Source of the DNA: a virus
Taxonomy: Duplodnaviria; Caudoviricetes
Virus record (IMG/VR): IMGVR_UViG_3300024346_000003
DNA: 64,000 bases
Direction: 5' to 3' (one strand)
Part shown: positions 1 through 64,000 of the stretch, piece by piece
How the letters are laid out: each line of letters opens with the position of its first letter
Numbering within the stretch: position 1 is the stretch's first letter
Translations under genes and position numbers: made by a program
The notes under the pieces: generated by a model
What the model was told of the DNA's origin: nothing
The model's database searches: none
What the model saw: the letters and a program-made list of their open reading frames with translations, nothing else

Positions 1-111
1 AAACATAATTTTCAGCAAAATTTATATACCAAATATAACTATAACTCATTGATTATTAATTTATTTTAGTGATGTGTTATGAGGGTTAGCCATTAGTTAT
101 AAGCAATGCTC

Positions 112-318
112 CTACCGCACATAACCTCTATCACACTTACACTCTACTTGTACTTGAATAGGATTTGGCACTCCGCAACATCCGTATTCTTTGTAGTTAC
201 CACAGCACTCCGCTTCGATTTCAATCGTGTAACCATTTCCACCACAAGCACTGCATATAACAGCACCTTGCAAAAATGCGGGGTCTTGTGGTTCATTGAT
301 GTTTTGTTCTTCGCTCAT
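112..318 (-). CDS. Cassette hypothetical protein with Cys-rich (Zn-finger-like) C-terminal module
   Basis: 68 aa; CSACGGNG...CKCDRG motifs resemble DnaJ-type CxxCxGxG; starts inside attC I. Confidence 0.6.
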   Translation of the reverse strand: MSEEQNINEPQDPAFLQGAVICSACGGNGYTIEIEAECCGNYKEYGCCGVPNPIQVQVECKCDRGYVR

Positions 319-388
319 AATTTTGTTGTTAAATTGAAAATTTGTTCTCCGTAATCCCGCACTTCTGCAAGCTGCCTTCCGTTATAAG
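255..388 (-). repeat. attC-like site I
   Basis: R'' CTTATAAC; arms GCAGCTTGCAGAAGTGCGGG / CCCGCATTTTTGCAAGGTGC; R' GTTATAT. Confidence 0.75.
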
Positions 389-391
389 AAA

Positions 392-733
392 TTATGCTTC
401 TCTTAGTGGTAGCCAAATTTCGCTATCTACAAAGCATTTTTCTTTACCACATAAAGCGTTGTACTTTTTAACATAATCTTCTGCCACTTCTCTTGTAGTA
501 CAAACAACGTCTTCGTCCTTATTGTCGTACCATCTTACAATCGCATAACTTCCAATAACATCACCTTGGCGCAATTTACGTAATTGTGCTACGTGATATA
601 ATTCTGCATATTCTTGCATTGCTTTAATTGCTTCTTCTCTTTCAATAACTCCATCTTTAGAAAAGTCAATATACTTGTTCAGTATCTCAAATCGTGAACC
701 AAGCAATACAATTTCTTTCTGTTCTTCTGTCAT
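392..733 (-). CDS. Cassette hypothetical protein
   Basis: 113 aa; starts inside attC H and crosses GTT as ...RKLRQGD-V-IGS. Confidence 0.6.
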   Translation of the reverse strand: MTEEQKEIVLLGSRFEILNKYIDFSKDGVIEREEAIKAMQEYAELYHVAQLRKLRQGDVIGSYAIVRWYDNKDEDVVCTTREVAEDYVKKYNALCGKEKCFVDSEIWLPLREA

Positions 734-783
734 AATTTTATTTTAATATTCGTAAACTTCGCCAAACTGTCAAACGTTATAAG
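553..783 (-). repeat. attC-like site H (long loop holding the N-terminal part of an ORF)
   Basis: R'' CTTATAAC; arms TTGGCGAAGTTTACG / CGTAAATTGCGCCAA; R' GTTATTG. Confidence 0.65.
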
Positions 784-1029
784 TCAGTTTGCTTTAAACA
801 AATGTAATCCACAATCACTACATTCATTTTCGTCTTTTTCCCATTCATAACGTGTACGAGGCTCACATTCGCAAACCGAACTTATAACAGTAGGTTGTTG
901 CAATTTACTTAATATTGCATCTGCGATAAGTTCAAAATTATCTTCGTGTATTGCTTTATCAGTGCAACTGCGGTCAACATAACCACTGTAATCATTTAAT
1001 AATTCTACAATTTCTTCCTTTGTTATCAT
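784..1029 (-). CDS. Cassette hypothetical protein, C-terminal Cys-rich module
   Basis: 81 aa; ...SKLQQPT-V-ISS; CECEP...CSDCG. Confidence 0.6.
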   Translation of the reverse strand: MITKEEIVELLNDYSGYVDRSCTDKAIHEDNFELIADAILSKLQQPTVISSVCECEPRTRYEWEKDENECSDCGLHLFKAN

Positions 1030-1078
1030 AATATTCCTTTTTAATCCGTAAACTTCACCAACCTACCTACCGTTAGCA
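882..1078 (-). repeat. attC-like site G (long loop)
   Basis: R'' TGCTAAC; arms GTAGGTTGGTGAAGTTTAC / GTAAATTGCAACAACCTAC; R' GTTATAA. Confidence 0.7.
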
Positions 1079-1085
1079 ACAATAG

Positions 1086-1361
1086 CTAATCAACCCTTCG
1101 TTCAATATCAATCCTGCCATTCATTGCGTTGGCGTTTGCAATGGTTTCTGCCTCACAATAGTCAGCACAATCAGCAATCCAATTACCATTTAAATACACT
1201 TGATAATATTCGGCAGAGCTACTGTTGCTAACATTGGCTATAAAATCATTGCCGTTTTTTAGGTCATTCCAAAATTCATCATCTAACATAATTCTGTTGT
1301 TTATTGAAAGTTTAAGCGTTTTAATCGGCAACGCTTCATAGCCCCGAAACGTTATGCTCAA
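1086..1361 (-). CDS. Cassette hypothetical protein (probable start about 1289)
   Basis: ...NGNDFIAN-V-SNS crosses R' of attC F. Confidence 0.5.
   Translation of the reverse strand: MSITFRGYEALPIKTLKLSINNRIMLDDEFWNDLKNGNDFIANVSNSSSAEYYQVYLNGNWIADCADYCEAETIANANAMNGRIDIERRVD
1226..1357 (-). repeat. attC-like site F
   Basis: R'' GCATAAC; arms GGCTATGAAGCGTTGCCG / CGGCAATGATTTTATAGCC; R' GTTAGCA. Confidence 0.75.
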
Positions 1362-1570
1362 GTGCTTTCAATTTCTATAACCTTTAACTCGTAGCGTTTC
1401 CCACCTAAAGAAAACTGAAACCGCTCGTCTGTCTTTAATAAGTTTTCAGCAACACTAGCAACAGCATCTTCAGTTACATCATGCTTTTCTCCAATCCACA
1501 TTCCTTTTTTAACTTTACCTACGTAAATTCTACTCGTTAAAGGTGAGCAACCTATTTTAAAATCTGACAT
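1358..1570 (-). CDS. Cassette hypothetical protein (self-contained)
   Basis: 70 aa ORF wholly between attC E and F. Confidence 0.6.
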   Translation of the reverse strand: MSDFKIGCSPLTSRIYVGKVKKGMWIGEKHDVTEDAVASVAENLLKTDERFQFSLGGKRYELKVIEIEST

Positions 1571-1612
1571 TTCTGTTAATTTATAAAGTTTATTTTTCTA
1601 TCTCGCACCTAA

Positions 1613-1666
1613 GCATAACAGCAAGTAAACCACATTAAAACGATGGTTTACTTGCAACCGTTAGCA
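1613..1666 (-). repeat. attC-like site E (compact, classical size)
   Basis: TGCTAAC-GGTTGCAAGTAAACCATCGTTTTAATGTGGTTTACTTGCT-GTTATGC; near-perfect hairpin. Confidence 0.85.
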
Positions 1667-1999
1667 GCAATGGCTAATATGCCTCACGTATTTGAAATTA
1701 TCTGACGTGCATTCAATACTACTTATACCGTCATTGTAGCTGAATTTAACGTGTATTACAAATTCAGTTGGTGCATATAAGCTATTCATTATAACTTCAA
1801 ATTGTTCTACCTTATAAATTTGTTTTTGTCCATAATGTAATACTTCTATCACATCTCCAACAGCTACAAATGACTTTATCAACTTGCCACTGCTGCTAAC
1901 ATCAGGTTTATTCAATGCGGGGTTCCTGCTCCCAAATAACCATTTTAGTAATTTCATATTTTTCGTTTTTAAATTAATTTTATCTGTAAAATCCCGCAC
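1661..1999 (-). CDS. Cassette hypothetical protein (probable start 1957)
   Basis: MKLLKWLFGSRNPALNKPD-V-SSS crosses R' of attC D. Confidence 0.55.
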   Translation of the reverse strand: MRDFTDKINLKTKNMKLLKWLFGSRNPALNKPDVSSSGKLIKSFVAVGDVIEVLHYGQKQIYKVEQFEVIMNSLYAPTEFVIHVKFSYNDGISSIECTSDNFKYVRHISHCC

Positions 2000-2023
2000 A
2001 AATAAACCTGCAAACGTTATAAG
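1894..2023 (-). repeat. attC-like site D
   Basis: R'' CTTATAAC; arms CAGGTTTATTTGTGCGGG / CCCGCATTGAATAAACCTG; R' GTTAGCA. Confidence 0.75.
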
Positions 2024-2226
2024 CCATTTAAGTAGTCACAATACATTTGTGCTTGTTTCTCGCTATTGTGTGGCATTATAATTACCTCTCTGCCTCTTGC
2101 ATCTAATATGGCTCGTTTCTGCTTTCTACCTAATCTGAAAGGTGGCACAAATACCTCCGAATCAAAACGGCTTATAACAGCACATTGGCAAAAAAGCCGT
2201 TTCATTTTCATAAGAATGTTTTTCAT
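2017..2226 (-). CDS. Cassette hypothetical protein
   Basis: MKNILMKMKRLFCQCA-V-ISR crosses R' of attC C. Confidence 0.55.
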   Translation of the reverse strand: MKNILMKMKRLFCQCAVISRFDSEVFVPPFRLGRKQKRAILDARGREVIIMPHNSEKQAQMYCDYLNGL

Positions 2227-2296
2227 AAGTATAAAATTTATCGTTTCTAATTAAGTTCTCGTTTCGGCTTCTTCGCCAATCTGCAAAACGTTAGCA
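2172..2296 (-). repeat. attC-like site C
   Basis: R'' TGCTAAC; arms GCAGATTGGCGAAGAAGCCG / CGGCTTTTTTGCCAATGTGC; R' GTTATAA. Confidence 0.75.
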
Positions 2297-2301
2297 GTAA
2301 T

Positions 2302-2607
2302 TCAAAGGTCAGTAACAAAATCAAATATAGACTTACTTATCCCACCTTCCTTATCTTTCTTGTCAACAGAACTACCGATAACAGTAGGTTGTCGCAATTT
2401 ACTTAGTTCTTCGTGATACGCTTCAGCATATTCCATCAAACTCAAAAGCAGATTTCCATCTACAACTTGCTTTTCGGCAAACTCTTTTAGGTCATTACTA
2501 TAATTCTTATCCCCTCTATCGCATAAATGATATTCAATCAATCTTTTGTGCAATTCAAAGTTTGCTTTTTCTGATTCTGCTTTTTTAATAAATTCTTCTT
2601 TTGTCAT
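2302..2607 (-). CDS. Cassette hypothetical protein
   Basis: ...SKLRQPT-V-IGS crosses R' of attC B. Confidence 0.6.
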   Translation of the reverse strand: MTKEEFIKKAESEKANFELHKRLIEYHLCDRGDKNYSNDLKEFAEKQVVDGNLLLSLMEYAEAYHEELSKLRQPTVIGSSVDKKDKEGGISKSIFDFVTDL

Positions 2608-2657
2608 AATCTTTTTATTTAATCCGTAAACTTCACCAACCTACCTAACGTTATGTA
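2375..2657 (-). repeat. attC-like site B (about 280 bp, loop holds most of an ORF)
   Basis: R'' TACATAAC; arms GTAGGTTGGTGAAGTTTAC / GTAAATTGCGACAACCTAC; R' GTTATCG. Confidence 0.65.
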
Positions 2658-2660
2658 CCA

Positions 2661-3014
2661 TTAAGGCGTAGTAGTTCTAATGAAGTTTGAAAAACCAGAT
2701 GCACTATAAAGTTTTTCATAGTCTTTTGGATTTTCTTCTTTCCATTTACGGTACATACTCATCCAAACTTTGTCATCAACTTTTTTAGTTTTACCATTCA
2801 ATACTTCATAAACAACATAATCCCAATTCCAATCTTTCATTATCGGAATAGTTGTTATTAATTTTTCCAATGTTTCAATTCTTAACGCCTTTTCAATATT
2901 ATGTGTTGCTTGTCCTTCGGCAACATAATATTTACCATCATCATTTAAAATAAAATATTTTTCCATCTTTGTAAATTTAAAGGTACATAACAAGGTGTAT
3001 ATGTTATACGCCAA
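2661..3014 (-). CDS. Cassette hypothetical protein (probable start 2966, MEKYF)
   Basis: ORF between attC A and B. Confidence 0.55.
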   Translation of the reverse strand: MAYNIYTLLCTFKFTKMEKYFILNDDGKYYVAEGQATHNIEKALRIETLEKLITTIPIMKDWNWDYVVYEVLNGKTKKVDDKVWMSMYRKWKEENPKDYEKLYSASGFSNFIRTTTP

Positions 3015-3080
3015 TGAAGTGTCGTACTTAATTTAAAATTTGTGGTTAGGCGTACAACACATATACCCAACCGTTATAAG
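2985..3080 (-). repeat. attC-like site A (first site of the array)
   Basis: R'' CTTATAAC; arms GGTATATGTGTTGTACGCC / GGCGTATAACATATACACC; R' GTTATGT. Confidence 0.8.
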
Positions 3081-3097
3081 TAATATTATTTTTGTTT

Positions 3098-3313
3098 TTA
3101 AATTAGTTTAATTTTTGGATTTTGAATTTCTGGAATACACAACTTCCAATCTTTACCATACATCGGTGATACAGTTCCAGCAAATGGAGTTTTCTTATAA
3201 AATATTAGATACTTTTTATCATCTTCCATTTTTGTTATTTCTTCTACTATATCAAAATCCAAATCGAAGAATCTGATTACTTCATCACATTTATGTCTAT
3301 TTATTCTTTTCAT
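3098..3313 (-). CDS. Hypothetical protein
   Basis: 71 aa ORF in a co-oriented run, directly upstream of attC A. Confidence 0.5.
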   Translation of the reverse strand: MKRINRHKCDEVIRFFDLDFDIVEEITKMEDDKKYLIFYKKTPFAGTVSPMYGKDWKLCIPEIQNPKIKLI

Positions 3314-3325
3314 AATTGTAATTTT

Positions 3326-3859
3326 TTAATCCCACCACCTATTAATTTTTTTTGCCATGATTCTAAATACTAAATCCTTAGCTTTTTCTTGTCTTAAGTC
3401 ACCCATAATCATAGCAACTAATTTTTTATCATTATGGTCAGTAGTAAATCTTTTTTGATTTTCTTTAATAAAGATAATTGCTCGTTTATGCCATGTTGGA
3501 AACTTTGTAAAATACGAATCAAAATCTTCACTGATAGTATTAATATTTATTTCACTATAACCTGGTTTATCTTCAATATCTGTAAATACCATTTCACTTT
3601 CATGATAATCAGTATATTCTGAATCGTAATAAGAGTCTTTAACTTTATTAATTAATTCAGCACAAATTAACATATCTTTAGCATCTTCTTGTGACCTAGT
3701 ATGTCTATCCTTCCTACCGATATAATTAGATTGTCTCCTTAATTTAAATTCAATAATCTGATATATAAACCAAGAGTCCCAATCCCTATCTTTCCAAATT
3801 ATAGGTAACCAAGCCCATAGATTACTGATTCCCGTTTTTAAGGTTCTAAATATTCGCAT
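3326..3859 (-). CDS. Hypothetical phage protein
   Basis: 177 aa ORF, tight packing, coding-like composition. Confidence 0.65.
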   Translation of the reverse strand: MRIFRTLKTGISNLWAWLPIIWKDRDWDSWFIYQIIEFKLRRQSNYIGRKDRHTRSQEDAKDMLICAELINKVKDSYYDSEYTDYHESEMVFTDIEDKPGYSEININTISEDFDSYFTKFPTWHKRAIIFIKENQKRFTTDHNDKKLVAMIMGDLRQEKAKDLVFRIMAKKINRWWD

Positions 3860-4099
3860 TTAATTATTATTTCTATGGTAATCTTTTATTTTATCAAGTA
3901 ATGCTTGATTGAAATTTGTAAACCATTTTGGGTTACACTCTTTTGGTGTTATATGTGTTAGTTCACCACATTTATAAGTAGAACGAATTCCACCTTTATA
4001 GTATCTAATAGAACCATCAGCTTCAATAATTTGAGTTGGTTCATCTTTGTGTTCAAAACCCATTACTGAATCGAAAACTAAAAAACTGTTTCTTGACAT
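3860..4099 (-). CDS. Hypothetical protein
   Basis: 79 aa, abuts neighbours. Confidence 0.5.
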   Translation of the reverse strand: MSRNSFLVFDSVMGFEHKDEPTQIIEADGSIRYYKGGIRSTYKCGELTHITPKECNPKWFTNFNQALLDKIKDYHRNNN

Positions 4100-4101
4100 T
4101 T

Positions 4102-4338
4102 TTACTTAATTTTAAATTTAATATTATCGAATCCTGAGAATCCGTTTAACTTATCATGCGTTGTTAACATAAACATACCAATTAGTTGAGATATGGCAAC
4201 GCAAAGCATCTCATTGGTGTATTCGGTTGGTGGGTATATTAAAACCTCGTTAGATAGGTCCGTAGTGTATTCAAATGTAAAACCATTGAATTCATCTAGT
4301 ACTCTTTGTTTTCTTTCAACTTCGGTTAAATATTTCAT
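4102..4338 (-). CDS. Hypothetical protein
   Basis: 78 aa, TATATTTG box at 4343-4350 upstream. Confidence 0.55.
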   Translation of the reverse strand: MKYLTEVERKQRVLDEFNGFTFEYTTDLSNEVLIYPPTEYTNEMLCVAISQLIGMFMLTTHDKLNGFSGFDNIKFKIK

Positions 4339-4376
4339 ATTACAAATATACTAATAATTTATTAGTTAACCAAATT

Positions 4377-4568
4377 TTATTGAAACATTTTCTTTAATTC
4401 AGCTAAATCAGCATCTCTACCTTGTACATTACCGTAGTAAAGATATGATGAACAGTCTTCATCAAACTCAATAGAGTTACCACTGATTCTACCTTTAGTT
4501 GGTTCCCAACCTTTCGCTACCAATTTGCTAGCTTCTTTTCTCAATTCTAAATTTACAAACGTATACAT
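4377..4568 (-). CDS. Hypothetical protein
   Basis: 63 aa, TATATTTG box at 4582-4589 upstream. Confidence 0.55.
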   Translation of the reverse strand: MYTFVNLELRKEASKLVAKGWEPTKGRISGNSIEFDEDCSSYLYYGNVQGRDADLAELKKMFQ

Positions 4569-4639
4569 AACTAATTGTTTTATTGTTTATACAAATATAG
4601 GTATTATTTATTAATTAACCAAATTTAATTAGAACATTT

Positions 4640-5329
4640 TTAATCTCGACCAATATATTCATCATCATTAGGCTGTCTGTAATTGTAATTACCTCTACCA
4701 TGTTCATGTTTTTCAATCTCATCATCTAAATCCATCATTTCTTCTTGATTCTGGTCCTCAACACTTTCCACGTCATCCATCACACCATCACCAGGCTTTG
4801 TAATATATTGTGTTGCTATCACTGGACTTAATGATTTACCTATTGGAATTAATATTTTATTTGATAAAAATAAAATAAAAGCAAATGCAGCTAATCTAAT
4901 AATACCATGTTGTATTTCATTGAACAATCTATTACCAAAAAACATTAGGAGTATATTTAATATAACTAACGCTGTATTAATATAACATAATTTGTCAACA
5001 AACTCAGCACCAAACATTTTATAAAAGAATAACCAACCAACAAATCCGAAGTGGTAATCAATCATAAAATATACATAACCAAAAATTGCGAATATGTTGA
5101 CTCTAACTCGGTCCAATTGCATTTGTTCCCAGTTGCCAAATAAAAGTAAAAATGCATATACAAATAGCATTATTGTTGGGAATATAGATGCTAGCACACC
5201 CAATAATAATATCATAACAATGAAGGTACCACCATTTACCATTATTAAATCACTAAACGTTAATTTGTTTACCCCTATAGTACCACCGAAGCCGAATACT
5301 TGGTAAAATTTGATTCCATCATTTTCCAT
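4640..5329 (-). CDS. Multi-pass membrane protein with acidic C-terminal tail
   Basis: Several hydrophobic segments in 229 aa. Confidence 0.65.
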   Translation of the reverse strand: MENDGIKFYQVFGFGGTIGVNKLTFSDLIMVNGGTFIVMILLLGVLASIFPTIMLFVYAFLLLFGNWEQMQLDRVRVNIFAIFGYVYFMIDYHFGFVGWLFFYKMFGAEFVDKLCYINTALVILNILLMFFGNRLFNEIQHGIIRLAAFAFILFLSNKILIPIGKSLSPVIATQYITKPGDGVMDDVESVEDQNQEEMMDLDDEIEKHEHGRGNYNYRQPNDDEYIGRD

Positions 5330-5423
5330 ATCTCTTATTTTTATAAAACAAAGATAAGATAAATAAATAACATTTCCAAATATTATGACAAAAAAAAATC
5401 CACTTTCGTGGATTTATTAATTT

Positions 5424-5999
5424 TTAACCTACTTTACCCCCGCCAGGATATTTAGATAATACTGTTCTAACTCTATCTACTTCATCTTTTGTGAATCGAT
5501 AAGTACCACCTTCTTCATTCTGTTCTTGATTTAATTTTTTGTATGGTAATCTAGTATAGATTTCTTTTTCGCTAAATCCAGCTTCCCTGAATATACCAAC
5601 TTGTTTGATTGAATCATGTTTTTTAAAGAAGTTTATGATATCATCATATTCAACTTTAGTTTCACCATCACCCTCTTTATCATCGTTGGCACCATCACGT
5701 TTGATTTTAGGTTCTTCTTTATTATCTTCGAATAAACCATTCAATGATTCTCTTAACATTTTTTTAATATCAGACTCACCCAGATTTTTAAGGGCCTTTT
5801 CTTTTGTTACCCAACCATGACCCTCTTTTTCATCAAGAATGTATTTTAATACATCTATTATTTCTTCTTTACTTGAAATTGAATCTCTAATAACTGACTT
5901 TAAATCGTTATATAATTTATTATTTTGGATATCTTCTTTAATGATTTTTTGTTCCAAATTACCCAAGTCTTGTTTGTTAAGTTTGATTATGTTTTTCAT
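5424..5999 (-). CDS. Hypothetical protein (possible virion-associated)
   Basis: 191 aa; TATTTAT box upstream; terminator hairpin at about 5393-5418. Confidence 0.55.
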   Translation of the reverse strand: MKNIIKLNKQDLGNLEQKIIKEDIQNNKLYNDLKSVIRDSISSKEEIIDVLKYILDEKEGHGWVTKEKALKNLGESDIKKMLRESLNGLFEDNKEEPKIKRDGANDDKEGDGETKVEYDDIINFFKKHDSIKQVGIFREAGFSEKEIYTRLPYKKLNQEQNEEGGTYRFTKDEVDRVRTVLSKYPGGGKVG

Positions 6000-6055
6000 A
6001 ATTAGTGTATTATTTTTATTAATAAATATCTATAAGTTATTAAAAATACAAATAA

Positions 6056-6078
6056 AAAAACCCCTTTCGGGGTTTTGA
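6056..6078 (-). terminator. Intrinsic terminator after sigma factor
   Basis: AACCCC-GAAA-GGGGTT followed by a U tract. Confidence 0.8.
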
Positions 6079-6966
6079 TTAATTTTGAAACAATTCCATT
6101 TTAATACCTCTTCGATTCATGTTTATTTTCATGATTTTTAAGGCTTTCTTTCTAACTTGCCTAACACCTTCTCGACTCATATCAACTTTATACCCAATTT
6201 CAACTAAACTTAATGGTTCATGGCCATTTAACCCGTAGGTTAAAGTTATGATTTCTTTTTGTCTACAATCCAGTGTTGTCATGATTGAATCTAATACTGA
6301 TTGTAAGTCATTATTATTAACTAAATGGTCAGCACTTAATGAATTATCATTTTCAAGTACATCAATCATTGAACCACTATCTGAATCACTAGTGAATGGT
6401 GTGTCTAATGATGTGATTGTCATACTATCTAAACTTAATAACATATTAATGTTATCAAAATTCAAATCAGAACCCTCAAGACCAACTAAATCTTGAGCAG
6501 CTGTTGGTCTTTGATTGATTTGTTCAAGACCAGACATCTCTCTTTTAAGTTTGTTTAATTCAGTAATTCTATTTATTGGAATTCTAACAGTTCTAGAATA
6601 CTTGTTCATATAATCTGTCACACTTTTTCTTATATACCAAACAGCATAAGATATGAATTTGAATCCACGACTTGGGTCGAATCTTTGAGCGGCTTCAATT
6701 AAACCATAGTTACCCTCAGTAACCAATTCTTCAAGTGGTGACTTACCATTAACATATTGTTTAGCTACACTAATTACAAACTTTAAATTTCTCTCAATCA
6801 ATTCATTTAAAGCATCAGTATCCCCATTGAAAGCTTTAATCGCACATTCATATTCTTCATCTGCGGTTTCAAATGATTTGATTGCTCTAACATCCATTAA
6901 GTATTGAGCAAATGCTTTTGATGATGTTCTGTCTGTAATTTTTTGGCTAATTTTTAATTGTCTCAT
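6079..6966 (-). CDS. Sigma-70 family RNA polymerase sigma factor (group 1/2-like)
   Basis: NLKFVISVAKQY, GLIEAAQRFDPSRGFKFISYAVWYIR (region 2), SREGVRQV (region 4). Confidence 0.92.
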   Translation of the reverse strand: MRQLKISQKITDRTSSKAFAQYLMDVRAIKSFETADEEYECAIKAFNGDTDALNELIERNLKFVISVAKQYVNGKSPLEELVTEGNYGLIEAAQRFDPSRGFKFISYAVWYIRKSVTDYMNKYSRTVRIPINRITELNKLKREMSGLEQINQRPTAAQDLVGLEGSDLNFDNINMLLSLDSMTITSLDTPFTSDSDSGSMIDVLENDNSLSADHLVNNNDLQSVLDSIMTTLDCRQKEIITLTYGLNGHEPLSLVEIGYKVDMSREGVRQVRKKALKIMKINMNRRGIKMELFQN

Positions 6967-6975
6967 ATATTTATT

Positions 6976-7452
6976 TTAAATTTTTACGTTAAGTTCTCTT
7001 TCTAAATCACGTTTTTTAATCGAATCTCGTTTATCGTGAAGTTTTTTACCTCTGCATAGTGATATTTCAATTTTTATTAAACCTTTGTCGGTAATAATAA
7101 CACTAATTGGTACTATTGTCAACCCTTTTTGCTCTACATTTTCATTTAATTTTATTATTTCTTTTTTGTTCAACAATAATTTCCTTAACCTGGTTGGTTC
7201 ATGATTCGTATGAATGCCACTTTGTTTATATTCAGATATATTCATACCCTTAATAAACAGTTCGTCATTTTTGATGTAACAATACCCCTCAGAGATTGAT
7301 ACCTTATGATTACGTATTGATTTTACTTCGCTACCAATTAGCTTGATACCAGCGGTTAGTTTATCAATAAACTCATATTCAAATGAGGCTTTCTTATTTC
7401 GTATTATAACTTCCATAATTAATTTTAACAAAGGTAAGGATAATAAAGACAT
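6976..7452 (-). CDS. smpB: SsrA-binding protein SmpB
   Basis: NKKASFEYE, AGIKLIGSEVKSIR, HEPTRLRKLLL, RGKKLHDKR. Confidence 0.95.
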   Translation of the reverse strand: MSLLSLPLLKLIMEVIIRNKKASFEYEFIDKLTAGIKLIGSEVKSIRNHKVSISEGYCYIKNDELFIKGMNISEYKQSGIHTNHEPTRLRKLLLNKKEIIKLNENVEQKGLTIVPISVIITDKGLIKIEISLCRGKKLHDKRDSIKKRDLERELNVKI

Positions 7453-7477
7453 TATCCAAATATTTTTAATGTTTTTT

Positions 7478-7912
7478 TTATTTAAAATGTAATGTGGATG
7501 TTTCAGTAATCCTAATCATCTCATTTTCAAACCAATCGTCTATAGTGGTTACTAAAAATTCTATATCATAATGTTTATTTAATTCAGATATAATATTATT
7601 AGTGTTAACAATTTTGCCAGACATTTTTGCAATAACCCAATTTGTGGGACCTAATGTAACTTTATATTTGTATTTTAAAAAATCTAATACATCGATTTTT
7701 GCATTTTTACCATTAACTGTATACCAATTCAACATAAAATCATATAGTAATTCACCATCGACTTTATCTATTGCTATTGAATCATTAATATTTCTATATA
7801 ATATGGCAAATGAAATACTTTTTTCATCTAGTATATATTTGTATTTAAATTTTGAGCCAGTAAATAGGTAATGTTTATTAACATACCATAAAACAAATTC
7901 GGATTCGGTCAT
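7478..7912 (-). CDS. Hypothetical protein
   Basis: 144 aa, co-oriented and overlapping neighbour. Confidence 0.5.
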   Translation of the reverse strand: MTESEFVLWYVNKHYLFTGSKFKYKYILDEKSISFAILYRNINDSIAIDKVDGELLYDFMLNWYTVNGKNAKIDVLDFLKYKYKVTLGPTNWVIAKMSGKIVNTNNIISELNKHYDIEFLVTTIDDWFENEMIRITETSTLHFK

Positions 7913-8193
7913 AAACCTTTAAGTATGTTATTAATTTCTATACAAGTTTCGTAATCTTCAATGCGTTCAAAATAAGCAATTGAAAAGTTTAAGTGTGATG
8001 ACCAATCTGATTTTTCAACATTTATAGTAATGACATCATCATTAACCATTAGGTTGGCAACATTGGCTATTTTTTCATTATTTTTTATTGAGTTTTTAAT
8101 TTCATTTAGAGTTTCAGTAAATAATAAATCTTTTTCATTTTGAATGAAATCAATAATTTCCCTATAACTTTCAAATTCAAGATTTATAGCCAC
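7909..8193 (-). CDS. Hypothetical protein
   Basis: 94 aa, GTG start. Confidence 0.5.
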   Translation of the reverse strand: MAINLEFESYREIIDFIQNEKDLLFTETLNEIKNSIKNNEKIANVANLMVNDDVITINVEKSDWSSHLNFSIAYFERIEDYETCIEINNILKGL

Positions 8194-8372
8194 TAATTTA
8201 AATTAAAATCAACCACGTTATCATCATCACCATCATTATTTGATATATAAAGACCTTCAATTTCCTCACCAAATTCATCTAATACACTGACATCTATCTT
8301 ACCATCACCATAATACGTGATATGTACGATGTATTCGCCAAAATCAAATTCTTTGGTAATAGGTTTGCTCAT
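8193..8372 (-). CDS. Small acidic hypothetical protein (59 aa, not in ORF track)
   Basis: MSKPITKEFDFGEYIVHITYYGDGKIDVSVLDEFGEEIEGLY...; fills the gap exactly. Confidence 0.55.
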   Translation of the reverse strand: MSKPITKEFDFGEYIVHITYYGDGKIDVSVLDEFGEEIEGLYISNNDGDDDNVVDFNLN

Positions 8373-8373
8373 A

Positions 8374-8757
8374 TTAATAAATATCTAGCACACTCATGTT
8401 AATTTCTTTTTTTTCTAAATCTACTGACTTAATAATAATTTTTATTTCATCACCTAATCTCATTTTTCTACCAGTTATTTCTTCAATAAAACAATGGTTT
8501 TTAACATCAGGTGTCCAAGTTCTATAACCTATATCTGATGATTTAACTAACCCCTCACAACCATTTTCTGGTATTTCAACGAATATACCATAGTCTTGAA
8601 CTGAAGTTATTACACCAGTATATATTTTACCTAATTTATCCATCAAGTATTGACATTGCTTATACTTAATGCTATCTCTACTAGCTTTTTGTGCTACCTT
8701 TTCTCTTTGAGAAAGATGTGCCGCCATTTTTTCTAATTCATCAGATTTATACTTCAT
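8374..8757 (-). CDS. rnr: RNase R C-terminal fragment (end of RNB domain + S1 domain)
   Basis: ELEKMAAHLSQREKVAQKASRD...YTGVITSVQDYGIFVEIPENGCEGLV; own TATATTTG box at 8762-8769. Confidence 0.85.
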   Translation of the reverse strand: MKYKSDELEKMAAHLSQREKVAQKASRDSIKYKQCQYLMDKLGKIYTGVITSVQDYGIFVEIPENGCEGLVKSSDIGYRTWTPDVKNHCFIEEITGRKMRLGDEIKIIIKSVDLEKKEINMSVLDIY

Positions 8758-8822
8758 TTTGCAAATATACTAATTTAAAATCAAATTATCAATATTTTTA
8801 ATATAAAAAAAGATATTTATAA

Positions 8823-9866
8823 ATGATGAGAATTATGACATTTGATAATATAAATAGGTTGAGTAGTATGTACTACTTAAATAAAGCAATTAATGAATCT
8901 AAATTGCTTGTCGAATCATACCCAAATGTTAATTCTTTATTATTAGAAGCTGATGATGATTCAGCACCTTATGAATGGGATTTTGTTAATAATAAATTCT
9001 ATGATAGAGTAAATAATATTGAAACTGATATTAAAAAATCAGCATCATATGTTAGAACAGCTGAACAAGGTATAGATTTCATTAAGACATTAGTTGCTAA
9101 AGTTGCTGAATTACCAGATAAATTAAAATCTCGTGTTGTTAAGGTAGCGATAGCATCAATGGCATTGACAATGGGTTATAACCAATTGGTTGATGTTGAT
9201 AGCAAAGTAGATGCTTTACCTAAAAACAATGTAGTAACGATGGTTGGTGACCTATTAGATAATGCTATAACTAAAAAAGAAGTACCACAAAAAGCTGAAA
9301 AACCTGTAGTAAAAGAAAAGTTTTCAAATAAAATAATTGAGCTATTAAAAACGCATGAAGGTATTGGTGGTAAACCAGTGCTTACCGCTTATAATATTGG
9401 TGATGGTGCATATACAATTGGATACGGTCACGCTGTATTTAAGGATATTTCTAGAGGTGATAATAGTAGTAGTTATGATTTCTTAGTATCATACGATGAG
9501 TATGAAAAAATGAAAAAAAGAGGTGAAAAGGTAACCATAACACCAGAACAAGCTGAACAATTATTAAAAGATGATGTTAAAATAGCTGCTGAAGGTTTAG
9601 ATAGGTTATTGAATGAATGGAAAGCTGATGGTATTAATCCTAAAATAACTCAACCTATGTATGATGCTATGGTTTCAATGATTTATAATATGGGTGTTAC
9701 CACATTTAGAAAAAGTGAATTTATCCAATTAGTAAAACGTGGTAAATTTAAACAAGCTGCTGAAGCAATTAAAAGCACCAGCAGCCAAATGTTTAGAAAA
9801 TATCCAGGATTAATAGTTAGAAGAGGTGATGAGTCTCAAACATTCACAGGTAATTACCCAACGTAA
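8823..9866 (+). CDS. GH24 (phage lambda/T4-like) lysozyme with long N-terminal extension
   Basis: LLKTHEG...AYTIGYGH...ITPEQAEQLLKDD...MYDAMVSMIYNMG...GLIVRRGDE. Confidence 0.85.
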   Translation: MMRIMTFDNINRLSSMYYLNKAINESKLLVESYPNVNSLLLEADDDSAPYEWDFVNNKFYDRVNNIETDIKKSASYVRTAEQGIDFIKTLVAKVAELPDKLKSRVVKVAIASMALTMGYNQLVDVDSKVDALPKNNVVTMVGDLLDNAITKKEVPQKAEKPVVKEKFSNKIIELLKTHEGIGGKPVLTAYNIGDGAYTIGYGHAVFKDISRGDNSSSYDFLVSYDEYEKMKKRGEKVTITPEQAEQLLKDDVKIAAEGLDRLLNEWKADGINPKITQPMYDAMVSMIYNMGVTTFRKSEFIQLVKRGKFKQAAEAIKSTSSQMFRKYPGLIVRRGDESQTFTGNYPT

Positions 9867-11392
9867 CCATCGTTACCCAATACACCACTAATTATTCTAT
9901 GGAATATTAAATCAGGATATCTTCTGATTGGACTAGTTGTATGCATATAAAACTTAACACCTAAACCATAATGCCCTATATTTTTAGTTTGATAATTAGC
10001 TTTGGTCATACATCTAACTACTAAATTATTAATTATATTTTCTTCTGGTGTATCTTTAACTTCCTTAAGTAACCCATTTAGTTTATCCTTAATCTTATTA
10101 TCATCAGATAAGTCTAATTTATAACCAATCAATTCTATAAATGTTTTTAGTGATTCTAATCTAGTTGGGTCTGGTTCATCATGTGTTCTATGCAATGTTA
10201 CAACACCTTTTTTTGTTACGTATTCACAAACTTGTCTGTTTGTTAAAACCATAAACTCCTCAATCAACCAATTCGATTCTTTTTGCTCAGTAAAATAAAC
10301 ACCAAGTGGATTTCCATTTAAATCTAAATCAAACTTGACTTCAGAACCTCTAAATTTTAATGAATTTTTATCACTTCTAATTTTTCTTATCTTACTTGCG
10401 TATCGATTCAAATCTAATATAGCTCTTTTTAAGTCTTTATTATAGATATCACCACCTTCAATTACTTTTTGAACTTCAGTATATGTTAATCGATAATTTG
10501 AATTGATTATACCACGACAAAACTTTTCTTTAATTACTTTAGCATTTTGGTCAAGTGTGAATATAAATGAATAAACTAATTTATCAGTATGTGGGTTAAG
10601 TGAACAAAGATTGTTACTTAATTTTTCTGGTAACATTGGTACAACCCTATCAACTAAATAAACCGATGTACCACGTTTATATGCTTCATCATCTATAGCT
10701 GTATTTGGTTTTACATAATAGGATACATCCGCAATATGAACAGCAACTTCAATATTACCATCAACCCATTGTACTGATAAGGCATCATCTAAATCTTTAG
10801 CTGTTTCACCATCAATAGTAAAAGTTAATATGTCACGCATATCTAATCTTTTAGCTATTTCTTTTTCTGAAATAACATCTGATATTAATTCAGATTCATT
10901 AATCACATTTTGTTTAAATTCATATGGTAGATTATATTCTTCTAATATACTATGAATTTCAACATCATTATTACCTGATTGACCTAATACTCTGATTACT
11001 TCACCATTAGGGTTTTTCTGATTATCACCCCAAGTCGTCATTTTCACAACAACCTTTTCACCATTAGATGCACCCATTGTTTTATTTAATGGGATGAATA
11101 TATCAATATTCATTCGTTTATTATCTGGTATTAGAAAAGCATGCTTTAATGATATTTGCATAGTACCAACGAACTCAGTCTTAAATCGCTCTATAATCTC
11201 AATTACCTTACCTTCAAATTGACCATTATCCGTTTTGGTCAATTCAACTTTAACTATATCTAAATGCAATGCTTTGTTTACACTACCTTTATTGATATGT
11301 ATACCCTTTTTTATATCTTGGTTTGTAACATACCCTGAACCGAACCCCGTAAGACCAATTTCACCAGTTACAATATCTCCTTTTTTAAACAT
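9854..11392 (-). CDS. rnr: RNase R N-terminal fragment (cold-shock/OB domains + RNB catalytic domain)
   Basis: TIDGETAKDLDDALS, VHIADVSYYV, RGTSVYLVDRVVPMLP, HTTSPIRRYPDLIFHR. Confidence 0.92.
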   Translation of the reverse strand: MFKKGDIVTGEIGLTGFGSGYVTNQDIKKGIHINKGSVNKALHLDIVKVELTKTDNGQFEGKVIEIIERFKTEFVGTMQISLKHAFLIPDNKRMNIDIFIPLNKTMGASNGEKVVVKMTTWGDNQKNPNGEVIRVLGQSGNNDVEIHSILEEYNLPYEFKQNVINESELISDVISEKEIAKRLDMRDILTFTIDGETAKDLDDALSVQWVDGNIEVAVHIADVSYYVKPNTAIDDEAYKRGTSVYLVDRVVPMLPEKLSNNLCSLNPHTDKLVYSFIFTLDQNAKVIKEKFCRGIINSNYRLTYTEVQKVIEGGDIYNKDLKRAILDLNRYASKIRKIRSDKNSLKFRGSEVKFDLDLNGNPLGVYFTEQKESNWLIEEFMVLTNRQVCEYVTKKGVVTLHRTHDEPDPTRLESLKTFIELIGYKLDLSDDNKIKDKLNGLLKEVKDTPEENIINNLVVRCMTKANYQTKNIGHYGLGVKFYMHTTSPIRRYPDLIFHRIISGVLGNDGYVG

Positions 11393-11464
11393 TAATTTTT
11401 ATTTTTTTACAAATATACTAACTAAAAATGAAAAAAACCACACTAGATGGTTTTTTCATTTTAC

Positions 11465-12343
11465 TTAAAGTGATAATAACATATCTATCAATTCTTGCTG
11501 TGGGAACATATCAGATTTATCCTTTCTAGTATTCGTATGTGTCCACATCCCTTTAACTTTACCGTAGAATGCATCGGAATTAAATTCAAAACCATCTGCA
11601 CCCTTTTTCTTAATTTCTGATATTAACCCGTCATGTATTTGAATGTTGTCTCTATCTGCGATATATAATATTAATTTCTTCAACTCCATAATCTGCGTAT
11701 CAGAATATCTATGCCAAGTTTTGTGTCCTCTAAATGCTTTTTCTAATGTTACAATTTGTTCAGGAGCCGCTTTAACATTGGCATATGTCATACCATTAAC
11801 AATGTAAGCGAAGTTACAAACTTCAATACCTACTGAATGTTTATGCATGTATTCAGAACCATTTGCACCTAAATGATAAGCATACGCACCTTCAGGGAAT
11901 GCTTGTACAATCGTACCATCATATTTAGTATCACCACCTTTAACAGAAGGTCCACCTAGACAAAACTCAGTCCCAATTTTACCCCTAGTATCATTATTCC
12001 AATTTTTTATTGTACTGTATGGGTTGTGGTTTCCAGCTGTATGGTGTAAAAATAAAAACTCCTTTGAAACTGGCCCAGCTAAATATTCATCCTTATCCAT
12101 ATAACTTTTATTAATAATAATATCACCACCAGTGTATATCATTTCAGATAAATCAGTTGTTGCTAACCCCATAATACCCCACGTTTTGGGTCCAACAACA
12201 CCATCACCTGTTAACCCATTTGCTATTTGCCATTTTTTAACAGCCGCATCAGTTTTAGCTCCAAAATCACCATCATTTTTTAACCCTAAGAACTCTTGAA
12301 TTTGAGCTACTTCTTTTCCTTTACTACCTAATTTTAATACCAT
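11465..12343 (-). CDS. Peptidoglycan-binding domain + Amidase_2-like N-acetylmuramoyl-L-alanine amidase
   Basis: LKLGSKGKEVAQIQ...DGVVGPKTW; FLHHTAG...HSVGIEVCN...WTHTN. Confidence 0.8.
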   Translation of the reverse strand: MVLKLGSKGKEVAQIQEFLGLKNDGDFGAKTDAAVKKWQIANGLTGDGVVGPKTWGIMGLATTDLSEMIYTGGDIIINKSYMDKDEYLAGPVSKEFLFLHHTAGNHNPYSTIKNWNNDTRGKIGTEFCLGGPSVKGGDTKYDGTIVQAFPEGAYAYHLGANGSEYMHKHSVGIEVCNFAYIVNGMTYANVKAAPEQIVTLEKAFRGHKTWHRYSDTQIMELKKLILYIADRDNIQIHDGLISEIKKKGADGFEFNSDAFYGKVKGMWTHTNTRKDKSDMFPQQELIDMLLSL

Positions 12344-12353
12344 TTTATATATT

Positions 12354-12968
12354 TTATTTTTTTAACCATTCGTAATATTTTTTTGTTAGTGAATTTCTAT
12401 GTTCTAAACCATTAGTACCACCATTAATTCTTTTCGTGAGTGATAATATTGAAGTATCATTAATACCTTTGTCACAGATATCCCATAATTTATTTTTATC
12501 AAAGAAATAAATTGCTGATTCAAATGCATATTCTTCAGCAACTAAATCTGGATTAGTCATAATTTCAGGTTTTTTTAAATAATCTGAAAATGATTTGTAA
12601 TTTGATTTACCAGTCAATTGTAATGCACCTCTACCACGGAATATCCAACCTTCTTTCGATGCTTCATTACCATTACCCATTCTATCACCATAAACCCTAG
12701 ATGCTATTTTTTCTGGTTGTTTAGCATAAGATTCTTCTAAATTACCAGGAAAATATTTACCAAATGTGGTTTGTAACCCTTTAGCTGAATAATTTAAATT
12801 TTCACTAAACAATTTGAATTCACCAGTCTCATGTGCTGTTTGAGCAAAGAAATGTGCCGCTCGTTCTGGTGTCATTTTATAGTACTCCATTGCTTTTTTT
12901 AAGGTGTTTGGTCCGAATGAACCATCTGGAGTTGCACCTATTTTTTCTTGCAGTTTTTTTAAACTCAT
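12354..12968 (-). CDS. GH19 chitinase-like endolysin
   Basis: AAHFFAQTAHETG, ENLNYS, RGRGALQLTGKSNY, TKRINGGTNGLEHR. Confidence 0.9.
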   Translation of the reverse strand: MSLKKLQEKIGATPDGSFGPNTLKKAMEYYKMTPERAAHFFAQTAHETGEFKLFSENLNYSAKGLQTTFGKYFPGNLEESYAKQPEKIASRVYGDRMGNGNEASKEGWIFRGRGALQLTGKSNYKSFSDYLKKPEIMTNPDLVAEEYAFESAIYFFDKNKLWDICDKGINDTSILSLTKRINGGTNGLEHRNSLTKKYYEWLKK

Positions 12969-13035
12969 AACAATTTTCGTTTAATGATAAATATAAACGA
13001 AAATTAAAAAGGGAACCTATTGGCTCCCTTTTTTT

Positions 13036-13668
13036 TTACTTTGTTGCATCCGTTATATGATGAACAATTACTTTTAATTTTTGTTTACTGGCCCAATCCT
13101 GAAATACTGGTAAATGGTCATCTCTATCTTCCCATATTTCAATTTCTTCTAGGATTGGATTGTTATTAACTAATTTATCCAATACTTCTATTTTAAAATC
13201 AGCAGTATCTAAATTACCAGTTTTATAGATATAATCATTAAACTTTAATCCTTTACTGTTTAATATATCAGTAACCAATTTACCAACACCAGCATGTCTA
13301 CCAGTTAATAATAATACCATAGTATCTGGTCTGCTAGATTGTTCTTTATAGGCTGATAATGTTTTTGGTATTGGGTTATTATCAAAGATATTTTTACTCA
13401 ATCCAAGTTCTTTATTAATATCACTACCTAATTTAGGATTATTCTCAAAATAGATTCTACTATCCAAACTTTCAGGTCTACCCCACCAACCTTTAAATGG
13501 CCATTCAAACCCAAATTCTTTTTGCCACAAAGGTTTACCACTTTCTGGTGTATCAGTATCAATTAACGTACCATCAAAATCAAATATAGCTATTCGTTTG
13601 ATTGTTTCATCAATAACACCTTCCCTTAATATCATTCTAATTTTATCTTTCATTTTACAAATATACAA
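13036..13668 (-). CDS. HAD-superfamily phosphatase (Swiss-Army-knife RNA-repair-like HAD)
   Basis: IFDFDGTL, LLTGR, WEDRDDH; probable start 13653 (MKDKIRMILREG). Confidence 0.7.
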   Translation of the reverse strand: MYICKMKDKIRMILREGVIDETIKRIAIFDFDGTLIDTDTPESGKPLWQKEFGFEWPFKGWWGRPESLDSRIYFENNPKLGSDINKELGLSKNIFDNNPIPKTLSAYKEQSSRPDTMVLLLTGRHAGVGKLVTDILNSKGLKFNDYIYKTGNLDTADFKIEVLDKLVNNNPILEEIEIWEDRDDHLPVFQDWASKQKLKVIVHHITDATK

Positions 13669-13694
13669 ATAAATATTTAATTTTCAAAGAAATA

Positions 13695-14060
13695 TTAATT
13701 TTTGTGAGCTACCAATAATAATACTATTAATGAACCAACTATTAACCCCCAAATAAAACTATTGAAATTTGGTTTGATTTTTGTTTTTGATTCAATGGTT
13801 GTTATTAGTGCACCAGAAATTCTTTTTGTAGCACTACCTATTAGTTTCATATCAATAGGTCCGTGAGCATTTATGGTTTGTCTTAAAGCACCTTTTATTC
13901 TATTTCGTTCAACTACTCTTTCTTTATTTAACTTCTCAATAGATTTAATATTAATGTCCTCATATTTCATGAAGACATTAATAATTTCATCGCTAGTTAA
14001 TTCACCTTTATCCAAAAGTTCTTGAATTTTTGATTTGAGTTTATTGTATTTATTTCGCAT
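13695..14060 (-). CDS. Hypothetical protein with C-terminal TM helix
   Basis: 121 aa, hydrophobic C-terminus. Confidence 0.55.
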   Translation of the reverse strand: MRNKYNKLKSKIQELLDKGELTSDEIINVFMKYEDINIKSIEKLNKERVVERNRIKGALRQTINAHGPIDMKLIGSATKRISGALITTIESKTKIKPNFNSFIWGLIVGSLIVLLLVAHKN

Positions 14061-14089
14061 TACATAACAAAATTACTAAACTTTTTCAA

Positions 14090-15676
14090 TTACTTATCAA
14101 GTGTTGTATATTCTAAACCATCTTTTGTTTTAAAAAATATAATATGTTGAAATTTACCAAGTCTATTAACAATCCCATGTGCTTGAATCCAACTACTAAA
14201 TGATTTATTATAACCAACTCTTAAATGTGTAGATGTACCAACACTTATTGCACCACCTATTCTACCAATAGTATGTGAGTGACCCGTAATTGATTTAGTA
14301 GATAAACGACTATATTGTGTTAAACTACCTCTTGAACCAGAAGCCCCCATATGACCATGAACACTCATTAAAAACCCTTTTACGGTAACGTTACAATCAT
14401 CAGTAAGACATTTAAAATGTGGGAAACTTTTATTAATTAAGTAAGGTACAATACCATTTTTAGCTTCACCTTTTAGTGTTGCTGTTGCATATTCCATATA
14501 TGGTAATGCATTCTTAAATGTTGGCATTTTACGCCAATCAGTATTGATTAAAAATTGGTCAATGTGTGTATCATGATTACTTTTAACAATATAAACGTTA
14601 TACTTTTCTATCTTCTCCAACCAATTTAACATTTCATATACCTCATTAAACAAAGAGTTTCTACCATTAATCTCCATCTCATGTTGTTTAAATGGATTTT
14701 TAAGATTATGGTGACTAATTGATTCCGAATCCATAATATCATGGATAAATAGTTTTTTTGGTTTTAATTTCACAAATAAATTATTAAGTGTTACATCAAT
14801 AACCTCTTTATCTACATGTGCAACGTGAATATCACCCATAGCACAAGCTTCAACAGTGTCTTCTTGTTTTATTTGACCATTATTTACATTGAAAAATAAA
14901 TCAATAAATTCACCAGTTTTTTCGTTAGCACTAACTTGTCTAAAGAAAAAAACATCTTCATCTTTAATCTCAACAATTACAAAACCAATTGAATGGTGAA
15001 ACTCACCTTTTTTACCAGACTTAGAATGTGTGTAATTTTTTTTGGTACATGCTCCAGTGGTAAACATTATTTTAGGTATACAACCTTCCATGACTGGAAT
15101 CGTTTTCAATTCCATTCTAGGGTGCCCAACAACACATGAATGTTGACCAGTCATACCCTCTAAACCTAATAATGGATTTGAAGCTGTTGGTTGAATAGGA
15201 ACATCTGATAACACTGAAATACCATTGTTTAAATTGTGTCTATTTAATGTTAAGTATTTTACAATACTATCATCCCACCATTCACCTTCTTGCTGCTCAC
15301 TATTAAACACACTCGTTGGGTTCTTATATCTAAAAGGTATTACCAATATTTCAGCATTTATATGTTCAGCATACGCCTCAATATTTTTTATAAAATGTTT
15401 ATTAACAGGTGTTGCTGATTGTGCAGATGTAATTATAAATCTTTTTTTGTTTTCATCATGTACTCTAGCTTTGGCTTTTACATACTGTTCTGGTTCAATA
15501 TCAACCTTTTCTTTTAATGATAATCTTTCAGAACACCATTTACGTATTGTTCGTTCACTAACACCGAATTCATCACCAAGCATTGCTGCTCGTTTTTCCC
15601 ATGATTTGGAGTCTTTGTCATTGTAAACTTCACGTATACGGTCTTTTTGACTTTCAGTTAAATTTTTAAATTTCAT
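14090..15676 (-). CDS. HTH + metallophosphoesterase-fold protein (possibly T5 A1-like nuclease)
   Basis: N-terminal HTH (FGVSERTIRKW); GDIH, HD, SNHD, HGH, GHSH motifs; T5 A1 link from memory only. Confidence 0.6.
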   Translation of the reverse strand: MKFKNLTESQKDRIREVYNDKDSKSWEKRAAMLGDEFGVSERTIRKWCSERLSLKEKVDIEPEQYVKAKARVHDENKKRFIITSAQSATPVNKHFIKNIEAYAEHINAEILVIPFRYKNPTSVFNSEQQEGEWWDDSIVKYLTLNRHNLNNGISVLSDVPIQPTASNPLLGLEGMTGQHSCVVGHPRMELKTIPVMEGCIPKIMFTTGACTKKNYTHSKSGKKGEFHHSIGFVIVEIKDEDVFFFRQVSANEKTGEFIDLFFNVNNGQIKQEDTVEACAMGDIHVAHVDKEVIDVTLNNLFVKLKPKKLFIHDIMDSESISHHNLKNPFKQHEMEINGRNSLFNEVYEMLNWLEKIEKYNVYIVKSNHDTHIDQFLINTDWRKMPTFKNALPYMEYATATLKGEAKNGIVPYLINKSFPHFKCLTDDCNVTVKGFLMSVHGHMGASGSRGSLTQYSRLSTKSITGHSHTIGRIGGAISVGTSTHLRVGYNKSFSSWIQAHGIVNRLGKFQHIIFFKTKDGLEYTTLDK

Positions 15677-15681
15677 AATTT

Positions 15682-16269
15682 TTAATTAAAACTATTGTTA
15701 TAATGCTGAAGTAGTTTAGAAAGCTTTAATTTAGCTTTAAGTAAGTTAGTTTTTGATGTACTAACATTAATACCGAGCTCATCAGCAATTTCATTGTGAC
15801 TATAATTTTCAATATAGTATAATTGGAATACTTTTTTGTATTTTGGACTTAGATTTGATATCGCAACATTTATATCATTAGACATAACTTCACCAAAATT
15901 ATCAATTACATCTGTATTTATAAAATATGAATTGAGGTTATTCAATTTATCTTCAGAAATATCAGTGGTATCTCGCCTTTTTCGTATAGAATCTATAACA
16001 CTATTTTTACTAACCATCTTAACCCATGCGGAAAATTGTGCTGGTGATTTACCTTTAAATGTGTCTACCTTATCCATCACCTTTAAGAATATATCTTGCG
16101 TTAAGTCTTCAGCTTCATGTAAATTCTTAATGTATTTTTTACAAACATTTAAAACAGTATAATAGTATTTTATATATAATGCCGATTGGTAAGATTTATC
16201 TTTATTTTTACAACCATCTATGATTTCAAAAATATCAGTTTTGTTATTAACAAGTAATTCTCGAACCAT
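15682..16269 (-). CDS. ECF-type sigma-70 factor
   Basis: AEDLTQDIFLKV, FSAWVKMVSKNSVIDSIRK, YSHNEIADELGINVSTSKTNL. Confidence 0.9.
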   Translation of the reverse strand: MVRELLVNNKTDIFEIIDGCKNKDKSYQSALYIKYYYTVLNVCKKYIKNLHEAEDLTQDIFLKVMDKVDTFKGKSPAQFSAWVKMVSKNSVIDSIRKRRDTTDISEDKLNNLNSYFINTDVIDNFGEVMSNDINVAISNLSPKYKKVFQLYYIENYSHNEIADELGINVSTSKTNLLKAKLKLSKLLQHYNNSFN

Positions 16270-16723
16270 ATATGTCTTTTAACATTTCACAAGCTTCTTC
16301 TTCTGTTTGTGGATTTCTTTTAATAACACTTAGTGTTGCACTTAATATTGAACACGCTGATTTGAGTCCAGCTCTATCATCTAAGAATATATTATAAAAT
16401 AATTTACCACTGCCACCATGTAATTCAATTATATTTTCATTTATTGTATCAAATGGTATATTTTTTGAATTTAAATATTCACCCATTTCAACATATCTAC
16501 TGACTGGTGAGCAACTATATACTATAAATTTAGCACCATATTTTTTAGATTCTCTCAATAAATCAATAACAAAATCAAACTCATATCCAAGATTATGGTA
16601 ATCAAATACTGTATTATCATAATCATATGCTATGATTAATGATTTATGGTTAACCCATTCTTTAACTAATCTTTGAATCGATGATATTTCAGCGACATAT
16701 GGGTCTTTATTTTTATTTCGCAT
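16247..16723 (-). CDS. HAD-like hypothetical protein
   Basis: IIAYDYDNTV and FLDDRAG motifs. Confidence 0.6.
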   Translation of the reverse strand: MRNKNKDPYVAEISSIQRLVKEWVNHKSLIIAYDYDNTVFDYHNLGYEFDFVIDLLRESKKYGAKFIVYSCSPVSRYVEMGEYLNSKNIPFDTINENIIELHGGSGKLFYNIFLDDRAGLKSACSILSATLSVIKRNPQTEEEACEMLKDIYGSRITC

Positions 16724-17354
16724 TTTTAATTCTATCTAAATTTTGTATAGTAATAATTTCTTTCACTTCTTGGTATGATATTGGTCTAAAACCATTTGAA
16801 TCAACACCAACATCCATTTGATTTGGTGATAATCTTTTGTCACCATCTAACATACCATGAACATGTCCAAATAGTTGCCATGAACCTCTATGTGACTTAT
16901 CCCAAACAATCATTGGGTAATGACATAATATAATATCTTGAAAACCGTCTGATACTTCCTCATCTATTATCGTAATTTCTAATAAATCATAAATACCACC
17001 ATCAAAATATTCTTTAGCTCCCTTACTACCTAATACAGATTTCTCATGATTACCCTTAATTAATATTTTATAACCATTTAACCTATTTAATATTTGAATA
17101 GCATTATTTGAATTACCAAGTGAGAAATCACCGCAGCAAATAATCAAATCATCTTCAGCTACCACCATATTCCAGTTATCAATCAAAATTTGATTCATCT
17201 CTTCAACATCTTCAAATGGTCTTTTACAATATTTGATGATATTGGAATGGTTGAAGTGCGTGTCAGATGTAAACCAAATTTTATTAAATGGTACCCTTTT
17301 TAAATTAAAATGTGTTCGATTCATATTTAAACTTTTTTTACGTAATATACCCAA
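16713..17354 (-). CDS. Calcineurin-like phosphoesterase
   Basis: FTSDTHFNH, GDFS, GNHE, CHYP, FGHVHG. Confidence 0.88.
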   Translation of the reverse strand: MGILRKKSLNMNRTHFNLKRVPFNKIWFTSDTHFNHSNIIKYCKRPFEDVEEMNQILIDNWNMVVAEDDLIICCGDFSLGNSNNAIQILNRLNGYKILIKGNHEKSVLGSKGAKEYFDGGIYDLLEITIIDEEVSDGFQDIILCHYPMIVWDKSHRGSWQLFGHVHGMLDGDKRLSPNQMDVGVDSNGFRPISYQEVKEIITIQNLDRIKNAK

Positions 17355-17521
17355 CCATTCTCAGAATTATTCTCAAATAAATCAGCAACACTTTGTGCCT
17401 CCAACTCAGTATCAAATTCTAATATCTCATTATGACTATTCACTAAGAATATGTGTTGCGGTTTTCCACCTTTTTTTGTTAAAACTTTAACAATAATGTA
17501 AGCATCTTTAAATTCACTCAT
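17327..17521 (-). CDS. Hypothetical protein
   Basis: 64 aa, overlaps neighbours. Confidence 0.5.
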   Translation of the reverse strand: MSEFKDAYIIVKVLTKKGGKPQHIFLVNSHNEILEFDTELEAQSVADLFENNSENGWVYYVKKV

Positions 17522-17898
17522 ACTAATTTCACTTTTGGTTCAAATTTAATCCAGTTTCTATCATACCATTTAGATTTATAGTGACCAGGTTCAAATTTAG
17601 TTGTGTATAATATAATATCTAATGCTGTTGGTAATTCATCAAATAATATTTGCATATCAACTATTTGAGATTCCGTTAGTATAATATTTTCATCATTTAA
17701 TGGGTCGAAGTTCTCTGGTTTACCATTTAATATAGTATTCATATCTTCAAATAAATCATCACCACCGAATGGTGAATCACCATGTTCTTCATTATCATTA
17801 CCCCTAGATAATATCTGATTATCTGTAGTCATTGACCATTTTAAATGCTTTATAAGCTTAATGTGGTCTTCTTTTAATTCAAATTTTATTAATGCCAT
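17518..17898 (-). CDS. Hypothetical protein
   Basis: 126 aa; promoter box at 17903. Confidence 0.55.
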   Translation of the reverse strand: MALIKFELKEDHIKLIKHLKWSMTTDNQILSRGNDNEEHGDSPFGGDDLFEDMNTILNGKPENFDPLNDENIILTESQIVDMQILFDELPTALDIILYTTKFEPGHYKSKWYDRNWIKFEPKVKLV

Positions 17899-17910
17899 AC
17901 TGCAAATATA

Positions 17911-18114
17911 TTATTTATATTTTATAAAAGCACACTTTTCTTGAAAAATATTACAAAAATCTAATTTTTTCATAGAAAAGTAACTATCACTCACTTTAAA
18001 GAAAACAGTTTCACCAAAGAATGATAATTTTTCTGGGTCCCATTTTTCCACAACAGCTAGTGGCATATTTTGTTGACCCTCGTTTGCAACTGCAACTAAA
18101 ACAGATTTACTCAT
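17911..18114 (-). CDS. Hypothetical protein
   Basis: 67 aa. Confidence 0.45.
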   Translation of the reverse strand: MSKSVLVAVANEGQQNMPLAVVEKWDPEKLSFFGETVFFKVSDSYFSMKKLDFCNIFQEKCAFIKYK

Positions 18115-18262
18115 TATTGATTATTTTCTTCGTTTGTTAGCTCATCAAGTTGTTGATGAAGTTTTTTAACATATAATTCTAATTGAGGGGTACTTTGTGG
18201 TATCCCCTCATAGAACTTTATAAGATTTTTAATATCTTCAATTAATCTTTCGTTACTATCCA

Positions 18263-18691
18263 TTACACAATAGAATCAGTATTTGTTAGTAAGTCTTTAA
18301 CCATTTGAGATAATACTTTACCATCATATTGACCAGCAAAATTTTGATTAAAATATGCCATAATTTTACCCATATCTTTTGGTGAGTTATACCCTTGTAA
18401 ACTTCTAAGTAATGAAAATTGAAAGTACATATCATCCAAAGTCATTTGACTTGGCATATACTTTTCAAGTACAGCAACTTCTAATTGGTCACCACCTGTT
18501 TCAATAATACCATCAATTGATTTTTTAACTAATTTAACAATATCCGCATCTGATAATTCAATCTTACCATTTGAAGATTGCTCACCCCTTTGGATTTCAC
18601 CTTTTAATACTCTTAAGACTTTTAATGTAATTGTGTCTTTCGCTTTCATTGCAGTAACTAAATCTGCACTGATTTGTGATTGTAATCCCAT
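18263..18691 (-). CDS. GatB/YqeY domain protein
   Basis: LQSQISADLVTAMKAKD...LRVLKGEI...LEKYMP...KDMGKIM...DGKVLSQMVK. Confidence 0.85.
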   Translation of the reverse strand: MGLQSQISADLVTAMKAKDTITLKVLRVLKGEIQRGEQSSNGKIELSDADIVKLVKKSIDGIIETGGDQLEVAVLEKYMPSQMTLDDMYFQFSLLRSLQGYNSPKDMGKIMAYFNQNFAGQYDGKVLSQMVKDLLTNTDSIV

Positions 18692-18695
18692 ATAA

Positions 18696-18998
18696 CTATT
18701 TTTTAATTTTTAAATAGTATTGATACCCATTATCATTATCAATACCGTAAAACATCCATTTAAGTAACCCTTGTTTAACTTTTTCAGTTATCTCACCCCT
18801 TTTTACTAAATCACCAAAAGCTTTGTGCCTTTCAAACCTATTGTCAGTTGTTGATTTTCTTTCATCAATTTTCTTTTCAATAGGTTTAATTTCAGCTTCA
18901 ATTTTTTTAGTTGTTTGTTTAACAACAGGTCTAAGTTTTGGTTGCTCTTCAATAGGTTGAATGAGCTCAGCTTGAACTTTAACTCGTTTTTTTGCCAT
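18696..18998 (-). CDS. Hypothetical protein
   Basis: 100 aa. Confidence 0.5.
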   Translation of the reverse strand: MAKKRVKVQAELIQPIEEQPKLRPVVKQTTKKIEAEIKPIEKKIDERKSTTDNRFERHKAFGDLVKRGEITEKVKQGLLKWMFYGIDNDNGYQYYLKIKK

Positions 18999-19189
18999 TA
19001 TCTAACTAGTTCATTCAATCTAGTTTCTAAAATAAACAATCTTTTATCAATATCCGCAATTGACATTTCAGTCTCTTTTGACATGTTTATTCCAGCGTTT
19101 TCAGCTTTTAATTTAGATTTTTCTCTGTTCAATCTGTCTCCTTCTGAAACGATTGCCTCATACATCACTGCTTTCTCCTGATTTGTCAT
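18998..19189 (-). CDS. Hypothetical coiled-coil protein
   Basis: 63 aa. Confidence 0.5.
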   Translation of the reverse strand: MTNQEKAVMYEAIVSEGDRLNREKSKLKAENAGINMSKETEMSIADIDKRLFILETRLNELVR

Positions 19190-19463
19190 ACTTTTCTTTT
19201 AATAATTTACCAATGACATTATCTAATATCACCGATTTATCCCAAAAACCTAATTTATGGGCTTCACCAATTAATTTAATTAAACCATCTGTTAATAAAT
19301 CAACATCTAAATTTAACATTTCCACCTCAATTACTTTATCTGTTGGTGCTTCTTGGTTTGGTTTACCAATTCTTATTTCATTACCATCCCTATCTGAATC
19401 GTAATCTAAAAATATTATGTTTTTCATAATTACAAATATACAATTAAAAAAACAAAAAATCAA
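19158..19463 (-). CDS. Hypothetical protein (probable start about 19427)
   Basis: Promoter box at 19433. Confidence 0.5.
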   Translation of the reverse strand: MIFCFFNCIFVIMKNIIFLDYDSDRDGNEIRIGKPNQEAPTDKVIEVEMLNLDVDLLTDGLIKLIGEAHKLGFWDKSVILDNVIGKLLKEKYDKSGESSDV

Positions 19464-19541
19464 CCCTTCAGTTGATTAATATTTTATTATAAATATCATA
19501 TTTAATATTTGTCTTATATATTTATTTGTAAAATTATAGTT

Positions 19542-19688
19542 ATGGCAAAAGCAACTAAATCTAGTAACGCATCATCTTCATTAAGAAAGGTTACTAAAAA
19601 GAGACCAGGTATTCATTCAACTTCTAAGTATTCTAAACTTAAAAGTTCTAAACGTTATAAAAAATTAAATAAAGGTCAAGGAAGATAA
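19542..19688 (+). CDS. Small highly basic protein (48 aa, not in ORF track)
   Basis: MAKATKSSNASSSLRKVTKKRPGIHSTSKYSKLKSSKRYKKLNKGQGR; TATTTAT box upstream. Confidence 0.6.
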   Translation: MAKATKSSNASSSLRKVTKKRPGIHSTSKYSKLKSSKRYKKLNKGQGR

Positions 19689-19937
19689 TTAACCACCTTT
19701 ATATCTCTCAATGTTTACCCACTTGTATTCCTTTGGACCATCTGGGGTAGATATTCTTTGACATACTTCAGCCCTTATTACATTAAACATTGGGTAATCA
19801 ACTAAGAATAATTCAAAACATTCTATAGGTCTAATTCTATTTGAATGGTAATCCACTAAACCATCATCACCAACAATAAATTGATGTGACTGTGCACGAT
19901 GTTGGGTGTGCAAAAATAATACTGTTAAATTTTCCAT
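19689..19937 (-). CDS. Hypothetical protein
   Basis: 82 aa at the distal end of tRNA operon A. Confidence 0.5.
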   Translation of the reverse strand: MENLTVLFLHTQHRAQSHQFIVGDDGLVDYHSNRIRPIECFELFLVDYPMFNVIRAEVCQRISTPDGPKEYKWVNIERYKGG

Positions 19938-19953
19938 AATAATGTTGGGTTAG

Positions 19954-20041
19954 TGAATGTGGTGGGAATCGAACCCACGTTGGAGAATTAACTCACCAGA
20001 TTAAGAGTCTGGACCGTTCGCCTAGCTACGGATACACATTC
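19954..20041 (-). tRNA. tRNA-Lys(CTT)-like with long variable arm
   Basis: Acceptor GAATGTG/CACATTC, anticodon arm CCAGA-CTCTTAA-TCTGG, 17-nt variable arm, T arm GTGGG-TTCGATT-CCCAC. Confidence 0.65.
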
Positions 20042-20048
20042 AATTTAG

Positions 20049-20121
20049 TGCGCCTGGAGGGCCTTGAACCCTCTACCTTCCCGTTAAAAGCGGGAAGCCC
20101 GTCCACATGAGCTTCAGGCGC
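20049..20121 (-). tRNA. tRNA-Lys(TTT)
   Basis: TCCCG-CTTTTAA-CGGGA; acceptor GCGCCTG/CAGGCGC. Confidence 0.85.
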
Positions 20122-20125
20122 ATAA

Positions 20126-20770
20126 TTAAAATTTCCTACCTATTTTCCATCCATTTTTAAGATAAAAATCAAGGTCTTCCTTTTTAATTTTCTTTACTTC
20201 CTTAGCATTAGTAATCCAGCAAGTTCCAAATTGTGAGTTAGCTTTGCCAGTTCTTTGTTTAGCTTTTTCACTCATTTTACACTTACTCTCTTTGGAATGG
20301 GTTCTATCTTTAAAACTTAAATCACCAGTTACCTTTCTTTTACCATTTTGGTATTGCGTTTTAAGTGAATTGCTTATGTTTTCACTAACTCTATTAACCC
20401 ATTCTGGGTCATTTTCTCTAAGAGTCTTCATCAACTCATTGGTTGCTTTTGAACCCATTTGTTGAATTTCATTCGTGAAACCACCATACCCACCAACTTT
20501 AAGGTTCATACAGTCTTCTTTAGCAATCTCATTAAGATTAACAATTTCGGCTTCTCTAGCTTTAAGTTCGGGTCTACTATCAACAAACTCAAGTATTTCG
20601 ACTTTATGGTTTTCTTTACCATACTTGTTAATCGAGTACCTAAGTCTCTTTCCAGAACCCATGTAACCGTCATTCAAGTTATCTGTTGAATGCATTCCTA
20701 AATAATACTTACCACTAAGTAAGTTAGTTGTTTTGTAAATGAAGTGGTACTTCTTTTCCTTTCTTGACAT
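20126..20770 (-). CDS. GIY-YIG-type (Seg-like) homing endonuclease with NUMOD3-like motif
   Basis: FIYKTTNLLSGKYYLGMH, GYMGSG, HSKESKCKMSEKAK; sits between two tRNA-Lys genes. Confidence 0.8.
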   Translation of the reverse strand: MSRKEKKYHFIYKTTNLLSGKYYLGMHSTDNLNDGYMGSGKRLRYSINKYGKENHKVEILEFVDSRPELKAREAEIVNLNEIAKEDCMNLKVGGYGGFTNEIQQMGSKATNELMKTLRENDPEWVNRVSENISNSLKTQYQNGKRKVTGDLSFKDRTHSKESKCKMSEKAKQRTGKANSQFGTCWITNAKEVKKIKKEDLDFYLKNGWKIGRKF

Positions 20771-20819
20771 ATCTATTGTTTTATAATAAATATGTCGTTA
20801 AGTACAAAAAACAACTATC

Positions 20820-20895
20820 TGGTGCGCCCGACAGGGTTTGAACCTGTGACTCGTAAATTAAAAGTTTACTACTCTACCAACTGAGTTACGAGCGC
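20820..20895 (-). tRNA. tRNA-Lys(TTT), CCA encoded
   Basis: GTAAA-CTTTTAA-TTTAC; canonical cloverleaf. Confidence 0.92.
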
Positions 20896-20994
20896 ATATT
20901 TCTTCTTATGACACTCGTAACTTTTACAGCCGAGTGCCCTAACGTTTCTTCTTCTTTTTTGAAATGATTGTTAAGTTTTTCATAATTTTTAATT

Positions 20995-21180
20995 TTATTG
21001 TTTTATATTATCTTTTTCAATAGCAATGAGTTCATTTTCTATACCCATACCATATTTAGTTGAAGCAATGCAAAATACTATAGTTGCTTCAGTAACAGCT
21101 TCAATTATTTCCTCAATTGAGGTATCTTTTGAAACATTTGTTTCCATACCCAATAATGGTATTTTTATTGTTGAACTCAT
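20995..21180 (-). CDS. Small hypothetical protein inside tRNA operon A
   Basis: 61 aa in a spacer, no tRNA overlap. Confidence 0.4.
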   Translation of the reverse strand: MSSTIKIPLLGMETNVSKDTSIEEIIEAVTEATIVFCIASTKYGMGIENELIAIEKDNIKQ

Positions 21181-21195
21181 AATTTATTATTTTAG

Positions 21196-21346
21196 TGGGG
21201 CTGGGGGGAATCGAACCTAGGTTACCCTATCTACTTCGCTTCAATGATTTGTTTGTCGACCAACGCCTCATATTCACTTTTTGACCTTAGCTGCTATAGC
21301 ACCGCCTTATCGTGGCGGGTCGGTTCACCTCACCGCAAGCAACCCC
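21196..21346 (-). ncRNA. 151-nt tRNA-like RNA with internal 17-codon reading frame (tmRNA-like?)
   Basis: Acceptor GGGGTTG/CAGCCCC-A, TTCGATT loop, no anticodon arm. Confidence 0.45.
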
Positions 21347-21351
21347 ATGTG

Positions 21352-21423
21352 AGCAGACGGCCAGAATCGAACTGGCATCCTCGATTTGGTAAACCGATGC
21401 ACTAACCGTTGTGCTACGCCCGC
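21352..21423 (-). tRNA. tRNA-Gly(ACC)
   Basis: TCGGT-TTACCAA-ATCGA; acceptor GCGGGCG/CGTCTGC, U73. Confidence 0.8.
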
Positions 21424-21470
21424 ATTCTATTTTTTACCTCTATCATAAGAGCTTAAAATATAACAGCCCG

Positions 21471-21547
21471 TGGAGCGGGTGGTGGGACTCAAACCCACAA
21501 CCCCCAGCTTGGAAGGCTAGTGCTCTAATCAATTGAGCTACACCCGC
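21471..21547 (-). tRNA. tRNA-Gly(TCC), CCA encoded
   Basis: CTAGC-CTTCCAA-GCTGG. Confidence 0.92.
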
Positions 21548-21662
21548 ATTTAATAACGTCAGTAGGACTTAACTGGAACCTCTCATTTATATCCAATCAT
21601 CAACGGGTAATTAACCCATAAGGCGTAATCCATACATTGCTGCACGTATATCCTACTTATTG

Positions 21663-21734
21663 AGCACTCTCCCAGAATCGAACTGAGTTATCTGATTTAC
21701 AAGACCAGTGCATCACCGAGTATGCTTAGAGTGC
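21663..21734 (-). tRNA. tRNA-Thr(TGT)
   Basis: CTGGT-CTTGTAA-ATCAG. Confidence 0.88.
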
Positions 21735-21802
21735 AAAATGATTTTTATTTCCCCCTTGAAAAGCCAAGTACAAGTCAAAAATCTAAAATTTACCCTAGCG
21801 AG

Positions 21803-21883
21803 TCGGAGCGGAGGGATTCGAACCCCCATGCCGTTAGGACTTGATTTACAGTCAAGCGAGCCAGCCAATTGCTCAACACTCCG
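21803..21883 (-). tRNA. tRNA-Tyr(GTA)
   Basis: CTTGA-CTGTAAA-TCAAG, long variable arm. Confidence 0.9.
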
Positions 21884-21889
21884 AAATAC

Positions 21890-21947
21890 AGGATGGTACA
21901 CTGTTCCAAATTAAAAGTTTGATAGTATATATTGCTGTAACCATCCT
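21890..21947 (-). ncRNA. Hairpin element with CAGCAA motif and a tRNA-Lys anticodon stem-loop mimic
   Basis: AGGATGGT...ACCATCCT closing stem; internal CAAA-CTTTTAA-TTTG. Confidence 0.45.
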
Positions 21948-21951
21948 TTGT

Positions 21952-22024
21952 TATCCGAGAGGGCTTCGAACCCCCAGATTCTCCCTTCAAAGGGGAGTGA
22001 CTTTGCCAGTTTGTCTATCGGACA
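21952..22024 (-). tRNA. tRNA-Gln(TTG)
   Basis: CTCCC-CTTTGAA-GGGAG. Confidence 0.9.
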
Positions 22025-22073
22025 ATAACTTCCCATAACTTATTTTTTTAATGGCTTATGGAAACCATATCAG

Positions 22074-22147
22074 TCGAGATTGGAGGAATTTAACCTACCA
22101 TTCAACACCCCCCATGAGTGTGGTCTTAAACAATAGACGAAATCTCG
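22074..22147 (-). pseudogene. Degenerate tRNA, anticodon undetermined (6- or 8-nt loop containing CATGGG)
   Basis: Acceptor CGAGATT/AATCTCG and D arm intact; anticodon loop and T loop aberrant. Confidence 0.5.
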
Positions 22148-22150
22148 TTG

Positions 22151-22224
22151 TCGAATAGGCTGGATTCGAACCAGCGTGCTCGGCATTCCAAATGCCGCTA
22201 GATAAACCGCTCCTATACTACTCG
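22151..22224 (-). tRNA. tRNA-Pro(TGG)
   Basis: CGGCA-TTTGGAA-TGCCG. Confidence 0.82.
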
Positions 22225-22276
22225 TTAAATTACGTTCCTATCTCTACAGCAGTTTACGTACAACTATAACTGTTCG

Positions 22277-22352
22277 TAGGGATACAGAGACTCGAACTCT
22301 GATGATGCCTACGTCCCAAACGTAGTGACTTAGCCAATTAGTCCACATCCCT
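22277..22352 (-). tRNA. tRNA-Pro(TGG)
   Basis: CTACG-TTTGGGA-CGTAG. Confidence 0.88.
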
Positions 22353-22399
22353 ATAAATTACATTCCTACTAGAGTTTATGTATAACTTAATTACCCAAC

Positions 22400-22411
22400 A
22401 TGTCAAAGAAC
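22400..22411 (-). promoter_or_regulatory. boxA-like antitermination signal
   Basis: GTTCTTTGACAT, identical copy at 54875-54886. Confidence 0.45.
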
Positions 22412-22453
22412 ATATAAACTTTATTTTTTGTCCCGTTTATAAAATTATGGACA

Positions 22454-22490
22454 TAAAAAAACCCGAACTGCAATTAGCGATTCGGGTTTT
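22454..22490 (-). terminator. Attenuator terminator, tRNA operon A
   Basis: AACCCGAA-TCGCTAATTGCAG-TTCGGGTT followed by a U tract. Confidence 0.88.
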
Positions 22491-22512
22491 AAATATCTTG
22501 TTGTTTTAATGA

Positions 22513-22617
22513 TTAAATGATTTCCTCACTACCAACTTGATATGACACACCCGTCACACTAGGCTTCCCGCCTTGCGTATACTGTTTCGGTTGATATGTC
22601 GTACCTGTTGTTCTCAT
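22513..22617 (-). CDS. Attenuator leader peptide A (Thr/Gly/Tyr/Gln/Pro/Lys sensor), 34 aa
   Basis: MRTTGTTYQPKQYTQGGKPSVTGVSYQVGSEEII; codons 3-19 all T/G/Y/Q/P/K. Confidence 0.85.
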   Translation of the reverse strand: MRTTGTTYQPKQYTQGGKPSVTGVSYQVGSEEII

Positions 22618-22661
22618 TTTATTTTTTTTAATTATTTTTTACTGTTTCTATTAAATATATG

Positions 22662-22693
22662 CAAATATACTAAAAGTTTATAATATATGCAAC
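22662..22693 (-). promoter_or_regulatory. Bacteroidota-type promoter of tRNA operon A
   Basis: TATATTTG (-7 box) within the shared AACTTTTAGTATATTTGCATATATTTAAT block; TTG upstream. Confidence 0.8.
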
Positions 22694-22762
22694 TTTTTTT
22701 TAAATTATTTTTTTTAACCCACAGGTTTGATTGCTCAGGGACCCATGGTAATTATTTTTTAG

Positions 22763-22833
22763 AAGCGGATTCAGGACTCGAACCTGGCTATGGGGTTATG
22801 AGCCCCTTGTGCTACCAATTACACCAAACCGCA
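22763..22833 (-). tRNA. Initiator tRNA-fMet(CAT)
   Basis: AGGGG-CTCATAA-CCCCA with three consecutive G-C pairs; unpaired 1:72. Confidence 0.75.
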
Positions 22834-22838
22834 ATATG

Positions 22839-22912
22839 TTCACCATAAGGGACTTCAACCCTCATCTCCACTCCCAAACGGAATAGTGCACTTACTTTGT
22901 GCTAATGGTAAA
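22839..22912 (-). pseudogene. Degenerate tRNA (Pro-like loop sequence, enlarged loop)
   Basis: Acceptor TTACCAT/ATGGTGA, D arm GCAC/GTGC; loop CCGTTTGGG; T loop TTGAAGT. Confidence 0.45.
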
Positions 22913-22923
22913 TAATGTTAGCC

Positions 22924-22975
22924 AGAATCATCTTTTTTTTCATAAACGAATTTTTGAATTTGCTGAACTGATTCT
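22924..22975 (-). ncRNA. Second CAGCAA-containing hairpin element
   Basis: AGAATCA-GTTCAGCAA...TGATTCT. Confidence 0.35.
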
Positions 22976-22989
22976 TATGCTAATTTTTT

Positions 22990-23229
22990 GAGACTGTCCA
23001 GATTTAATAATTACCTTATTCACCTTAAATATGCGGCGATTAAATAGTTTATTCACCGCAAGGTTGTTATGGCAGTGTAACCCTGTCTCGTAATATCTTT
23101 ATCCCAAAATGATTTTTTGTGTTTTTCATCCCAGCGGATTAACCCATTTTACGTCTTCGGCTTTGCTTTGGCGAGAGTCTACTGTTATTCGACTGCATCC
23201 TACTTGCACCTGTTGGGGTGGTCTGACGT
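22990..23229 (-). ncRNA. Candidate structured ncRNA(s)
   Basis: GC-richer non-coding stretch with nested stems (GAGAC/GTCTC, GCGGTGA/TCGCCGC, ACGTC/GACGT, CACC/GGTG, AGTC/GACT). Confidence 0.4.
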
Positions 23230-23467
23230 TTAACCTTTTTTTTATATGGAAGTCTTACCATCTTTATTAATTCCGTAGTTCCAATGATACAAGTACCATT
23301 TTTCCTTACCAATTAATATCTCATGTAGTTTGTCTGTTTGGTTGCAGAACTCATTTTTTTGGATAAATGTTTTATAATAAATTAAAGAACGTTTTCTTAT
23401 TTGTTTTACAAAGATAGTAACTATTTTTTGATTTGTCAACTACTTTATGAAAATATTTTAATATTTT

Positions 23468-23878
23468 TTAAAAATTCCACTCATTATTTGGTTTAACATC
23501 TTGATTATCAGTTAAATCAGTAATAAAAGTTTTTTTATTAATATCATCTCTAATTCTAGCTGCATCTTCATATCTTTCTTCAGTAACGGCTAACTCAAGT
23601 TGTTTTTGTAATGGTAATTCTTTTTTGACACCAGAAGTTTCAAGTGGTGAACCCACCATTTCAATTTTAACTATAGTACCATGTTCATTTTCCCATTCAG
23701 TTCTTTCAAATGTGTAACCACCATCTTCATATCTAGATACCGATTTAGGTTCACCTAATTCACTTTCATCATCATTTTTTAATGATTCTCTCATATTCAT
23801 TAAAGTTTTAATGAATTTTTGTAATTTCTCATTTTTCTTATTCCCATTATTAAAGGATTCGTCAAAATTATCAAACAT
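23468..23878 (-). CDS. UVR (UvrB/UvrC) motif protein
   Basis: LQKQLELAVTEERYEDAARIRDDI. Confidence 0.7.
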   Translation of the reverse strand: MFDNFDESFNNGNKKNEKLQKFIKTLMNMRESLKNDDESELGEPKSVSRYEDGGYTFERTEWENEHGTIVKIEMVGSPLETSGVKKELPLQKQLELAVTEERYEDAARIRDDINKKTFITDLTDNQDVKPNNEWNF

Positions 23879-24003
23879 AACTATTTTTTATTTATTGATT
23901 TATTATAATTTATATTGTCAAGTAAAATGCCAAATAATATTTAGTGACATTTAGTCATTAAATATCTATTTTTAAAAAATCTTAACTGACAATTAGTCAG
24001 GTA

Positions 24004-24231
24004 TTAATTTTTCTTAACTTTTTTAATTAGGTGTTTAATAGGGTTTACCTTAGAAAAGTGAAAATAAAGACCAAAGCAAAATGCTGATAATAGGTAAAAA
24101 ATAAATGTGGTAATTCCATAAGAACCTGTTAGTTGAAATATCATGTAAAATAGTATATCGAAACCCATCGGATTGAAGAACATTCCTAGCATTAGCATTA
24201 TTATCGATATTTTTCTGTTTACTGGGGTCAC
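24004..24231 (-). CDS. Small membrane protein
   Basis: 75 aa, two hydrophobic segments. Confidence 0.5.
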   Translation of the reverse strand: MTPVNRKISIIMLMLGMFFNPMGFDILFYMIFQLTGSYGITTFIFYLLSAFCFGLYFHFSKVNPIKHLIKKVKKN

Positions 24232-24315
24232 TGTCCATAATTGTTTTAATTTTTTAATATTATAAAAACCGCTACATATAAATATATAGCGGTTTTGGTT
24301 TATTTAAGTTATTTT

Positions 24316-24489
24316 TTAATACCAACAAGTTATCATAGATACTCCTGGTACTAAACCAATAGCGTGAATTATTTCCTCTTTCCAAACTGGACCTTCAAAG
24401 TCACAATTTAATAATTTCACGATGTTTACAATCCAAGCTATTAAAACGTAAGCCCAAATTAAAAATGGTATTAAAGCTAATTTTCTCAT
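24316..24489 (-). CDS. Small membrane protein (57 aa, not in ORF track)
   Basis: MRKLALIPFLIWAYVLIAWIVNIVKLLNCDFEG...; promoter box at 24527. Confidence 0.55.
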   Translation of the reverse strand: MRKLALIPFLIWAYVLIAWIVNIVKLLNCDFEGPVWKEEIIHAIGLVPGVSMITCWY

Positions 24490-24577
24490 TACTAAATTTT
24501 AAATGTTTATATTTTTTTTGTTTTTACAAATATACCTATAATATTTCATTTAAACAAATAAAAAATGATTTTTTTTT

Positions 24578-24642
24578 AAAGTGGAAACAGGACTCGAACC
24601 TGTGGGTACCAACGATGTAATAAATCACAACAATTCCACTCT
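24578..24642 (-). ncRNA. Mini tRNA-like RNA (acceptor + T arm only)
   Basis: AGAGTGGAA/TTCCACTTT stem and ACAGG-TTCGAGT-CCTGT. Confidence 0.45.
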
Positions 24643-24715
24643 AAAAAATTATCCTCTATTATCTGGACCATTCATGATTATATAGAAAAATATAAGGATG
24701 ATAAATATTGTCATA

Positions 24716-25534
24716 TTATGAATTTATTAAAAGTTGTTTTATTTCATTAACTATATCTAAATGTTGTGGACCAAATTTCTCCCAAGCTAATCCCATTTCC
24801 TTTAAATCATAGTGTTTAACTACTGTGCTATAATCTTTAACACCATCTTTGTGTCCTATTATGTAGATACTATCAGCTAATTCAACCGCCAAATTTATAT
24901 CGTGTGTTGAAAATATGATGGTGTTCAACTCATGACTTTCTTGTATTAATTTGAATGCTGATTTAACATTCTCAATATTACCAACATCTAAACCACTGAA
25001 CGGTTCATCAAATACCATAAAATGACCTGATGATAACAGTTGTTCAATAATCGCAGTTCTTTGTCTTTGACCACCAGATAATTCACATGGGTATTTATCC
25101 TTATGTTCAAATAATCCCCAATCAGTTAGATACTTATCAATCAGTGTTGATTTCTCATCTTTAGTAATACCTTTCTTTCTTAAGGCATAATTACAGATTT
25201 GTGTGATTGTTTTGTGTCTGAACAATGTATACTTTTGGTCAACAAACCCAACATCACCTTCACCAACCAATTTAGCATCATCTTTATTGACACTACTTAT
25301 ATCAGTAATCAATACTCTACCAGTTGTTGGTTTAATCAAACCAGTCAAAGCTTTGAATAATGTTGATTTACCTCTACCAGAACGACCAACTACTGCGATT
25401 GTCTGACCAACTACAGAACCTTCCGAAATAACATCGTGTTCAGTAATATTAATATCTTTAATAATTGTTTTACCATCATATGCAACACTAATGTTGTCAA
25501 GACATAAAATTGTTTCTTTAATTTCGTATTTCAT
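24716..25534 (-). CDS. ABC transporter ATP-binding protein (NitT/TauT-like)
   Basis: GRSGRGKST, LSGGQRQR, FDEPFSGLD, STHD. Confidence 0.92.
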   Translation of the reverse strand: MKYEIKETILCLDNISVAYDGKTIIKDINITEHDVISEGSVVGQTIAVVGRSGRGKSTLFKALTGLIKPTTGRVLITDISSVNKDDAKLVGEGDVGFVDQKYTLFRHKTITQICNYALRKKGITKDEKSTLIDKYLTDWGLFEHKDKYPCELSGGQRQRTAIIEQLLSSGHFMVFDEPFSGLDVGNIENVKSAFKLIQESHELNTIIFSTHDINLAVELADSIYIIGHKDGVKDYSTVVKHYDLKEMGLAWEKFGPQHLDIVNEIKQLLINS

Positions 25535-25536
25535 AA

Positions 25537-26304
25537 TTAGATTTTTGAATATCTGAATAAACGTTTTCTGATGAATGTTAATGTGAAGTCCATAAATAGA
25601 CCAACTAACAAGATGATTAACTGCAATGCAATGATTCGACCATGATTCATGAACTTATCAGAATTTTTAATAAGAAATCCTAAACCACCAGCAGCCGCTA
25701 ATATTGATTCAACCGTTACTAACATCATCCACACAATTGCTAGATTTTGTCTAACTACTTCAATAACGTAGTCCACACGACCTTTAATTACAACTTCCCA
25801 TAGAATCTCCCATCTATTGCAACCAAGTGCTCTAGCGTGGTCAAAATCCTCTTGTGGGATATCTTTTAGCATTGCTAATAATGATGTTGTTAAATAAGTT
25901 GTCATAAATGTTACCAACACCCAAACTTGAATTGCTCTACCATCAGTTAATAATATTGATATGTAAAATGAAATTCCAGTTAAAGGTAGGTATCTAAATT
26001 TACTTAAAATATTAGATATCGGTGATATTACTGGTAGTGTTGATAGATACGCAAATACCAAGGATATTGATATTGCAATTAATACAGCTTTACCACATAG
26101 TGCTAATGAACTAAATATGTGAACAATTAATCCCTCTTTATAAAGTTCAGATACACCACTAAATACTTGACCTGGTGTTGGGAACATATGTGTAGTCCCA
26201 AGACTAGATAAAACCCAAAGTGTTATAATGGTTAACAACCAACCTAATCCTATAAAAAGTTTAGTTTTTTGGGTTATATTCTCGAAAGGTTTAAAAATAT
26301 TCAT
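25537..26304 (-). CDS. ABC transporter permease
   Basis: TM helices; DHARALGCNRWEIL (EAA loop); GGLGFLI. Confidence 0.88.
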   Translation of the reverse strand: MNIFKPFENITQKTKLFIGLGWLLTIITLWVLSSLGTTHMFPTPGQVFSGVSELYKEGLIVHIFSSLALCGKAVLIAISISLVFAYLSTLPVISPISNILSKFRYLPLTGISFYISILLTDGRAIQVWVLVTFMTTYLTTSLLAMLKDIPQEDFDHARALGCNRWEILWEVVIKGRVDYVIEVVRQNLAIVWMMLVTVESILAAAGGLGFLIKNSDKFMNHGRIIALQLIILLVGLFMDFTLTFIRKRLFRYSKI

Positions 26305-26309
26305 ACTGA

Positions 26310-26813
26310 TTAGAAATTGTAAGTAAGTCCTGTACTGATATAATCAATACCATCCCAGTTGCTTGATTGAATAAAAATACCGTATTTTTTGATACTTACT
26401 GACATCCCAACACCATATTCAATGAATAATTGTTTTGTTGAAATATAATTACCAATACCAAATATACCATAGACACTAATTGGTCCAATTGGTTGATTAA
26501 ATGATGTTTTAACTTCATACCAGTAGTTTTGAATTGCATCACCATGGAAATCTAAATTACCTCTACCAGCAACTAAACCTAAACCAAAGTTGTCATACAT
26601 ACCACCAAATTCAATTGATGGGTAAGATGTTTTACCAAATGTTGATGAACCAGTGTTTGAAATTGAGATACCAGCTGATAAGTAATAACAAACTTTAGCT
26701 GAGTCAGAACCCTTTAATTCTGAATTATCAAAGTCAGTTGTAGTCCCTAATTTAATTTGATTGAATGATGTTAATGACACCAATAATGATAATACTAATA
26801 ATAAATTTTTCAT
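26310..26813 (-). CDS. Exported protein, possibly a small outer-membrane beta-barrel
   Basis: Signal peptide, alternating beta-strand pattern, C-terminal ...GLTYNF. Confidence 0.55.
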   Translation of the reverse strand: MKNLLLVLSLLVSLTSFNQIKLGTTTDFDNSELKGSDSAKVCYYLSAGISISNTGSSTFGKTSYPSIEFGGMYDNFGLGLVAGRGNLDFHGDAIQNYWYEVKTSFNQPIGPISVYGIFGIGNYISTKQLFIEYGVGMSVSIKKYGIFIQSSNWDGIDYISTGLTYNF

Positions 26814-26831
26814 TTTGTTTTTTTTAAGGTT

Positions 26832-26866
26832 AAAAAATGGGGTAAACCTTAGATTTACCCCATTTT
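26832..26866 (-). terminator. Intrinsic terminator after OmpA-domain gene
   Basis: ATGGGGTAAA...TTTACCCCAT followed by a U tract. Confidence 0.75.
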
Positions 26867-26883
26867 AATGTTTAATTTTCAGA

Positions 26884-28710
26884 TTACTGTAGTAATGTGA
26901 TTTCTACTCGTCTATTCTTGGCTTTACCTTGCGCCGTTGAGTTATCAGCAACTGGTCTAGAATCACCTTTACCATCTACCTCTTGGATACGTGATTTGGG
27001 AATTCCACGATTTTCAAGGTATTCAACTACCGCATTTGCTCTACCTTTAGATAAGGTCATGTTGCTTGATGGGTTACCAACGTTATCAGTGTGACCCACA
27101 ATTCTTAATTTAGAATCTTCCGCTTGCATTAACAAGTTATAGATTTTCTCTAAATCTTTATTTGATACTTGTTGAATTGTAGTACTTCCAGTTGCAAAGT
27201 TAATATTCCAGTTACCACTAGCCATAACGTGTGTTTTGTTTTTTGAGTAATCAGATTTTTCGACCATACCTACATCAATATCATCAATGTTTTTCAAGTA
27301 ACGTAAGTTTACAGCTTCATCGTAAGGTACAATTCTATCAACTGATTGCATAAATCCGTAAGGATTCAATTCACTTAAGTACGTTGATACTTGGTTATAT
27401 ACTGACTCATAACGATTGATACCATCACTGATACCGTAGTATTGCATAGCATCACCATAGTTAAGTACTCTTGACCCACCCATGTTGTATACAAGTCCGT
27501 TTTTATTACCTTTCGTACCTTTGAACATTGTGTACCAGTATTCAGGTGTTTCCATATCAAATGTCTTTGCAACACATTCAGATGCTTTTACTCTCCATGA
27601 ATCATATTGTTTCATTTGGTTAGATGCGGTCAATGCTGATTTAAGGATATTACTTACGATTTTAGGGTGTTTTGCCGCCCATTCTTTAACACCGATTAAA
27701 GTAGTTGCCATTTGATTTCTAAATTCATGTGTTGATACAACATCAGTAAATCCAGTCAATGCATCAAATACAACCTTATCACCAGGTGTCCATGTAGCAC
27801 AACCATCAATTTTCTTATTGATTGTCTTACCAGTCAATTTACCGTCTTTAACTTCTTTCAATTCAACAGTGAAACCATTCTTTTGAGATTTGATTAATTC
27901 TTTTGCAGAGTTAATATAGTCATCATCTTCAGATGGGTAAAAGTTTACAGCTTCAGGGTCATATGTTGTTACATCAGGATTAACTTTCAATCCATTAGCA
28001 AAAACGTAGTTTAATGAAGTTACCCAGTCACCATCACCAATAACAGTTGAGATAAGAGCACCTTTCATTGATTGTGGGTCTGTTTTCCATTCTTTAGGTC
28101 CGATTAATTTATCTTCACCATCTGACATACCGAAACAACCTTGCACTTCTACGTGATATTTACCTTCACCAAATTTATCATCTAATGCTGATTGCATAGT
28201 AGAGATGTAATATGGTGCACCATCACCCATTATAATAACACCATAAGCTGATTTATTAGATTTAGGATATTCAACACCACGGTCCATTTCCTCAATAAAC
28301 TTCAACTGCATATTCTTTAATTCGGTAACCCAGTCTTGTCTGATGATTTCCAAATTAACACCGTTTGCCTCCATAAGGGAACCTTCAGTTGTTTTTGGAC
28401 CACCATTTGCTACGATGATACCAGATTGGCCATTCCAAGCGTATCCAGCAATTCGTACTACTGATTTATCAGACATTTCACTTGATAACTCATCAGATGG
28501 TAAATCAATCAAAGTACTTCTCATACTGTTATCGATATTATCATCACTCAATTCCATTCCGTCTAGTGTTTTAGATTCATCTACACGAAGTCCAGGTGCT
28601 AAGAAATACACACCAGTTAAAACGATGGCTAAACCAGCCGCTAAAATAAAAATTTCAAATCCTGTAGTCAAACCTTGATTTGGATTTTTTCTGTTAAAAA
28701 TTTTTCCCAT
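26884..28710 (-). CDS. Periplasmic substrate-binding-like domain fused to C-terminal OmpA peptidoglycan-binding domain
   Basis: N-terminal TM; INFATGS...VGHTDNVG...LSKGRANAV...KNRRVEI. Confidence 0.8.
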   Translation of the reverse strand: MGKIFNRKNPNQGLTTGFEIFILAAGLAIVLTGVYFLAPGLRVDESKTLDGMELSDDNIDNSMRSTLIDLPSDELSSEMSDKSVVRIAGYAWNGQSGIIVANGGPKTTEGSLMEANGVNLEIIRQDWVTELKNMQLKFIEEMDRGVEYPKSNKSAYGVIIMGDGAPYYISTMQSALDDKFGEGKYHVEVQGCFGMSDGEDKLIGPKEWKTDPQSMKGALISTVIGDGDWVTSLNYVFANGLKVNPDVTTYDPEAVNFYPSEDDDYINSAKELIKSQKNGFTVELKEVKDGKLTGKTINKKIDGCATWTPGDKVVFDALTGFTDVVSTHEFRNQMATTLIGVKEWAAKHPKIVSNILKSALTASNQMKQYDSWRVKASECVAKTFDMETPEYWYTMFKGTKGNKNGLVYNMGGSRVLNYGDAMQYYGISDGINRYESVYNQVSTYLSELNPYGFMQSVDRIVPYDEAVNLRYLKNIDDIDVGMVEKSDYSKNKTHVMASGNWNINFATGSTTIQQVSNKDLEKIYNLLMQAEDSKLRIVGHTDNVGNPSSNMTLSKGRANAVVEYLENRGIPKSRIQEVDGKGDSRPVADNSTAQGKAKNRRVEITLLQ

Positions 28711-28814
28711 TTTTTTTCTTTTTTTGTTATTAATAATTGTTTTTAAATTTTACCTTACAAAGATAAGGATAACTTTTCAATTATCCAAATCTTTTTTGAT
28801 TTTTTTTTGATTAA

Positions 28815-29918
28815 TTAAAATAATTCACCAAATCCACCACTTTTCAACTTATCATCACCCGTTAATTTGTATTCTGGGTTGTTATAAGCTTTAGCTGAAG
28901 GTACAGTTTCAGTACCGATTCTAATTTGATTAGCTAATGTATCTAGATTTGTATATAGTTCATCACTATCCAATGAATATTTACTTGTTAAAGTATCAAT
29001 ATCATTTAAGTTACCAGCTGTGATTGCAATATCTTCAGCAATTGTACTTGTTACAACATCTAATGCGTAATCAAGTTCCCAGCTCTTAGTAAACAACATT
29101 GCTGATTTTGCACTTTCTGTAGCTTCTCTAGATTTTTGAGCAAATGCATAATCTTTCTTCAAGATTTCAATTGTTGCATCAAAGTCTAATACTTTAATAT
29201 CCATACTTGTCTCAACCATTATCAATTTTTGACCGAATTTCTTCATGATATTGGCTCTTGTACCATATTTAGTAACAAAATCTTTAGATTGTACCATTTG
29301 GTGACCTACACGTTGCGCTTCAGATAGTAACTTCATCAATTCAGCGTTACCATTTACATAGTCGTCAGAACCTCTAGCAGCCGCACCATCCTTAGCAACC
29401 ATTTCATCTAATTCAGCTTTTAATTTCTGAGCTTTACTTTGTAATGAAATAATACGGTTTTGCATTTCTTTAGCATCTTTCTCCGATTTATCAGCTTCAA
29501 CTTCCATATCTTGTCTAAGATTTGAAATTTTACCTTTAGATAATCTAAAATTTTGCTGATTAGCAATCATTAATTGTCTTTGTTTTTCCAACTCCATAAA
29601 AGGGTCATGTTTTATAATTGCCTTATGTAAGTTTCGTGTTAAAACTCGAATACCTTTCAATATAACTGGCATAGCAATCACTAAACCAACCAATAGTATT
29701 CCAGTTGCAGCAACTGCTAAAAATTGACCAATAGCTAAGAACAATGGTGGTAATACATATACCCATGTTAAATACCCCAATCCGATTAATGCTCCTAATT
29801 TCAAGAACCAGAATAATCCTTTTTCACCTTTTCTGAACTTGTCGATTTTGTTTGAAATCTCACCTTCAGAGAAGTGTTTCATAATAGGGAGATTCATGTA
29901 CGTGTTTTGTGTTTCCAT
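28815..29918 (-). CDS. Membrane-anchored coiled-coil protein (PspA-like, tentative)
   Basis: Two TM helices then long coiled coil. Confidence 0.5.
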   Translation of the reverse strand: METQNTYMNLPIMKHFSEGEISNKIDKFRKGEKGLFWFLKLGALIGLGYLTWVYVLPPLFLAIGQFLAVAATGILLVGLVIAMPVILKGIRVLTRNLHKAIIKHDPFMELEKQRQLMIANQQNFRLSKGKISNLRQDMEVEADKSEKDAKEMQNRIISLQSKAQKLKAELDEMVAKDGAAARGSDDYVNGNAELMKLLSEAQRVGHQMVQSKDFVTKYGTRANIMKKFGQKLIMVETSMDIKVLDFDATIEILKKDYAFAQKSREATESAKSAMLFTKSWELDYALDVVTSTIAEDIAITAGNLNDIDTLTSKYSLDSDELYTNLDTLANQIRIGTETVPSAKAYNNPEYKLTGDDKLKSGGFGELF

Positions 29919-29920
29919 TT

Positions 29921-30616
29921 TTACTTTAAATTATTAGTTAAACCTTGTTTTACTGCGTTAATTGATGACAGTATTTTATCTTTAGCTACATCATTAGCCA
30001 TTAATTTGCAATCTACTTCAGTTAATTCGTTTGCATATTTATTATCAATTTCTGAAAGTGATGATTGTTTTGATACAATTTGATTGCTGATTGCTTCCAT
30101 TTGCATTTTCAAACCATCAAGTTCACTAGACAATTGACTTCTTTCGTTTTCTTTAGTACTTAACAACTGATTTTTCTTAGTTGTACCGTTATCAACGTAA
30201 CTTTTATGAACTTTCATAATCTCATCAAAATAGTATTGAGATTGAGATAATAATGATTCTTTAGATACATTACCATCCATAGCTTTACCCATACTTAAGG
30301 CCATAGCATAAACTTGTGGATTATCAATACCACCACTAACCACAGCTTTATAGAATTCATAGAAATCATAACCAGCTTGATTCAAACCATCAAAACCAGA
30401 TTCATATAACTGAATGATTTTTTCTAAATGTGGTTGACATGAAGGGTTATTAATAGATGCAACTGTTGGTGTTACATTTGGAAATGTAGTGGGTGGTATC
30501 ATATTCGAAGTTTCGTTTACCCCTGGAAACTTAACTGCTTCTGTTACGATAGGTGCAACAGTTTCTGGTTTTTTTTCTTCCTCATTGTTAATAAAGAACA
30601 AATCTTTTAATCCCAT
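29921..30616 (-). CDS. Coiled-coil hypothetical protein, first gene of the ABC/OmpA operon
   Basis: 231 aa; promoter box at 30658. Confidence 0.6.
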   Translation of the reverse strand: MGLKDLFFINNEEEKKPETVAPIVTEAVKFPGVNETSNMIPPTTFPNVTPTVASINNPSCQPHLEKIIQLYESGFDGLNQAGYDFYEFYKAVVSGGIDNPQVYAMALSMGKAMDGNVSKESLLSQSQYYFDEIMKVHKSYVDNGTTKKNQLLSTKENERSQLSSELDGLKMQMEAISNQIVSKQSSLSEIDNKYANELTEVDCKLMANDVAKDKILSSINAVKQGLTNNLK

Positions 30617-30715
30617 TTTTTTTCTTTTTTTCGTTAATAATATTTTTAATTACCTGACAAAGATATGTATAATATTTCAATTAAACAAATATTTTTTAAT
30701 TTTTTTTGATTTTAG

Positions 30716-30788
30716 TTGAGATAAGGGGTTTCGAACCCCGTGTTTCCACCCGTCTAGGTGGCGTTCTAACCAATTAAACTATATCCCA
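30716..30788 (-). pseudogene. tRNA-like gene with 6-nt anticodon loop (TAGACG) and G3:U70
   Basis: TGGGATA/TATCTCA acceptor; CCACC-TAGACG-GGTGG. Confidence 0.5.
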
Positions 30789-30792
30789 ATTT

Positions 30793-30918
30793 GTCGATGT
30801 TAAGGGACTCGAACCCATGAGCGGATGCCTCCTATTGTGTTACCTATTATTTAACGTGGACTCGAACCACACAGCCACCAAGACCAAATCCGAATCGAAC
30901 GGAATACTCGCCAACAAC
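30793..30918 (-). ncRNA. Element with three TPsiC-like hairpins
   Basis: TCCG-TTCGATT-CGGA, GTGG-TTCGAGT-CCAC, GGG-TTCGAGT-CCC. Confidence 0.5.
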
Positions 30919-30925
30919 ACCGTTG

Positions 30926-31068
30926 TGGAGGATACAGGACTCGAACCTGTGGCCATGGGGTTATCCCCACATCTATTTATCAGGCTAATTCATTGTACTT
31001 CTGAATCTCAAACACCCTATCTTCAATGGTAACTATAGTTACTACTCTACCAACTGAGCTAATCCCCC
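30926..31068 (-). ncRNA. 143-nt alanine-identity tRNA-like RNA with internal reading frame (candidate mini-tmRNA)
   Basis: GGGGGAT/ATCCTCC (G3:U70), A73, D and T arms; anticodon arm replaced by about 80 nt containing a 16-codon frame ending TGA TAA. Confidence 0.6.
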
Positions 31069-31112
31069 AAATAAGATTTTTGTAATTACCTGGAATCTTA
31101 TAACCAGTTATG

Positions 31113-31186
31113 TGGAGCTAGGGGTGTATGATACCCCATCTCCGCATTGCAAGTGCGGTGTGTTAGCCAGTTGTCACCATAGCCCC
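31113..31186 (-). tRNA. tRNA-Ala(TGC), atypical T loop
   Basis: CCGCA-CTTGCAA-TGCGG; G3:U70; T loop ATCATAC. Confidence 0.8.
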
Positions 31187-31229
31187 AAAATTAAGATTTT
31201 TAATAGTATCATAGAATCTTTTAACTATG

Positions 31230-31305
31230 TGGCGGACGTGACGGGAGTTGAACCCGCTCCGAACTGCGTGACAGGCAGACATCTTAACCGTTTGACCTCA
31301 CATCC
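31230..31305 (-). tRNA. tRNA-Asp(GTC), CCA encoded
   Basis: TCTGC-CTGTCAC-GCAGT. Confidence 0.88.
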
Positions 31306-31371
31306 AAAGTTACTTTTTCTTTCTCAGCTATTCAGCGTCTAGGAAATATAAAAGTATAAAACCCTACATCG

Positions 31372-31440
31372 TTGTGAGTATGGGACTCGAACCCATATCA
31401 ACCGCTCACTGCGGCCATCCTGACCATTAGACGAACTCAC
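31372..31440 (-). pseudogene. Degenerate tRNA (GTG-like loop lacking U33)
   Basis: T arm ATGGG-TTCGAGT-CCCAT intact; loop CAGTGAG. Confidence 0.45.
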
Positions 31441-31512
31441 TAAACCAACTTTATCTGACTGCAATCATCAATCATTGGCTCTCTTGCAAGTATTGCAGTA
31501 CTTGCTTGATAG

Positions 31513-31584
31513 TACTGATACGGAGAATCGAACTCCGATTTTATGGTTGAAAACCATATGTCCTAACCGTTAGACGATACCAGC
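31513..31584 (-). tRNA. tRNA-Glu(TTC)
   Basis: TATGG-TTTTCAA-CCATA. Confidence 0.9.
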
Positions 31585-31587
31585 ATT

Positions 31588-31664
31588 TGGTGGGAACAGT
31601 GGGACTCGAACCCACGACACCTAGAGCTTCAATCTAGTGCTACTACCAACTGAGCTACATTCCC
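31588..31664 (-). tRNA. tRNA-Phe(GAA), CCA encoded
   Basis: CTAGA-TTGAAGC-TCTAG. Confidence 0.9.
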
Positions 31665-31743
31665 ATTTTACTTTTACAAAGATATAAACAATATTTTAAA
31701 TAAACAAATATTTTTATACTTTTTTTTTATTTTTTATGTAAAC

Positions 31744-31776
31744 AAAAAAAGCTCTGATTTTTAGGTCAGAGCTTTT
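31744..31776 (-). terminator. Attenuator terminator, tRNA operon B
   Basis: AAGCTCTGA-CCTAAAAA-TCAGAGCTT followed by a U tract. Confidence 0.88.
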
Positions 31777-31799
31777 ATCAATTATGTTAAACAATTACG

Positions 31800-31889
31800 T
31801 TAACTTATGACAATAGTTGACCTTCCCAAGCTTTCATCCGCCTCGGCTGCAAAAAATGCAAAATCAAATATGTTAGTTAATGTTCTCAT
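31800..31889 (-). CDS. Attenuator leader peptide B (Phe/Asp/Ala/Glu sensor), 29 aa
   Basis: MRTLTNIFDFAFFAAEADESLGRSTIVIS; codons 8-19 all F/D/A/E. Confidence 0.85.
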   Translation of the reverse strand: MRTLTNIFDFAFFAAEADESLGRSTIVIS

Positions 31890-31924
31890 TGTGTTTTTTT
31901 ATTCGTGTTCTAATTAAATATATG

Positions 31925-31955
31925 CAAATATACTAAAAGTTTTTTTATTTGTCAA
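31925..31955 (-). promoter_or_regulatory. Promoter of tRNA operon B
   Basis: TTGACA...TATATTTG, same block as operons A, C, D. Confidence 0.8.
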
Positions 31956-31974
31956 GTTTTTTTAAAACTTTTTT

Positions 31975-32625
31975 TTATTTTCTTATTTTACCTAGGAAAT
32001 CCTTAGCATTATTAATACCTATAGCGTTTACTATTTGTCTTAAAAAAGTTTGTCTACTTTCAGTATTACTTTCTTTATACTGATTTATAAGATTAACAAC
32101 TTCTTGTTCTTTATCTCTAGATAATTTTGTTTTATAATCAGCAACATCTGATATACTCATGTAATAGTAACCATCAATTAATTCAGCACTATCTAAAATT
32201 TCATTTGTTGACCTAACTCTTACATCAGCATATGAACCTCCAGCTTTTGATGGGTCCCAAATAGTAAAAGCTTCAATTGAACCGTCTGATGTTGGTCTAT
32301 ATATACCACCATTTTTTAATTCTTCCTGTAGTCCAGCATTTATCCAAAGTTGCTCATCTGGTATCACTATATCTAAATCACCAATAGTACCACTTAATCC
32401 AAATGCGTCTCTTAATTTGGGGTACAAATACAATCTAGCTGACCCACCAATGAAGTACGATTTATTATTGGGTACTATACCAAATTTTTTAAAAATTAAT
32501 TCATCAGCTTTACTTAATAATGTGTTTAAACCACTAGTGTCAACTTCATTTACTAAATCCTCACTTACGTTTTTCCAAAATTCTTTTAAAAAAAATTCGT
32601 TTATATAAATCTCACTTAATCTCAT
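31975..32625 (-). CDS. Nucleotidyltransferase-fold protein (tentative)
   Basis: FIGGSA...GDLDIVI signature. Confidence 0.5.
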   Translation of the reverse strand: MRLSEIYINEFFLKEFWKNVSEDLVNEVDTSGLNTLLSKADELIFKKFGIVPNNKSYFIGGSARLYLYPKLRDAFGLSGTIGDLDIVIPDEQLWINAGLQEELKNGGIYRPTSDGSIEAFTIWDPSKAGGSYADVRVRSTNEILDSAELIDGYYYMSISDVADYKTKLSRDKEQEVVNLINQYKESNTESRQTFLRQIVNAIGINNAKDFLGKIRK

Positions 32626-32932
32626 ATTCTTTTAATCTATCAATTACTTCTTTATTGTATTGACATTCAATTGTCAATTTTTTAAATGATAGAAACATAC
32701 TTAATGGTCTTGGTCCATTTAGAAATAAGAAATTATAAGCTGACCATTCACTAGTCACATAATAACTTTTTCTATTTTCCATTATATCCAATAAACACAT
32801 TGGGTGTTTATTGACATATTTCCAATCATATTTGTAACAAAGTTTAGATAAATTTTTCATAAATAACCTAAACTCAATAATTCTAGTGATTAATGTTACT
32901 AGAACAAACCCTAAAAGTGTAATTGCTATCAT
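32612..32932 (-). CDS. Hypothetical protein with N-terminal TM
   Basis: 106 aa. Confidence 0.5.
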   Translation of the reverse strand: MIAITLLGFVLVTLITRIIEFRLFMKNLSKLCYKYDWKYVNKHPMCLLDIMENRKSYYVTSEWSAYNFLFLNGPRPLSMFLSFKKLTIECQYNKEVIDRLKEYEIK

Positions 32933-33144
32933 ATTATAAATATTTAAACTTTATCAAATATAATAACTATTTTTGTACTATCCAAATTTATTTGATTATT
33001 TTTTTGATTATTTAAACCATAAGCATCACATGATGTTTTCTTTGTAGCACAAGATGCTAGTATTATTGCTAGTAATAGTAATTTTTTCATATTAATAAAT
33101 ATATACTAAAAATAAAAATGGTCAACACCTTGCTGACCATATTG

Positions 33145-33228
33145 TACGGATAGTCGGACTCGAACCGACAATCATATTTCAGAACACGGGTCTAAGCCGT
33201 GCGGGTCTACCAATTCCCCCATATCCGC
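33145..33228 (-). tRNA. tRNA-Leu(TAG)
   Basis: CACGG-CTTAGAC-CCGTG, long variable arm. Confidence 0.88.
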
Positions 33229-33232
33229 ATTT

Positions 33233-33335
33233 AAGATTGAAGTAGGTCTCAAACCTACACAGTAGCCTTTGTTAGACCTCTAATGCTACCACCCCAGGTT
33301 ATCGAGGCATGTCTATCAATTCCATCATTCAATCT
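33233..33335 (-). pseudogene. Leu-type tRNA-like gene with aberrant anticodon loop and enlarged variable arm
   Basis: AGATTGA/TCAATCT acceptor; Leu-type D arm ATGATGGAATTGATAGACAT; 8-nt loop GATAACCT. Confidence 0.5.
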
Positions 33336-33336
33336 A

Positions 33337-33419
33337 TGGTAGTCCGAGAGGGACTCGAACCCTCACTCCGAAGAACTGCGGCTTAAACACAGCGTGTATA
33401 CCAATTTCACCATCGGACC
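33337..33419 (-). tRNA. tRNA-Leu(TAA), CCA encoded
   Basis: CTGTG-TTTAAGC-CGCAG. Confidence 0.9.
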
Positions 33420-33465
33420 ATTTTGCACTTCCTACCCATCCATATCGTATAGTGCTAACCGCTAG

Positions 33466-33539
33466 TACACCCTGTAGGATTCGAACCTACGACCCTTCGG
33501 ATGTAAACCGAATGCTCTAACCAACTGAGCTAAGGATGT
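33466..33539 (-). tRNA. tRNA-Val(TAC)
   Basis: TTCGG-TTTACAT-CCGAA. Confidence 0.92.
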
Positions 33540-33550
33540 ATATGGTAGGT

Positions 33551-33880
33551 TTAACCTACCTTTATAAATGTTTCATTCTTTATGGCTTTACTAATCCATC
33601 TGTTAAGCTCGGAGCCTCTCATTTCACTGTAGAAAGTAGTTGTTCCAAGGTCTTCAGACAATGTTGTGACCACATCTGACTCCTTAACTTCTGCATCAAC
33701 TTCTAAAGTTGATACATGATATCTAACCTTTACATCAACTGTTGAAATTGGAAACTCGTATATATCACCAAACACTTCAATGTTGTAATACAAGTTACCA
33801 GCAATATAGTGACTAAACTTAGCCATTGCTTTTGACTTAAATAAGTCTTTTTTTATTTCAGTTTCATTAAACATAACCAT
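33551..33880 (-). CDS. Hypothetical protein inside tRNA operon C
   Basis: 109 aa between tRNA-Cys and tRNA-Val. Confidence 0.6.
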   Translation of the reverse strand: MVMFNETEIKKDLFKSKAMAKFSHYIAGNLYYNIEVFGDIYEFPISTVDVKVRYHVSTLEVDAEVKESDVVTTLSEDLGTTTFYSEMRGSELNRWISKAIKNETFIKVG

Positions 33881-34039
33881 TTTTTTTTCTTCGTTTAAAG
33901 AGTAACTTTATAGTATTTAAACTAATCTTATTATTTTTATCAGCTCTAACATGTCTAAAATTTTCATATGACCCTTTATATGTTCCCGTTAATACTACTT
34001 TCCCCTCATTATCTTTTCTTTCCATAATCTATCTTTTTG

Positions 34040-34112
34040 AGCTGGGAGAGGGATTTGAACCCCCGTATGTGGATTTGCAATCCACTGCCTAAAGCCACTC
34101 GACCATCCCAGC
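34040..34112 (-). tRNA. tRNA-Cys(GCA)
   Basis: GTGGA-TTGCAAA-TCCAC, U73. Confidence 0.92.
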
Positions 34113-34119
34113 ATTAAAC

Positions 34120-34152
34120 AAAAAACCCGAAGTGACTAATCGCTTCGGGTTG
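34120..34152 (-). terminator. Attenuator terminator, tRNA operon C
   Basis: AACCCGAAG-CGATTAGTCA-CTTCGGGTT followed by a U tract. Confidence 0.88.
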
Positions 34153-34180
34153 TGAATATTGTTTATTTATTATTAAACTA

Positions 34181-34255
34181 TCAACACAGCCCGAAACTGA
34201 CTACCACTAAAAGTAGACATAAGTTAAGTACCAAAATGTTGTTAATTGTTTTCAT
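34181..34255 (-). CDS. Attenuator leader peptide C (Leu/Val/Cys sensor), 24 aa
   Basis: MKTINNILVLNLCLLLVVVSFGLC; 11 of codons 8-19 are L/V/C. Confidence 0.85.
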   Translation of the reverse strand: MKTINNILVLNLCLLLVVVSFGLC

Positions 34256-34291
34256 CGTATTAATTTTTTAATCGTTTTAATTAAATATATG

Positions 34292-34322
34292 CAAATATAC
34301 TAAAAGTTTTTTAATTTGTCAA
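34292..34322 (-). promoter_or_regulatory. Promoter of tRNA operon C
   Basis: TTGACA...TATATTTG shared block. Confidence 0.8.
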
Positions 34323-34366
34323 GTTTTTATGTAAAAATATTTTTTTTATTTACAATTTAACCAAAT

Positions 34367-34696
34367 TTGATTATAATTTACCCAATGGATAAGGTATATT
34401 TACTAGCAAATGAAGAATGGACACAATTTAAAATTGGTGTCACAAAAAACGTAACTAATAAACGAAAAAGTGATTTACAAACTGGTAATGGTTCTGAAAT
34501 AATTATAGTTAATACTTTTGAAACTAGATTTTCAAACAAAGTTGAGAAGTGGTTGCATAGAAAATACAATTCAAAGCGATTAGTTGGTGAATGGTTTGCG
34601 CTTAATGACAATGATATTACTAATTTCATATCTGATTGTCAAAAAGCGCATGATACATTCCAATGTTTAATCGATAGTGGGAATCCTTTTATATAA
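34367..34696 (+). CDS. GIY-YIG domain protein (T5orf172/Mug113-like)
   Basis: VYLL...FKIGVTK...LQTGN...EKWLH...GEWF. Confidence 0.75.
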   Translation: MIIIYPMDKVYLLANEEWTQFKIGVTKNVTNKRKSDLQTGNGSEIIIVNTFETRFSNKVEKWLHRKYNSKRLVGEWFALNDNDITNFISDCQKAHDTFQCLIDSGNPFI

Positions 34697-35899
34697 GGTA
34701 GTACTATCTTCTAAATTATAGAATTCCCGTCTAATATGAATTAACAACCCATCTACTAATCTTGAATCAACCTTTTTAGGTAAATCTGAATTATCAAATA
34801 TACTATCCATTTCTTCAATAGCCTGGTCAGCCATTGCTATTAAATTTTCCAAATCAACTTCACCACGTCTAATTGCAAGTAACTCTTGAGCATCTTCTCT
34901 ACGAACATTAATACCTTCACCTCTACCAATCTCTTGGGCCATTCTAATAAGTCGAATACAATGCATCATATTCTTACCATCGATGCGTTGACCATGTTCT
35001 TGCGTTTCAACATAGCGAGTCTCATTACGGTTTTCCAACCATTCTTGATATTCTCTATAGTCTTTGCAGTGCATAGTGTAACCATCTTTGTTATAGATGA
35101 TATTACAAATAGGTGTTTCACCTTTTGGTATGCTTGAAAGACGTAGTTGGTTGGATTCAGCAGCGTTTGCACCTTCATCAGTTTTAACAAGACCTTTGTA
35201 ACCTAACGCATAAGGTTCGGAATAATACTTTTTACCTTCTTCTCTATCTTCTTCAGATAAGTTTTCAGAAAAACAAGCTTGAGCAACTTCATCATGATAA
35301 ACTGCATATACATCTCTAGCATTTGGGACATTTACAACGCCGCAAAATTTGTTCTCATACTTAATATATTCTTGACTATATTTAGGTTTATCCATGCACC
35401 ATATTTTCCATGGTATAGACTTTTCACCCTCAATAACGTATACGAAATCCAATACATCTTTACGAGTTACTTTGTCTTTCTCCCAGTTTTGTTTCTTATC
35501 AAGACCTTTCGCTTTCTTAATTTGTTGTCTAGCATAACCACCGAATGAATCCTTACAAATCTGTGTAATAAAGTCATCTTTATGTGCTAGTATATCATCA
35601 AACAATGGATGTTTAGATACAATGCAATCTTCAGGGCTATTAAGTAATTCTAAAACTGTTGGGTTATTGCTACCCATTAGTTCTAGGAAACGTCTAATTT
35701 CCCACCCAACGTAATCTTTATTTACGTTTATTTGTTCAACATACCCAGTACCTAAGATATAATCTTGTGGTAGTATATATACAAATTTTTTGTCTATATC
35801 AGATGTTGGTGTCTGCGTTCCATACGCTTGTGACCCAACTATTGTTTCAAATAGGATTAACCCATTTTCAACTAAAAATTCATGCGTTATTTGTTTCAT
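34667..35899 (-). CDS. Pol-beta superfamily nucleotidyltransferase (Nuc-transf/YcgL-like)
   Basis: VGSQAYGTQTPTSDIDKK, NPTVLELL, DGKNMMHCIRL. Confidence 0.75.
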   Translation of the reverse strand: MKQITHEFLVENGLILFETIVGSQAYGTQTPTSDIDKKFVYILPQDYILGTGYVEQINVNKDYVGWEIRRFLELMGSNNPTVLELLNSPEDCIVSKHPLFDDILAHKDDFITQICKDSFGGYARQQIKKAKGLDKKQNWEKDKVTRKDVLDFVYVIEGEKSIPWKIWCMDKPKYSQEYIKYENKFCGVVNVPNARDVYAVYHDEVAQACFSENLSEEDREEGKKYYSEPYALGYKGLVKTDEGANAAESNQLRLSSIPKGETPICNIIYNKDGYTMHCKDYREYQEWLENRNETRYVETQEHGQRIDGKNMMHCIRLIRMAQEIGRGEGINVRREDAQELLAIRRGEVDLENLIAMADQAIEEMDSIFDNSDLPKKVDSRLVDGLLIHIRREFYNLEDSTTLYKRIPTID

Positions 35900-35922
35900 A
35901 ATTCTTTTTTAAATTTAAATTA

Positions 35923-36285
35923 CTAATGAGTATTTGTTGAACGTACAATATTTTCATGTTCATCATCACCACCAAACCTTACTTCGATATAATCACAGTA
36001 ATTATCTTGCTCTGAATCCAACCACTTACAGAATTGTTCTCTGGCTATATCACCATTTTTAGAAGTGTCCCAACCCTCTTTACTACCATCTGGTGCAATA
36101 AAGAAAGAAGATTGTCCATTGGTTAAACCAGATATAATTTCACCAATTAATTTACTACCATGACGCTCAATAAGCTCACCGCTAAATTGCTCTTCAAATA
36201 TTTCAATAGCTTTATTTCGTGCCTCTAGTACTTTATCTTCTTGCCACCCAGTAACTATAATCGCATTATGTTTAATATACCCCAT
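35923..36285 (-). CDS. Hypothetical phage protein
   Basis: 120 aa; promoter box at 36303. Confidence 0.6.
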   Translation of the reverse strand: MGYIKHNAIIVTGWQEDKVLEARNKAIEIFEEQFSGELIERHGSKLIGEIISGLTNGQSSFFIAPDGSKEGWDTSKNGDIAREQFCKWLDSEQDNYCDYIEVRFGGDDEHENIVRSTNTH

Positions 36286-36415
36286 TTTAATTTACTTTTT
36301 TACAAATATACTAATAATTCTTTAATATACCAAAAATTTTGCAAATATAATATAAAAAAAATCAAAATAAATAGTATTTAGTATTATTAAAAAATATTTA
36401 TAATAAAAGACTATT

Positions 36416-36676
36416 ATGGTGTGGTATAAAAAAGTTAGTAACTGGATAACGGGGTTATTTAAAGATGAAAAGGGTAGTCCTTCATCAAAAAGATTTATTG
36501 GTATTATATGTGGTTTATCTTTATGTGTTTCATTATTTATAAACCAATATACAGGTCATAAACCATCTGATGCCTTGGTTGATTCTGTTGCACTATTAGC
36601 ATTTGGTTGTTTAGGTTTATCTTCAGTCGATAAAATATGGGCTAAAAGAGATGGTAAAGTAGAAGAAAATAATTAA
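36416..36676 (+). CDS. Small two-TM membrane protein (holin-like topology, function unknown)
   Basis: SSKRFIG then two hydrophobic helices; TATTTAT box upstream. Confidence 0.55.
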   Translation: MVWYKKVSNWITGLFKDEKGSPSSKRFIGIICGLSLCVSLFINQYTGHKPSDALVDSVALLAFGCLGLSSVDKIWAKRDGKVEENN

Positions 36677-37329
36677 TTATTTTTTTCAGAAGCATATTTA
36701 ACACCCATTATTGTCCCCACAATACTAAATGCGTTGGTTAATAATATACCAACGATATTACTCCATGTTGAGCCTACAATTGCTGTATCTCTATTTGTAA
36801 GTAAAGAAATAATAAAGACACCTGTGGTTATAATACCTACGCTGATAATAATCCATAGTGCAACTTTAACAATTGACCCTATCAATTCAAATTGTGACTT
36901 CTTCTGTAATAATTCTAAATCATTTTCAACTGAAGCTCTAGCATTTTCAGCTTCACGTCTAGCTATTTCAGATTCTTCTCTGGCATTTTCAGCTTCTATT
37001 TTTAAATGTTCAGCTTCAAATCTAGCTGATTCAGCTTCATTTTTAGCACATTCATTTTCTTTTAAACTATGAATTAATTCTTCTTGTATTCGAATATTCT
37101 CTTCCTTCCAGGTAATTAATTCATTATTTTGTTTTTGAATTTGTTTTGTGATTTCCAACCTTTTTTTTCGGGTTGTCATATCTTTGTCAACACAACTTTT
37201 GATATATTTTTCAAATAGTTCATCACCATCAGTATCAATAACTTTAAGAATATTACCCTCAAGTGAAATCTTTTTAGTTTTATGTAACTGAATTAATAAA
37301 TCTTTAGTCTTGTTGTCAACTTTAATCAT
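36673..37329 (-). CDS. Coiled-coil protein with C-terminal TM helices, co-transcribed with the two-component pair
   Basis: EAE repeats, two TM segments. Confidence 0.6.
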   Translation of the reverse strand: MIKVDNKTKDLLIQLHKTKKISLEGNILKVIDTDGDELFEKYIKSCVDKDMTTRKKRLEITKQIQKQNNELITWKEENIRIQEELIHSLKENECAKNEAESARFEAEHLKIEAENAREESEIARREAENARASVENDLELLQKKSQFELIGSIVKVALWIIISVGIITTGVFIISLLTNRDTAIVGSTWSNIVGILLTNAFSIVGTIMGVKYASEKNN

Positions 37330-37763
37330 TTATATACTTTAAATTTGTTCGTTCTATTCTTATAACCATCATAATCATTTCTAAATTCTTCCAATCTAGG
37401 TTCTATTTCATCAGATTTAATAATCCAGAATTGAGCACCAGCTTGTAACGCTTTTGATTGTTCTTCAGCTTCATCACTTGATGATATTATTCCTATTACA
37501 ACATGATTACCATATTCGAAGTTTATTTTTCTAACTAATTCAATACCATCAAATGATGAACCAATTATATTTAAATCTACAAATACGCATTCTGGTTTGT
37601 CATGGATATTATTAGTGTCAAACCATTCTTTAAATAGCTTTTCAGCTTCATCTGCACTAGTCAGACTTTCTAATGATAATGTGATATCTAATAAGCTGCA
37701 AGCATCTTCAAATACTAAATGGAATAAATCTTCATCGTCCACTAATAAAATTGAGTTAATCAT
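37326..37763 (-). CDS. Single-domain response regulator (receiver)
   Basis: ILLVDDEDL, FVDLN, IISSS; K replaced near WIIKS. Confidence 0.85.
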   Translation of the reverse strand: MINSILLVDDEDLFHLVFEDACSLLDITLSLESLTSADEAEKLFKEWFDTNNIHDKPECVFVDLNIIGSSFDGIELVRKINFEYGNHVVIGIISSSDEAEEQSKALQAGAQFWIIKSDEIEPRLEEFRNDYDGYKNRTNKFKVYK

Positions 37764-37774
37764 AATTGTTTTTT

Positions 37775-39202
37775 TTATTTAATTTTTATTTTTGTCCCTT
37801 GTGACATTTTTTCTACTGTTATACTAAACCCATGTTCTTTAAGAATTGCTTTACAGATGTTTAAACCTAAACCTGTACCAGTTTCTTTTTGACCTTCTTT
37901 TCTTACATACGGTTTTGATAACTCATCAAATTCCTTTTGTGTAATACCTCTACCATTGTCCTCAACACAAATATAACCATCTTCTAAGTATATTTTAATA
38001 AATCTACTCGGACTGTCATTATATTTTAAACCATTTCTTATTAGGTTATCTATTGCTGTACAAAATAATGCTTCATTAACTTCAATTGTGGGTAAATTAT
38101 TATCCAGTAAAACTTGTGATTTATATGCTGTTGCTGATAAGTAATCTTGGAGTATGTCTTTGATATTGTATTCACCCTTATTTAAGGTTGAGTCTTTTTT
38201 AACTAGGTTTGTGAATTCATATACACCTTTATAAACTTTTTGTGTATGCTTTAGTCCCTCTTTAATCATTTTAAGTGGTGCCTCAATTTTAAGGTTATTA
38301 ATATCTTCTTGTGTTAATCTCCTTTCTAATGAAGAAAGACCTCTGGGCATATAAGTATTAATACCAGAATGCATATCATGTCTTAAAATTTTAGCAGCAT
38401 GTTCTAGATATGTGTTTTTCTTTTCAATTTCTTCAGATTGTAAAATTTTATCTGTAACATCAATGGCAATTTTCATAATTTTAACCACCTTTCCATTATC
38501 ATCTAGAATTGGGTTATATGTTGCTTGTAGCCAAATTATTTCACCACCATGTTTAATTCTAGAAAATCTAGATGATATAAATTCACCTCTACTAAGTTTA
38601 ACCCAAAATTCTTTATAATCCTCACTTTTTGAATACTCACTATCAACAAATATACTATGGTGTTTACCGATTAATTCTTCTTGGGAATAACCCATGATAT
38701 GACAAAAATTATCATTAGCTAATATTATATTACCAAATAAATCAAATTCAATAACCGCATTTGATTGGTTAATAGCATTAATTATATTTTTAATCTCTAA
38801 TTCATTTTTTTTAACTAATGTAACATCATGCCTAATTGAAATAAAACCCATTAATTTGCCATTAATATCAAATTCAGCTTTTATATAGGTATCAACATAG
38901 TAAAAATCACCGTTTTTAGTTTTATTTGTAACAACTGAGTTCCAGATACCCTTGTCAACTATAACAGTCTTATACATGTTTGACCAAAAATTTTTATTAT
39001 GAATCCCAGAATTAACGATATTATGGTTTTTACCCACAACTTCTTCTAATGACCACCCAGAAACTTCTTCGAATTTTTTATTAACATATGTGATGTTACC
39101 TTTAGCATCTGCTTTAGAAATTAAAACTGAACTATCAACAAATTGACTAAAGTCATATAATTCTTTATTTAAGTCATTAATTTTATCTAAAGGGTCTTGC
39201 AT
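37775..39202 (-). CDS. PAS-PAS sensor histidine kinase
   Basis: Two PAS/PAC domains (GKNHNIVNSG; GKHHSIFV), ILRHD H-box, NLIRNGLKYN, DNGRG, GTGLGL. Confidence 0.9.
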   Translation of the reverse strand: MQDPLDKINDLNKELYDFSQFVDSSVLISKADAKGNITYVNKKFEEVSGWSLEEVVGKNHNIVNSGIHNKNFWSNMYKTVIVDKGIWNSVVTNKTKNGDFYYVDTYIKAEFDINGKLMGFISIRHDVTLVKKNELEIKNIINAINQSNAVIEFDLFGNIILANDNFCHIMGYSQEELIGKHHSIFVDSEYSKSEDYKEFWVKLSRGEFISSRFSRIKHGGEIIWLQATYNPILDDNGKVVKIMKIAIDVTDKILQSEEIEKKNTYLEHAAKILRHDMHSGINTYMPRGLSSLERRLTQEDINNLKIEAPLKMIKEGLKHTQKVYKGVYEFTNLVKKDSTLNKGEYNIKDILQDYLSATAYKSQVLLDNNLPTIEVNEALFCTAIDNLIRNGLKYNDSPSRFIKIYLEDGYICVEDNGRGITQKEFDELSKPYVRKEGQKETGTGLGLNICKAILKEHGFSITVEKMSQGTKIKIK

Positions 39203-39303
39203 TTAAAAAATGTGTTTAAAACTTATTTATAACAAAAAATGCGGACATCTATGTTTAATTATAAATAGTCCGCATTAATTCAAATGTTAATAAATTTTAA
39301 TAT

Positions 39304-39930
39304 TTATTTTATAAATCCATCTTTATATAAAGTATGTAAATAAATTGAGTGCTCTACGCACATTTCTTTAGCTTTCATAACGCCAATTTCAAAATCGTCT
39401 GTTGTATAATCAACAGCTCTACCAATCGACATGTGTAATCCAAAATAAGGTTTACCTAACCCCAATTCTGAACGTATCATTTGTAATTCTTCTCTATCCT
39501 CATGTGGAATATTAAACCACCAGTGATAATCACTATTTGGTTCAGAAGAATCAGTTTTTGGTGATAGGTCTATTATAACCTCAATTTTTTTACCATTCCA
39601 TTTAGTTTTTATTTCTTCCCATTTACCATTCATATCTGAAGCTCTATCATTTATGAATGTTATATGAGCACCTCTTAATGGTTTATGCAACTTTAAATTA
39701 TATCGCTTCTTAAGAAACCACATATAGTATTCGCAAACATCACCAGGTATAACAACCATAGCTACTTTCTTCCAAGAAGATTGTTTGCTGTGTTTTAAAG
39801 TCTTATCTTCTGGGTCAAAAACTATTTTACCAGTTAACTTAACAATATTAGTTTGCCAATTTGAATTTTGGTAAGAATTCTCTAAGGAATGCATTTTTTG
39901 GTCCACCGATTTTTTCAACCCATTTTTCAT
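39304..39930 (-). CDS. 2H phosphoesterase-like protein
   Basis: Two HxT/S motifs: AHITFI and LHMSIG. Confidence 0.6.
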   Translation of the reverse strand: MKNGLKKSVDQKMHSLENSYQNSNWQTNIVKLTGKIVFDPEDKTLKHSKQSSWKKVAMVVIPGDVCEYYMWFLKKRYNLKLHKPLRGAHITFINDRASDMNGKWEEIKTKWNGKKIEVIIDLSPKTDSSEPNSDYHWWFNIPHEDREELQMIRSELGLGKPYFGLHMSIGRAVDYTTDDFEIGVMKAKEMCVEHSIYLHTLYKDGFIK

Positions 39931-40624
39931 AATTAATTGCGTTTCTTTTTTCTAATTCTTCTATTTTTTTATCACTAGGTCTTGTTCTAGAATATGGTAG
40001 CACTTCTTTCTCAAAGTTTGGATAAGTTTCTTTATTAAACACTCTCTCATCAACCAAGAACACAACAGCTGTTAATGTGTCATTTAAATCTGGTTCATAA
40101 AATTCTGAAAATAACACACCGTTCTCATATAACGTATCTCTACTTTTTTGTAAGGAACCATACCATCTATCATCCTTTGAATTATTCGTTGTTCCACCAT
40201 TTAATATAATAAATGTCTTATCTTGTTTTCTCCATTTATTAAACCCAATCTGATTTGATTTTAACAATGCTTCACCAAAGTTAATACTACGACAAATATG
40301 ATTACCATCAAACATCAAATTATTATATTCTTGAACAGCATGTCCATATTGAATCGCTGATTGTATAGAACTAATATTATATGGTACTAAACCATACATT
40401 CTATATTCCAAATACGATTCACCTTTTCTAGGTTGTGAATTTGGTTTTACAGTGCATGATGTAATCATTTGTAAAAACTCAACCCTACCAACAAAATACA
40501 TTTCAAAAAAATGTCTTTCTTTTGACCCATAGAATTCTTCTGGCCACTCATTTAAATCAAGTGGTCTTATGTTATATTCAACACACCATTCATATGGTGT
40601 TTTAGTTTCTTCTACGTTTTTCAT
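39848..40624 (-). CDS. Peptidyl-tRNA hydrolase 2-like protein (tentative)
   Basis: IQYGHAV...KTFIILNGG...FYEPDLNDTLTAV pattern. Confidence 0.5.
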   Translation of the reverse strand: MKNVEETKTPYEWCVEYNIRPLDLNEWPEEFYGSKERHFFEMYFVGRVEFLQMITSCTVKPNSQPRKGESYLEYRMYGLVPYNISSIQSAIQYGHAVQEYNNLMFDGNHICRSINFGEALLKSNQIGFNKWRKQDKTFIILNGGTTNNSKDDRWYGSLQKSRDTLYENGVLFSEFYEPDLNDTLTAVVFLVDERVFNKETYPNFEKEVLPYSRTRPSDKKIEELEKRNAINYEKWVEKIGGPKNAFLREFLPKFKLAN

Positions 40625-40775
40625 ATAAAATTTTAATTATCAAAGCCAACCCAATTGTTGCCAATATTATAAATAAATAATAAAGTAATTTAAGTGTTAT
40701 AACCACACATATAAAACTTAAAATTATTAGTAATCCCCAGTAAAACCCTTTTTTTAATCTATCAAACATACTTTT

Positions 40776-41174
40776 TTATTTTCTTCCAAAATCAGCTGGA
40801 ATTTCACCCCATTCTTTAGTCAACCATTTATTAATTTTAATATCTTTGGTCTTTAAAAATTTACAAGCTTTATCCATCCTCTCAATTATATCACCAGCAG
40901 CTGATGATTTGTGTTTTTTATCCCTAACCCAAGCAATGGCAGTTACACTGTCTGACCAAATGTTTGGTTCAATCCCCTTTTTATCACAATAATGAATTGC
41001 ATGACATATTGCTAAAAATTCAGCAACATTGTTGGTTCCAGGTCCCAAATGTTCTTCAAATATGATTTGACCCGTTTCCAAGTCAACACCACGATAAAAA
41101 CATGGACCTGGATTACCTACAGTACCACCATCAACACATATACCACTCGTTGGTTTAGAATTGTCTTGTGTCAT
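40776..41174 (-). CDS. Ribonuclease H (RNase HI type)
   Basis: CVDGG..GNPG, GTNNVAEFLAI, WSDSVTAIAWV. Confidence 0.85.
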   Translation of the reverse strand: MTQDNSKPTSGICVDGGTVGNPGPCFYRGVDLETGQIIFEEHLGPGTNNVAEFLAICHAIHYCDKKGIEPNIWSDSVTAIAWVRDKKHKSSAAGDIIERMDKACKFLKTKDIKINKWLTKEWGEIPADFGRK

Positions 41175-41379
41175 CTACAAATAAATTAGGGTTAGCTTCA
41201 ATCCAATCTATAATTGGTTTTTGAAACATCGCTCGAAAACCATTCATGTATAATACATCGGCAACAATGTGAAATTCTTCACCCATTGTGAATGTTAGTG
41301 GTTGTGGAACACCGTTAAGGTTAACTTCCATAGCTTTCTTTAATCTGAAAACTTTATTTGAATACTTTACTCTGCTCAT
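41155..41379 (-). CDS. Hypothetical protein
   Basis: 74 aa, overlaps neighbours. Confidence 0.5.
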   Translation of the reverse strand: MSRVKYSNKVFRLKKAMEVNLNGVPQPLTFTMGEEFHIVADVLYMNGFRAMFQKPIIDWIEANPNLFVDDTRQF

Positions 41380-41849
41380 AACCCTACTAATTCATTTAAT
41401 TTTATTAAAAACATTTCTCTCGTTTTAGTTGAAATGTATTTATTTATTTCTTTGGGTTCAAGATTATTCTCAATCATGGTATCCATTTCTTCTTTGATAA
41501 CATCATTTACAACCCATCTAATCACGTCACCCATCTTCTTAACATCTAATGGTTCTTGATTAGGGAATACGTTTTCGATTGCTTGGTTAACACGACTTTC
41601 GGTAACCGCATAATCTACGAATTCTTTAATAGAATTCAATTTTTCAACATCAACAGCTGCTAATGTCTTAACTTTAGATGCACTATGCTTTTCACCCTTC
41701 ACCTTGAACCTATGAACAACATTTTGAAATTCACAAGACCATACGATTCCTTCACCAATCATACCAATTTCAAAATTTACATCTTCATTTAATTCAGAAA
41801 CTACTTTATCTTCATTTCCAAATTCTTTTAATTTAATAGTATATCCCAT
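41376..41849 (-). CDS. Rnl2-like RNA ligase, C-terminal fragment (motifs IV-V)
   Basis: IGEGIVW, FKVKGEKH after a 28-aa unrelated N-terminal extension. Confidence 0.75.
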   Translation of the reverse strand: MGYTIKLKEFGNEDKVVSELNEDVNFEIGMIGEGIVWSCEFQNVVHRFKVKGEKHSASKVKTLAAVDVEKLNSIKEFVDYAVTESRVNQAIENVFPNQEPLDVKKMGDVIRWVVNDVIKEEMDTMIENNLEPKEINKYISTKTREMFLIKLNELVGL

Positions 41850-41853
41850 TTTT

Positions 41854-42861
41854 TTACTTATCTAAACATTTTACTTTCCAACCATTAGTTGACTTATTTT
41901 TACTTTTTATTTTAAATTTAATAACCCCATCGATAATATTTTCTTTTCTAGGGTATTGCAAACAATTATCATTGAAAAACGCCCTAAAATTAAACGTTTT
42001 ATATTCATTACCATCCAAATCAGTTATCACCCATCTTTTAGATGTTGTATTACCAAACTCACCGTTTTTTAACCTAATATCATCTTTATGTATTCTATGA
42101 AATTTACCTTCCCAATCTTTAGCTGTAATATAACCAATTCTCATTTCAGATAATTTATTTTTTAATTCGTCACTATGTTTTTTATCTTTATTATGGTGTT
42201 TATAGTTATTTTTACCACGTTTAAATTCTTCTTTAGTTATTGTTATTTTTTTACCAGTTTCTATTTCAATAACCGAAACAAAACCAATCGTATGACCAGA
42301 AAGATTTATATCGGAATCAAAAACTTTTTTAGACACCCTAACTTTTTTATTAGTTAACACATTAATAGCAACAACTTCATTAGTTTTACCATACATTGGA
42401 TTATTTTTACCACACATAGGTGTTAATTTATGAAGTTTACCTTTTTCATGAGTTTCTTTAGCTATTTTTGATAACATTATTTTATGTTCATCTGTTATAG
42501 CCATACCAAAAAAACCATTTTTACTAGCTAAAGATTCATTTATATATTCATTTGACTTAACAACATTTTGCTCTTTTTGAATTCTTAACTCTTCTGATAA
42601 AGCATCTTGTCTAGTTTCATGATAACTTAATATTTCTGAGTTAAAAAGTTCTTTATTATTTTTAATCTCTAACTCAAATATAGTTTTCCATTTTTTAGAT
42701 TTGACACTACCTAAATAACCATTATTAATTTTTTCTATACTAGTAGAACCAATATAATATTTTGGTAATTTATCACCGCTATACGTAACCAAGTAAACAA
42801 CATATTTTCCCATAATTAAAGTATTTATTAATAAATATCTAGGTATTGTATGGAAAGACAA
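41854..42861 (-). CDS. GIY-YIG-type homing endonuclease (probable start 42813)
   Basis: VVYLVTY...YYIGST, GYLGS, NUMOD-like HSDELKNKLS. Confidence 0.75.
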   Translation of the reverse strand: MSFHTIPRYLLINTLIMGKYVVYLVTYSGDKLPKYYIGSTSIEKINNGYLGSVKSKKWKTIFELEIKNNKELFNSEILSYHETRQDALSEELRIQKEQNVVKSNEYINESLASKNGFFGMAITDEHKIMLSKIAKETHEKGKLHKLTPMCGKNNPMYGKTNEVVAINVLTNKKVRVSKKVFDSDINLSGHTIGFVSVIEIETGKKITITKEEFKRGKNNYKHHNKDKKHSDELKNKLSEMRIGYITAKDWEGKFHRIHKDDIRLKNGEFGNTTSKRWVITDLDGNEYKTFNFRAFFNDNCLQYPRKENIIDGVIKFKIKSKNKSTNGWKVKCLDK

Positions 42862-42862
42862 A

Positions 42863-43501
42863 CTAATTTAAAGAAAATTTAATAAAATTAACACCATTAG
42901 GGTTTTTAATACGTTTTTCTTTAAAAACAGGTTTTAATTTATCTTTAATTGGGTTGGTGAAATTAGGTAATGATTCATTTTCAAACCAAATATTTCCATT
43001 TTCGTCCTCATACGCTGTATTATTTTCCAAAACAGAGAAGCCAAATGCTTTCGCTACAGGACATTCTTCCTCAACCGCAATAGTCAACTCGGATAATTGA
43101 TTTTGAATCAACTGAGGCATGTTAAAATCGATATCAATTGAATACGTTTCATAATCATCGATATTGTAAATTTTAACCTCTGGTGCTCTCAAGTACGTTG
43201 AATCAACCCAGTAAGCTGGATTAGCTTTTAATTCTTCTTCAGTTTCAGTATGTGGTGTAATTTTAACACCAAATATGAAGAATGATTTAGGTAAGTTGGA
43301 AATACCAACACCTTTTTGAATATTACCACCAGCCCATTCACCATAAATACTAATAGTGTTATTGTTTCTATTAATATTTTCTTTTTCGGCAACATGTAAC
43401 ATTAAACCATAAAAAATATCCTTATTTGATTCCACAAAGAATGCAAATCCAGCGTTATCGGATGTTTTGATTTCTTTAATATTTTTTATTTTCTTTTCCA
43501 T
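42863..43501 (-). CDS. Rnl2-like RNA ligase, middle fragment (motifs III, IIIa)
   Basis: DNAGFAFFV, IYGEWAG, FFIFGVK; own TATATTTG box at 43516. Confidence 0.75.
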   Translation of the reverse strand: MEKKIKNIKEIKTSDNAGFAFFVESNKDIFYGLMLHVAEKENINRNNNTISIYGEWAGGNIQKGVGISNLPKSFFIFGVKITPHTETEEELKANPAYWVDSTYLRAPEVKIYNIDDYETYSIDIDFNMPQLIQNQLSELTIAVEEECPVAKAFGFSVLENNTAYEDENGNIWFENESLPNFTNPIKDKLKPVFKEKRIKNPNGVNFIKFSLN

Positions 43502-43585
43502 TTTATTTTTTTTTACAAATATACAACTTTTTTTTATCTTTCACAAATTTTATAGATATTTATTAAAAAACGATAAACCAGCATT

Positions 43586-44416
43586 ATGAAAAAACAAAAA
43601 TACCATTACGTTTACAGAATTACTAATAAAGTAACTAAAAAACACTATTATGGTTCTAGAACATCAAAAACAGAACCTAAGTATGATTTAGGTGTAACTT
43701 ATTTTAGTTCTAGTTCTGATAAAGAATTTATTAATGACCAAAAAATAAATACCGAAAATTACAAATATGTAATTGTTAGAATTTTTAATTCTAGGGATGA
43801 GGCTTTATTATTTGAATCACATTTACACACTAAATTTAATGTTGCTAAAAATGATAAATTTTATAATAAATCAAACGTAACAACAACTGGGTTTATTTAC
43901 GGGTTTCTTGGTAAAAAACATAACCCAGAATCACGTAAAAATGCAATCAATAAAAAAGTTAATACTATGAAAACAACTATTAATAATAATGGTGATAATT
44001 TATATAATTTAGCAGCTAAAAAAGGTGATGAAACAAAGCGAAACACTATCACATCTGATGGGTTAAATATACACCAATTAGCAGCTAAAAAATATAAAGA
44101 ACGTTTGGATATCATTAGAGATGGTGAAACAATGTCTACTAGAGATAAATTAAGACAACCTAAAAAAGATAAAACTAATTATCAAAAAGAGTCTGAAACT
44201 ATCCATATATATAATAACAATGATGAATTAATTTACGAAGTTAAAATAAATTTAAGAAAATTTTGTAAACAACATAATTTACCATACACTGAATTATATA
44301 ACTCAAAAAGAAACAATACCAAACTTTACGAAAACATTATCAATAAAAGAGTTATAACCAGATTAACTAATAAAGGTTTTTATAAATATAAAGGTTGGTA
44401 TGCTATAAAACAATGA
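43586..44416 (+). CDS. GIY-YIG-type homing endonuclease (antisense insertion)
   Basis: YHYVYRITN...HYYGSR, YFSSS, FYNK. Confidence 0.75.
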   Translation: MKKQKYHYVYRITNKVTKKHYYGSRTSKTEPKYDLGVTYFSSSSDKEFINDQKINTENYKYVIVRIFNSRDEALLFESHLHTKFNVAKNDKFYNKSNVTTTGFIYGFLGKKHNPESRKNAINKKVNTMKTTINNNGDNLYNLAAKKGDETKRNTITSDGLNIHQLAAKKYKERLDIIRDGETMSTRDKLRQPKKDKTNYQKESETIHIYNNNDELIYEVKINLRKFCKQHNLPYTELYNSKRNNTKLYENIINKRVITRLTNKGFYKYKGWYAIKQ

Positions 44417-44765
44417 TTTCACCTATTTTATATTCACTTATAATTTTACCATTAATAATATCATTTTCATTAAATAACTGTTTTGAACCATCTTCAAATT
44501 CAATTTCAATTAGTTTTGATGGTGATGGTGTAATAATGTTTTCACGAGATTGTGCCCACAAATCATCTTGACTATTATAAGAAACACCAGCATTAGTACC
44601 ATGTAATTTTATAGTACCTTTAAAGGTTAATACTGGTTTAGGTAAATTTGGGTCATAAATTGCCTCACCATTTTCATCTAAACCAACAAAATTGTATCGT
44701 CTATTAACATTAGAAACAACAGTTCTAAATTGCTCAATAGACGGAAATTTAATCATTTTTTTCAT
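44403..44765 (-). CDS. Rnl2-like RNA ligase, N-terminal fragment (motif I)
   Basis: TIKLHGTNAG, AQSRENIITP, then a 40-aa unrelated tail. Confidence 0.78.
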   Translation of the reverse strand: MKKMIKFPSIEQFRTVVSNVNRRYNFVGLDENGEAIYDPNLPKPVLTFKGTIKLHGTNAGVSYNSQDDLWAQSRENIITPSPSKLIEIEFEDGSKQLFNENDIINGKIISEYKIGEIIVL

Positions 44766-44775
44766 ATTTTTAAAA

Positions 44776-46164
44776 TTAATTTAAACCTTTTGCCATATTT
44801 TCAATTGCCATTATTGATTCCAAAGAATCGCACGTATCTTTATCGTCACGTAGTTGTTTGAACACTGGGTGTAGCAACGCATAGTTACCATTTGAGTCAT
44901 GTGATAATCCAGAACATTTAACTTCAATAATTGTCCCCATCAAAGATTCTTGGTTTTCTGTGATATGTTGCATCAAGCTCTCATTCATACCAGTTGGTCT
45001 CGTAAATAATTTACCATCAGCTGATTCAGCATTTACAGATGAGATTACATGCTCATTTTTACCTGTTCCATAGTTAAAACCAACAATACGTAAATCAACA
45101 TCCATTTCCAACTTCATTTTTATTTGCCAATTTGGTTTACCATCTTTCCATGTACCCTTTATATCTTTAAGAATAGTACCCTCTTGACCAGTAGCTAGTA
45201 TATCTTGGAAATGTGACATAGCTTCATCATATGTGTAAACCATAACCGCATCAACTATTGAAACCATAGATAACCCTTTAGTGTTAATTAAAATACCAGC
45301 TTTATTAGCTCGGTTCAAATAAGGTACATCTGATTTTTTATCGAAATATTCATCAACAGTAATTGTATCCCAAATAGTGTATCTAATCGAGTTCAAAGCT
45401 GTTTCAAAGTTACCATGTTTTTCCTCAAAAGCTGCTAATTTTTTACCATTTTCAACTTCTGTTCTAGAATCTCTCTTACCACAAATATCAATAAGCGATG
45501 CAATGATACCATTAGATTCATAACGAGATACATTATCAATAGTTAACTCACCATTAAATACACAATCATCCAAAGATGATAATTCATCGATAAATTTAGC
45601 TCCAGTAACAATTGTTGGTTCGCCTTGACGACTTTCTAATTCAACTTCACCACCACGAATGATTGCATTACAATAACGACCATCCATTTTAATTTGTGAC
45701 ACACCAACACCACCATTTTCGAATATTTTACGAGCTTTCTTTTCATCAAAAGATACTGCACCCATATAAGGTGTATCTTCAATAAGTCCCTTGATTACTT
45801 TATTCATGTTTGATGTACCCATTCCAATTTTACAATCTTTCTCAATAATTCTCTCAATGATATAAGCATTGTCAGAATCCACACTAGCTAATATGTCACG
45901 TAAGAAATTAAGTGCATCATTACCAGTTACATGTCTATCAATTATGTGTTGTAACTCACTAACCACAAACTCTAATGAATTATTTTGGTCTACGTTTCTA
46001 GTATATTCTGGAAGTTGTTTAATATAAAACTTAACCCTCTTTGAGTTAGCCAAATACAGTACACGTTTCAATAATTCGTTGTCAGCGTATTTTCCTAAAA
46101 TAACCATCTTTTGGTTAGTGCTACTCTCAGCAGCGATTTCATCAAAAATTTGTTTAATGTTCAT
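44776..46164 (-). CDS. ATP-dependent DNA ligase
   Basis: QIKMDGRY, FNGEL, GQEGTILK, WQIKMK, OB domain LLHPVF. Confidence 0.9.
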   Translation of the reverse strand: MNIKQIFDEIAAESSTNQKMVILGKYADNELLKRVLYLANSKRVKFYIKQLPEYTRNVDQNNSLEFVVSELQHIIDRHVTGNDALNFLRDILASVDSDNAYIIERIIEKDCKIGMGTSNMNKVIKGLIEDTPYMGAVSFDEKKARKIFENGGVGVSQIKMDGRYCNAIIRGGEVELESRQGEPTIVTGAKFIDELSSLDDCVFNGELTIDNVSRYESNGIIASLIDICGKRDSRTEVENGKKLAAFEEKHGNFETALNSIRYTIWDTITVDEYFDKKSDVPYLNRANKAGILINTKGLSMVSIVDAVMVYTYDEAMSHFQDILATGQEGTILKDIKGTWKDGKPNWQIKMKLEMDVDLRIVGFNYGTGKNEHVISSVNAESADGKLFTRPTGMNESLMQHITENQESLMGTIIEVKCSGLSHDSNGNYALLHPVFKQLRDDKDTCDSLESIMAIENMAKGLN

Positions 46165-46167
46165 ATC

Positions 46168-46404
46168 TTATTTTTTTACTGGTGGGTGATACATTTTTCT
46201 CATTTTTATAATTATGAGATTTACATAAGCATCATGTTCAGGTGAATTAATAGATGAATATAAAGATTCTTTAATTTGAGTCCAATTATCATCATCCTCA
46301 TCTATAATTTCCATTTTAGCCTTTTCTTCAGCAGCTTTTCTAATAGCTTCAGTACCTTCTCTCATGGCAGCTTCAGCTCTTTCATTTTTCCAATCTTCAC
46401 TCAT
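46168..46404 (-). CDS. Hypothetical protein
   Basis: 78 aa. Confidence 0.5.
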   Translation of the reverse strand: MSEDWKNERAEAAMREGTEAIRKAAEEKAKMEIIDEDDDNWTQIKESLYSSINSPEHDAYVNLIIIKMRKMYHPPVKK

Positions 46405-46406
46405 AA

Positions 46407-46916
46407 TTATACAGTTTCTAATTTGTTAATACCTAATAAAATATCTAAGTGTTCCCACATTGCTTTACCATCTGCTGGTGTGTTTAAGTATAATGCACCT
46501 TTAAATTCTTGATATTCTTTCAAGTACATATCCACTTTACCACCATGTTGTATGTTAGCGATTCTATCAGCTAATTTTAAAATAATAGCATCTGGGTTAC
46601 TAGCTGTTTTAGGTAGTGTTTTCTCTTTTTTCTCTTTTCTAATACGACCTTGTTCATCGGTAACACAATATACCATTTCAGCCACTTCTTCCCCAAAATG
46701 TTTTTTAATTTTGTTAAACGATAACCCGTTATCTTCCATTGTGTCATGTAGGTATCCAGCAACAATGTATTTTCCAGAGAATCCAAATCTTTTCAATACA
46801 TCAACAACATCATCAAGGTGTTTCTCATATGGAAAAATATCATCATAAGATTGGTTAGAGTGTGCTTTCACAGCTACCATTCTTGCTTCTTTGTAAGTTT
46901 TGTCTGTATAGTCCAT
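46407..46916 (-). CDS. RelA/SpoT-type HD hydrolase (small alarmone hydrolase-like)
   Basis: AH..Q...PYEKHL, YLHDTMED, VTDE, LKLADRIAN. Confidence 0.8.
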   Translation of the reverse strand: MDYTDKTYKEARMVAVKAHSNQSYDDIFPYEKHLDDVVDVLKRFGFSGKYIVAGYLHDTMEDNGLSFNKIKKHFGEEVAEMVYCVTDEQGRIRKEKKEKTLPKTASNPDAIILKLADRIANIQHGGKVDMYLKEYQEFKGALYLNTPADGKAMWEHLDILLGINKLETV

Positions 46917-46918
46917 AT

Positions 46919-47353
46919 TTAATAATTTGTTTGCATTTTATGAATAATTAATTCACCTTCTTTATCATTTCTAACATCTAATTTTAGATAAGGTCTGTCA
47001 AATTGTAAATCATGGTCATATTCATCAATAACATTTGTATAAAAATCATCATGACCCATAAGTATGGGTCTACGTCTTCCTTTACCTAAAACACCTTTTT
47101 TAGTTAGAAATAAGTTTTCTTCAATAAGAGCTGGTAATCTATCTTCTAGATTAAGTATATCATTAACAAATGCTGCCCTTAAATTTATGAATTCTTCTTC
47201 GGTTGGTGCATCTTCATGTAGTTCACCCTTTCCACCACTCGTTCTATGGTTGTCCACGTAATTTTCTCTATTATATGGGATGTTATTAACTTCATTTGCT
47301 AAAGCCTCTAAATCATAACTTACAGTTATTCCTAATACATTAATTGTTTTCAT
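46919..47353 (-). CDS. Hypothetical protein
   Basis: 144 aa; promoter box at 47358. Confidence 0.55.
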   Translation of the reverse strand: MKTINVLGITVSYDLEALANEVNNIPYNRENYVDNHRTSGGKGELHEDAPTEEEFINLRAAFVNDILNLEDRLPALIEENLFLTKKGVLGKGRRRPILMGHDDFYTNVIDEYDHDLQFDRPYLKLDVRNDKEGELIIHKMQTNY

Positions 47354-47411
47354 ATTACAAATATACGAATAATATTTTAATTAAACAAATTTCCTGATTC
47401 TTTTGTCATAA

Positions 47412-48530
47412 TTATAACATTTTATATAACAATTTATCATCGTAGTTTAACATATATTCATTTACTGATGTTATTTTACCATCAACTAACCCAAAGCACA
47501 TCCCTGTGAAAGGTTTTAAATCATATTTATCACATAACTCAAATACCTTAGCAGCATATCTCTTTTTTTCAGACGCTATTATACTCTTAGGTTTATGTAG
47601 CTTCAATTCTTCCCACAAAAACTTTAATCTATTAACCAAATCATCATAACCATCTTTTAATCTCAATAATTCATCCTTTCTATCTGGGAAAGTTGAAATA
47701 AATTCATCGATTTCATTAGTTTTAACAATTACCATAATATTGTGTTCAGCAGTTTTACCTTTTAAGTGGTGAACGGCCAGGTAGGCTGGGTTCTTAATTT
47801 TAACTCTATTATCATCAGCATCTATAACCACATAACCTTCTTCAGACCATGGCATGTTTTCAAAGGTCTTAATTAGAACGCCAGCATTCTTAGCATTTAA
47901 GTCATAAGATTTAACTAATGGTATTCCTAATGATACCGAAACCATAAATAAATCATTGTATGGTATTTCTTTTAATGTTAATCTATTTCTAACAGCTAAT
48001 AATTTAGATGATGATTCACCATGTGGTGTAACAACAATATTATATGGTGTTGTTAATTCAAATACATAAACATGGTCCTTATCTAATAAACAAGTGTTAA
48101 ATGAATACTTTGAAATAACAGTATCCCAAAATAATTCATTAAATGTAGTACCATATTTATTATTCACTTCACCTTCACCCTCAGCAGTACCTGTAGTTGC
48201 CGCAAACCAAATTTCTTTATGCCAATCCCAATAAACTTGAATCATTGTACCATCTTCTTTATTAAGAACATGTGCAGTGTCCCAGTTTATTTTAGCCGCA
48301 TGACCTTCAGCATTATTAAAAAACTTTCTAAATGCTAATGACATAACTTTTAAAGTATCTTTTTCAAGGATAAGACCTCTACAATCCTTAACTTCTTCTA
48401 AGGACATATTAGACTCTATTTGATTGTATTTTAAAAGAATCTTATTTTCATATTCTTTTACAATCAACTTAAATTCTGAAACAGCTTTTTTAAGCCCATT
48501 TTTCTTTATGTATTCTACTATTGCTAACAT
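47412..48530 (-). CDS. T4 Rnl1-like RNA ligase
   Basis: CRGLIL, AFRKFFN, KEDGTMI, YVFEL, EGYVV, RVKIKNPAY. Confidence 0.85.
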   Translation of the reverse strand: MLAIVEYIKKNGLKKAVSEFKLIVKEYENKILLKYNQIESNMSLEEVKDCRGLILEKDTLKVMSLAFRKFFNNAEGHAAKINWDTAHVLNKEDGTMIQVYWDWHKEIWFAATTGTAEGEGEVNNKYGTTFNELFWDTVISKYSFNTCLLDKDHVYVFELTTPYNIVVTPHGESSSKLLAVRNRLTLKEIPYNDLFMVSVSLGIPLVKSYDLNAKNAGVLIKTFENMPWSEEGYVVIDADDNRVKIKNPAYLAVHHLKGKTAEHNIMVIVKTNEIDEFISTFPDRKDELLRLKDGYDDLVNRLKFLWEELKLHKPKSIIASEKKRYAAKVFELCDKYDLKPFTGMCFGLVDGKITSVNEYMLNYDDKLLYKML

Positions 48531-48612
48531 ACTTTAATTATTTATTGGCAAATATACATAAAAAAAAGGTAACCACCAAATGATTACCTTTTTATTTTCA
48601 ATTTATTTTTAA

Positions 48613-49701
48613 TTATCTATAAACTCTTTCATGTGTACCATCAGTATAATGAACAATTAAATTACCTTTAACCTCATCATTTACAATTTGACCTAATAAA
48701 TTCGTAAAGTATAATACTATTTTTGTTTTACCAAGATTGTTAAGACTTATTGTTTTAAAAGTTTCTGATTGACCGTCAATATCTACTTGGGTTAATCTAT
48801 AATAATTAATTGCCGCTTCATAAGTGAAGTCTCTGAAGCTATAATCAATTTTAGATGTGGAATTACCAGCACCGTTCTGATTGTTGACTACAGACCAATT
48901 AAATCCATCTGTGGAACGTTCTACTAAATAATAATCATTATTATGTTCAGATGCACTAGACCAGGTTATTAAATTATAAGTATTTTGGTTAGTAGCATCA
49001 AAATTAATCAATTCAATAGGTAATGAATATACTCGAATCAATTCAAAATTATCAAACCACCATTCTTCACCAGCTGAATTAGTTCGTGTAGGTATTCTAA
49101 ATGCTAACTGTGTTACCCCCATTGGTAAAGTTAATTCGATTATAGAATAACCGTCACCAGTGGATGTTCTATCCCCACCAGCAGTCGGTGCGTATGTTGT
49201 TAGTGTTCCATTTGCAGTTTTTGAGGCAGTAGCATTAGTATTATAATTCCATACAGCATTACCAAAACCAGTTATTCTCATTTCAGTAATATATGCAGTT
49301 GCACCATTATTTGAACTATATTGAACATCAAAATAATCTGGACCATCATTTCCAGCAGTGGCGGCTAAGGGTGATGAAAATTTATAAGCTCCAGCTCTAA
49401 ATTTAAGCATATAGGATGATGTAGCACTTAAACCTGTAATGTTACTTAAAATATATGTACCAGATTCAATACCAGAACCCCCATTACCTGAACCAATTAA
49501 TACAGCACTCGAATTTGATGATACAAATGCATTTATATAGTAACCACATGGTCCACAACCAACTGACCAACCAGCCCCTCCAGTACCCCAACTAGTAGTT
49601 TCAATATAATCATAAGCTATTACTGTTTGACTATATGATAATGTATTTAATAATACAAATAATGATAATAATAATCTTTTCATAAGTTTGTGTTTTATCA
49701 T
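48613..49701 (-). CDS. Secreted Bacteroidota-type protein with Ig-like domain and T9SS-CTD-like tail
   Basis: Signal peptide; SLPIELINFDA...WSSASEHNNDYYLVERS.DG; C-terminal TNLLGQ...HYTDGT. Confidence 0.65.
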   Translation of the reverse strand: MIKHKLMKRLLLSLFVLLNTLSYSQTVIAYDYIETTSWGTGGAGWSVGCGPCGYYINAFVSSNSSAVLIGSGNGGSGIESGTYILSNITGLSATSSYMLKFRAGAYKFSSPLAATAGNDGPDYFDVQYSSNNGATAYITEMRITGFGNAVWNYNTNATASKTANGTLTTYAPTAGGDRTSTGDGYSIIELTLPMGVTQLAFRIPTRTNSAGEEWWFDNFELIRVYSLPIELINFDATNQNTYNLITWSSASEHNNDYYLVERSTDGFNWSVVNNQNGAGNSTSKIDYSFRDFTYEAAINYYRLTQVDIDGQSETFKTISLNNLGKTKIVLYFTNLLGQIVNDEVKGNLIVHYTDGTHERVYR

Positions 49702-49732
49702 AAATATAACACAAACTCACAAAAAATAAATA

Positions 49733-50032
49733 CTATTTATTCCTATCTTTTAAAGTTTTTATTAATTTTTCAAGTTCTGAAAAACTTAAATCACCAAGTA
49801 ATCCCATTATTTCACTTTCTTCCATCATTTTCTTAGCGGCTATCATACTGCACATTTCAGAAAATACATGCATATCATTTTCATCATATATTAATGAGCT
49901 AATAAAGATTATAAAATTACCAATAGTGCTAATTACATAATCTTGTTTATCTTCACCTTCCATTATCAAGGCTTCACCTATCTTTAGTAGTTTAATAGAT
50001 AACTCATCATATCTTTCCATATTATCTTCCAT
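49733..50032 (-). CDS. Hypothetical protein
   Basis: 99 aa. Confidence 0.5.
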   Translation of the reverse strand: MEDNMERYDELSIKLLKIGEALIMEGEDKQDYVISTIGNFIIFISSLIYDENDMHVFSEMCSMIAAKKMMEESEIMGLLGDLSFSELEKLIKTLKDRNK

Positions 50033-50065
50033 CGATTCTTTTTTGTAAAAATATGAGTTTTTTTA

Positions 50066-50542
50066 TTAATCGACAACAAACCAATCAGGTTTTTTTCTAT
50101 TTTTCCAGTCAGCTAAGCTTTTTTTATGTGTCATATAGTATAATCTATATGAATCAACAACTGAATCGATTTTACAATCATCTGGCATGGCCATAGCAAA
50201 GTTTGTTATATCACCATTGGTTGGTATATTTGGTGTGTTTATCAAGCACCATTCAATAACATCCTGAGATTTATGCCTCTTACCATAACGATATGTATAT
50301 TCCTCACATAATGACATACCCAAATCACACAACCAAATATAATTTTCAATACACTCTCTGGTCCAAATTGAACATGGGTGATTTTTATGTGATAACTTAT
50401 ACGGTATTAGATATTGACTATCAGTTACGTGATGAACACCACATAATAATTGAGCCGTTTCCAATATCATTTTAACCACATGTTTATTATTGTGCATTTG
50501 CGCAGCAACTTGTGGATTTTCATCTAGAACAAAAATATTCAT
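50066..50542 (-). CDS. Pyrimidine-dimer DNA glycosylase / endonuclease V family protein
   Basis: MNIFVLD...KHVVKMILETAQLL, HKNHPCSIW, YRLYY. Confidence 0.75.
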   Translation of the reverse strand: MNIFVLDENPQVAAQMHNNKHVVKMILETAQLLCGVHHVTDSQYLIPYKLSHKNHPCSIWTRECIENYIWLCDLGMSLCEEYTYRYGKRHKSQDVIEWCLINTPNIPTNGDITNFAMAMPDDCKIDSVVDSYRLYYMTHKKSLADWKNRKKPDWFVVD

Positions 50543-50544
50543 AG

Positions 50545-51507
50545 TTATTTCTTTATTTCAGTAACTTTTCCAATAACGTTGAATGGTTTTATTTTTCTCC
50601 ATTCAGTAATATCATTACTCATAACAACTTTACCACCATTTGGGTTAACAGCTATTGTGATGTGTGGTGTTGCATTTTTAGTTGGGTATCCTTCAACTTT
50701 AACAGCCATAGCCATATCAGATAACCCCAATTCCGTAACTTTAAGTGTTATATCTTTACCCAAATCTTCTTTGTTCGGTACTGGTTTACCAAATACAATT
50801 GTCATATGATGTGCGATTATACTCCAACCGTCTGGAATTTCATTTTCAACTATAGATAATAGTGAACTTCTAGAACCACTATCTAATACAACAGCAGAAT
50901 ATAATACATCAGATTCTTTATACATATCTTTTGAACCCATAACACTAGCAACACTTAATGGGCCTTGACCAGCGTGACTAGCTATCATTGATTCAATCTT
51001 TTCCAATGGAACACCATGAGTATTCCTATCAGCTAATTCTTGTGCTGATAACCCACCAGTACCAATATCAACAAATTGAATGTTCTTATCATCCAACCCT
51101 AAATCCAATGCTGATTTAACTGCAACTTTAGATTCGTTTTGTTTAATATTTGTATTGTCTAAGATAACTGGTGATACACCACTTTTTAATGAATTGGTAA
51201 GATTTGTAAGATTTGTTGAATGTGCTTTAGATAAAGGACTAAAGTCTTTAGTTGTAATCATCTTTTCGAAGAATTCCCTGTAATCACCTTGGGCTTCAAT
51301 AACATCATCAGTTGAATGAATAACACCATCAGTACCAGCCAATTCTTTTGCTTTTGTTGATTTACCAGAACCTGGAATCCCCCTCATTACAATAAGTACT
51401 TGGTCTGGTCTAGTAATGGTTACACCTAATGAATTTTTAAGCGTACCTTCTCTTAATATAGATTTAATTTTATCTTTCATACCACAAAGATATAAAATAT
51501 ATTCCAA
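50545..51507 (-). CDS. P-loop kinase fused to 2H cyclic phosphodiesterase (tRNA end-healing enzyme, Trl1 kinase/CPD-like)
   Basis: RGIPGSGKST, ILDNTN, RNTHGVP; HHMTI and HITIA; probable start 51480. Confidence 0.75.
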   Translation of the reverse strand: MEYILYLCGMKDKIKSILREGTLKNSLGVTITRPDQVLIVMRGIPGSGKSTKAKELAGTDGVIHSTDDVIEAQGDYREFFEKMITTKDFSPLSKAHSTNLTNLTNSLKSGVSPVILDNTNIKQNESKVAVKSALDLGLDDKNIQFVDIGTGGLSAQELADRNTHGVPLEKIESMIASHAGQGPLSVASVMGSKDMYKESDVLYSAVVLDSGSRSSLLSIVENEIPDGWSIIAHHMTIVFGKPVPNKEDLGKDITLKVTELGLSDMAMAVKVEGYPTKNATPHITIAVNPNGGKVVMSNDITEWRKIKPFNVIGKVTEIKK

Positions 51508-51517
51508 TATAACAAAT

Positions 51518-51895
51518 TTATTTTTTAGGTTTTGTTTTTAACTTAATAAGTTTCTTTTTTACTATTGGTTTCTTTTTAACTTTTTTCTTAATTTTAGCCT
51601 TTCTAGTAAACCCACCAATACCACCAACTTTTAAATTCATACACTTACCATTTTTGACTTTTGATAGTGTGACAATTGCTTTTTCTCTTTCAGCTAATAA
51701 TTCTCTATTCTCAACTATTTCTAAAATCTCAACTCTATGTTTTTCTTTACCATATCTTTTTATTGAAAATTTTATCGCTTTACCAGAACCCATATAACCA
51801 TCTTCCAGATTATCGGTTGAATGCATACCAATATAATATTTGTTATTAACTAAACAAGTAGTTTTATATATGATATGATATTTTTTTTCATTCAA
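51518..51895 (-). CDS. Short GIY-YIG-type endonuclease (possibly truncated)
   Basis: IIYKTTCLVNNKYYIGMHSTDNLEDGYMGSG, close paralog of the 20126..20770 N-terminus; Lys-rich tail. Confidence 0.65.
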   Translation of the reverse strand: MNEKKYHIIYKTTCLVNNKYYIGMHSTDNLEDGYMGSGKAIKFSIKRYGKEKHRVEILEIVENRELLAEREKAIVTLSKVKNGKCMNLKVGGIGGFTRKAKIKKKVKKKPIVKKKLIKLKTKPKK

Positions 51896-51904
51896 TGATA
51901 TATT

Positions 51905-52549
51905 CTAATTATTAAATAAATTAGTTTTAACTTTAAAATTTTCAGCTAATTCCATTATCTTATTTTGAATATCTTCTGGTAACTCATCAAATATTGAATC
52001 AATATCAATACTTTGACCATCTAATGTTTCAAATTTGTTTAATTGTTCATAATATCTAATGATATCACCAGAGGTTAGTTTGATTTTTTTAAACCTATCT
52101 TTGTTTGGTTGTGCTTGTAGTGGTTGTTGTTCTTTACCAGTAACATAAAGGATTTGATTTGATGTTTCAAAATCCTTTTTTCTCATAATGGTTTTACTGA
52201 TTAAATCTAACTCACCATTTTCCTTATCCCAACTTATAGTAAACGGGATATTAATATTTGTTGGGTTGTTTTTAAATACAGCCTCAAAACCATCTTTATA
52301 TTTAATTAACTGCTCTTTGTATTGTGAATAAATCTTTTTAAAGATATCCCTAAGTTCTTCAATTGTAATTTCCTTACCATTTCTAACATCATTCACCCTA
52401 TCCAAAAAATGTTTTGTAAATTCAATATCAACACCAACACTTTTAAATAAATTATCTAATTCAATTTCTAATTTACCAAGCTGAGATGATGTGACGTAAT
52501 CTTCTCTTAAAAGACTTTCCCTTAATAATTTTTTAATTAATGATTTCAT
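51905..52549 (-). CDS. Hypothetical protein (possible virion-associated)
   Basis: MKSLIKKLLRESLLRE leader; FTKHFLDRVND. Confidence 0.55.
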   Translation of the reverse strand: MKSLIKKLLRESLLREDYVTSSQLGKLEIELDNLFKSVGVDIEFTKHFLDRVNDVRNGKEITIEELRDIFKKIYSQYKEQLIKYKDGFEAVFKNNPTNINIPFTISWDKENGELDLISKTIMRKKDFETSNQILYVTGKEQQPLQAQPNKDRFKKIKLTSGDIIRYYEQLNKFETLDGQSIDIDSIFDELPEDIQNKIMELAENFKVKTNLFNN

Positions 52550-52599
52550 ATATTATAAATATCATTAAAAAATTAAAAATTTGACATATTAGTAAATAG

Positions 52600-52688
52600 T
52601 AGAGAAGATGGGATTCGAACCCATGGGACCTTATTAAAGGTCCACCACATTAGCAGTGTGGCCACTTAAACCTCTCGTGCACCTCTCT
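52600..52688 (-). tRNA. tRNA-Ser(GCT)
   Basis: CCACA-CTGCTAA-TGTGG, long variable arm. Confidence 0.9.
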
Positions 52689-52694
52689 ATATTG

Positions 52695-52767
52695 TACCCC
52701 TAGAGGGATTCTAACCCCCATTCTAGCCTTAGAAGGGCCATGTCCTATACAGTTGAACGATAGGGGC
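52695..52767 (-). tRNA. tRNA-Arg(TCT)
   Basis: TGGCC-CTTCTAA-GGCTA. Confidence 0.85.
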
Positions 52768-52775
52768 GTGTATTG

Positions 52776-52848
52776 TACCCTCGACTGGATTCGAACCAGT
52801 ATTTTTGGTTTCGTAGACCAATGTTCTAATCCATTGAACTACAAGGGC
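52776..52848 (-). tRNA. tRNA-Arg(ACG)
   Basis: TTGGT-CTACGAA-ACCAA. Confidence 0.9.
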
Positions 52849-53030
52849 ATATTGTTATAATAAGAGTATAAACTGATATAAAACACACCAACCGTATCGT
52901 ATTTATATTCACCGTTTTTATTTGGTGGTTCAATCGCAACAATAGGATAATTCTCACCTAGTATTTTTTGATATTCCATAAATTGATTGTCCGTCTTTGG
53001 TATTGACATTTTTGTGTATAATAAATCCAT
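52839..53030 (-). CDS. Small hypothetical protein inside tRNA operon D
   Basis: MDLLYTKM... start avoids the upstream tRNA; stop overlaps the 5' end of tRNA-Arg(ACG). Confidence 0.35.
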   Translation of the reverse strand: MDLLYTKMSIPKTDNQFMEYQKILGENYPIVAIEPPNKNGEYKYDTVGVFYISLYSYYNNMPL

Positions 53031-53044
53031 AATATTTAAATTAG

Positions 53045-53115
53045 TACCGCCTGTGAGGTTCGAACTCACCTTTCCATCCATATGAGGGATAGTTGTACTC
53101 CACTGACTAGCGGCA
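53045..53115 (-). tRNA. tRNA-Met(CAT)-like (elongator Met or Ile2), irregular D arm and acceptor
   Basis: TATCC-CTCATAT-GGATG; T arm GTGAG-TTCGAAC-CTCAC. Confidence 0.6.
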
Positions 53116-53235
53116 TTTTGGTCGATGTCTAGAATCTTTAACCTCCTTTCTTGGCAAGGTCTCCATCATGGGTTCCGTTGATTGATTCATCTTTATAACC
53201 CCATACGGAACAAGCGGGGTAACCAAATTATTTTG

Positions 53236-53309
53236 CTCTTCAGGAGGGATTCGAACCCCCAACCCATCGGTTAACAACCGATTGCTCTGACCATTATAGC
53301 TACCGAAGA
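53236..53309 (-). tRNA. tRNA-Asn(GTT)
   Basis: ATCGG-TTGTTAA-CCGAT. Confidence 0.88.
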
Positions 53310-53385
53310 ATAAAAAAGTTTAGAGGCTTTGGGTTAGACACGCCTCAATATTACATGAGAGACCCCATAGATTGCATAAACTTTG

Positions 53386-53462
53386 TACAGAAGGTGAGAT
53401 TCGAACTCACATGTGACCAACTACCCTTTCTACAAGATATAAGCTTGAGGGGATACATCTGC
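53386..53462 (-). ncRNA. tRNA-like RNA with TAT anticodon-like loop and no canonical D arm
   Basis: Acceptor GCAGATG/CTTCTGT, CAAG-CTTATAT-CTTG, T arm GTGAG-TTCGAAT-CTCAC. Confidence 0.55.
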
Positions 53463-53519
53463 ATTTTTATAAGTGGCCAAAACTATGTTTTTTAGTGAGT
53501 TTTGGCCACTTATAAATTG

Positions 53520-53560
53520 TAGGAAACACGGGACTCGAACCCATAACCTTTCACGTATAA
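53520..53560 (-). pseudogene. 3' half of an interrupted tRNA-Ile(TAT)
   Basis: TTATAC-GTGAA-AGGTT-ATGGG-TTCGAGT-CCCGT-GTTTCCT-A. Confidence 0.7.
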
Positions 53561-53568
53561 ATATTTAG

Positions 53569-53640
53569 TAGGCATGTCGAGATTCGAACTCGAAATACAA
53601 CAGTATCAGTGTTGCGTGATAACCATTTCACTACACGCCT
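53569..53640 (-). tRNA. tRNA-Ile(GAT)
   Basis: CAACA-CTGATAC-TGTTG. Confidence 0.88.
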
Positions 53641-54208
53641 ATTTATTTAATTCTTCATGTATTTCTCTATGACAATTTGCGCAGACCATAATACATTTGT
53701 CTAATTCTAGTTTTATCTTTTCCCATGATAACACTGAGTAGGAACCAATTCCAAAATCTTTTTCGTTTGGGTCTAAATGATGAAATTCTAACGCTGAATT
53801 ACATCTATCATACCCACATTTTTGACAACAACCACCTTTATATTCAATAGCTTTTTCTTTTAACTTTTGACGAAAGTTTTTAACTTTTTGATAATTTCTA
53901 ATTTTTAACTCTTCATCGTTTAATTTAACATACTTATTTTCAGTATGTTTAATTATTGTTGATTTACCTAGATTAAATTTAACCATACATTCTTCAATGG
54001 TGTGGTCTTTATAGAAGCTATTTAATTCTTCTATTTCAATCTTTGTTAATTTAGCTCTTTGTTTACTAACAAAATTACCACCTAAATTATTATTGTTGCA
54101 ATGAAATGAAACGGTGCTTTTTGAACAATTCAATAGTTCACTTATTTCATTATAATTTTTACCAGAGTTTCTCAACTCTAGAATACTTTCTTTTAAACTT
54201 GTAGTCAT
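53639..54208 (-). CDS. HNH homing endonuclease with N-terminal HTH
   Basis: CQKCGY...LEFHHLDP...CIMVCANCHREIH. Confidence 0.85.
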   Translation of the reverse strand: MTTSLKESILELRNSGKNYNEISELLNCSKSTVSFHCNNNNLGGNFVSKQRAKLTKIEIEELNSFYKDHTIEECMVKFNLGKSTIIKHTENKYVKLNDEELKIRNYQKVKNFRQKLKEKAIEYKGGCCQKCGYDRCNSALEFHHLDPNEKDFGIGSYSVLSWEKIKLELDKCIMVCANCHREIHEELNK

Positions 54209-54280
54209 ATCAATATCTTTTATAGTTATAAATATACTACAAGTTCTAAAAAAGTCAATAGGTGCTAATTTTTATTTTTT

Positions 54281-54307
54281 TGCTCTAACCAGTTGAGCTA
54301 GCTTCCT
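54281..54307 (-). pseudogene. 5' half of the interrupted tRNA-Ile(TAT)
   Basis: AGGAAGC-TA-GCTC-AACTGGTTA-GAGC-A; AGGAAGC pairs with GTTTCCT at 53521-53527. Confidence 0.7.
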
Positions 54308-54326
54308 ATTGTGAGTGGAAGCCCCA

Positions 54327-54563
54327 TTACTTCCACTTTGTTTTTCTGTTGTGTTTCCACGTTTTGTATTCTCGCCATTTATGATTTGGTAGCTTACGGT
54401 GGCTCCAATTCCACCCATAATCCCATATGTTATAACCATAAATGTTCATCCATCGAATACAATTGTATTCTTTAGAAGTTTTTGCTTTGTTCAGTTTTGC
54501 TCTGTTAATTTTTTTACTCATAATGTTGTGAGTCTGTGAATAGCAGACCTTACAACATATCAA
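54327..54563 (-). CDS. Small basic hypothetical protein inside tRNA operon D
   Basis: Trp/Lys/Arg-rich; probable start at MSKKINR. Confidence 0.4.
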   Translation of the reverse strand: MICCKVCYSQTHNIMSKKINRAKLNKAKTSKEYNCIRWMNIYGYNIWDYGWNWSHRKLPNHKWREYKTWKHNRKTKWK

Positions 54564-54591
54564 ATTCCTTTTTCATAAATTTTAAATTTTG

Positions 54592-54678
54592 AGGAGGGGG
54601 TGGGACTCGAACCCACACACCACTAGGGCCTACGGTTTTCAAAACCGCCAAGCTTAGACCGACTGCTCTTACCCCTCC
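54592..54678 (-). tRNA. tRNA-Ser(TGA)
   Basis: GCGGT-TTTGAAA-ACCGT, long variable arm. Confidence 0.85.
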
Positions 54679-54689
54679 ATTTTTAAATA

Positions 54690-54782
54690 ATAAGGCTACA
54701 GCCTTATAATGTTATAATATAAGGCTACAGCCTTATAACCTTATAACGTTATAATATAAGGTTATAACCTTATAACGTTATA
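54690..54782. repeat. Tandem palindromic TTATAA / AAGGCTACAGCCTT repeats
   Basis: TAAGGCTACAGCCTTATAA twice and CCTTATAACGTTA twice. Confidence 0.7.
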
Positions 54783-54786
54783 TTAG

Positions 54787-54857
54787 CACGACTAGTAGGA
54801 TTCGAACCCACATCAAGGGATTTGGAATCCCGTATGCTACCATTGCACCATAGTCGT
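54787..54857 (-). tRNA. tRNA-Trp(CCA)
   Basis: CGGGA-TTCCAAA-TCCCT. Confidence 0.88.
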
Positions 54858-54874
54858 GTATTTTACTTACCAAT

Positions 54875-54886
54875 ATGTCAAAGAAC
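54875..54886 (-). promoter_or_regulatory. boxA-like antitermination signal
   Basis: GTTCTTTGACAT, identical to 22400-22411. Confidence 0.45.
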
Positions 54887-54893
54887 CTTTGTT

Positions 54894-54977
54894 GGTGTCT
54901 GACGGGAATTGAACCCGCATGTCGTAAGACCCCTGTTTCACAGACAGGTGTGGCAAACTAATATCCACCTCAGACAC
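54894..54977 (-). tRNA. tRNA-His(GTG) with enlarged (13-nt) variable region
   Basis: CCTGT-CTGTGAA-ACAGG. Confidence 0.75.
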
Positions 54978-54979
54978 AG

Positions 54980-55054
54980 CTCCCCAGACAGGATTCGAAC
55001 CTGTAACCCCTCGATTAACAGTCGAGTGCTCTAACCAGTTGTAGCTACTGGGGA
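54980..55054 (-). tRNA. tRNA-Asn(GTT)
   Basis: CTCGA-CTGTTAA-TCGAG. Confidence 0.92.
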
Positions 55055-55224
55055 ATGTTAATGGTGACAAATATTGTTACTTTGCCACCCTTCTTTTCAA
55101 ATTTAAGATTACCGTTGTAACCCATTTCTTTTGCTTTCGCATTGTATTCGTCATAAATCTTATCGAAGTCCTTTTGGAAGTCTGAGACTTTTACAGTTCC
55201 TAATGTTCTTACTAATTTTTCCAT
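55045..55224 (-). CDS. Small hypothetical protein, first gene after attenuator D
   Basis: MEKLVRTLGTVKV... starts just after the terminator. Confidence 0.5.
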   Translation of the reverse strand: MEKLVRTLGTVKVSDFQKDFDKIYDEYNAKAKEMGYNGNLKFEKKGGKVTIFVTINIPQ

Positions 55225-55238
55225 AATTTTTATGACAT

Positions 55239-55272
55239 AAAAAAACCCAACTCTATTTCTAGGTCGGGTTTC
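55239..55272 (-). terminator. Attenuator terminator, tRNA operon D
   Basis: AACCCGAC-CTAGAAATAGA-GTTGGGTT followed by a U tract. Confidence 0.88.
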
Positions 55273-55294
55273 TGATTTTATTAAATTCTTATTT

Positions 55295-55393
55295 TTAGAA
55301 CTCAATGATATCGCTGAACATACCAGACCTAGTTTGTAGACTATTACGTCTCCAATTACTAATCGACATTCTATGTATGTTATTTGTTATCAT
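55295..55393 (-). CDS. Attenuator leader peptide D (Asn/His/Trp/Ser/Ile/Met/Arg sensor), 32 aa
   Basis: MITNNIHRMSISNWRRNSLQTRSGMFSDIIEF; codons 4-18 all N/I/H/R/M/S/W. Confidence 0.85.
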   Translation of the reverse strand: MITNNIHRMSISNWRRNSLQTRSGMFSDIIEF

Positions 55394-55428
55394 TGTGTTT
55401 TTTTATTCGTGTATTAATTAAATATATG

Positions 55429-55459
55429 CAAATATACTAAAAGTTTTTTTATTTGTCAA
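55429..55459 (-). promoter_or_regulatory. Promoter of tRNA operon D
   Basis: TTGACA...TATATTTG shared block; 5' UTR nearly identical to operon B. Confidence 0.8.
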
Positions 55460-55490
55460 GTATTTTTAATTTTTATTTTAATTTTTTTTA

Positions 55491-56417
55491 TTAATCACCA
55501 TCTGGACCGTCATCTTTTAGTCTACCCCAAAGTTCGTTAGAAATATCATTTTCAAAATTTTCAACCGATTTAACGACATTCGGTATTGCTATTTTTTTCA
55601 TTTCATCAGTTAACTTATATTCTTGTCCACTAGTACAATCAATATATTTAATTTCTATGATTTTCTCTAGTGCAAACTCTGCTTCTGGATATTCTTCTGG
55701 ACTACCCCCATGATAACCCCACGATGCTGCCCTATATGAACCAGTAATTTTAAAATAAAAAGTAACAAGAGCTTTTAAATAGAAACAACTACTATCTGTT
55801 TCAGTATAGGTATATTCAATTTCTAATTCTGAATCGTCATAACCGTGGTTAAATTCTACAATATTATAACTATCCATTTCAAATTGTTCTAATTTAAAAA
55901 TTTCTTCTGGAATAAACATTTGTTCGTTTCCATCTTCACTTAATTCGTTATATTGTAAATCAGTTGGTTCGATTTCTGGGTTGATACCATATTGTTGTTT
56001 TCTATCTTCTAATTCCCAATCTTCATTATCATTTTCACTCAAACTTGAAGTCCCATTTATTATATTGACAACAATATTCGCTTTTTTAATCGCCCCTTCA
56101 ATATTACCCGCTTCTAAAAATTCACTAACTGAGTTAATACCACCATCAAATACACCACCATAACCATAAGCGAATTGGTTATCGAATTCCTCGAATCTTT
56201 TACCCATTTTTATTTCAAGCATTGTGTTAATTAACTCTTTAGCAACCCTTTCATAATCACCATTGTATTCAGTCATCCAAGATTGTATTTTAGATTCGTT
56301 ATCAGCGGCTAATCCACCACTAATATCTTCACTAATCAATCCCTTAGATTGTAGATATCTTTGTTCAGCTAATTTATTAGCTTTTCTAATATTATCTTTT
56401 TTATCAAATCTTCTCAT
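55491..56417 (-). CDS. Hypothetical acidic protein with shared MRRFDKK N-terminal module
   Basis: First about 31 aa shared with two neighbours. Confidence 0.7.
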   Translation of the reverse strand: MRRFDKKDNIRKANKLAEQRYLQSKGLISEDISGGLAADNESKIQSWMTEYNGDYERVAKELINTMLEIKMGKRFEEFDNQFAYGYGGVFDGGINSVSEFLEAGNIEGAIKKANIVVNIINGTSSLSENDNEDWELEDRKQQYGINPEIEPTDLQYNELSEDGNEQMFIPEEIFKLEQFEMDSYNIVEFNHGYDDSELEIEYTYTETDSSCFYLKALVTFYFKITGSYRAASWGYHGGSPEEYPEAEFALEKIIEIKYIDCTSGQEYKLTDEMKKIAIPNVVKSVENFENDISNELWGRLKDDGPDGD

Positions 56418-56427
56418 TTTTGTATTT

Positions 56428-57423
56428 TTAATTTGGATTTATAAATTCAGCAAATTCGCCAGGATTTAAACCAGCTGGTGCTACATTTTTATTTAAGTAA
56501 GAGAATTTTTTATTTTGACCATCAATTTGCATAGTACATCTAATATAAGAGATTTTACTTAAATCCAAAGATTTGAATTCATATGCATTTTCTAGTGCAA
56601 ATATTTCTTGAGCCGCTTCTTGGTTTTCAATATCCAATAATCTTTTAGGCATTTTAGCACTGTATGATTTAGGTGATAAACTAAAAACAAAATTAACTTC
56701 TTCTGGTGTTAGTTCAGCTATATCACCTTGGTAGTTTAAGAAATATTTAGTTTCACCTTTTTTAACCCCAACTTTTTTAGCATATATTGCCAATCTTTTT
56801 GTTTCAGTACCTTGGTGTTGTTGGAATGGTGTTCCCATAACTTCTTCCCATCCACTACCTCTTTTATCATTCGTATCGATTTCACCACCATCTGGCCATT
56901 GTAAACCATGTTTATCATAGGCACTTTTAACTTCAGCATCTTTATCAGCTTTATTTTTAATATTACCCCACTGTATAGTAAAACTTTTAGTTGTGTATAC
57001 TTTAGATGGTATTTTAACACCACCTTCTGTTTTAGCAGCAAATGGACTTTTAAAATTTTTACCAGCACCTTTATTTTTAGTCCAATCCTCTGAAGATATC
57101 ATATTTGTAAAAGCTGGGTTGTTTAATTTTCTAGCAATATCTTCCAAACCTTGCATATCTTCATTTTTAACTGTAACACTTAAGTCAGCATTATTCACAT
57201 ACCCAACAGTCATAAACCAACTATTATTTGGTTGGTATTTTGAAAACATTTTAAGTAATGTTTCAACATTATCAGTTACATCACCAAAAAACTCAGACAT
57301 TGAAGTTCTTTCAACTTCATTAAGTTCATCATTTTCATTAATTAAACCCTTAGATTGTAGATATCTTTGCTCAGCTAATAAATTAACTTTTCTAATGTTA
57401 TCGTTTTTATCAAATCTTCTCAT
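56428..57423 (-). CDS. Hypothetical protein with shared MRRFDKN N-terminal module
   Basis: As above. Confidence 0.7.
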   Translation of the reverse strand: MRRFDKNDNIRKVNLLAEQRYLQSKGLINENDELNEVERTSMSEFFGDVTDNVETLLKMFSKYQPNNSWFMTVGYVNNADLSVTVKNEDMQGLEDIARKLNNPAFTNMISSEDWTKNKGAGKNFKSPFAAKTEGGVKIPSKVYTTKSFTIQWGNIKNKADKDAEVKSAYDKHGLQWPDGGEIDTNDKRGSGWEEVMGTPFQQHQGTETKRLAIYAKKVGVKKGETKYFLNYQGDIAELTPEEVNFVFSLSPKSYSAKMPKRLLDIENQEAAQEIFALENAYEFKSLDLSKISYIRCTMQIDGQNKKFSYLNKNVAPAGLNPGEFAEFINPN

Positions 57424-57435
57424 TTTATTTTTTAT

Positions 57436-58308
57436 TTACCATGTTTTATACATTGTTAATTCGTACCTACCACTAGGCATTCTGTAAATTGATACACGTA
57501 TATATCTATTAGCTTCATTACCTCTTTTATCCAGGATTGGTTCTCCATTCTGTAATAATGGGATATTTGCTGACTTCTCAGTTTCATATGATATCCCACC
57601 AGTACCAAAATTAGTCCAAATTGTCTGCTCATCAACTTCAAACCCTAATTGCGCTGCTTTTTGTCTAACAGCATCCAATACTTCACTTAAAGTTTCAAAG
57701 TATGTATCATTACCATCTTCATGTAAACTACTCTGAGCACCCTTAACAATAGAATCAGCAAAACTTGGTTTACTAAATTGACTTTCTACATTATCTTCAC
57801 TTAATCCGTAATTATGTTTGTATGAATCATAATCTTCTTGATTATTCCACGAATCCCACATATCATTCATATTCTTATCTTCTTTATCGGTCCATTCTTG
57901 ATTTGGGTGATTCATGTTTGATTTAAGCATAACAACATTATTGTTATCCATTTTTGATTGTTCAGCGAATGTTGTTAATTTTTTCAATAATTCAATTTCT
58001 CTTTGGTAATCAAATGAGGTTAAATCACTGGCACCTTCAATAGCATCTTGAAGACCTATTTTAGCTGTTTGTATCCCATTAATTAATTCAGAAAGAGATA
58101 TTTCCTCATCTTCCCTAATGTCAAAACCAAATTTATAAAGAATACCATAATCATCATAACCTATTTCAATTATTGGACTATTTGCTGATGGTCTATCAGC
58201 ATATTGTAGCGTTAAATCTTCACTAATTAAACCTTTAGATTGTAGATATCTTTGTTCAGCTAATAAATTAGCTTTTCTAATGTTATCTTTTTTATCAAAT
58301 CTTCTCAT
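57436..58308 (-). CDS. Hypothetical protein with shared MRRFDKK N-terminal module
   Basis: As above. Confidence 0.7.
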   Translation of the reverse strand: MRRFDKKDNIRKANLLAEQRYLQSKGLISEDLTLQYADRPSANSPIIEIGYDDYGILYKFGFDIREDEEISLSELINGIQTAKIGLQDAIEGASDLTSFDYQREIELLKKLTTFAEQSKMDNNNVVMLKSNMNHPNQEWTDKEDKNMNDMWDSWNNQEDYDSYKHNYGLSEDNVESQFSKPSFADSIVKGAQSSLHEDGNDTYFETLSEVLDAVRQKAAQLGFEVDEQTIWTNFGTGGISYETEKSANIPLLQNGEPILDKRGNEANRYIRVSIYRMPSGRYELTMYKTW

Positions 58309-58946
58309 TACAATAAGTTTCTAAACATTTCGTCAATTTTCCATTTAGGCATATCTAAATCCATGCTGAATAGAATATTTCTTATTTTCTCTTCTTCTTC
58401 TCTTTGTTCGTTAACATAACCTAGAGCAAATGAATATGTATCATTGTCATCTTCACCTTTAGCTTTATTAGCAATATCGTTCCAATTCTTAGTAACTTTC
58501 ATTTCATGCTCTAACGCTTTTGCAACAACGTCTCTAACATTATTAAAGTTAACTGGAACATTTTTAACATTAGGTACAATTGCTTTAGCATTTTTTTCAT
58601 AAAGATATGTGTATATTTTTGACATATGACCTAATTCTTCATCTGCATATTTAAAGAAAAGTGCAGAACCACCAATCCAACCTTCGTCATCTAACCATGC
58701 ACTAAATGCACGATATACTTGAGATGAGTAAAGTTCATTCTCGATTTGCTTATTTAAAATAGCTGTAATACCATTACTCAATCTAGCTTTTTGTTCGATA
58801 GAGTTCTTTTTAACTGCTTCTACAATAATTTCAGCATCATCATTTCTTTTAATTTTATTAAAAGTGTTTACAAAACTTTCCAACATAGCATTTTTAACTT
58901 CGTTTGCTTGTTCTTGTCTTTTAGTTTCTGATATAATTTTTTTCAT
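58308..58946 (-). CDS. Non-heme ferritin with N-terminal extension
   Basis: LNKQIENELYSSQVY, ADEELGHM, ALEHEMKVT, YVNEQREEE. Confidence 0.85.
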   Translation of the reverse strand: MKKIISETKRQEQANEVKNAMLESFVNTFNKIKRNDDAEIIVEAVKKNSIEQKARLSNGITAILNKQIENELYSSQVYRAFSAWLDDEGWIGGSALFFKYADEELGHMSKIYTYLYEKNAKAIVPNVKNVPVNFNNVRDVVAKALEHEMKVTKNWNDIANKAKGEDDNDTYSFALGYVNEQREEEEKIRNILFSMDLDMPKWKIDEMFRNLL

Positions 58947-58980
58947 GATATACTTTTAATTATAAATATCTTAAATTAAC

Positions 58981-59004
58981 AAAAAAACCACCCGAAGGTG
59001 GTTT
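58981..59004 (-). terminator. Intrinsic terminator after CCA enzyme
   Basis: AAACCACC-TTCG-GGTGGTTT followed by a U tract. Confidence 0.8.
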
Positions 59005-59005
59005 A

Positions 59006-60184
59006 TTATATTAGATTTTTGAATTTATCAACCTCAATAGCATTTATCGCTTGACCCACTTCAGGACCATCTTTTTGTAGATTATACTTTTCTTTAGCTT
59101 CTGGTCCAGAGGTCATTGGTAATTTTAAGTATTCCTCAAAGGAATCTAACAATTGTGAACTTATACCCATATTGGCACCAAAGTTTCTTAATTGGTCACT
59201 TGATAATCCAGATTTACCAAATAAAGCTTTTAATTTCGGTGCTGTGTCAATGTTCAAATTAACCATAGCGATTAATGTTGTTATCTTTTTAACTTCATCA
59301 GCACTGTATTTTAACTCATTTAGTTTTTTAGCTAACGGCATTAATTCATTTTTAGATAATAATATCGCAATCAATACAAGTGGGTCATCGTTATCTATAA
59401 ATCTTTTATTTACATTTAAACCTTTAAACACCCAAGAGAATAATTCATATTTATCAATCATCTCAAGAAATTGTTTAGTTGATTTAGCCGATGCTAACCC
59501 TTTAATAAATTCATCTCTAATTCTTTCACCAGAAATACCTTCAAGACTTGCATCTTTCATTAAAGCCGCATCAACTGCTGGGTCTAAATCAGAACCGAAT
59601 CTACCAGCAAATCTAATAGCTCTAAGTATTCTTAATCTATCTTCAGTAAATCTATCTTCTGGCGAACCTACAGTTCTAACAATACCATTTTTAAGGTCAT
59701 TAATACCACCTACTAAGTCAACAACCTCACCAGATTCAATATCGTAGAATAACGCATTAATTGTTAGGTCCCTTCTTTTAACATCACCCTCAATATCAGT
59801 AAATGATACAGCATCTGGTCTTCTACCGCCAGATAAATCTTCCCTGAAAGTGGCCACTTCGTATTCACCTTGGTCAGTAAATACGTTAATTACACCAAAT
59901 GCTTTACCTGTTGGTAATGTTTTTAACCCAGCTTTGGTCATCATATCTTCAACTTTATCTGGAACAGCATCAGTAGCGAGGTCATAATCTTTAGGTGTTT
60001 TACCTAATAATGCATCTCTAACCGCACCACCAACAACATATAATTTATGTCCGTTTTTAACGAATATATCTTTTATTTGTTGAATATCACTAGGTATTGG
60101 GATAGACATTTTAATTCTATCTTCGTTAATAATACCTTCTCTTAATATTTGTTTAATAGTTTGTTTCATAATGCAAATATACAT
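59006..60184 (-). CDS. CCA-adding enzyme / tRNA nucleotidyltransferase (class II)
   Basis: VVGGAVRD, DYDLAT, EVATFR, RRDLTINAL, EDRLRILRAIRF, ERIRDE. Confidence 0.9.
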   Translation of the reverse strand: MYICIMKQTIKQILREGIINEDRIKMSIPIPSDIQQIKDIFVKNGHKLYVVGGAVRDALLGKTPKDYDLATDAVPDKVEDMMTKAGLKTLPTGKAFGVINVFTDQGEYEVATFREDLSGGRRPDAVSFTDIEGDVKRRDLTINALFYDIESGEVVDLVGGINDLKNGIVRTVGSPEDRFTEDRLRILRAIRFAGRFGSDLDPAVDAALMKDASLEGISGERIRDEFIKGLASAKSTKQFLEMIDKYELFSWVFKGLNVNKRFIDNDDPLVLIAILLSKNELMPLAKKLNELKYSADEVKKITTLIAMVNLNIDTAPKLKALFGKSGLSSDQLRNFGANMGISSQLLDSFEEYLKLPMTSGPEAKEKYNLQKDGPEVGQAINAIEVDKFKNLI

Positions 60185-60223
60185 ACTTTATTTCATATAA
60201 CCAAATTATATCGTTCCTTTTAA

Positions 60224-61417
60224 TTAATGTACTAATAAAAATGTTTTATGAACATCCATTCTTTGTGCTGCAATATCACTATCACCAGTTGGTAATACAA
60301 TTACATCATATTTAAATTTTTCATCTTCTTTAGCTGGTAATTCATATTGATATTTAAGTCTATCTAATGGTACGTTATATTGTTTAGAAACCCTTCTCTT
60401 TAATTCTTCAGCACCACCTTTAATAAAATTAGGTAAACCTGTTGCTGGGTTTATATCATATTTTTTAGCTTTACCTGTTTCTGAGTCAACACCTTTGGTA
60501 AATAAATCAGTAAACATTTTATTACCTTCTGTATCTACTCTTTGAACGATATCCGAATACTTTGTTTTTTCTAAATCAACTTGTCTCAATTCTCTTTCAT
60601 GTGAACCTTTAGAAAAATTCATAATGAATTCATCATCTGATAAGTTTACATATTTTGCTTGTTTTGTATAAGCATAAGATTTAATATCAAACCCAGAGGC
60701 TAATAAATCCGCAGTAACTCTTTTAGCAATATCAAAATACTTATCACTAAAGAAATCACCAGCATCATTCCATCTAATAACTAATTGGTCAACTTGTCCT
60801 TCTCTTCTACCTTGTCTTTTTAATTTTACAGCTAGTGGTTCAAGTTCATCCATAATCATATTGTAGTATTCTTCTGGGTTATTCCAAAGTAAGTTAAGTC
60901 TTCTCATTAATTTAAGAATCTTACCATCATTCATACCATAAAAACCTTTTCTAGCGTAACAAACTAATTGACAAGCACCAGCACCAGGACATGTATTAAT
61001 ATGTTTGAATTGGCCATCACTTTCGTCATATACAATACCATTTATAGCTGGTAAACCAGTATTAACTGTAAATTGTGATTTACCTTTATCACTTTTTTCC
61101 ATTTTAGGGTTTTTATCAAAAATGGTTTGGGGTGTTGCTGTTATAAGTGATTTAAATTTATCAACATCTAATTCACCGTCTTTAGTTAAAACTTGTTTGA
61201 TTTGTTTTGTATGATAAATAACATCTTTCTTAGCACGACTATCTCGGTCTTTAGCTGAGACACCTAATCTATTTATCTCTTTGTTCATGTCATCAGCTAA
61301 TGATTGTGGTGTCACACATTTAGTTATTGCATCTGGGTGGTCTTCGGCACCCTCATTAATTAACGTATTGTAATAAACGCTAATTAATGATTCATTTAGT
61401 AATTCATGTATATTCAT
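60224..61417 (-). CDS. Gp88-like phage protein (CxxxxxCxxxC cluster)
   Basis: TCPGAGACQLVCYARKG, IRWNDAGDFFS, YAYTK. Confidence 0.65.
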   Translation of the reverse strand: MNIHELLNESLISVYYNTLINEGAEDHPDAITKCVTPQSLADDMNKEINRLGVSAKDRDSRAKKDVIYHTKQIKQVLTKDGELDVDKFKSLITATPQTIFDKNPKMEKSDKGKSQFTVNTGLPAINGIVYDESDGQFKHINTCPGAGACQLVCYARKGFYGMNDGKILKLMRRLNLLWNNPEEYYNMIMDELEPLAVKLKRQGRREGQVDQLVIRWNDAGDFFSDKYFDIAKRVTADLLASGFDIKSYAYTKQAKYVNLSDDEFIMNFSKGSHERELRQVDLEKTKYSDIVQRVDTEGNKMFTDLFTKGVDSETGKAKKYDINPATGLPNFIKGGAEELKRRVSKQYNVPLDRLKYQYELPAKEDEKFKYDVIVLPTGDSDIAAQRMDVHKTFLLVH

Positions 61418-61432
61418 ATTAATAAATATGTA

Positions 61433-62998
61433 TTATAATGTCATTGTTATATTTCCGTGTGGGTCTTCACTCACTTTTTTAAACCCATAATGTTTTTCCA
61501 TTGTATTTGCTAATGAATTATTAACAACATTCAACATAAATGTATAATTATCACCCCTTAATTGTTTCATCTTCTTGTATTTTTCAACAACACCATCGAT
61601 TAATTTTTGTGATAAACCTATTTTTCTGTATTCTGGGTCAATAATCATATGTGGACTAAATGCACCAGAAGTTTCAATCCAAGTTGCACCAACCAATCGA
61701 CCAGTTTCATCATCATATAGAATTTCAAATGGGTCAGCTGAACCAAAACTAATTTCACTAGTAGTTCTTAAGGTATTTGCTTGGTTATCTAAGGAATCAT
61801 ATAGGTCATCATCATCAATATTTACCAATTCAGATTTAACTATACCCTCATTTATATTTGGTTTATATGGTTCACCATTATCCAACCCATATTCAATAAT
61901 ATCATTATAAGCATTTATGAATTTTTTAGTGTACATATCCACCATAGATGGATTAACTTTTAATTTAACTTCTATTGGGTTTGATGATACTCTTATCACC
62001 TCATCTTCATTTTCACCAGTTAAGATATTAAAGTATTTGTGTTTAAATATAAAATCGTTTTGATTTGATTTAGCAACATATACAACTGGGATTGGGGTTG
62101 ATGCATATTCTTTTTTTGGTAAAATATTTAAAAAGAAATTGTCTTCAGCTTTTAACCCTTTTAAGTGGTGTTTTATAAATTCTTTACTAAGTTTATCAAT
62201 ATTAATATCAATAGCACCTGTAAATTGTTCGGCAATTTTTTCATCTGAAGTCCAACTTTGTATTGGTGTTCTTGGTGTGTATGTGTAATCAATACCTTCT
62301 TTACTTATTTTTAACCCATTTTTCATAAAAAAACTCAATGGTAAATAAGACCCTCTATATACTATTTCAGCATCTGGTATTAAAACTTCTGGATATACTG
62401 ATGCACATTTTTTTAAATTATATATGGCATCTACTAATTTTGAATTGATTCCGACACCAAATTCACTATCACCAAATTGATTTATTAATTTAGCGTATTC
62501 ATCTTCTAACCTAGTATTTTTTTCCTGACCACCAAACTGGTTACCAAATAATTCTTTACCGAATTTATCTAAACAACTAAGATTTTCTCCATTTTCATTT
62601 AGTTGTTTGTTTAATTGTAGTTCCATCTTACCATCATTGGTATCAACAAACCCAAACTTACTATAAAAACTATATAACCCAGCCTTATCAATCCCCTTTG
62701 TATCCATTGGTTCTGGTTCTAGTATTACAGAATTTAAACCTTTTTTAGTTGCATGGTTTATTGCTTTATTCATAAGCAATTTAGCATAACCACTACCTCT
62801 GTATTTATCTAATACATCTAATTGTAATATTTCCATTGTGGTATCCGAATAGGCTAATTCGATATCACCAACCATCTGGTCATTTGAATATAAAGTGATA
62901 ATTTCACCATTTGGTGATTTACTGAATATGAACTTATTATTTGTATAGTTTTCAGATAATAAATGCGTTCTTAATGTATTTTTAATAAATCCTTTCAC
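61433..62998 (-). CDS. GNAT / ADP-ribosyltransferase-like / GNAT multidomain protein
   Basis: YRGSGYAKLL and YRKIGLSQKL (GNAT motif A); central VYRG...SWT...EDE. Confidence 0.6.
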   Translation of the reverse strand: MKGFIKNTLRTHLLSENYTNNKFIFSKSPNGEIITLYSNDQMVGDIELAYSDTTMEILQLDVLDKYRGSGYAKLLMNKAINHATKKGLNSVILEPEPMDTKGIDKAGLYSFYSKFGFVDTNDGKMELQLNKQLNENGENLSCLDKFGKELFGNQFGGQEKNTRLEDEYAKLINQFGDSEFGVGINSKLVDAIYNLKKCASVYPEVLIPDAEIVYRGSYLPLSFFMKNGLKISKEGIDYTYTPRTPIQSWTSDEKIAEQFTGAIDINIDKLSKEFIKHHLKGLKAEDNFFLNILPKKEYASTPIPVVYVAKSNQNDFIFKHKYFNILTGENEDEVIRVSSNPIEVKLKVNPSMVDMYTKKFINAYNDIIEYGLDNGEPYKPNINEGIVKSELVNIDDDDLYDSLDNQANTLRTTSEISFGSADPFEILYDDETGRLVGATWIETSGAFSPHMIIDPEYRKIGLSQKLIDGVVEKYKKMKQLRGDNYTFMLNVVNNSLANTMEKHYGFKKVSEDPHGNITMTL

Positions 62999-63465
62999 AA
63001 CCTTAATATCATTTCTTTATTATTTGACCATTTATCACTATGTGGTAAAATTTGAAAGCCAAAACTCTTATAGAAATTGGTCAAATTATTTATATTTAAT
63101 CCACTACTACCCATTGGTGATGCATTTAGGTAAATAATCTTTTCACCAATTTCTTTAGCGTATTGTATTGCTTGAGCAACTAATGCTTTACCGTAACCTT
63201 TATCTTTATAATCATCAGGTACAAATAGATGTTCAATTCTTAAAAATGTATCATCTGGGAAAAGCTCATCATATTCATCTTCACTCATATCATCTTCAAA
63301 CATCCAATAAACATTCATTAATTGTTCAACGATAATATTACCAACATTTGTTCTACCAACATGTGCAGATATGGTAACTCGACCATCATCGTCAAAAGTC
63401 GTAAATGTAATTGGGTTTTCAATTGCTTCATTATATAATGTTGTTAATTTCATTGTGCTAACCAT
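62995..63465 (-). CDS. GNAT acetyltransferase
   Basis: LFVPDDYKDKGYGKALV, FYKSFGF. Confidence 0.8.
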   Translation of the reverse strand: MVSTMKLTTLYNEAIENPITFTTFDDDGRVTISAHVGRTNVGNIIVEQLMNVYWMFEDDMSEDEYDELFPDDTFLRIEHLFVPDDYKDKGYGKALVAQAIQYAKEIGEKIIYLNASPMGSSGLNINNLTNFYKSFGFQILPHSDKWSNNKEMILRL

Positions 63466-64000
63466 TCGTCTAAACTCATACTTTTATCAAAAGCCTTATC
63501 CATTAAATCACCAATCTGAGTCATTATTTCATTTCTTCTTAATAATTTGAATGCAATGTTTTCTGCGGAAAATTCACCACCAGATTCAAGACCAGACTGT
63601 CTCATTTTTTTAATTCTATCTTTAAGTTTACCTAAACGAGTTGTGACAGTTTCCTCATTACCCTTTTTATATTGTTTTTTAATATCATTAAGAGTATCAA
63701 CTATTTTTTTGTATTTTTCCCTAACAGAGTTTTTATTTATTTTAGGTGCTGTTTTTTCAGGTTTTAATACCCATTTTTCATCCATTAATGAATAGACCCC
63801 AGTTGAATGATGTTCTTCATTTTTATCCTGGATATATAATTCAACATCATAATCTTTTATTTTAATATCATGATTATCATTCCAACTCCTTGTTTTAGCA
63901 CCGAGTAAATCTTTAACTAAATCTTTTTTATCACCAAATTTATTCATATCGATTACTATATGAATATCAAAATCAGAATATTTTGACCAATTATAATTAG
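63450..64000 (-). CDS. Nucleotidyltransferase-fold phage protein (5' end beyond window)
   Basis: Frame stays open to the edge: ...NYNWSKYSDFDIHIVID..., YDVELY. Confidence 0.65.
   Translation of the reverse strand, partial: NYNWSKYSDFDIHIVIDMNKFGDKKDLVKDLLGAKTRSWNDNHDIKIKDYDVELYIQDKNEEHHSTGVYSLMDEKWVLKPEKTAPKINKNSVREKYKKIVDTLNDIKKQYKKGNEETVTTRLGKLKDRIKKMRQSGLESGGEFSAENIAFKLLRRNEIMTQIGDLMDKAFDKSMSLDEWLAQ

Follow-up and report, generated by a model that had tools for sequence, protein, structure and literature searches.

The first 3 kb of a Caudoviricetes phage sequence (IMG/VR record IMGVR_UViG_3300024346_000003) raise the question of what built a row of small genes interspersed with hairpins and whether this row can still change. 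Within the 64,000-nt stretch that was analysed (the window), nine hairpin sites and nine one-gene cassettes occupy positions 96–3080, with all genes on the minus strand and inverted copies of 9–16 nt at both ends of every cassette. We assign a probability of about 0.8 to the reading that positions 96–3071 hold nine mobile one-gene cassettes of an integron-like system of Bacteroidota phages, for which a mechanism is proposed below. The array is not a classical integron. Judged from its sequence, it is a recombinase-less member of a group of phage hairpin-cassette arrays that carry a Xer-like recombinase. No published description of this system was found; the closest is the report of attC clusters in phages by Qi et al. 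2023.

Across the whole 64 kb, 16 GTTA...TAAC pairs are complementary at 11 or more of 14 bases, and 10 of these pairs form a contiguous, non-overlapping chain at 76–2991. The mononucleotide-shuffled whole window yields ∼13 pairs, i.e. ∼0.6 per 3 kb. All nine segments between the gene bodies fold on the gene-sense (minus) strand into imperfect hairpins of 40–267 nt that are closed by TAAC and GTTA. Fold z-scores range from −2.1 to −6.9 for seven of the nine hairpins and are weaker for the other two (−1.7 and −1.0). These nine are also the only strong sites detected in the window by a purpose-built finder (arm duplex −12.9 to −21.7 kcal/mol), compared with 1–6 weak hits, both strands summed, in shuffled windows. 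Because the finder picks pairing on one strand, the paired percentage and the strand-stability difference obtained with it are inflated. An Rfam search of window positions 1–4000 returns four chance-level hits only, none of them recombination-related.

On the minus strand, each unit begins with a hairpin site, continues with a gene body and contains one complete ORF. Read from 5′ to 3′, the site comprises TAAC, a G, about three unpaired nucleotides, an imperfect stem, an 11- to ∼230-nt loop, the returning stem, a T and GTTA. The unpaired spacer measures 4 nt on one side and 0–1 nt on the other in 9/9 window sites. The body begins with GTTA and 5–12 further nucleotides and finishes with the reverse complement of those bases and TAAC. 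The start codon usually lies in the loop together with the first 16–75 codons; the ATG lies within the hairpin in 7/9 units, and the GTT is in frame in all seven. The genes read toward the terminal flank, which is the insertion end.

The terminal flank (1–95) adjoins the last cassette at the position of the insertion (attI-like) site, whose conserved motif is absent. A first-pass annotation of the sequence had listed nine hairpins and the start of a tenth at 96. The nine are exactly the strong sites described above, but position 96 is the end of the array and has no hairpin; there, the last TAAC abuts a flank conserved in two related arrays, L017 and L018, whose homology to the flank begins exactly past this TAAC. 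Cassette 1 (96–380; body 96–261, hairpin 262–380) encodes a Cys-rich 68-residue protein with a CxxCxGxG motif (ORF 318→112). Its ATG lies in the hairpin (z = −3.6), followed by the in-frame GTT after 19 codons. The cassette 1 ends match at 12/14 positions, or at 13/15 over the 15 nt quoted in the first-pass annotation, and the cassette is common to L017 at 97.6% in the same terminal position. Cassette 2 (381–775; body 381–559, hairpin 560–775) contains a 113-aa ORF (733→392), and cassette 3 (776–1071; body 776–888, hairpin 889–1071) an 81-aa ORF (1029→784). The arms of the cassette 3 hairpin (890–908 and 1048–1066) are 84% complementary (I7), and an exact 23-nt match to a cassette 3 arm is found in two other viral contigs, each time within a short array. 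Cassette 4 (1072–1350; body 1072–1232, hairpin 1233–1350) encodes 67 residues (ORF 1289→1086), and its ends match at 15/16 positions (I15). Its hairpin is 79% identical to a hairpin of Cellulophaga phage phi17:1, and the conserved block of this alignment spans from box to box between poorly conserved flanks.

Cassette 5 (1351–1659; body 1351–1619) has the short 1620–1659 hairpin (z = −6.9) and a 70-aa ORF (1570→1358) that belongs to Pfam family DUF7446 (E 1.8e-16). In cassettes 6 (1660–2015; body 1660–1900, hairpin 1901–2015; ORF 1957→1661, 98 aa) and 7 (2016–2289; body 2016–2178, hairpin 2179–2289; ORF 2226→2017, 69 aa), the TAA stop codon lies within the TAAC box, and the ends match at 14/15 (I17) and 13/14 (I20) positions, respectively. 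Cassette 8 (2290–2649; body 2290–2382, hairpin 2383–2649; ORF 2607→2302, 101 aa) has the longest hairpin, at 267 nt. Cassette 9 (2650–3071; body 2650–2991, hairpin 2992–3071; ORF 2966→2661, 101 aa) is the most distant from the insertion end, with a 14/15 end match (I19) and a hairpin (z = −3.0) that is 75% identical to L017 11674–11770, a different array position. At the distal border (3072–3313, minus strand), the box at 3072–3080 closes the first hairpin and is followed by a 71-aa ORF (3313→3098) without its own hairpin. Homology to close relatives, at 94.6–96.6% over 6000→3300, ends at 3300; these relatives have a different short ORF at the border, yet the same closing box.

The same architecture recurs in 322 unique sites from related arrays. 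The 10 nt past GTTA match the far end of their own cassette at a mean of 7.57/10, compared with 3.37/10 for the other side of the same hairpin and 3.29/10 for random pairs. The first-pass annotation had proposed such a preference for the cassette's own end from five end pairs; all five are present where it placed them (inverted repeats I15, I17, I19, I20 and I23), and the preference extends to the whole family. A G follows TAAC in 307/322 sites and a T precedes GTTA in 309/322, with the consequence that the flanking bases form a G·T wobble on the gene strand and an A·C mismatch on the opposite strand. Across the family, the spacer likewise has 4 nt on one side against 0–1 nt on the other, and the nine window sites fit the 322-site consensus M-TAAC-G-K-T-T ... 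T-GTTA-K, all on the gene strand. Among the short hairpins, compensatory changes occur at 9/12 stem pairs around an invariant 11-nt loop. The compensatory-change score, reached by 0/500 shuffles, points to selection on the hairpin structure.

A cassette order fixed among relatives, which the first-pass annotation held would speak against mobility, is not what is found; close relatives differ in content. Phages that are 96–97% identical in the flank carry different cassettes, and relatives 96.6% identical over 6000→3300 have in common only cassette 1, the cassette 5 body and one hairpin, at other positions. L017 and L018 have eight identical sites in common and differ by two whole units, inserted at the TAAC| that adjoins the flank. 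Comparisons with L017, L018 and L015 show gains, losses or relocations of entire units, and the breakpoints fall at the TAAC box. In the run data, which are mostly short contigs rather than reads, a contig from run X2 omits 380–774, exactly cassette 2, with 9 shared letters at the joint. Contig divergence points cluster at 96, 380/385, 2293, 2654 and 3069, and six contigs from three runs diverge just past 2293. Gene bodies are also found apart from their hairpins: window 1349–1623 (the cassette 5 body) is 99.6% identical to L017 10965–11239 between differing hairpins, and the L101 and L139 arrays contain a body that is 100% identical over 315 nt between unrelated hairpins. Identical bodies between unrelated hairpins mean that a single crossover point cannot suffice. 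In the cultured Polaribacter phages Freya_10 and Freya_6, which have near-identical backbones, homology picks up again directly past an AAC that is 64 nt upstream of the integrase start.

A recombinase is tied to these arrays in relatives. In locus G009, a 9-site array leads directly into the gene of a 268-aa tyrosine recombinase (PF00589, E 6e-36, plus PF13495). The comparison covered 80 viral loci with relatives of this enzyme, over 388 kb upstream and 473 kb downstream. All 276 sites found lie upstream of the recombinase gene and share its strand; downstream and on the opposite strand the count is 0. Where the upstream sequence spans 1.5 kb or more (64 loci), 59 loci have a site. Of 67 sequences, at least 97% retain each of the catalytic residues R, K, H, R, H and Y. 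The recombinase comes after the array in the gene direction, which places the gene beyond window position 1; the first-pass annotation had sought an integrase upstream (3.1–8 kb), on the wrong side. At 39 unique junctions in relatives, the last TAAC is followed by a conserved terminal site, TAAC|TAYWATATRTA, that links the last cassette to the recombinase gene ∼36–120 nt on and on the same strand. This adjacency could in principle represent a lysogeny integrase with its attP.

We propose that the small Xer-like tyrosine recombinase encoded at the array end in relatives binds the folded gene-sense strand. Strand exchange would take place in the hairpin's 5′ TAAC box, and also, less often, in the GTTA box, and would excise circles that each contain a hairpin and a body. 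The circles may re-insert at the terminal site before the recombinase gene or between cassettes. Once a cassette is circular, its two ends are predicted to pair and extend the box stem, which would explain their kept complementarity. We infer single-stranded DNA folding, the strand used and the exact cut site by analogy.

No member of the recombinase family is found in any frame of the 64-kb window (best E 0.29; positive control 451 bits), itself part of a phage of roughly 300 kb, or within 5 kb beyond the array end in L018, the closest relative. The window's terminal flank fits the conserved terminal site only at the first TA, and the near-invariant ATATRT core is missing. The recombinase gene was most likely lost in this phage's lineage, because homologues of the L018 genes past the array lie downstream of the recombinase in L097, L105, L106 and L120–123. 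The window array would now change only with an enzyme from elsewhere in the genome or from a co-infecting phage. An enzyme supplied by the host is unlikely, since identity to the closest bacterial relatives does not exceed 48%. The most probable alternative is that the recombinase system built the array, which has been immobile in this lineage since the enzyme and motif were lost, and that the differences among relatives predate the loss or reflect ordinary recombination with other phages. The absent recombinase, the degenerate flank and the eight identical sites in L017 and L018 agree with such a relic. We consider it possible but unlikely: L017 and L018 share this degenerate flank and yet differ in entire units, precisely at TAAC, contigs from other samples exhibit the precise one-cassette deletion and many branch points at boxes, and the recombinase search covered 64 kb of the phage.

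A less probable alternative is that the hairpins act at the RNA level as terminators, stabilisers or translation controls, and that repeated regulatory modules are shuffled as a by-product of homologous recombination between them, as reportedly proposed for PeSL cassettes. The hairpins do occur on the strand that is transcribed, with start codons inside them. Paralogous hairpins are present within the array (repeats D1 and D5, in the cassette 3 and cassette 8 arms), and in one contig of high depth, position 729 is joined to 1026, which connects the homologous gene starts of two hairpins. However, intrinsic terminator-like sites are not enriched (3 vs 1.9 expected), nor are promoter-like sites in a scan confined to the sigma-70 type (14 vs 16.9 expected), and the gene strand has only four TAnnTTTG motifs in 3.4 kb. 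The breakpoints coincide with a 4-nt box, and the sequences that meet there are otherwise unrelated; regulation gives no role to cassette-specific complementary ends, and the 276:0 recombinase association and the conserved terminal site are left unexplained. We regard this alternative as improbable.

The first-pass annotation had described an integron-type array without a local recombinase, akin to a CALIN. The integron-type organization and the missing recombinase hold, but it is very unlikely that the locus is a true integron fragment with ordinary attC sites served by a classical IntI of the host or another element. The imperfect hairpins closed by AAC and GTT and the matching ends of each cassette would suit such a fragment, as would P12002L_attC1, a short hairpin of this family that HattCI calls attC (PMC9892861, Table S3). 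This site is, however, the only one of six phage sites without a verified IntI1 junction (PMC9892861), and Bacteroidetes are nearly without complete integrons (PMC9024848). The array enzyme of relatives is Xer-like. It scores 151 bits against the integron-integrase model TIGR02249 (cut-off 265), in two stretches, and 184 bits against XerA-type NF040815 (family cut-off 220), in one continuous stretch. Its best solved-structure match is archaeal XerA (PDB 4a8e, E 1e-37). With 29 residues where V. cholerae IntIA has 77, the 268-aa enzyme lacks the segment specific to integron integrases. Flavobacterium genomes hold only 27–30% relatives of it. The reversed genes and the gene starts inside the sites are also unlike classical cassettes.

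It is barely conceivable that an IS200/IS605-type HUH transposase moves the units as palindrome-associated mini-elements: HUH single-strand transposases recognise hairpins and a 4-nt cleavage site, which recalls the hairpin, conserved tetranucleotide and strand bias in folding seen here, but the tyrosine recombinase is the only conserved neighbour of the arrays, Pfam identifies no transposase or HUH nuclease family in the 10 array-region ORFs and 7 of the ORFs at 3.3–9.9 kb, and the window bodies have 9–16 nt inverted ends, whereas IS200/IS605-type elements are not known to have inverted ends.

The arrays resemble integrons in several respects. In the phage relatives, a tyrosine recombinase of the Xer/IntI group lies beside a terminal insertion site, followed by the cassette array. 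In the window, AAC/GTT boxes close imperfect hairpins that have an unpaired spacer (9/9 sites), and the plus strand follows the classical integron order of recombinase side, terminal site, body, hairpin, body, hairpin. Leading and trailing boxes of one cassette match each other, and recombinase-less arrays exist in both systems. Classical attC sites are ∼57–141 bp long and are located 3′ of a gene that has no promoter and is directed away from attI. In contrast, the phage genes are inverted, the hairpin is located 5′ of its gene and usually contains the start codon, the hairpins reach 267 nt, and the end complementarity is 9–16 nt, not 7. The phage-array enzyme scores below IntI cut-offs and lacks the IntI-specific segment (I2 helix), which Escudero et al. 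2020 (PMC7790495) regard as the innovation that enabled single-strand recombination. Moreover, the hosts of these arrays are phages of a phylum almost without integrons.

Qi, Rajabal, Ghaly, Tetu and Gillings (2023, PMC9892861) predicted integrase-less attC clusters in virulent phages, with two sites per phage found by integron tools and assayed with IntI1. P12002L_attC1 of their Polaribacter phage has the boxes, spacer and invariant loop of the present family, but long arrays, a Xer-like recombinase, a terminal site and in-site gene starts are unreported there (PMC9892861). The phage-array enzyme has the same size and domain layout as Xer and archaeal XerA proteins. Xer enzymes act on one double-stranded dif site in dimer resolution, whereas members of the phage clade are found at the ends of hairpin arrays with multiple sites and fall below the XerA family cut-off (184 vs 220). 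PeSL (promoter-early stem-loop) cassettes, reportedly described in T4-type phages by Arbiol, Comeau, Krisch et al. in 2010, are likewise small phage genes in a variable region with repeated stem-loop modules between them, and relatives differ by whole modules. Their shuffling is said to have been attributed to homologous recombination among the promoter and stem-loop repeats. In contrast, the arrays described here have breakpoints at a 4-nt box, complementary ends private to each cassette and, in relatives, an attached recombinase with its terminal site.

Every gene across window positions 1–8800 is carried on the minus strand, and positions 96–3080 consist of bodies alternating with hairpin segments. 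Nine bodies (96–261, 381–559, 776–888, 1072–1232, 1351–1619, 1660–1900, 2016–2178, 2290–2382 and 2650–2991) contain minus-strand genes and have complementary ends. On the plus strand, a body opens with GTTA and 5–12 more bases and closes with the reverse complement of these bases and TAAC. The nine inter-body segments (40–267 nt) fold in the gene sense into TAAC, approximately four unpaired nucleotides, an imperfect stem, a loop, the returning stem, zero or one unpaired nucleotide and GTTA. The 64 kb contain 16 qualifying end pairs, 10 of which form a single contiguous chain within 3 kb, where ∼0.6 would be expected. The only strong hairpin sites in the window are the nine of the array, and shuffled windows yield one to six weak ones. 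The end-pair chain and the site-finder counts against the shuffles rule out a chance origin of the pattern and confirm the cassette array of the first-pass annotation; the five end pairs quoted there are all correct. The end pair at 76–125 probably arose by chance, given its overlap with cassette 1 and its reach into the terminal flank. An Rfam search of positions 1–4000 returned no relevant match.

Each unit of a hairpin and its following body contains, in the gene direction, one complete ORF of 67–113 amino acids. In seven of the nine cassettes, the ATG lies within the hairpin loop. The 3′ stem arm of these seven hairpins is part of the coding sequence, and in all of them the box GTT supplies an in-frame valine codon after 16–75 codons. 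The stop codon is positioned 1–16 nt ahead of the final TAAC, and in two cassettes the box provides the stop with its own TAA. Eight of the nine cassette proteins are orphans in Pfam and PHROGs searches. The ORF of cassette 1 (112–318, minus strand) encodes a 68-residue protein with nine cysteines and a DnaJ-type CxxCxGxG motif that matches no family.

The recombinase associated with such arrays was found in relatives. A PF00589 search of the contigs of 18 relatives found through a marker gene gave one match, in G009, where a nine-site array leads into a 268-residue tyrosine recombinase on the same strand. PF00589 had no match in three complete relatives (G012, G020 and G021), and fewer than two sites were found in their scanned 20-kb loci around the marker gene. 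The site finder was then run on both strands of 80 viral loci containing relatives of the G009 recombinase (30–100% identity). All 276 sites are located upstream of the recombinase and on its strand (388 kb scanned), with none downstream (473 kb) and none on the other strand, and a site is present in 59 of the 64 loci whose upstream sequence reaches 1.5 kb or more. In 39 unique junctions, the TAAC of the last cassette is followed by a conserved terminal site, TAYWATATRTA, that is separated from the recombinase start by ∼36–120 nt. The catalytic R, K, H, R, H and Y residues are retained in at least 97% of 67 recombinase sequences. By sequence, the enzyme belongs to the Xer/IntI group but outside every curated family. 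Its best family match is XerA-type (184 bits against a cut-off of 220), and the integron integrase model aligns in two stretches with 151 bits against a cut-off of 265. The first-pass annotation had assigned the array to those served by IntI, which is the wrong family, given that the arrays of relatives are tied to an Xer-like recombinase below the integron integrase cut-off.

The same annotation was right in kind in describing an integron-type array without a local recombinase. The array recombinase family was not detected in any frame of the 64-kb window (best E-value 0.29; positive control 451 bits), and a Pfam search of seven of the ORFs at 3.3–9.9 kb found no recombinase; its matches were a sigma factor, SmpB and a lysozyme. 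L018, a close relative with an array, provides a view past window position 1, where 5 kb of small genes contain no recombinase. Of the terminal motif, the flank after the last TAAC of the window retains just the initial TA. Several L018 genes past the array have homologues downstream of the recombinase in other related loci (L097, L105, L106 and L120–123), and thus the neighbourhood is the same with the recombinase gene missing; a copy may lie elsewhere in the genome. A host enzyme that acts in its place appears unlikely because, among 185,579 species genomes, the nearest relatives of the array recombinase reach no more than 48% identity, mostly in MAG contigs, and those in Flavobacterium genomes reach 27–30%. 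Only two bacterial matches, both MAG contigs, have sites upstream.

The genes near the array include a full-length SmpB (6976–7452, minus strand; PF01668, E-value 3e-53), the protein partner of tmRNA, and an adjoining sigma-70-type factor with regions 2 and 4 (6079–6966, minus strand). Elsewhere in the window, 74 nt (31233–31306) have a 100% match in LR745206, an uncultured huge phage of 635 kb.

The 177-residue gene beside the array (3326–3859) has 256 confirmed relatives in viral contigs. Four contigs match the window from position 6000 down to 3300 at 94.6–96.6% identity; past 3300, they have only scattered modules in common with it, at other positions or lower identity. The nearest available record (G001; a fragment of 40 kb) leaves the array uncovered. 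The arrays of close relatives contain 4–10 sites of the same design and the same complementary-end chain. In L017, a close relative, cassette 1 is found at the same terminal position (97.6% identity), the cassette 9 hairpin occupies a different array position (75%), and the cassette 5 body (99.6%) is flanked by different, unrelated hairpins. The first-pass annotation had held that a cassette order fixed in all relatives would count against such an array; close relatives differ by cassettes. L017 and L018 have eight identical sites and differ by two whole units of hairpin and body, inserted directly after TAAC beside the conserved flank. A contig from another sample skips 380–774, corresponding to cassette 2, with nine letters common at the joint. 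In the run data, which consist of short contigs and were read with joints having sides of only 20–23 letters ignored and no meaning given to uncovered bins, contigs of three runs leave the window sequence at 96, 380/385, 2293 (six contigs), 2654 and 3069, each on the TAAC side of a hairpin; GTTA-side divergence is limited to two contigs, at 2174. The L017/L018 units, the cassette 2 skip and these divergence points place the main exchange point at the TAAC box, which flanks the hairpin 5′ on the gene strand. An all-against-all comparison gave a mixed picture: of 61 blocks, 38 start at TAAC, but block ends are often undefined, and the exchange unit therefore rests mainly on the pairwise cases. 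The cassette 4 hairpin is 79% identical to one in the marine Cellulophaga phage phi17:1 (38.8 kb), and the conserved block of this alignment spans box to box with poorly conserved flanks. Ordinary homologous recombination also seems to operate beside the box-specific events. A contig of metagenome run X4 (depth ∼163) joins 729 to 1026, positions at which homologous gene starts lie within the cassette 2 and cassette 3 hairpins, and this joint looks like recombination between paralogous hairpins.

Cultured relatives provide a further comparison. Relatives of the recombinase (37–40% identity) are encoded by Cellulophaga phage Ingeline and by Polaribacter phage Freya. Downstream, Freya_10 and Freya_6 have 99.9% identity, with homology that resumes directly after AAC, 64 nt before the integrase start. 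The last unit of Freya_10 consists of a hairpin with a gene start and a body with matching ends. The strict TAAC/GTTA finder located no site in Freya and a relaxed AAC/GTT finder located one; the Freya clade therefore uses a looser box. The cultured isolates of Freya (n = 10) measure 43,978–48,920 bp. The backbones of Freya_10, _8 and _6 (L258–L260) are 99.9–100% identical, and the stretch just upstream of the integrase differs.

Exchange must, on the arrangements observed, sometimes occur at the GTTA box as well, because identical bodies are found between unrelated hairpins and hairpins between unrelated bodies, a pattern that one crossover point alone does not explain. A 315-nt body is 100% identical in two related loci, L101 and L139, and many hairpins are common to arrays whose bodies on both sides are unrelated. 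GTT is in frame in 102 of 173 start-codon-bearing hairpins of related arrays, and GTTA-box exchange can therefore yield in-frame chimeras. The proteins of cassettes 2, 3 and 8 have a common end to their N-terminal parts (...KLRQ-x-x-VI...) and differ in their C-terminal parts. In the corresponding ORFs (392–733, 784–1029 and 2302–2607, minus strand), the N-terminal parts are hairpin-encoded and the unrelated C-terminal parts are body-encoded. These ORFs are candidates for in-frame chimeras whose modules were joined at the GTT box.

The consensus of 322 unique sites is M-TAAC-G-K-T-T ... T-GTTA-K, with G after TAAC in 307 and T before GTTA in 309. This G wobble-pairs with the T on the gene strand; on the opposite strand, the pair becomes an A·C mismatch. 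The gene strand gives the more stable fold in 307 of the 322 sites, a figure that is inflated because the site finder selected on this strand. Short hairpins have an invariant 11-nt loop and compensatory changes in 9 of 12 stem pairs, to which the same gene-strand selection applies. The loop, TCGTTTTAATG, is invariant in short hairpins of freshwater and marine phages, whose stems covary freely; examples are window 1620–1659, L017 11234–11281, phi17:1 (L001) ∼1420–1470 and ∼2390–2440, and P12002L_attC1. The loop conservation suggests that the loop contacts a protein or has a second function. Integron recombination cuts the folded bottom strand within AAC of the 5′ box. By analogy, the gene strand would be the substrate here, with the cut within TAAC.

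The array mechanism is inferred, and we assign a probability of roughly one in three to the following, most far-reaching version of it. Bacteroidota phages may run their own integron analogue, in which a compact Xer-like recombinase works folded hairpins without the I2 helix that is considered necessary for recombination of this kind. Occasional exchange at the GTT box would swap not only whole genes but also N- and C-terminal protein modules, since the sites enclose gene starts and GTT is read in frame, and arrays lacking a recombinase would be kept in flux by the enzymes of co-infecting phages. The window, with no recombinase within its 64 kb, is a clear example of an array without the enzyme, and its natural variants are cut at the box. 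It adds a state in which arrays endure and continue to vary after the probable loss of the recombinase. If this version is true, a widespread phage system whose recombinase lacks the I2 helix would represent a second, independent solution to integron logic or possibly an ancestral one, the origin of integrons would become testable, and the exchange of many small orphan genes among large Bacteroidota phages would be explained. Cultured phage–host pairs exist for experiments with Polaribacter phage Freya and Cellulophaga phage Ingeline.

Integrons are the textbook bacterial gene-capture device, with an integrase defined by an extra helix to which the recombination of folded single strands is credited. 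Vibrio cholerae IntIA (2a3v) has 77 residues where the array recombinase has 29, and the array recombinase aligns without a break to Pyrococcus XerA (4a8e). Escudero et al. 2020 (PMC7790495) regard the I2 helix of this IntI segment as the innovation behind single-strand recombination by integron integrases. A literature search found no description of a phage hairpin-cassette system with an Xer-like recombinase. The nearest paper (Qi et al. 2023, PMC9892861) describes 17 integrase-less attC clusters from phages. Its P12002L_attC1, a short hairpin of the site family of the window, was the sole tested site without a verified IntI1 junction (PMC9892861). Complete integrons are almost absent from Bacteroidetes (IntegronFinder 2.0, PMC9024848). 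The plus-strand geometry of the window resembles that of a classical integron (flank, body, hairpin, body, hairpin), but its genes are inverted.

Follow-up and report, generated by a model that had tools for sequence, protein, structure and literature searches.

Hairpin modules of a phage gene array appear to exchange whole genes and to re-pair protein halves at an in-frame valine codon

In the giant-phage window analysed here (the whole stretch of DNA, 64 000 nucleotides long), nine imperfect, strand-specific hairpins, which read TAAC...GTTA on the plus strand, lie between positions 96 and 3076. Nine small co-directional ORFs run through the same region on the minus strand, and most of them begin inside a hairpin and leave it through its foot. 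This arrangement raises the question of what such an array moves, whole genes or parts of genes, and at which foot of the hairpin DNA is joined. A first-pass annotation of the sequence had answered that each cassette carries the C-terminal part of one protein and the N-terminal part of the next, such that reordering would build new fusion proteins. One part of this answer is borne out by comparison with related arrays, and the other is not.

The array (96-3076, minus strand) consists of nine hairpin modules (X) that alternate with bodies (Y), chained via common 4-nt cores. Read on the sense strand, an X module has the form TAAC-G-NNNN-arm...arm-T-GTTA, and its loop is either empty or occupied by a 5' leader, an ATG and the N-terminal module of a protein. 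Y modules have the form GTTA-N6-(G/C)-N4...N4-T-N6-TAAC and contain a small gene in full or else a C-terminal module that has a stop codon but no start. As the annotation had proposed for seven of the nine sites, a minus-strand ATG lies in the hairpin loop: X1 (258-384) holds the ATG at 318 and 19 codons of ORF 112-318, with the Val codon of the core at 259-261; X2 (556-779) the ATG at 733 and 58 codons of ORF 392-733 (Val 557-559); X3 (885-1075) the ATG at 1029 and 47 codons of ORF 784-1029 (Val 886-888); X4 (1229-1354) the ATG at 1289 and 19 codons of ORF 1086-1289 (Val 1230-1232); X6 (1897-2019) the ATG at 1957 and 19 codons of ORF 1661-1957 (Val 1898-1900); X7 (2175-2293) the ATG at 2226 and 16 codons of ORF 2017-2226 (Val 2176-2178); and X8 (2379-2653) the ATG at 2607 and 75 codons of ORF 2302-2607 (Val 2380-2382). 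The distance from core to core in these coding hairpins is 111-267 nt. X5 (1616-1663, 40-nt interior) and X9 (2988-3076, 81-nt interior, at the upstream end of the array) are short and have no coding loop, and each is followed by a self-contained ORF.

The bodies, all on the minus strand, complete these genes. C-terminal modules are carried by Y0 (96-261, ORF 112-318, with an outer core at 96), Y1 (381-559, GTTA...TAAC, ORF 392-733, a DUF7277-like beta-beta-alpha-beta domain), Y2 (776-888, ORF 784-1029, Cys-rich), Y3 (1072-1232, ORF 1086-1289, with ends GTTAGCAACAATAGCT / AGCTACTGTTGCTAAC that are 94% complementary), Y5 (1660-1900, ORF 1661-1957) and Y6 (2016-2178, ORF 2017-2226), whose ends are each 93% complementary, and Y7 (2290-2382, ORF 2302-2607). 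Y4 (1351-1619) holds the self-contained ORF 1358-1570 (DUF7446) between the complementary ends GTTATGCTCAAGTGC / GCACCTAAGCATAAC, and Y8 (2650-2991) the self-contained ORF 2661-2966, again between complementary ends.

The hairpins were located with a geometry-aware detector on which TAAC and GTTA were imposed, so that the presence of these motifs is no test. It replaced an energy-only scan of every AAC...GTT pair (duplexfold), which was too noisy. All nine sites were found. The remaining 60 kb of the strand that carries them gave only two borderline matches, and the opposite strand gave two; the same-strand extras (4165-4368 and 39230-39289) have no complementary body ends, lie outside the system and were rejected as false positives, and a lower threshold was again noisy. 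The flanking bases and the +7 positions were not imposed by the detector, yet across 69 distinct hairpins of this and other arrays they are nearly invariant, also between unrelated arm families: TAAC-A in 65/69 and T at +7 in 66/69 on one side, C-GTTA in 62/66 and A at +7 in 65/66 on the other. The C before GTTA on the plus strand corresponds to TAAC-G on the sense strand, which is the core of recent events. The body ends, which played no part in detection, form a stem at positions 1-10 and 12-15, each of which shows several types of Watson-Crick pair, and position 11 is almost never Watson-Crick (G.T in 27, C.T in 10 and Watson-Crick in 4 of 44). In addition, the sense (mRNA) strand folds better in 64/69 hairpins, with G.U-compatible pairs, a surplus for which G>C skew could account in part. 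An Rfam scan of positions 1-3400 matched no family, in a collection that contains no attC model; promoter-like and terminator-like matches are no more frequent in this window's hairpins than in shuffled versions of them, and the Bacteroidota -7 promoter motif TAnnTTTG is absent between the 5' arm and the ATG of its leaders. The window alone cannot tell which core is the crossover, because the pairing from which the annotation had placed it inside the genes is symmetric and the bodies, too, have complementary ends.

The reading frame sets the gene-internal core apart. In all seven coding hairpins this core is read GTT, an in-frame Val as originally claimed, within the junction peptides LQGA-V-ICS, RQGD-V-IGS, QQPT-V-ISS, FIAN-V-SNS, NKPD-V-SSS, CQCA-V-ISR and RQPT-V-IGS. 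The probability of such agreement by chance is somewhat higher than 1/729: with one alternative frame shut by certain cores (GTTAG gives TAG; GTTATAA gives TAA), the estimate becomes about 1/432, or 1/144 given the first, for sites that are partly related by descent. Nor is the frame random in other arrays, since among the 69 distinct hairpins 36 of 41 core-crossing ORFs do so in frame 0 and five only in another frame. With the core fixed as GTT (Val) in one phase, any front half is in frame with any back half, as in phase-compatible exons. The spacing of leader and ATG from the 5' arm is constant, and purifying selection acts on the N-module (dN/dS 0.12-0.17 at dS 0.7-0.95). Moreover, in a structure model of moderate-to-low confidence (mean pLDDT 66.8), the C-domain folds separately and begins at the Val, behind a linker that is itself predicted with low confidence. 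An annotated CDS of the cultured Cellulophaga phage phi17:1, gp8, spans such a core; the hairpins of this phage, which has relatives on Cellulophaga baltica, lie at 1415-2749 of KC821617. Gene callers can misplace starts in arrays of this kind.

The same design is present in 28 other viral or metagenome contigs as well as in phi17:1, and the modules have a single orientation across the 28 contigs. Hairpin X3 recurs at 98% identity in contig L047 and at 91% in G002, where in both cases the bodies on either side differ from those here, and X4 is 80% identical to a hairpin of phi17:1. The nearest of the relatives compared, G001, does not reach the array. The conserved arm pattern and the N-module found no match in 185 579 bacterial and archaeal genomes, and we found no published description of such a system. 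Assemblies of these phages break within the arrays.

Do front and back halves change partners? When each protein is split at the Val and its halves are searched separately, as the first-pass annotation had suggested, the same C-module is found behind many N-modules and the same N-module before many C-modules. Body Y1, the back half of ORF 392-733, stands elsewhere at 85-95% identity behind seven unrelated N-modules whose arms are also unrelated, and the N-module of the same ORF heads at least eight different C-modules. In L047, the 98% identical copy of X3 is joined to an unrelated body with only TAAC in common, and a body called Y_e is joined, at 99% identity, to two different hairpins. In G002, a start-donating hairpin joined to a self-contained body gives a 34-codon ORF whose stop codon precedes the ATG of the body itself by 3 nt. 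Partners switch precisely at the Val, and homology between the arms is not required. As judged from these sequence comparisons, shuffling at the in-frame Val is real, and the claim that reordering makes new fusion proteins finds its counterpart in modules re-paired at this codon.

Such re-pairing might be the work of homologous recombination between conserved arms or leaders, driven by phage annealing proteins without a site-specific step. The PeSL of T4-type phages set a precedent (PMC2839356, PMC4122927), small carrier phages encode ERF-family annealing proteins, and families of arms, 24-50 nt long, recur with conserved sequence in different phages. One exchange, that of Y_e with either of the hairpins X_f and X_h, lies inside an identical 23-nt arm, and within the KLHQPT arm family an in-gene exchange is indistinguishable from homologous recombination in the 24-nt arm. 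However, many junctions share only the core plus 1-2 bases between otherwise unrelated arms or bodies, the near invariance of the cores and +7 positions holds across unrelated arm families, and the hairpins of this window lack the promoter or terminator consensus of a PeSL-like unit. As a general explanation, homologous recombination is thus unlikely.

The other foot of the hairpin is a junction as well. One body stands behind five unrelated hairpin arms, and one hairpin stands before three unrelated bodies, with only [A/C]C-GTTA in common. Logan contigs of this array break at 96, 380/381, 385, 2293 and 2654. At the outer core of Y0 (96), a contig of another metagenome run diverges into a different, hairpin-arm-like sequence, and in two runs a variant of X7 has a loop of 22 nt where the coding loop here measures 79 nt. 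The Logan joints serve only as supporting evidence, since their short sides measure 20-32 nt, and neither excised circles nor reads in the course of rearrangement were seen directly. Taken together, whole-gene swaps at the intergenic core and half swaps at the Val make both cores junctions. Use of both feet, together with the very short common sequence and the absence of a recombinase gene, could also be explained by an enzyme-free template switch, in which replication stalls at the foot of a hairpin and resumes elsewhere via the common 5-nt core. Such a switch would give no reason, however, for the strand specificity, for a spacer fixed at 5 versus 1 nt, for the A-T pair that is invariant at position 7 of the hairpin stem or for the conserved lack of Watson-Crick pairing at position 11 of the body stem, and we regard it as improbable.

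If both cores are used, which of them bounds the mobile unit? The near-identical contigs L053, L059, L065, L046 and G002 are told apart by whole-unit indels; where near-identical contigs differ by whole genes, the joint is the intergenic GTTA, and the sequence in common there amounts to only about 5 nt. Since sequence is inserted, deleted or replaced between intergenic cores in such contigs, it is whole genes that move. Among homologous hairpin pairs from different contigs, only the intergenic partner had changed in six and only the in-gene partner in none, a ratio in which, all evidence being comparative, exchange rates are confounded with selection against non-functional chimeras. In the population of this array, a Logan variant joins 379 to 775 and skips ORF 392-733 (short side 27 nt, possibly with letters in between). 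Hence the composition of the cassette proposed at first, the back half of one gene plus the front half of the next, does not agree with contigs that differ by whole genes, and the usual mobile unit appears, from these alignments, to be the whole gene. A strict form of that proposal would make the gene-internal GTT the sole crossover, with a cassette of C-part, hairpin and next N-part. It is right that the in-gene core is a real junction, and in that orientation the longer arm would be on the R''-L'' side. Nevertheless, the recent events and the six-to-none statistic stand against it, the variant joining 379 to 775 could have arisen if ORF 392-733 was lost in one piece, and the G that follows AAC at the intergenic core is as in the R' box of a classical attC, which makes the strict form very improbable. 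Finally, a role of the hairpins mainly in the mRNA, as structures that govern its stability, processing or translation, with incidental mosaicism, would suit the better-folding mRNA-sense strand (64/69, G.U-compatible) and the fixed spacing of leader and ATG from the 5' arm, but is scarcely credible given that sequence mosaics break exactly at the cores, that Rfam gives no match and that RNA function alone does not predict whole-unit indels.

We therefore favour an integron-like, structure-specific cassette system of phages with Flavobacteriia-type hosts, and put the probability of this reading at about 0.6. Comparison of the arrays shows DNA joined at both cores, with about 5 nt or less of common sequence: exchange at the intergenic core (TAAC-G) moves whole genes and dominates recent events, and exchange at the gene-internal core (T-GTTA) re-pairs N-modules with C-modules. 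TAAC-G resembles the AAC-G of the bottom-strand R' box of attC, and T-GTTA resembles R''. The sense strand may fold as single-stranded DNA and be cut by a recombinase acting in trans, either the host's or a phage protein that has escaped recognition. Weak strand selection could account for the use of both cores; when the extrahelical bases of a classical attC site are removed, the crossover shifts to R'' (PMC2727003). The biological role might be fast diversification of small two-domain accessory proteins. The search for a recombinase in the viral records (three genomes complete or near complete) and the window gave no match: PF00589 is absent from the roughly 40 ORFs of the window and from nine related viral records, and PF00239 and PF01797 are absent from the same ORFs and from five viral records. 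A weak integrase-like match in G005 proved to be an HTH protein.

How, then, does this array compare with known systems? Integron-type recombination is thought to move complete, self-contained genes. Clusters of attC sites without an integrase (CALINs), defined by at least two attC-type sites within a few kb and no integrase nearby, have been reported in phages (Qi et al. 2023, PMC9892861), and the present array, with nine sites in 3 kb and no integrase among the roughly 40 window ORFs, may be one if standard attC detectors accept its sites. As in integrons and CALINs, small co-oriented and apparently promoter-less genes lie between imperfect AAC...GTT hairpins with a variable loop, core crossovers need almost no common sequence, whole cassettes are gained and lost, AAC is followed by G at the main crossover, and each cassette has ends complementary to the inverse core. 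In contrast, integrons have IntI and attI, neither of which was found in the window or the searched records, and their ORF is on the top strand and precedes attC, whereas here, with the main crossover taken as R', the ORFs are on the folding, bottom-like strand with their 5' ends inside the hairpin. The attC site has a 7-bp R box (RYYYAAC/GTTRRRY), an unpaired central spacer on both arms and extrahelical bases on the R''-L'' arm (PMC2727003). Only YTAAC and GTTA of this consensus fit here. The R-box-like stem extends over 15 bp, and its position 11 is a conserved mismatch; the spacers of the two arms differ in length (5 nt versus 1 nt), and the extra bases are on the arm adjoining the main crossover. 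Unlike attC, moreover, loops of up to about 220 nt encode a translation start and an N-terminal domain, and the second, R''-like core is also a junction, phase-locked to the reading frame.

The PeSL of T4-type phages are promoter-and-terminator units between genes that recombine via their own homology, for which mini-circles have been proposed (PMC2839356, PMC4122927). They share with this array repeated stem-loops that bound modular shuffling among small accessory genes of large phages, but the hairpins here lack a promoter or terminator consensus, have about 5 nt in common at joins and enclose coding sequence. The donation of a translation start has its own parallel. In integrons, attI leader ORFs (ORF-11, aac(6')-Ib variants) supply a start codon from the neighbouring site to a start-less cassette; such fusions are sporadic, at attI or in fused cassettes, whereas here the start-donating site is systematic and phase-standardised at most sites. 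Shufflons (Rci/sfx) and the Gin/Cin tail-fibre segments likewise place natural recombination sites in frame within a gene and swap C-terminal segments. They work by inversion at double-stranded sites, with one fixed N-terminus and a dedicated adjacent recombinase, whereas here many N- and C-modules reassort by insertion, deletion or replacement at hairpins, and no serine or tyrosine recombinase was found in the window or the searched viral records.

Synthetic attC sites recombined by engineered IntI1 have been placed in coding sequences, in frame at linkers, for module shuffling (Nivina et al. 2020, PMC7439510). They share with the present hairpins a structure-specific site in frame inside a protein-coding sequence; the sites here are natural, and their coding part is limited to the loop, one arm and one core. 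In the present array a recombination hairpin also carries a translation start and a folded N-terminal domain, with its second core in fixed phase, and in the public protein record front and back halves form a combinatorial matrix whose joints lie exactly at the Val codon. It is conceivable, though we advance it tentatively and at less than even odds, that Bacteroidota phages possess a dedicated combinatorial protein-building system, in which phase-locked hairpin sites (GTT = Val, phase 0) let gene-moving machinery also re-pair independently folding N- and C-domains into new two-domain proteins at population time-scales, crossing unrelated phage families (jumbo and about 30-kb) and biomes. If a recombinase does act at both cores, this would be a natural domain-shuffling device in viruses, and it would have a bearing on the diversification of small accessory proteins in phages, which may be counter-defence proteins. 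Such a system, if true, would be a natural counterpart of exon shuffling and of the in-frame attC constructs that synthetic biologists have engineered.

Nine imperfect hairpins lie between positions 96 and 3076 of the window, each running from TAAC to GTTA on the plus strand. At seven of the nine, the first-pass annotation had placed the start codon in the loop and read the crossover GTT as an in-frame Val, and a check of the coordinates bears this out: each of these loops contains the ATG of a minus-strand ORF that runs on through the 3' arm as coding sequence and has the gene-internal core as a GTT (Val) codon, and the junction peptides are the same as those reported there. The seven coding loops hold N-terminal parts of 16-75 codons. 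Self-contained ORFs, of which one is DUF7446, follow the remaining two hairpins, both of which are short. A detector based on geometry (TAAC, 0-4 nt, stem, loop, stem, 2-9 nt, GTTA) recovers all nine sites, with just four borderline matches elsewhere on both strands of the window; the two on the array's strand are false positives. Measured over window 1-2000, the array has a G+C content of 0.35, versus 0.28-0.30 in its surroundings.

The N-terminal module (N-module) of ORF 784-1029, carried in the loop of the third hairpin (885-1075), has a dN/dS of 0.12-0.17 at a dS of 0.7-0.95. For ORF 392-733, the predicted structure consists of two helices, a low-confidence linker (residues 53-58) and a better-predicted beta-beta-alpha-beta domain from Val59 (mean pLDDT 66.8). 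Since the Pfam DUF7277 profile also begins at Val59, the in-gene junction of this ORF is a predicted domain boundary.

The bodies between hairpins are likewise bounded by complementary ends abutting the cores. Every core thus has, on either side, sequence that pairs with a neighbour, so that the window alone permits either the gene-internal or the intergenic core as the crossover. Across 44 bodies from many contigs, pairing of the ends covers positions 1-10 and 12-15, each position using several pair types; at position 11 a Watson-Crick pair hardly ever occurs (G.T 27, C.T 10). Because body ends were not used in detection, their pairing is independent evidence of selected structure. In logos of 69 distinct hairpins, TAAC-A, T at +7, C-GTTA and A at +7 are near-invariant, and the spacer is 1 nt at the gene-internal side versus about 5 nt at the intergenic side. 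The sense strand gives the stabler arms in 64 of the 69, which may be partly due to G>C skew.

Comparison among contigs shows exchange at both cores, where the ends of BLAST segments concentrate. In near-identical contigs (97-100%), whole units between intergenic cores are inserted, deleted or replaced. A single body stands behind five hairpin arms that are unrelated to one another, and a single hairpin ahead of three unrelated bodies, in each case with only [A/C]C-GTTA in common. Among homologous hairpin pairs, six changed the intergenic partner while keeping the in-gene partner, and none did the reverse. Logan contigs of the array diverge at 96, 380/381, 385, 2293 and 2654, and at one point in an in-gene core (2174); one contig joins 379 to 775, with a shorter side of only 27 nt, a joint that would remove ORF 392-733 whole. 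The downstream end of the array coincides with the start of the window, and perhaps of the contig, which fits assemblies breaking in such variable arrays.

Exchange at the in-gene core is also seen. A body 89% identical to that of ORF 392-733 is preceded in another contig by an entirely different N-module, with the switch at Val. The expectation that the same half would occur with different partners was confirmed by a protein search: the C-terminal module is found behind seven N-modules and the N-module ahead of at least eight C-terminal modules, always breaking at Val. The partner hairpin arms are unrelated at the DNA level, and thus arm homology is not required for the in-gene switch. Moreover, the third hairpin is 98% identical in a further contig, yet joined to an unrelated body. 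Elsewhere, a hairpin that donates a start codon is joined to a self-contained body; the resulting ORF has 34 codons, stops 3 nt short of the ATG of that body, and resembles the outcome of modules being joined blindly.

Two arm patterns matched eight viral contigs and 21 from metagenomes; no bacterial genome was retrieved. The carriers include complete or near-complete, mutually related phages of about 27-35 kb with no protein in common with the window; hence the element crosses phage families. Among cultured phages, only Cellulophaga phage phi17:1 (KC821617) is related to any part of the array; it has four hairpins of this type, and its annotated gp8 begins within one of them and reads through the core in frame. 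The phi17:1 cassette region also contains a roughly 160-bp direct repeat (1300-1460 and 2270-2434) that includes a short TAAC...GTTA hairpin. The frame at GTT is non-random in other arrays too, as the first-pass annotation required: over all arrays, 36 core-crossing ORFs are in frame 0 and five only in another frame. In one contig (L070, 1501-1866), the gene caller's P0003 starts upstream of the hairpin's 5' core, and its true start is likely the ATG that follows the leader (MKATDDF...); in such hairpins, starts can be misplaced by automatic annotation.

The 64-kb window has about 30% G+C and nearly all its genes on the minus strand. Its products (sigma factors, RNase R/II, SmpB, CCA-adding enzyme, RNA-repair proteins, PAS histidine kinase and lysis enzymes), together with one array protein that is recorded on a 303,820-bp contig, fit a jumbo phage. 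The RNA-metabolism set is unusually rich: SmpB, the tmRNA partner (6976-7452, minus), an RNB exoribonuclease of RNase R/II type (9854-11392, minus) and a CCA-adding/poly(A) polymerase family enzyme (59006-60184, minus). RNA-repair type genes (13036-13668, 34667-35899, 42863-43501 and 44776-46164, minus) encode a HAD domain of Swiss-army-knife repair proteins, an RlaP nucleotidyltransferase, an RNA-ligase-like protein and an ATP-dependent ligase. Also present are two sigma-70 family factors, one ECF-like (6079-6966 and 15682-16269, minus), an ABC transporter ATPase gene adjoining one for an inner-membrane permease component (24716-26304, minus), an OmpA-domain protein (26884-28710), and GIY-YIG (SegE-like) and HTH-HNH homing-type endonuclease genes close to tRNA regions (20126-20770 and 53639-54208, minus).

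As to mechanism, simple homologous recombination would draw on the ERF annealing proteins that the small carrier phages encode, but the junctions share just about 5 nt, which argues against it. The main crossover carries an AAC-G signature, which also marks the R' box in the attC strand that recombines. Strand choice at classical attC sites becomes less strict when the extrahelical bases are lost, and the crossover shifts to R'' (PMC2727003); such relaxation may explain the use of both cores here. The short junctions, the signature and this precedent favour integron-like, hairpin-specific recombination supplied in trans. Searches of the window and nine viral records for a tyrosine recombinase came up empty, as did searches of five viral records for a serine recombinase or Y1 transposase. 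Under integron-like recombination, exchanges would commonly involve whole genes, and in-frame swaps of gene halves would be rarer or more often counter-selected.

A literature search found no published description of natural start-donating, phase-locked hairpin sites. Among known systems, CALINs have already been published in phages (PMC9892861), as has PeSL shuffling in T4-type phages (PMC2839356, PMC4122927), and in-frame attC sites have been made by engineering (PMC7439510).

Follow-up and report, generated by a model that had tools for sequence, protein, structure and literature searches.

Four tRNA clusters with a common upstream layout

Inspection of the 64,000-nt stretch of DNA that was analysed (the window), from a large uncultured phage, revealed four units on the minus strand that share one layout: a 29-nt block, an open reading frame (ORF) of 24–34 codons, an intrinsic terminator and a tRNA cluster (Table 1). 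The identical 29-nt block was found exactly four times in the window, always on the minus strand and with 0 mismatches, where 0 copies were expected by chance, confirming the four-fold arrangement of promoter block, short ORF, hairpin and tRNAs that had been claimed in the original prediction. Each block is associated with a promoter element, TTGACA-N17-TATATT (TTGCAT as the −35 element in unit A), together with a Bacteroidota-type TAnnTTTG box. When sigma-70 sites were scanned for independently, the promoters of units B and C came out as the top two between 19.9 and 35 kb. The leader ATG is 50–61 nt from the first base of the 29-nt block in all four units, and the leader ORFs of units A, B, C and D contain 34, 29, 24 and 32 codons, respectively, with start and stop codons present and cores that read as first stated. 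A GC hairpin followed by a T run (−13.9 to −17.1 kcal/mol) precedes same-strand tRNAs in every unit. Trivial overlaps aside, a window-wide scan found no further ORF-plus-terminator units of this kind.

Homing endonuclease genes lie within two of the clusters, of the GIY-YIG type in cluster A and of the HNH type in cluster D. A small ORF is situated between the terminator and the first tRNA of unit D, and secondary promoters between terminator and first tRNA remain possible. ARAGORN also called two tRNAs that belong to no unit, one initiator-like Met and one Lys-like, directly upstream of promoter A.

Table 1. Features of the four leader–tRNA units. Region 2 is the leader segment that can pair with the 5′ arm of the terminator.
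Feature	Position	Strand	Basis
29-nt block, four copies	22650-22678, 31913-31941, 34280-34308, 55417-55445	−	exact match
Promoter A, −35 TTGCAT	22664-22692	−	sequence match, shared-block copy
Leader ORF A, 34 codons	22513-22617	−	ORF translation
Sensing run A, codons 3-19, Thr/Gly/Tyr/Gln/Pro/Lys only	22561-22611	−	codon content
Region 2 of A	22548-22562	−	pairing with terminator 5′ arm, p=0.02
Intrinsic terminator (attenuator) A	22455-22490	−	hairpin and T run
tRNA cluster A: Pro x2, Gln, Tyr, Thr, Gly(UCC), Gly(ACC), Lys(UUU) x2, Lys(CUU)	19953-22352	−	
Promoter B	31927-31955	−	sigma-70 scan, 11/12 match
Leader ORF B, 29 codons	31800-31889	−	ORF translation
Sensing run B, codons 8-19, Phe/Asp/Ala/Glu only	31833-31868	−	codon content
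Region 2 of B, weakest of the four	31807-31824	−	−13.8 kcal/mol; p=0.3 with narrow arm definition
Intrinsic terminator (attenuator) B	31744-31776	−	hairpin and T run; also called by simple terminator scanner
tRNA cluster B: Phe, Glu, Asp, Ala and two aberrant-looking tRNA-like genes	30715-31664	−	ARAGORN
His-like tRNA in cluster B, looks aberrant	31371-31441		ARAGORN
6-nt-loop tRNA-like gene in cluster B, looks aberrant	30715-30788		ARAGORN
Promoter C	34294-34322	−	sigma-70 scan, 11/12 match
Leader ORF C, 24 codons	34181-34255	−	ORF translation
Sensing run C, codons 8-19, Leu/Val/Cys, both Leu codon boxes	34199-34234	−	codon content
Region 2 of C, ends at leader stop codon	34184-34204	−	duplex −21 kcal/mol, p=0.001
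Intrinsic terminator (attenuator) C	34120-34151	−	hairpin and T run
tRNA cluster C: Cys, Val, Leu(UAA), Leu(UAG)	33144-34112	−	
End-of-operon terminator after cluster C	33118-33140		
Promoter D, TTGACA-N17-TATATT overlapping TAnnTTTG box, at shared-block copy	55431-55459	−	
Leader ORF D, 32 codons	55295-55393	−	ORF translation
Sensing run D, codons 4-18, Asn/Ile/His/Arg/Met/Ser/Trp only	55340-55384	−	codon content
Region 2 of D (antiterminator strand)	55322-55333	−	duplex −16 kcal/mol, shuffle p=0.001
Intrinsic terminator (attenuator) D	55239-55273	−	hairpin and T run
tRNA cluster D: Asn, His, Trp, Ser(UGA), Ile(GAU), Asn, Met(CAU), Arg(ACG), Arg(UCU), Ser(GCU)	52599-55054	−	

Leader codons match the downstream tRNAs

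The tRNA sets of units A, B, C and D comprise 6+4+3+7 = 20 amino acids with no overlap. This earlier count holds, with caveats arising from the additional aberrant or unit-less ARAGORN calls and from the tRNAs that fell below the Rfam threshold, namely the His-like gene of cluster B, the Lys-like gene upstream of promoter A and Met(CAU) of cluster D. Each tRNA amino acid in the window is represented in the leader of its own unit. The proposed leader–tRNA match was borne out: 54 of the 64 positions at leader residues 4–19 are cognate to the downstream tRNAs (A, 16/16; B, 12/16; C, 11/16; D, 15/16), whereas 200,000 random partitions gave at most 44. The product of the binomial p values for the amino-acid match in the window is 5e-26.

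Corresponding units were identified in other phages. A 288-kb relative (G002) has only A- and D-type leaders and tRNAs of those sets only, and diverged variants of B, C and D keep their leader composition. Like the diverged relatives, three Bacteroidota-type phages of 630–735 kb (LR745206, LR756502 and LR756501) contain units with other amino-acid partitions, in which the leaders track their own tRNAs. Twenty units in these three phages were picked by structure alone, and none of 200,000 shuffles reached the observed match. In four genomes the true leader–cluster pairing was the best of 24, 5,040, 5,040 and 24 within-genome permutations, with 86 of the 90 tRNA amino acids present in their own leader. 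At the codon level, 219 of 247 leader codons are decodable versus 200.5 expected, and 0 of 20,000 simulations reached 219. Lak-A1 contributes one more unit and three IMG/VR contigs another six; the arrangement recurs in no fewer than nine phage genomes or contigs, with sets of amino acids that differ. Leaders that failed to track their downstream tRNAs would have refuted the original prediction; homologous and non-homologous leaders elsewhere follow their own tRNAs. Counting against attenuation, some tRNA clusters of the huge phages lack a leader. In favour of specificity, codon-matched leaders were absent from a Vibrio straboviral array (26 tRNAs), from a Synechococcus phage and from 20 loci with tRNA genes in a Flavisolibacter genome.

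Among host-like genes of the phage, the best matches were to Chitinophagia/Sphingobacteriia, and the Flavobacterium host named with the original prediction has no supporting data here. In silico, the his, trp and phe operons of the Bacteroidota bacterium Flavisolibacter sp. OZ252003.1 have leaders and terminators built on the same template. Their leaders resemble those of the phage in N-terminal style (MITN.., MK.LINN.., MTIT..), and over its first seven codons the his leader has almost the same DNA sequence as phage leader D. As in the phage, region 2 is at or adjoining the stop codon and is complementary to the 5′ arm of the terminator; the promoter box is likewise of the TAnnTTTG type. In contrast to the phage units, the sensing runs are for single amino acids or aromatic and precede biosynthetic genes, and the start codon is only ~8 nt after the promoter box. 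These leaders indicate, in silico only, that leader-peptide attenuation, with its coupled transcription and translation, is feasible in the host clade.

An attenuation model for the tRNA operons

We consider it very probable that ribosome-mediated (leader-peptide) transcription attenuation regulates the tRNA genes of each unit. Leader translation, stall-responsive termination, the direction of the response and its physiological purpose are inferred; none of the RNA runs searched contains this phage, the sole match being an unrelated tRNA-Asn in one run. According to this model, host RNA polymerase would start at the strong Bacteroidota-type promoter and a ribosome would translate the short leader. 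When cognate aminoacyl-tRNAs are plentiful, the ribosome would reach the leader end and cover or disrupt region 2, allowing the terminator hairpin to form and ending transcription before the tRNAs. When any of the served tRNA species is scarce, the ribosome would stall in the sensing run and leave region 2 free to pair with the terminator 5′ arm, and polymerase would read through into the tRNA cluster. The extra tRNAs would then speed leader translation and shut the operon off again. Decoding capacity would thereby be kept steady by a negative-feedback homeostat, whose four independent channels jointly cover all 20 amino acids. The triggers suggested in the original prediction, starvation and anticodon nucleases, have no data in their favour here.

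It is also conceivable, but in our judgement unlikely, that what the units sense is amino-acid starvation (uncharged tRNA) and not tRNA abundance, with tRNA output being a by-product or serving another purpose. A stalled ribosome cannot distinguish a missing from an uncharged tRNA, and the template derives from amino-acid biosynthesis attenuators. However, extra tRNA gives no relief from amino-acid starvation, and when isoacceptors are split between units, the Arg codons track their own anticodon. The Arg codon box matches the unit's own anticodon in 7/7 cases, both codon boxes are carried in 9/9 two-box units, and leaders over-sample rare codon boxes. The behaviour of the Arg codons and the over-sampling of rare boxes fit sensing of tRNA species rather than of amino acids. 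The pattern is less tidy for Ser and Ile: Ser AGY and some Ile codons are present in leaders of units that have no matching anticodon. This counts against the attenuation model too, as does the fact that several amino acids have only one codon in their leader, so that sensitivity to them is not established.

Alternative pairing between leader and terminator

A central expectation of the attenuation model is that region 2 can pair with the 5′ arm of the terminator. Complementarity between codons ~19–27 and the 5′ arm was clear in units C and D (p=0.001), moderate in A (p=0.02) and weak in B (p=0.3). The original prediction had placed such complementarity at codons ~20–24 of every leader, which stands for C, D and A but is only weakly supported for B. 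In unit B, region 2 pairs with the arm–loop junction and flank of the terminator through a 6-bp AGGTCA/TGACCT match that partly involves loop bases. Across the window and the other phages, terminators were present in 24/24 units examined (median −16.6 kcal/mol), and pairing of region 2 with the 5′ arm beat shuffles (p<0.05) in 14 of the 24 (Fisher 3.5e-18). The antiterminators of B and of the G002 units were no better than shuffles. Compensatory changes in region 2 and the terminator were found in variants of B, C and D (B′, C′ and D′), and the L021 variant of B has strong, co-varying region 2 pairing. Despite diverged flanks, region 2 of A is conserved at the DNA level in the 288-kb relative. 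The geometry claimed at the outset, that of trp/his/thr-type attenuation, is borne out for the ORF, cognate codons, terminator and antiterminator.

Folding with ribosome-footprint constraints, as had been suggested with the original prediction, gave a clean switch with ribosome position in unit C and a partial switch in B, seen only with stalls at codons 12–14. Counting against the model, full-length A and D adopted the terminator fold at equilibrium for any ribosome position and switched only when the transcript was cut short ahead of the 3′ arm. In such truncated transcripts the 5′ arm was sequestered in all four units. A switch in A and D thus depends on a kinetic argument. Since the stop codon in these two units is ~27–35 nt past region 2, masking of region 2 by a terminating ribosome would be indirect.

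These weaknesses, the non-significant antiterminator of B and the lack of RNA data for the phage leave some room for leaders that sense cognate decoding while the regulated step is transcript stability, RNase P/E processing of tRNA precursors or Rho-type polarity, the hairpins being ordinary terminators or processing signals. We regard this explanation as improbable. The complementarity of region 2 to the 5′ arm is significant over the 24 units and co-varies with the terminator, the geometry is identical to that of the host-clade his and phe attenuators, and every unit has a terminator separating its leader from the first tRNA.

The codon match depends on the ATG frame

The leader codons could base-pair with the anticodons of the tRNAs downstream, as would also be expected if an untranslated leader RNA bound tRNAs directly through the codon run, in the manner of a T-box-like riboswitch with many specifiers. 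However, the match is confined to the frame that is set by the ATG and closed by the stop codon: the cognate fraction was 0.58 in frame 0, compared with 0.18 and 0.12 in the other frames and a background of 0.19. Homologous leaders differ mainly by synonymous and within-set substitutions and include codon-box switches, and there is no specifier loop or T-box architecture. An Rfam scan of the whole window at the gathering threshold returned only tRNAs, with no T-box or other family. Direct tRNA binding is therefore very hard to sustain. Although short ORFs are common in AT-rich DNA, chance, or small peptides of unrelated function that happen to precede tRNA clusters, is effectively refuted by the partition, permutation and frame tests and by the recurrence with different amino-acid sets.

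Ribosome-mediated attenuation is supported in that no computational test that was run overturned it, including the refutation test set in advance, although a clean switch with ribosome position was seen only in unit C. Its anatomy, codon–tRNA match, frame specificity, alternative pairing with co-variation, recurrence and host-clade template were all observed in silico.

Discussion

Leader-peptide attenuation is best known from the enterobacterial trp, his, phe and leu operons and from the multivalent leaders of ilvGMEDA (Ile/Leu/Val) and thr (Thr/Ile). The phage units share with these the promoter, the short leader rich in regulatory codons, a 2/3 antiterminator competing with a 3/4 terminator and, as inferred for the phage, leader translation, read-through upon stalling and the capacity to sense more than one amino acid. 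Whereas the enterobacterial leaders control biosynthetic enzymes, the phage units would control tRNA genes, so that the sensed molecule is also the one made. Moreover, each phage leader would sense 3–7 amino acids, mostly with 1–4 codons apiece, and the four phage-borne units are paralogous and split all 20 amino acids among them. The pheM-pheST system of E. coli, in which a leader peptide controls an aminoacyl-tRNA synthetase operon, likewise applies ribosome-mediated attenuation to a component of the translation apparatus, but what it controls is an enzyme rather than tRNAs, and it responds to a single amino acid. T-box riboswitches, which have a conserved architecture, also couple tRNA status to terminator read-through, but they bind uncharged tRNA directly without translation; none was detected in the window. 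The tRNA arrays of T4-, T5- and KVP40-like phages resemble the present clusters in having homing endonuclease genes embedded among the tRNA genes; to our knowledge, these arrays are not known to have codon-matched leaders. In bacteria, tRNA genes are generally considered to be under growth-rate and stringent control, not attenuation, and we are aware of essentially nothing on the control of phage tRNA genes. No published case of tRNA genes under codon-matched leader attenuation was found.

A broader interpretation, which we offer only tentatively, is that the units are isoacceptor-resolved sensors, re-targeted from host amino-acid attenuators and widespread in jumbo- and mega-phages that infect Bacteroidota, that make the tRNA supply self-adjusting, fit it to the host pool and serve as an inducible counter to tRNA-targeting defences; for counter-defence there are no data. 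Each operon would fire only when its own tRNA species is short, one phage genome could suit hosts with different tRNA pools, and tRNAs degraded or cut by the host during infection would be replaced automatically.

For synthetic biology in Bacteroidota, the design offers sensors of codon-specific translation capacity that are compact and programmable. If the attenuation model is true, these units would be the first case of direct feedback from the ribosome's decoding speed to transcription of the tRNAs involved, and no known leader-peptide sensor would be more multiplexed: a single leader would cover as many as seven amino acids, and the four channels together 20. It would then become testable why large phages have near-complete tRNA sets, when phage tRNAs are needed and whether they answer host tRNA depletion or cleavage.

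Four tRNA clusters are each preceded by a leader ORF and a terminator

The minus strand of the window carries all 32 tRNA genes that ARAGORN identified, and 29 of these were backed by Rfam. They form four clusters, with two additional genes just 5′ of one promoter. Each cluster belongs to a unit (A to D) that includes a 29-nt block, and exactly four perfect copies of this block are present in the window, with none expected by chance. Every copy, when read on the minus strand, contains a near-consensus TTGACA-N17-TATATT promoter whose second hexamer doubles as a TAnnTTTG box of the Bacteroidota type. When promoter-like sites over 15 kb were ranked by an independent scan, the B and C copies took the first two places. 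The leader ATG, 50-61 nt from where the block starts, is preceded by an A-rich stretch without a Shine-Dalgarno sequence. The leader ORFs (34, 29, 24 and 32 codons in A, B, C and D, respectively) are followed by a GC-rich hairpin and T run (−13.9 to −17.1 kcal/mol) and then by the tRNA genes. The original observation of one layout in four minus-strand copies was borne out, as the block without mismatch, ORF, hairpin and tRNA genes recurred each time. Scanning the entire window by structure only turned up no other such units.

Inspection of unit A revealed a conserved box, TTGACAT.TTGGGTAATTAA, between the terminator and the first tRNA-Pro gene (window 22380-22410, minus strand; compared stretch L017), which is present in this phage and in its 288-kb relative G002. 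A TTGACAT-like motif is also found 3′ of an attenuator in the huge phage LR756501 (stretch L050). The box might serve in RNA processing or as a secondary promoter, in which case attenuator-independent basal expression would result.

The leaders match the tRNA genes of their own units

Residues 4-19 of each leader were compared with the downstream tRNA genes. The number of cognate residues was 16/16 in A, 12/16 in B, 11/16 in C and 15/16 in D, against an expectation of 2.4-5 of 16 per leader; the binomial p values multiply to 5e-26. Moreover, every tRNA amino acid of a unit is present in its own leader (6/6, 4/4, 3/3 and 7/7 for A to D). The match of leader cores to downstream tRNAs that had been proposed was upheld, since the true pairing of leaders and clusters scored 54, the next best permutation scored 34 and none of 200,000 random 6/4/3/7 amino-acid partitions exceeded 44. 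The four tRNA sets are disjoint and together represent all 20 amino acids, in agreement with the 6+4+3+7 count given earlier. However, this count carries caveats: the His-like and 6-nt-loop tRNA-like genes of cluster B appear aberrant, the cluster D Met(CAU) gene scores under the Rfam threshold, and two tRNA genes lie outside all units.

Coordinates of features in the window and in Flavisolibacter (L-numbers denote individual compared stretches)
Feature	Position	Strand	Remarks
GIY-YIG (SegE-like) homing endonuclease gene	window 20126-20770	minus	within tRNA cluster A
Initiator-like tRNA(CAU)	window 22762-22833	minus	four G-C pairs adjoining the anticodon loop; immediately 5′ of promoter A, outside all units
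Lys-like gene, aberrant	window 22838-22911	minus	beside the initiator-like tRNA, outside any unit
ABC transporter ATPase and permease	window 24716-26304	minus	host-like cargo between tRNA units
608-aa OmpA-domain protein	window 26884-28710	minus	host-like cargo between tRNA units
RlaP-family "RNA repair pathway" nucleotidyltransferase gene	window 34667-35899	minus	directly 5′ of promoter C
PAS histidine kinase with adjacent response regulator	window 37326-39202	minus	host-like cargo between tRNA units
HTH-HNH homing endonuclease gene	window 53639-54208	minus	within tRNA cluster D
Flavisolibacter leader-peptide attenuators (his, trp, phe)	L108 1236-1356; L110 632-790; L111 1347-1480	L111: minus	unannotated

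Clusters A and D resemble T4-type tRNA regions in holding embedded homing endonuclease genes. A split Ile(TAT) tRNA in cluster D was not found by ARAGORN in intron mode. Cluster D also contains dense short tandem and palindromic repeats between tRNA-Trp and tRNA-Ser(UGA) (window 54690-54782), built on CCTTATAA / GTTATAA with periods of 8-37, to which no function was assigned. A Met(CAU) gene occupies a place in G002 equivalent to that of the initiator-like tRNA. The prediction that initiator-like tRNAs sit outside attenuated units holds in the window but was dropped because two of them lie inside one unit of LR756501.

Codon content points to translation of the leader

The fraction of cognate codons was 0.58 in the ATG frame, with the other two frames giving 0.18 and 0.12 and the background 0.19. 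At cognate positions of homologous leaders, 51 codons were identical, 21 carried synonymous changes and 12 were cognate-to-cognate swaps, with 19 swaps involving a non-cognate residue. The agreement extends to anticodons: 219 of 247 codons are decodable by the anticodons of the unit, compared with 200.5 expected from synonymous usage, and the observed count was reached in 0 of 20,000 simulations. Where the units of one genome divide the Arg isoacceptors among them, leaders of units with ACG or TCG anticodons use only CGN codons (5/5), the minority Arg box in the window (93 versus 358), and leaders of UCU or CCU units use AGR (2/2). In nine units the two codon boxes of Arg, Ser or Leu each have a tRNA, and all nine leaders contain the two boxes. 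Codon/anticodon agreement was less tidy for Ser and Ile.

Leaders co-vary with tRNA content in relatives and in huge phages

Close IMG/VR relatives contain near-identical units. The complete G002 genome lacks B- and C-type units; it has one unit each of types A and D, and its tRNA genes are limited to the A and D sets, with none for Phe, Glu, Asp, Ala, Cys, Val or Leu. B, C and D variants at greater divergence have a rearranged sensing run of altered sequence but retained composition. No near-DNA relatives were found among GenBank phages, where only tRNA matches were obtained.

The RlaP-type nucleotidyltransferase, the protein neighbor of unit C, has homologues common to 630-640-kb uncultured phages, Tenacibaculum phage PTm1 and Lak phages, and through it the comparison was extended to Lak megaphages and to uncultured phages 630-735 kb in size. 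Candidates in these genomes were picked on structural criteria only: an ORF of 12-50 codons opening with ATG, with a terminator no more than 130 nt and a tRNA no more than 450 nt away. The 20 units so selected have leaders that track groupings quite unlike those of the window, such as His/Phe/Trp/Lys, Arg/Ser, Glu/Tyr, Ile/Gly/Met/Ala, Asn/Leu/Val/Ile/Thr/Arg/Met, Pro/Asp, Gln alone and Leu alone. With no candidate removed, the observed match was reached by 0 of 200,000 reassignments, and in within-genome permutations the true pairing was the single best of 24, 5,040, 5,040 and 24. Of 90 tRNA amino acids, 86 were found in the leader of their own unit. A single convincing unit, complete with terminator and region 2 (the 3′ part of the leader that is the putative antiterminator strand), was found in Lak-A1, and six more units were found on three further viral contigs. 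Homologous leaders whose codons failed to track their own tRNAs would have refuted the model; G002, the diverged variants and the 20 huge-phage units all passed this test.

No leaders beyond chance were detected in one cyanophage or in a straboviral Vibrio array with 26 tRNAs. At the 20 tRNA loci surveyed in one Flavisolibacter genome, including an 11-gene cluster, 113 candidate ORFs were assessed without any resembling such a leader. PTm1, which is cultured and related by one protein, is useless as a model because Rfam finds no tRNAs there.

Some leaders of the huge phages LR745206.1 and LR756502.1 (stretches L036, L040 and L042), such as those of the Gln-only units, lack a promoter of their own and begin right after the preceding tRNA; they would thus act as internal, nested attenuators in a longer tRNA operon. 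The Pro/Asp leader upstream of the nested Gln-only unit also has Gln codons. In the 735-kb phage LR756501.1, an Ile/Cys/Asp/Asn/Tyr cluster (185.5-189.5 kb, minus strand; L046) has no detectable leader; the ORF in front of it resembles the ribosomal protein L7/L12 C-terminal domain.

Ribosome position is predicted to control the terminator

It had been claimed that codons just past the sensing run are complementary to the 5′ arm of the terminator in every leader. Region 2 (codons ~19-27) can indeed pair with this arm in all four window units, with energies of −14 to −22 kcal/mol that are comparable to those of the terminators, although B was not significant in a narrow-arm duplex test; G002-A′ and G002-D′ were not significant in this test either. 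Pairing beat 1,000 shuffles (p<0.05) in 14 of 24 units (Fisher combined p 3.5e-18). Region 2 overlaps the stop codon in many of the 24 units; the 27-35 nt between the two in A and D is a weak point. Where the terminator differs, as in the L021 B, L024 C and G002 D variants, region 2 is altered alongside.

Folding of full-length leaders with a ribosome footprint, which had been proposed as a check, gave a mixed outcome. Unit C switched cleanly: with stalls at codons 1-13 the terminator probability was 0.00, and once the ribosome had reached codon 16 it was 0.95. Unit B flipped for stalls at codons 12-14, but A and D retained the terminator fold at equilibrium throughout. We therefore turned to folds truncated before the 3′ arm as a stand-in for what polymerase sees. 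In these folds, a ribosome at codons 6-16 led to sequestration of the 5′ arm in all four units and a ribosome at codon 18 released it. With the ribosome at the stop codon, the arm was mostly free in A, B and C and mostly paired again in D.

Similar leaders precede amino acid biosynthetic genes in the probable host clade

The host is probably a member of the Bacteroidota, because proteins of Mucilaginibacter, Pedobacter, Chitinophagaceae, Flavisolibacter and Saprospiraceae share 60-65% identity with the phage ABC ATPase; a Flavobacterium host was not shown. A complete Flavisolibacter genome (OZ252003.1) contains textbook leaders, each followed by a terminator, before hisG (His run), trpE (Trp run) and pheA (Phe/Tyr run), with region 2 at the stop codon. 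Their start codons are only ~8 nt past the TAnnTTTG promoter box, so these leader mRNAs are near-leaderless. No ilv or thr leaders could be assigned in this genome, as the genes found were not first in their operon. As judged from genomic sequence, these leaders show that ribosome-mediated attenuation operates in the host clade. They begin MITN.., MK.LINN.. and MTIT.. in the style of the phage leaders. Over its first seven codons the his leader has almost the same DNA sequence as phage leader D, and His belongs to the D set. These similarities suggest that the phage units may be re-targeted copies of host amino-acid attenuators.

A proposed feedback model for decoding capacity

Although the class of mechanism is classical, this does not apply to its target (tRNA genes), its carrier (phages), the degree of multiplexing or the full partition of 20 amino acids. 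The earlier remark that no description of such a system in a phage was known still stands: the full-text literature searched, with subscription journals largely outside its coverage, contained no account of attenuator-controlled tRNA genes, nor did the huge-phage genome release paper or a recent phage-tRNA function paper.

Run searches and read mapping found DNA of this phage in marine and lake metagenomes and no RNA runs containing it; the sole matching RNA run carried only an unrelated tRNA-Asn. Alternative explanations are that the readout is post-transcriptional, or that the leaders sense amino-acid starvation rather than tRNA supply. Direct tRNA binding of the T-box type and chance are essentially excluded. 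Co-variation, frame specificity and region 2 pairing, all established in silico, best support the original reading of ribosome-mediated attenuators matched to their own tRNA blocks. We consider it very likely, on computational grounds and without RNA data, that these attenuators keep decoding capacity under negative-feedback control. An operon would open when any codon that it serves is decoded slowly and would close once tRNA is sufficient. The RNA-repair-type nucleotidyltransferase beside unit C fits a theme of counter-defence or tRNA loss but proves nothing. By inference only, the purposes of such control may be host-range flexibility, offsetting host tRNA decay and counter-defence against anticodon nucleases.
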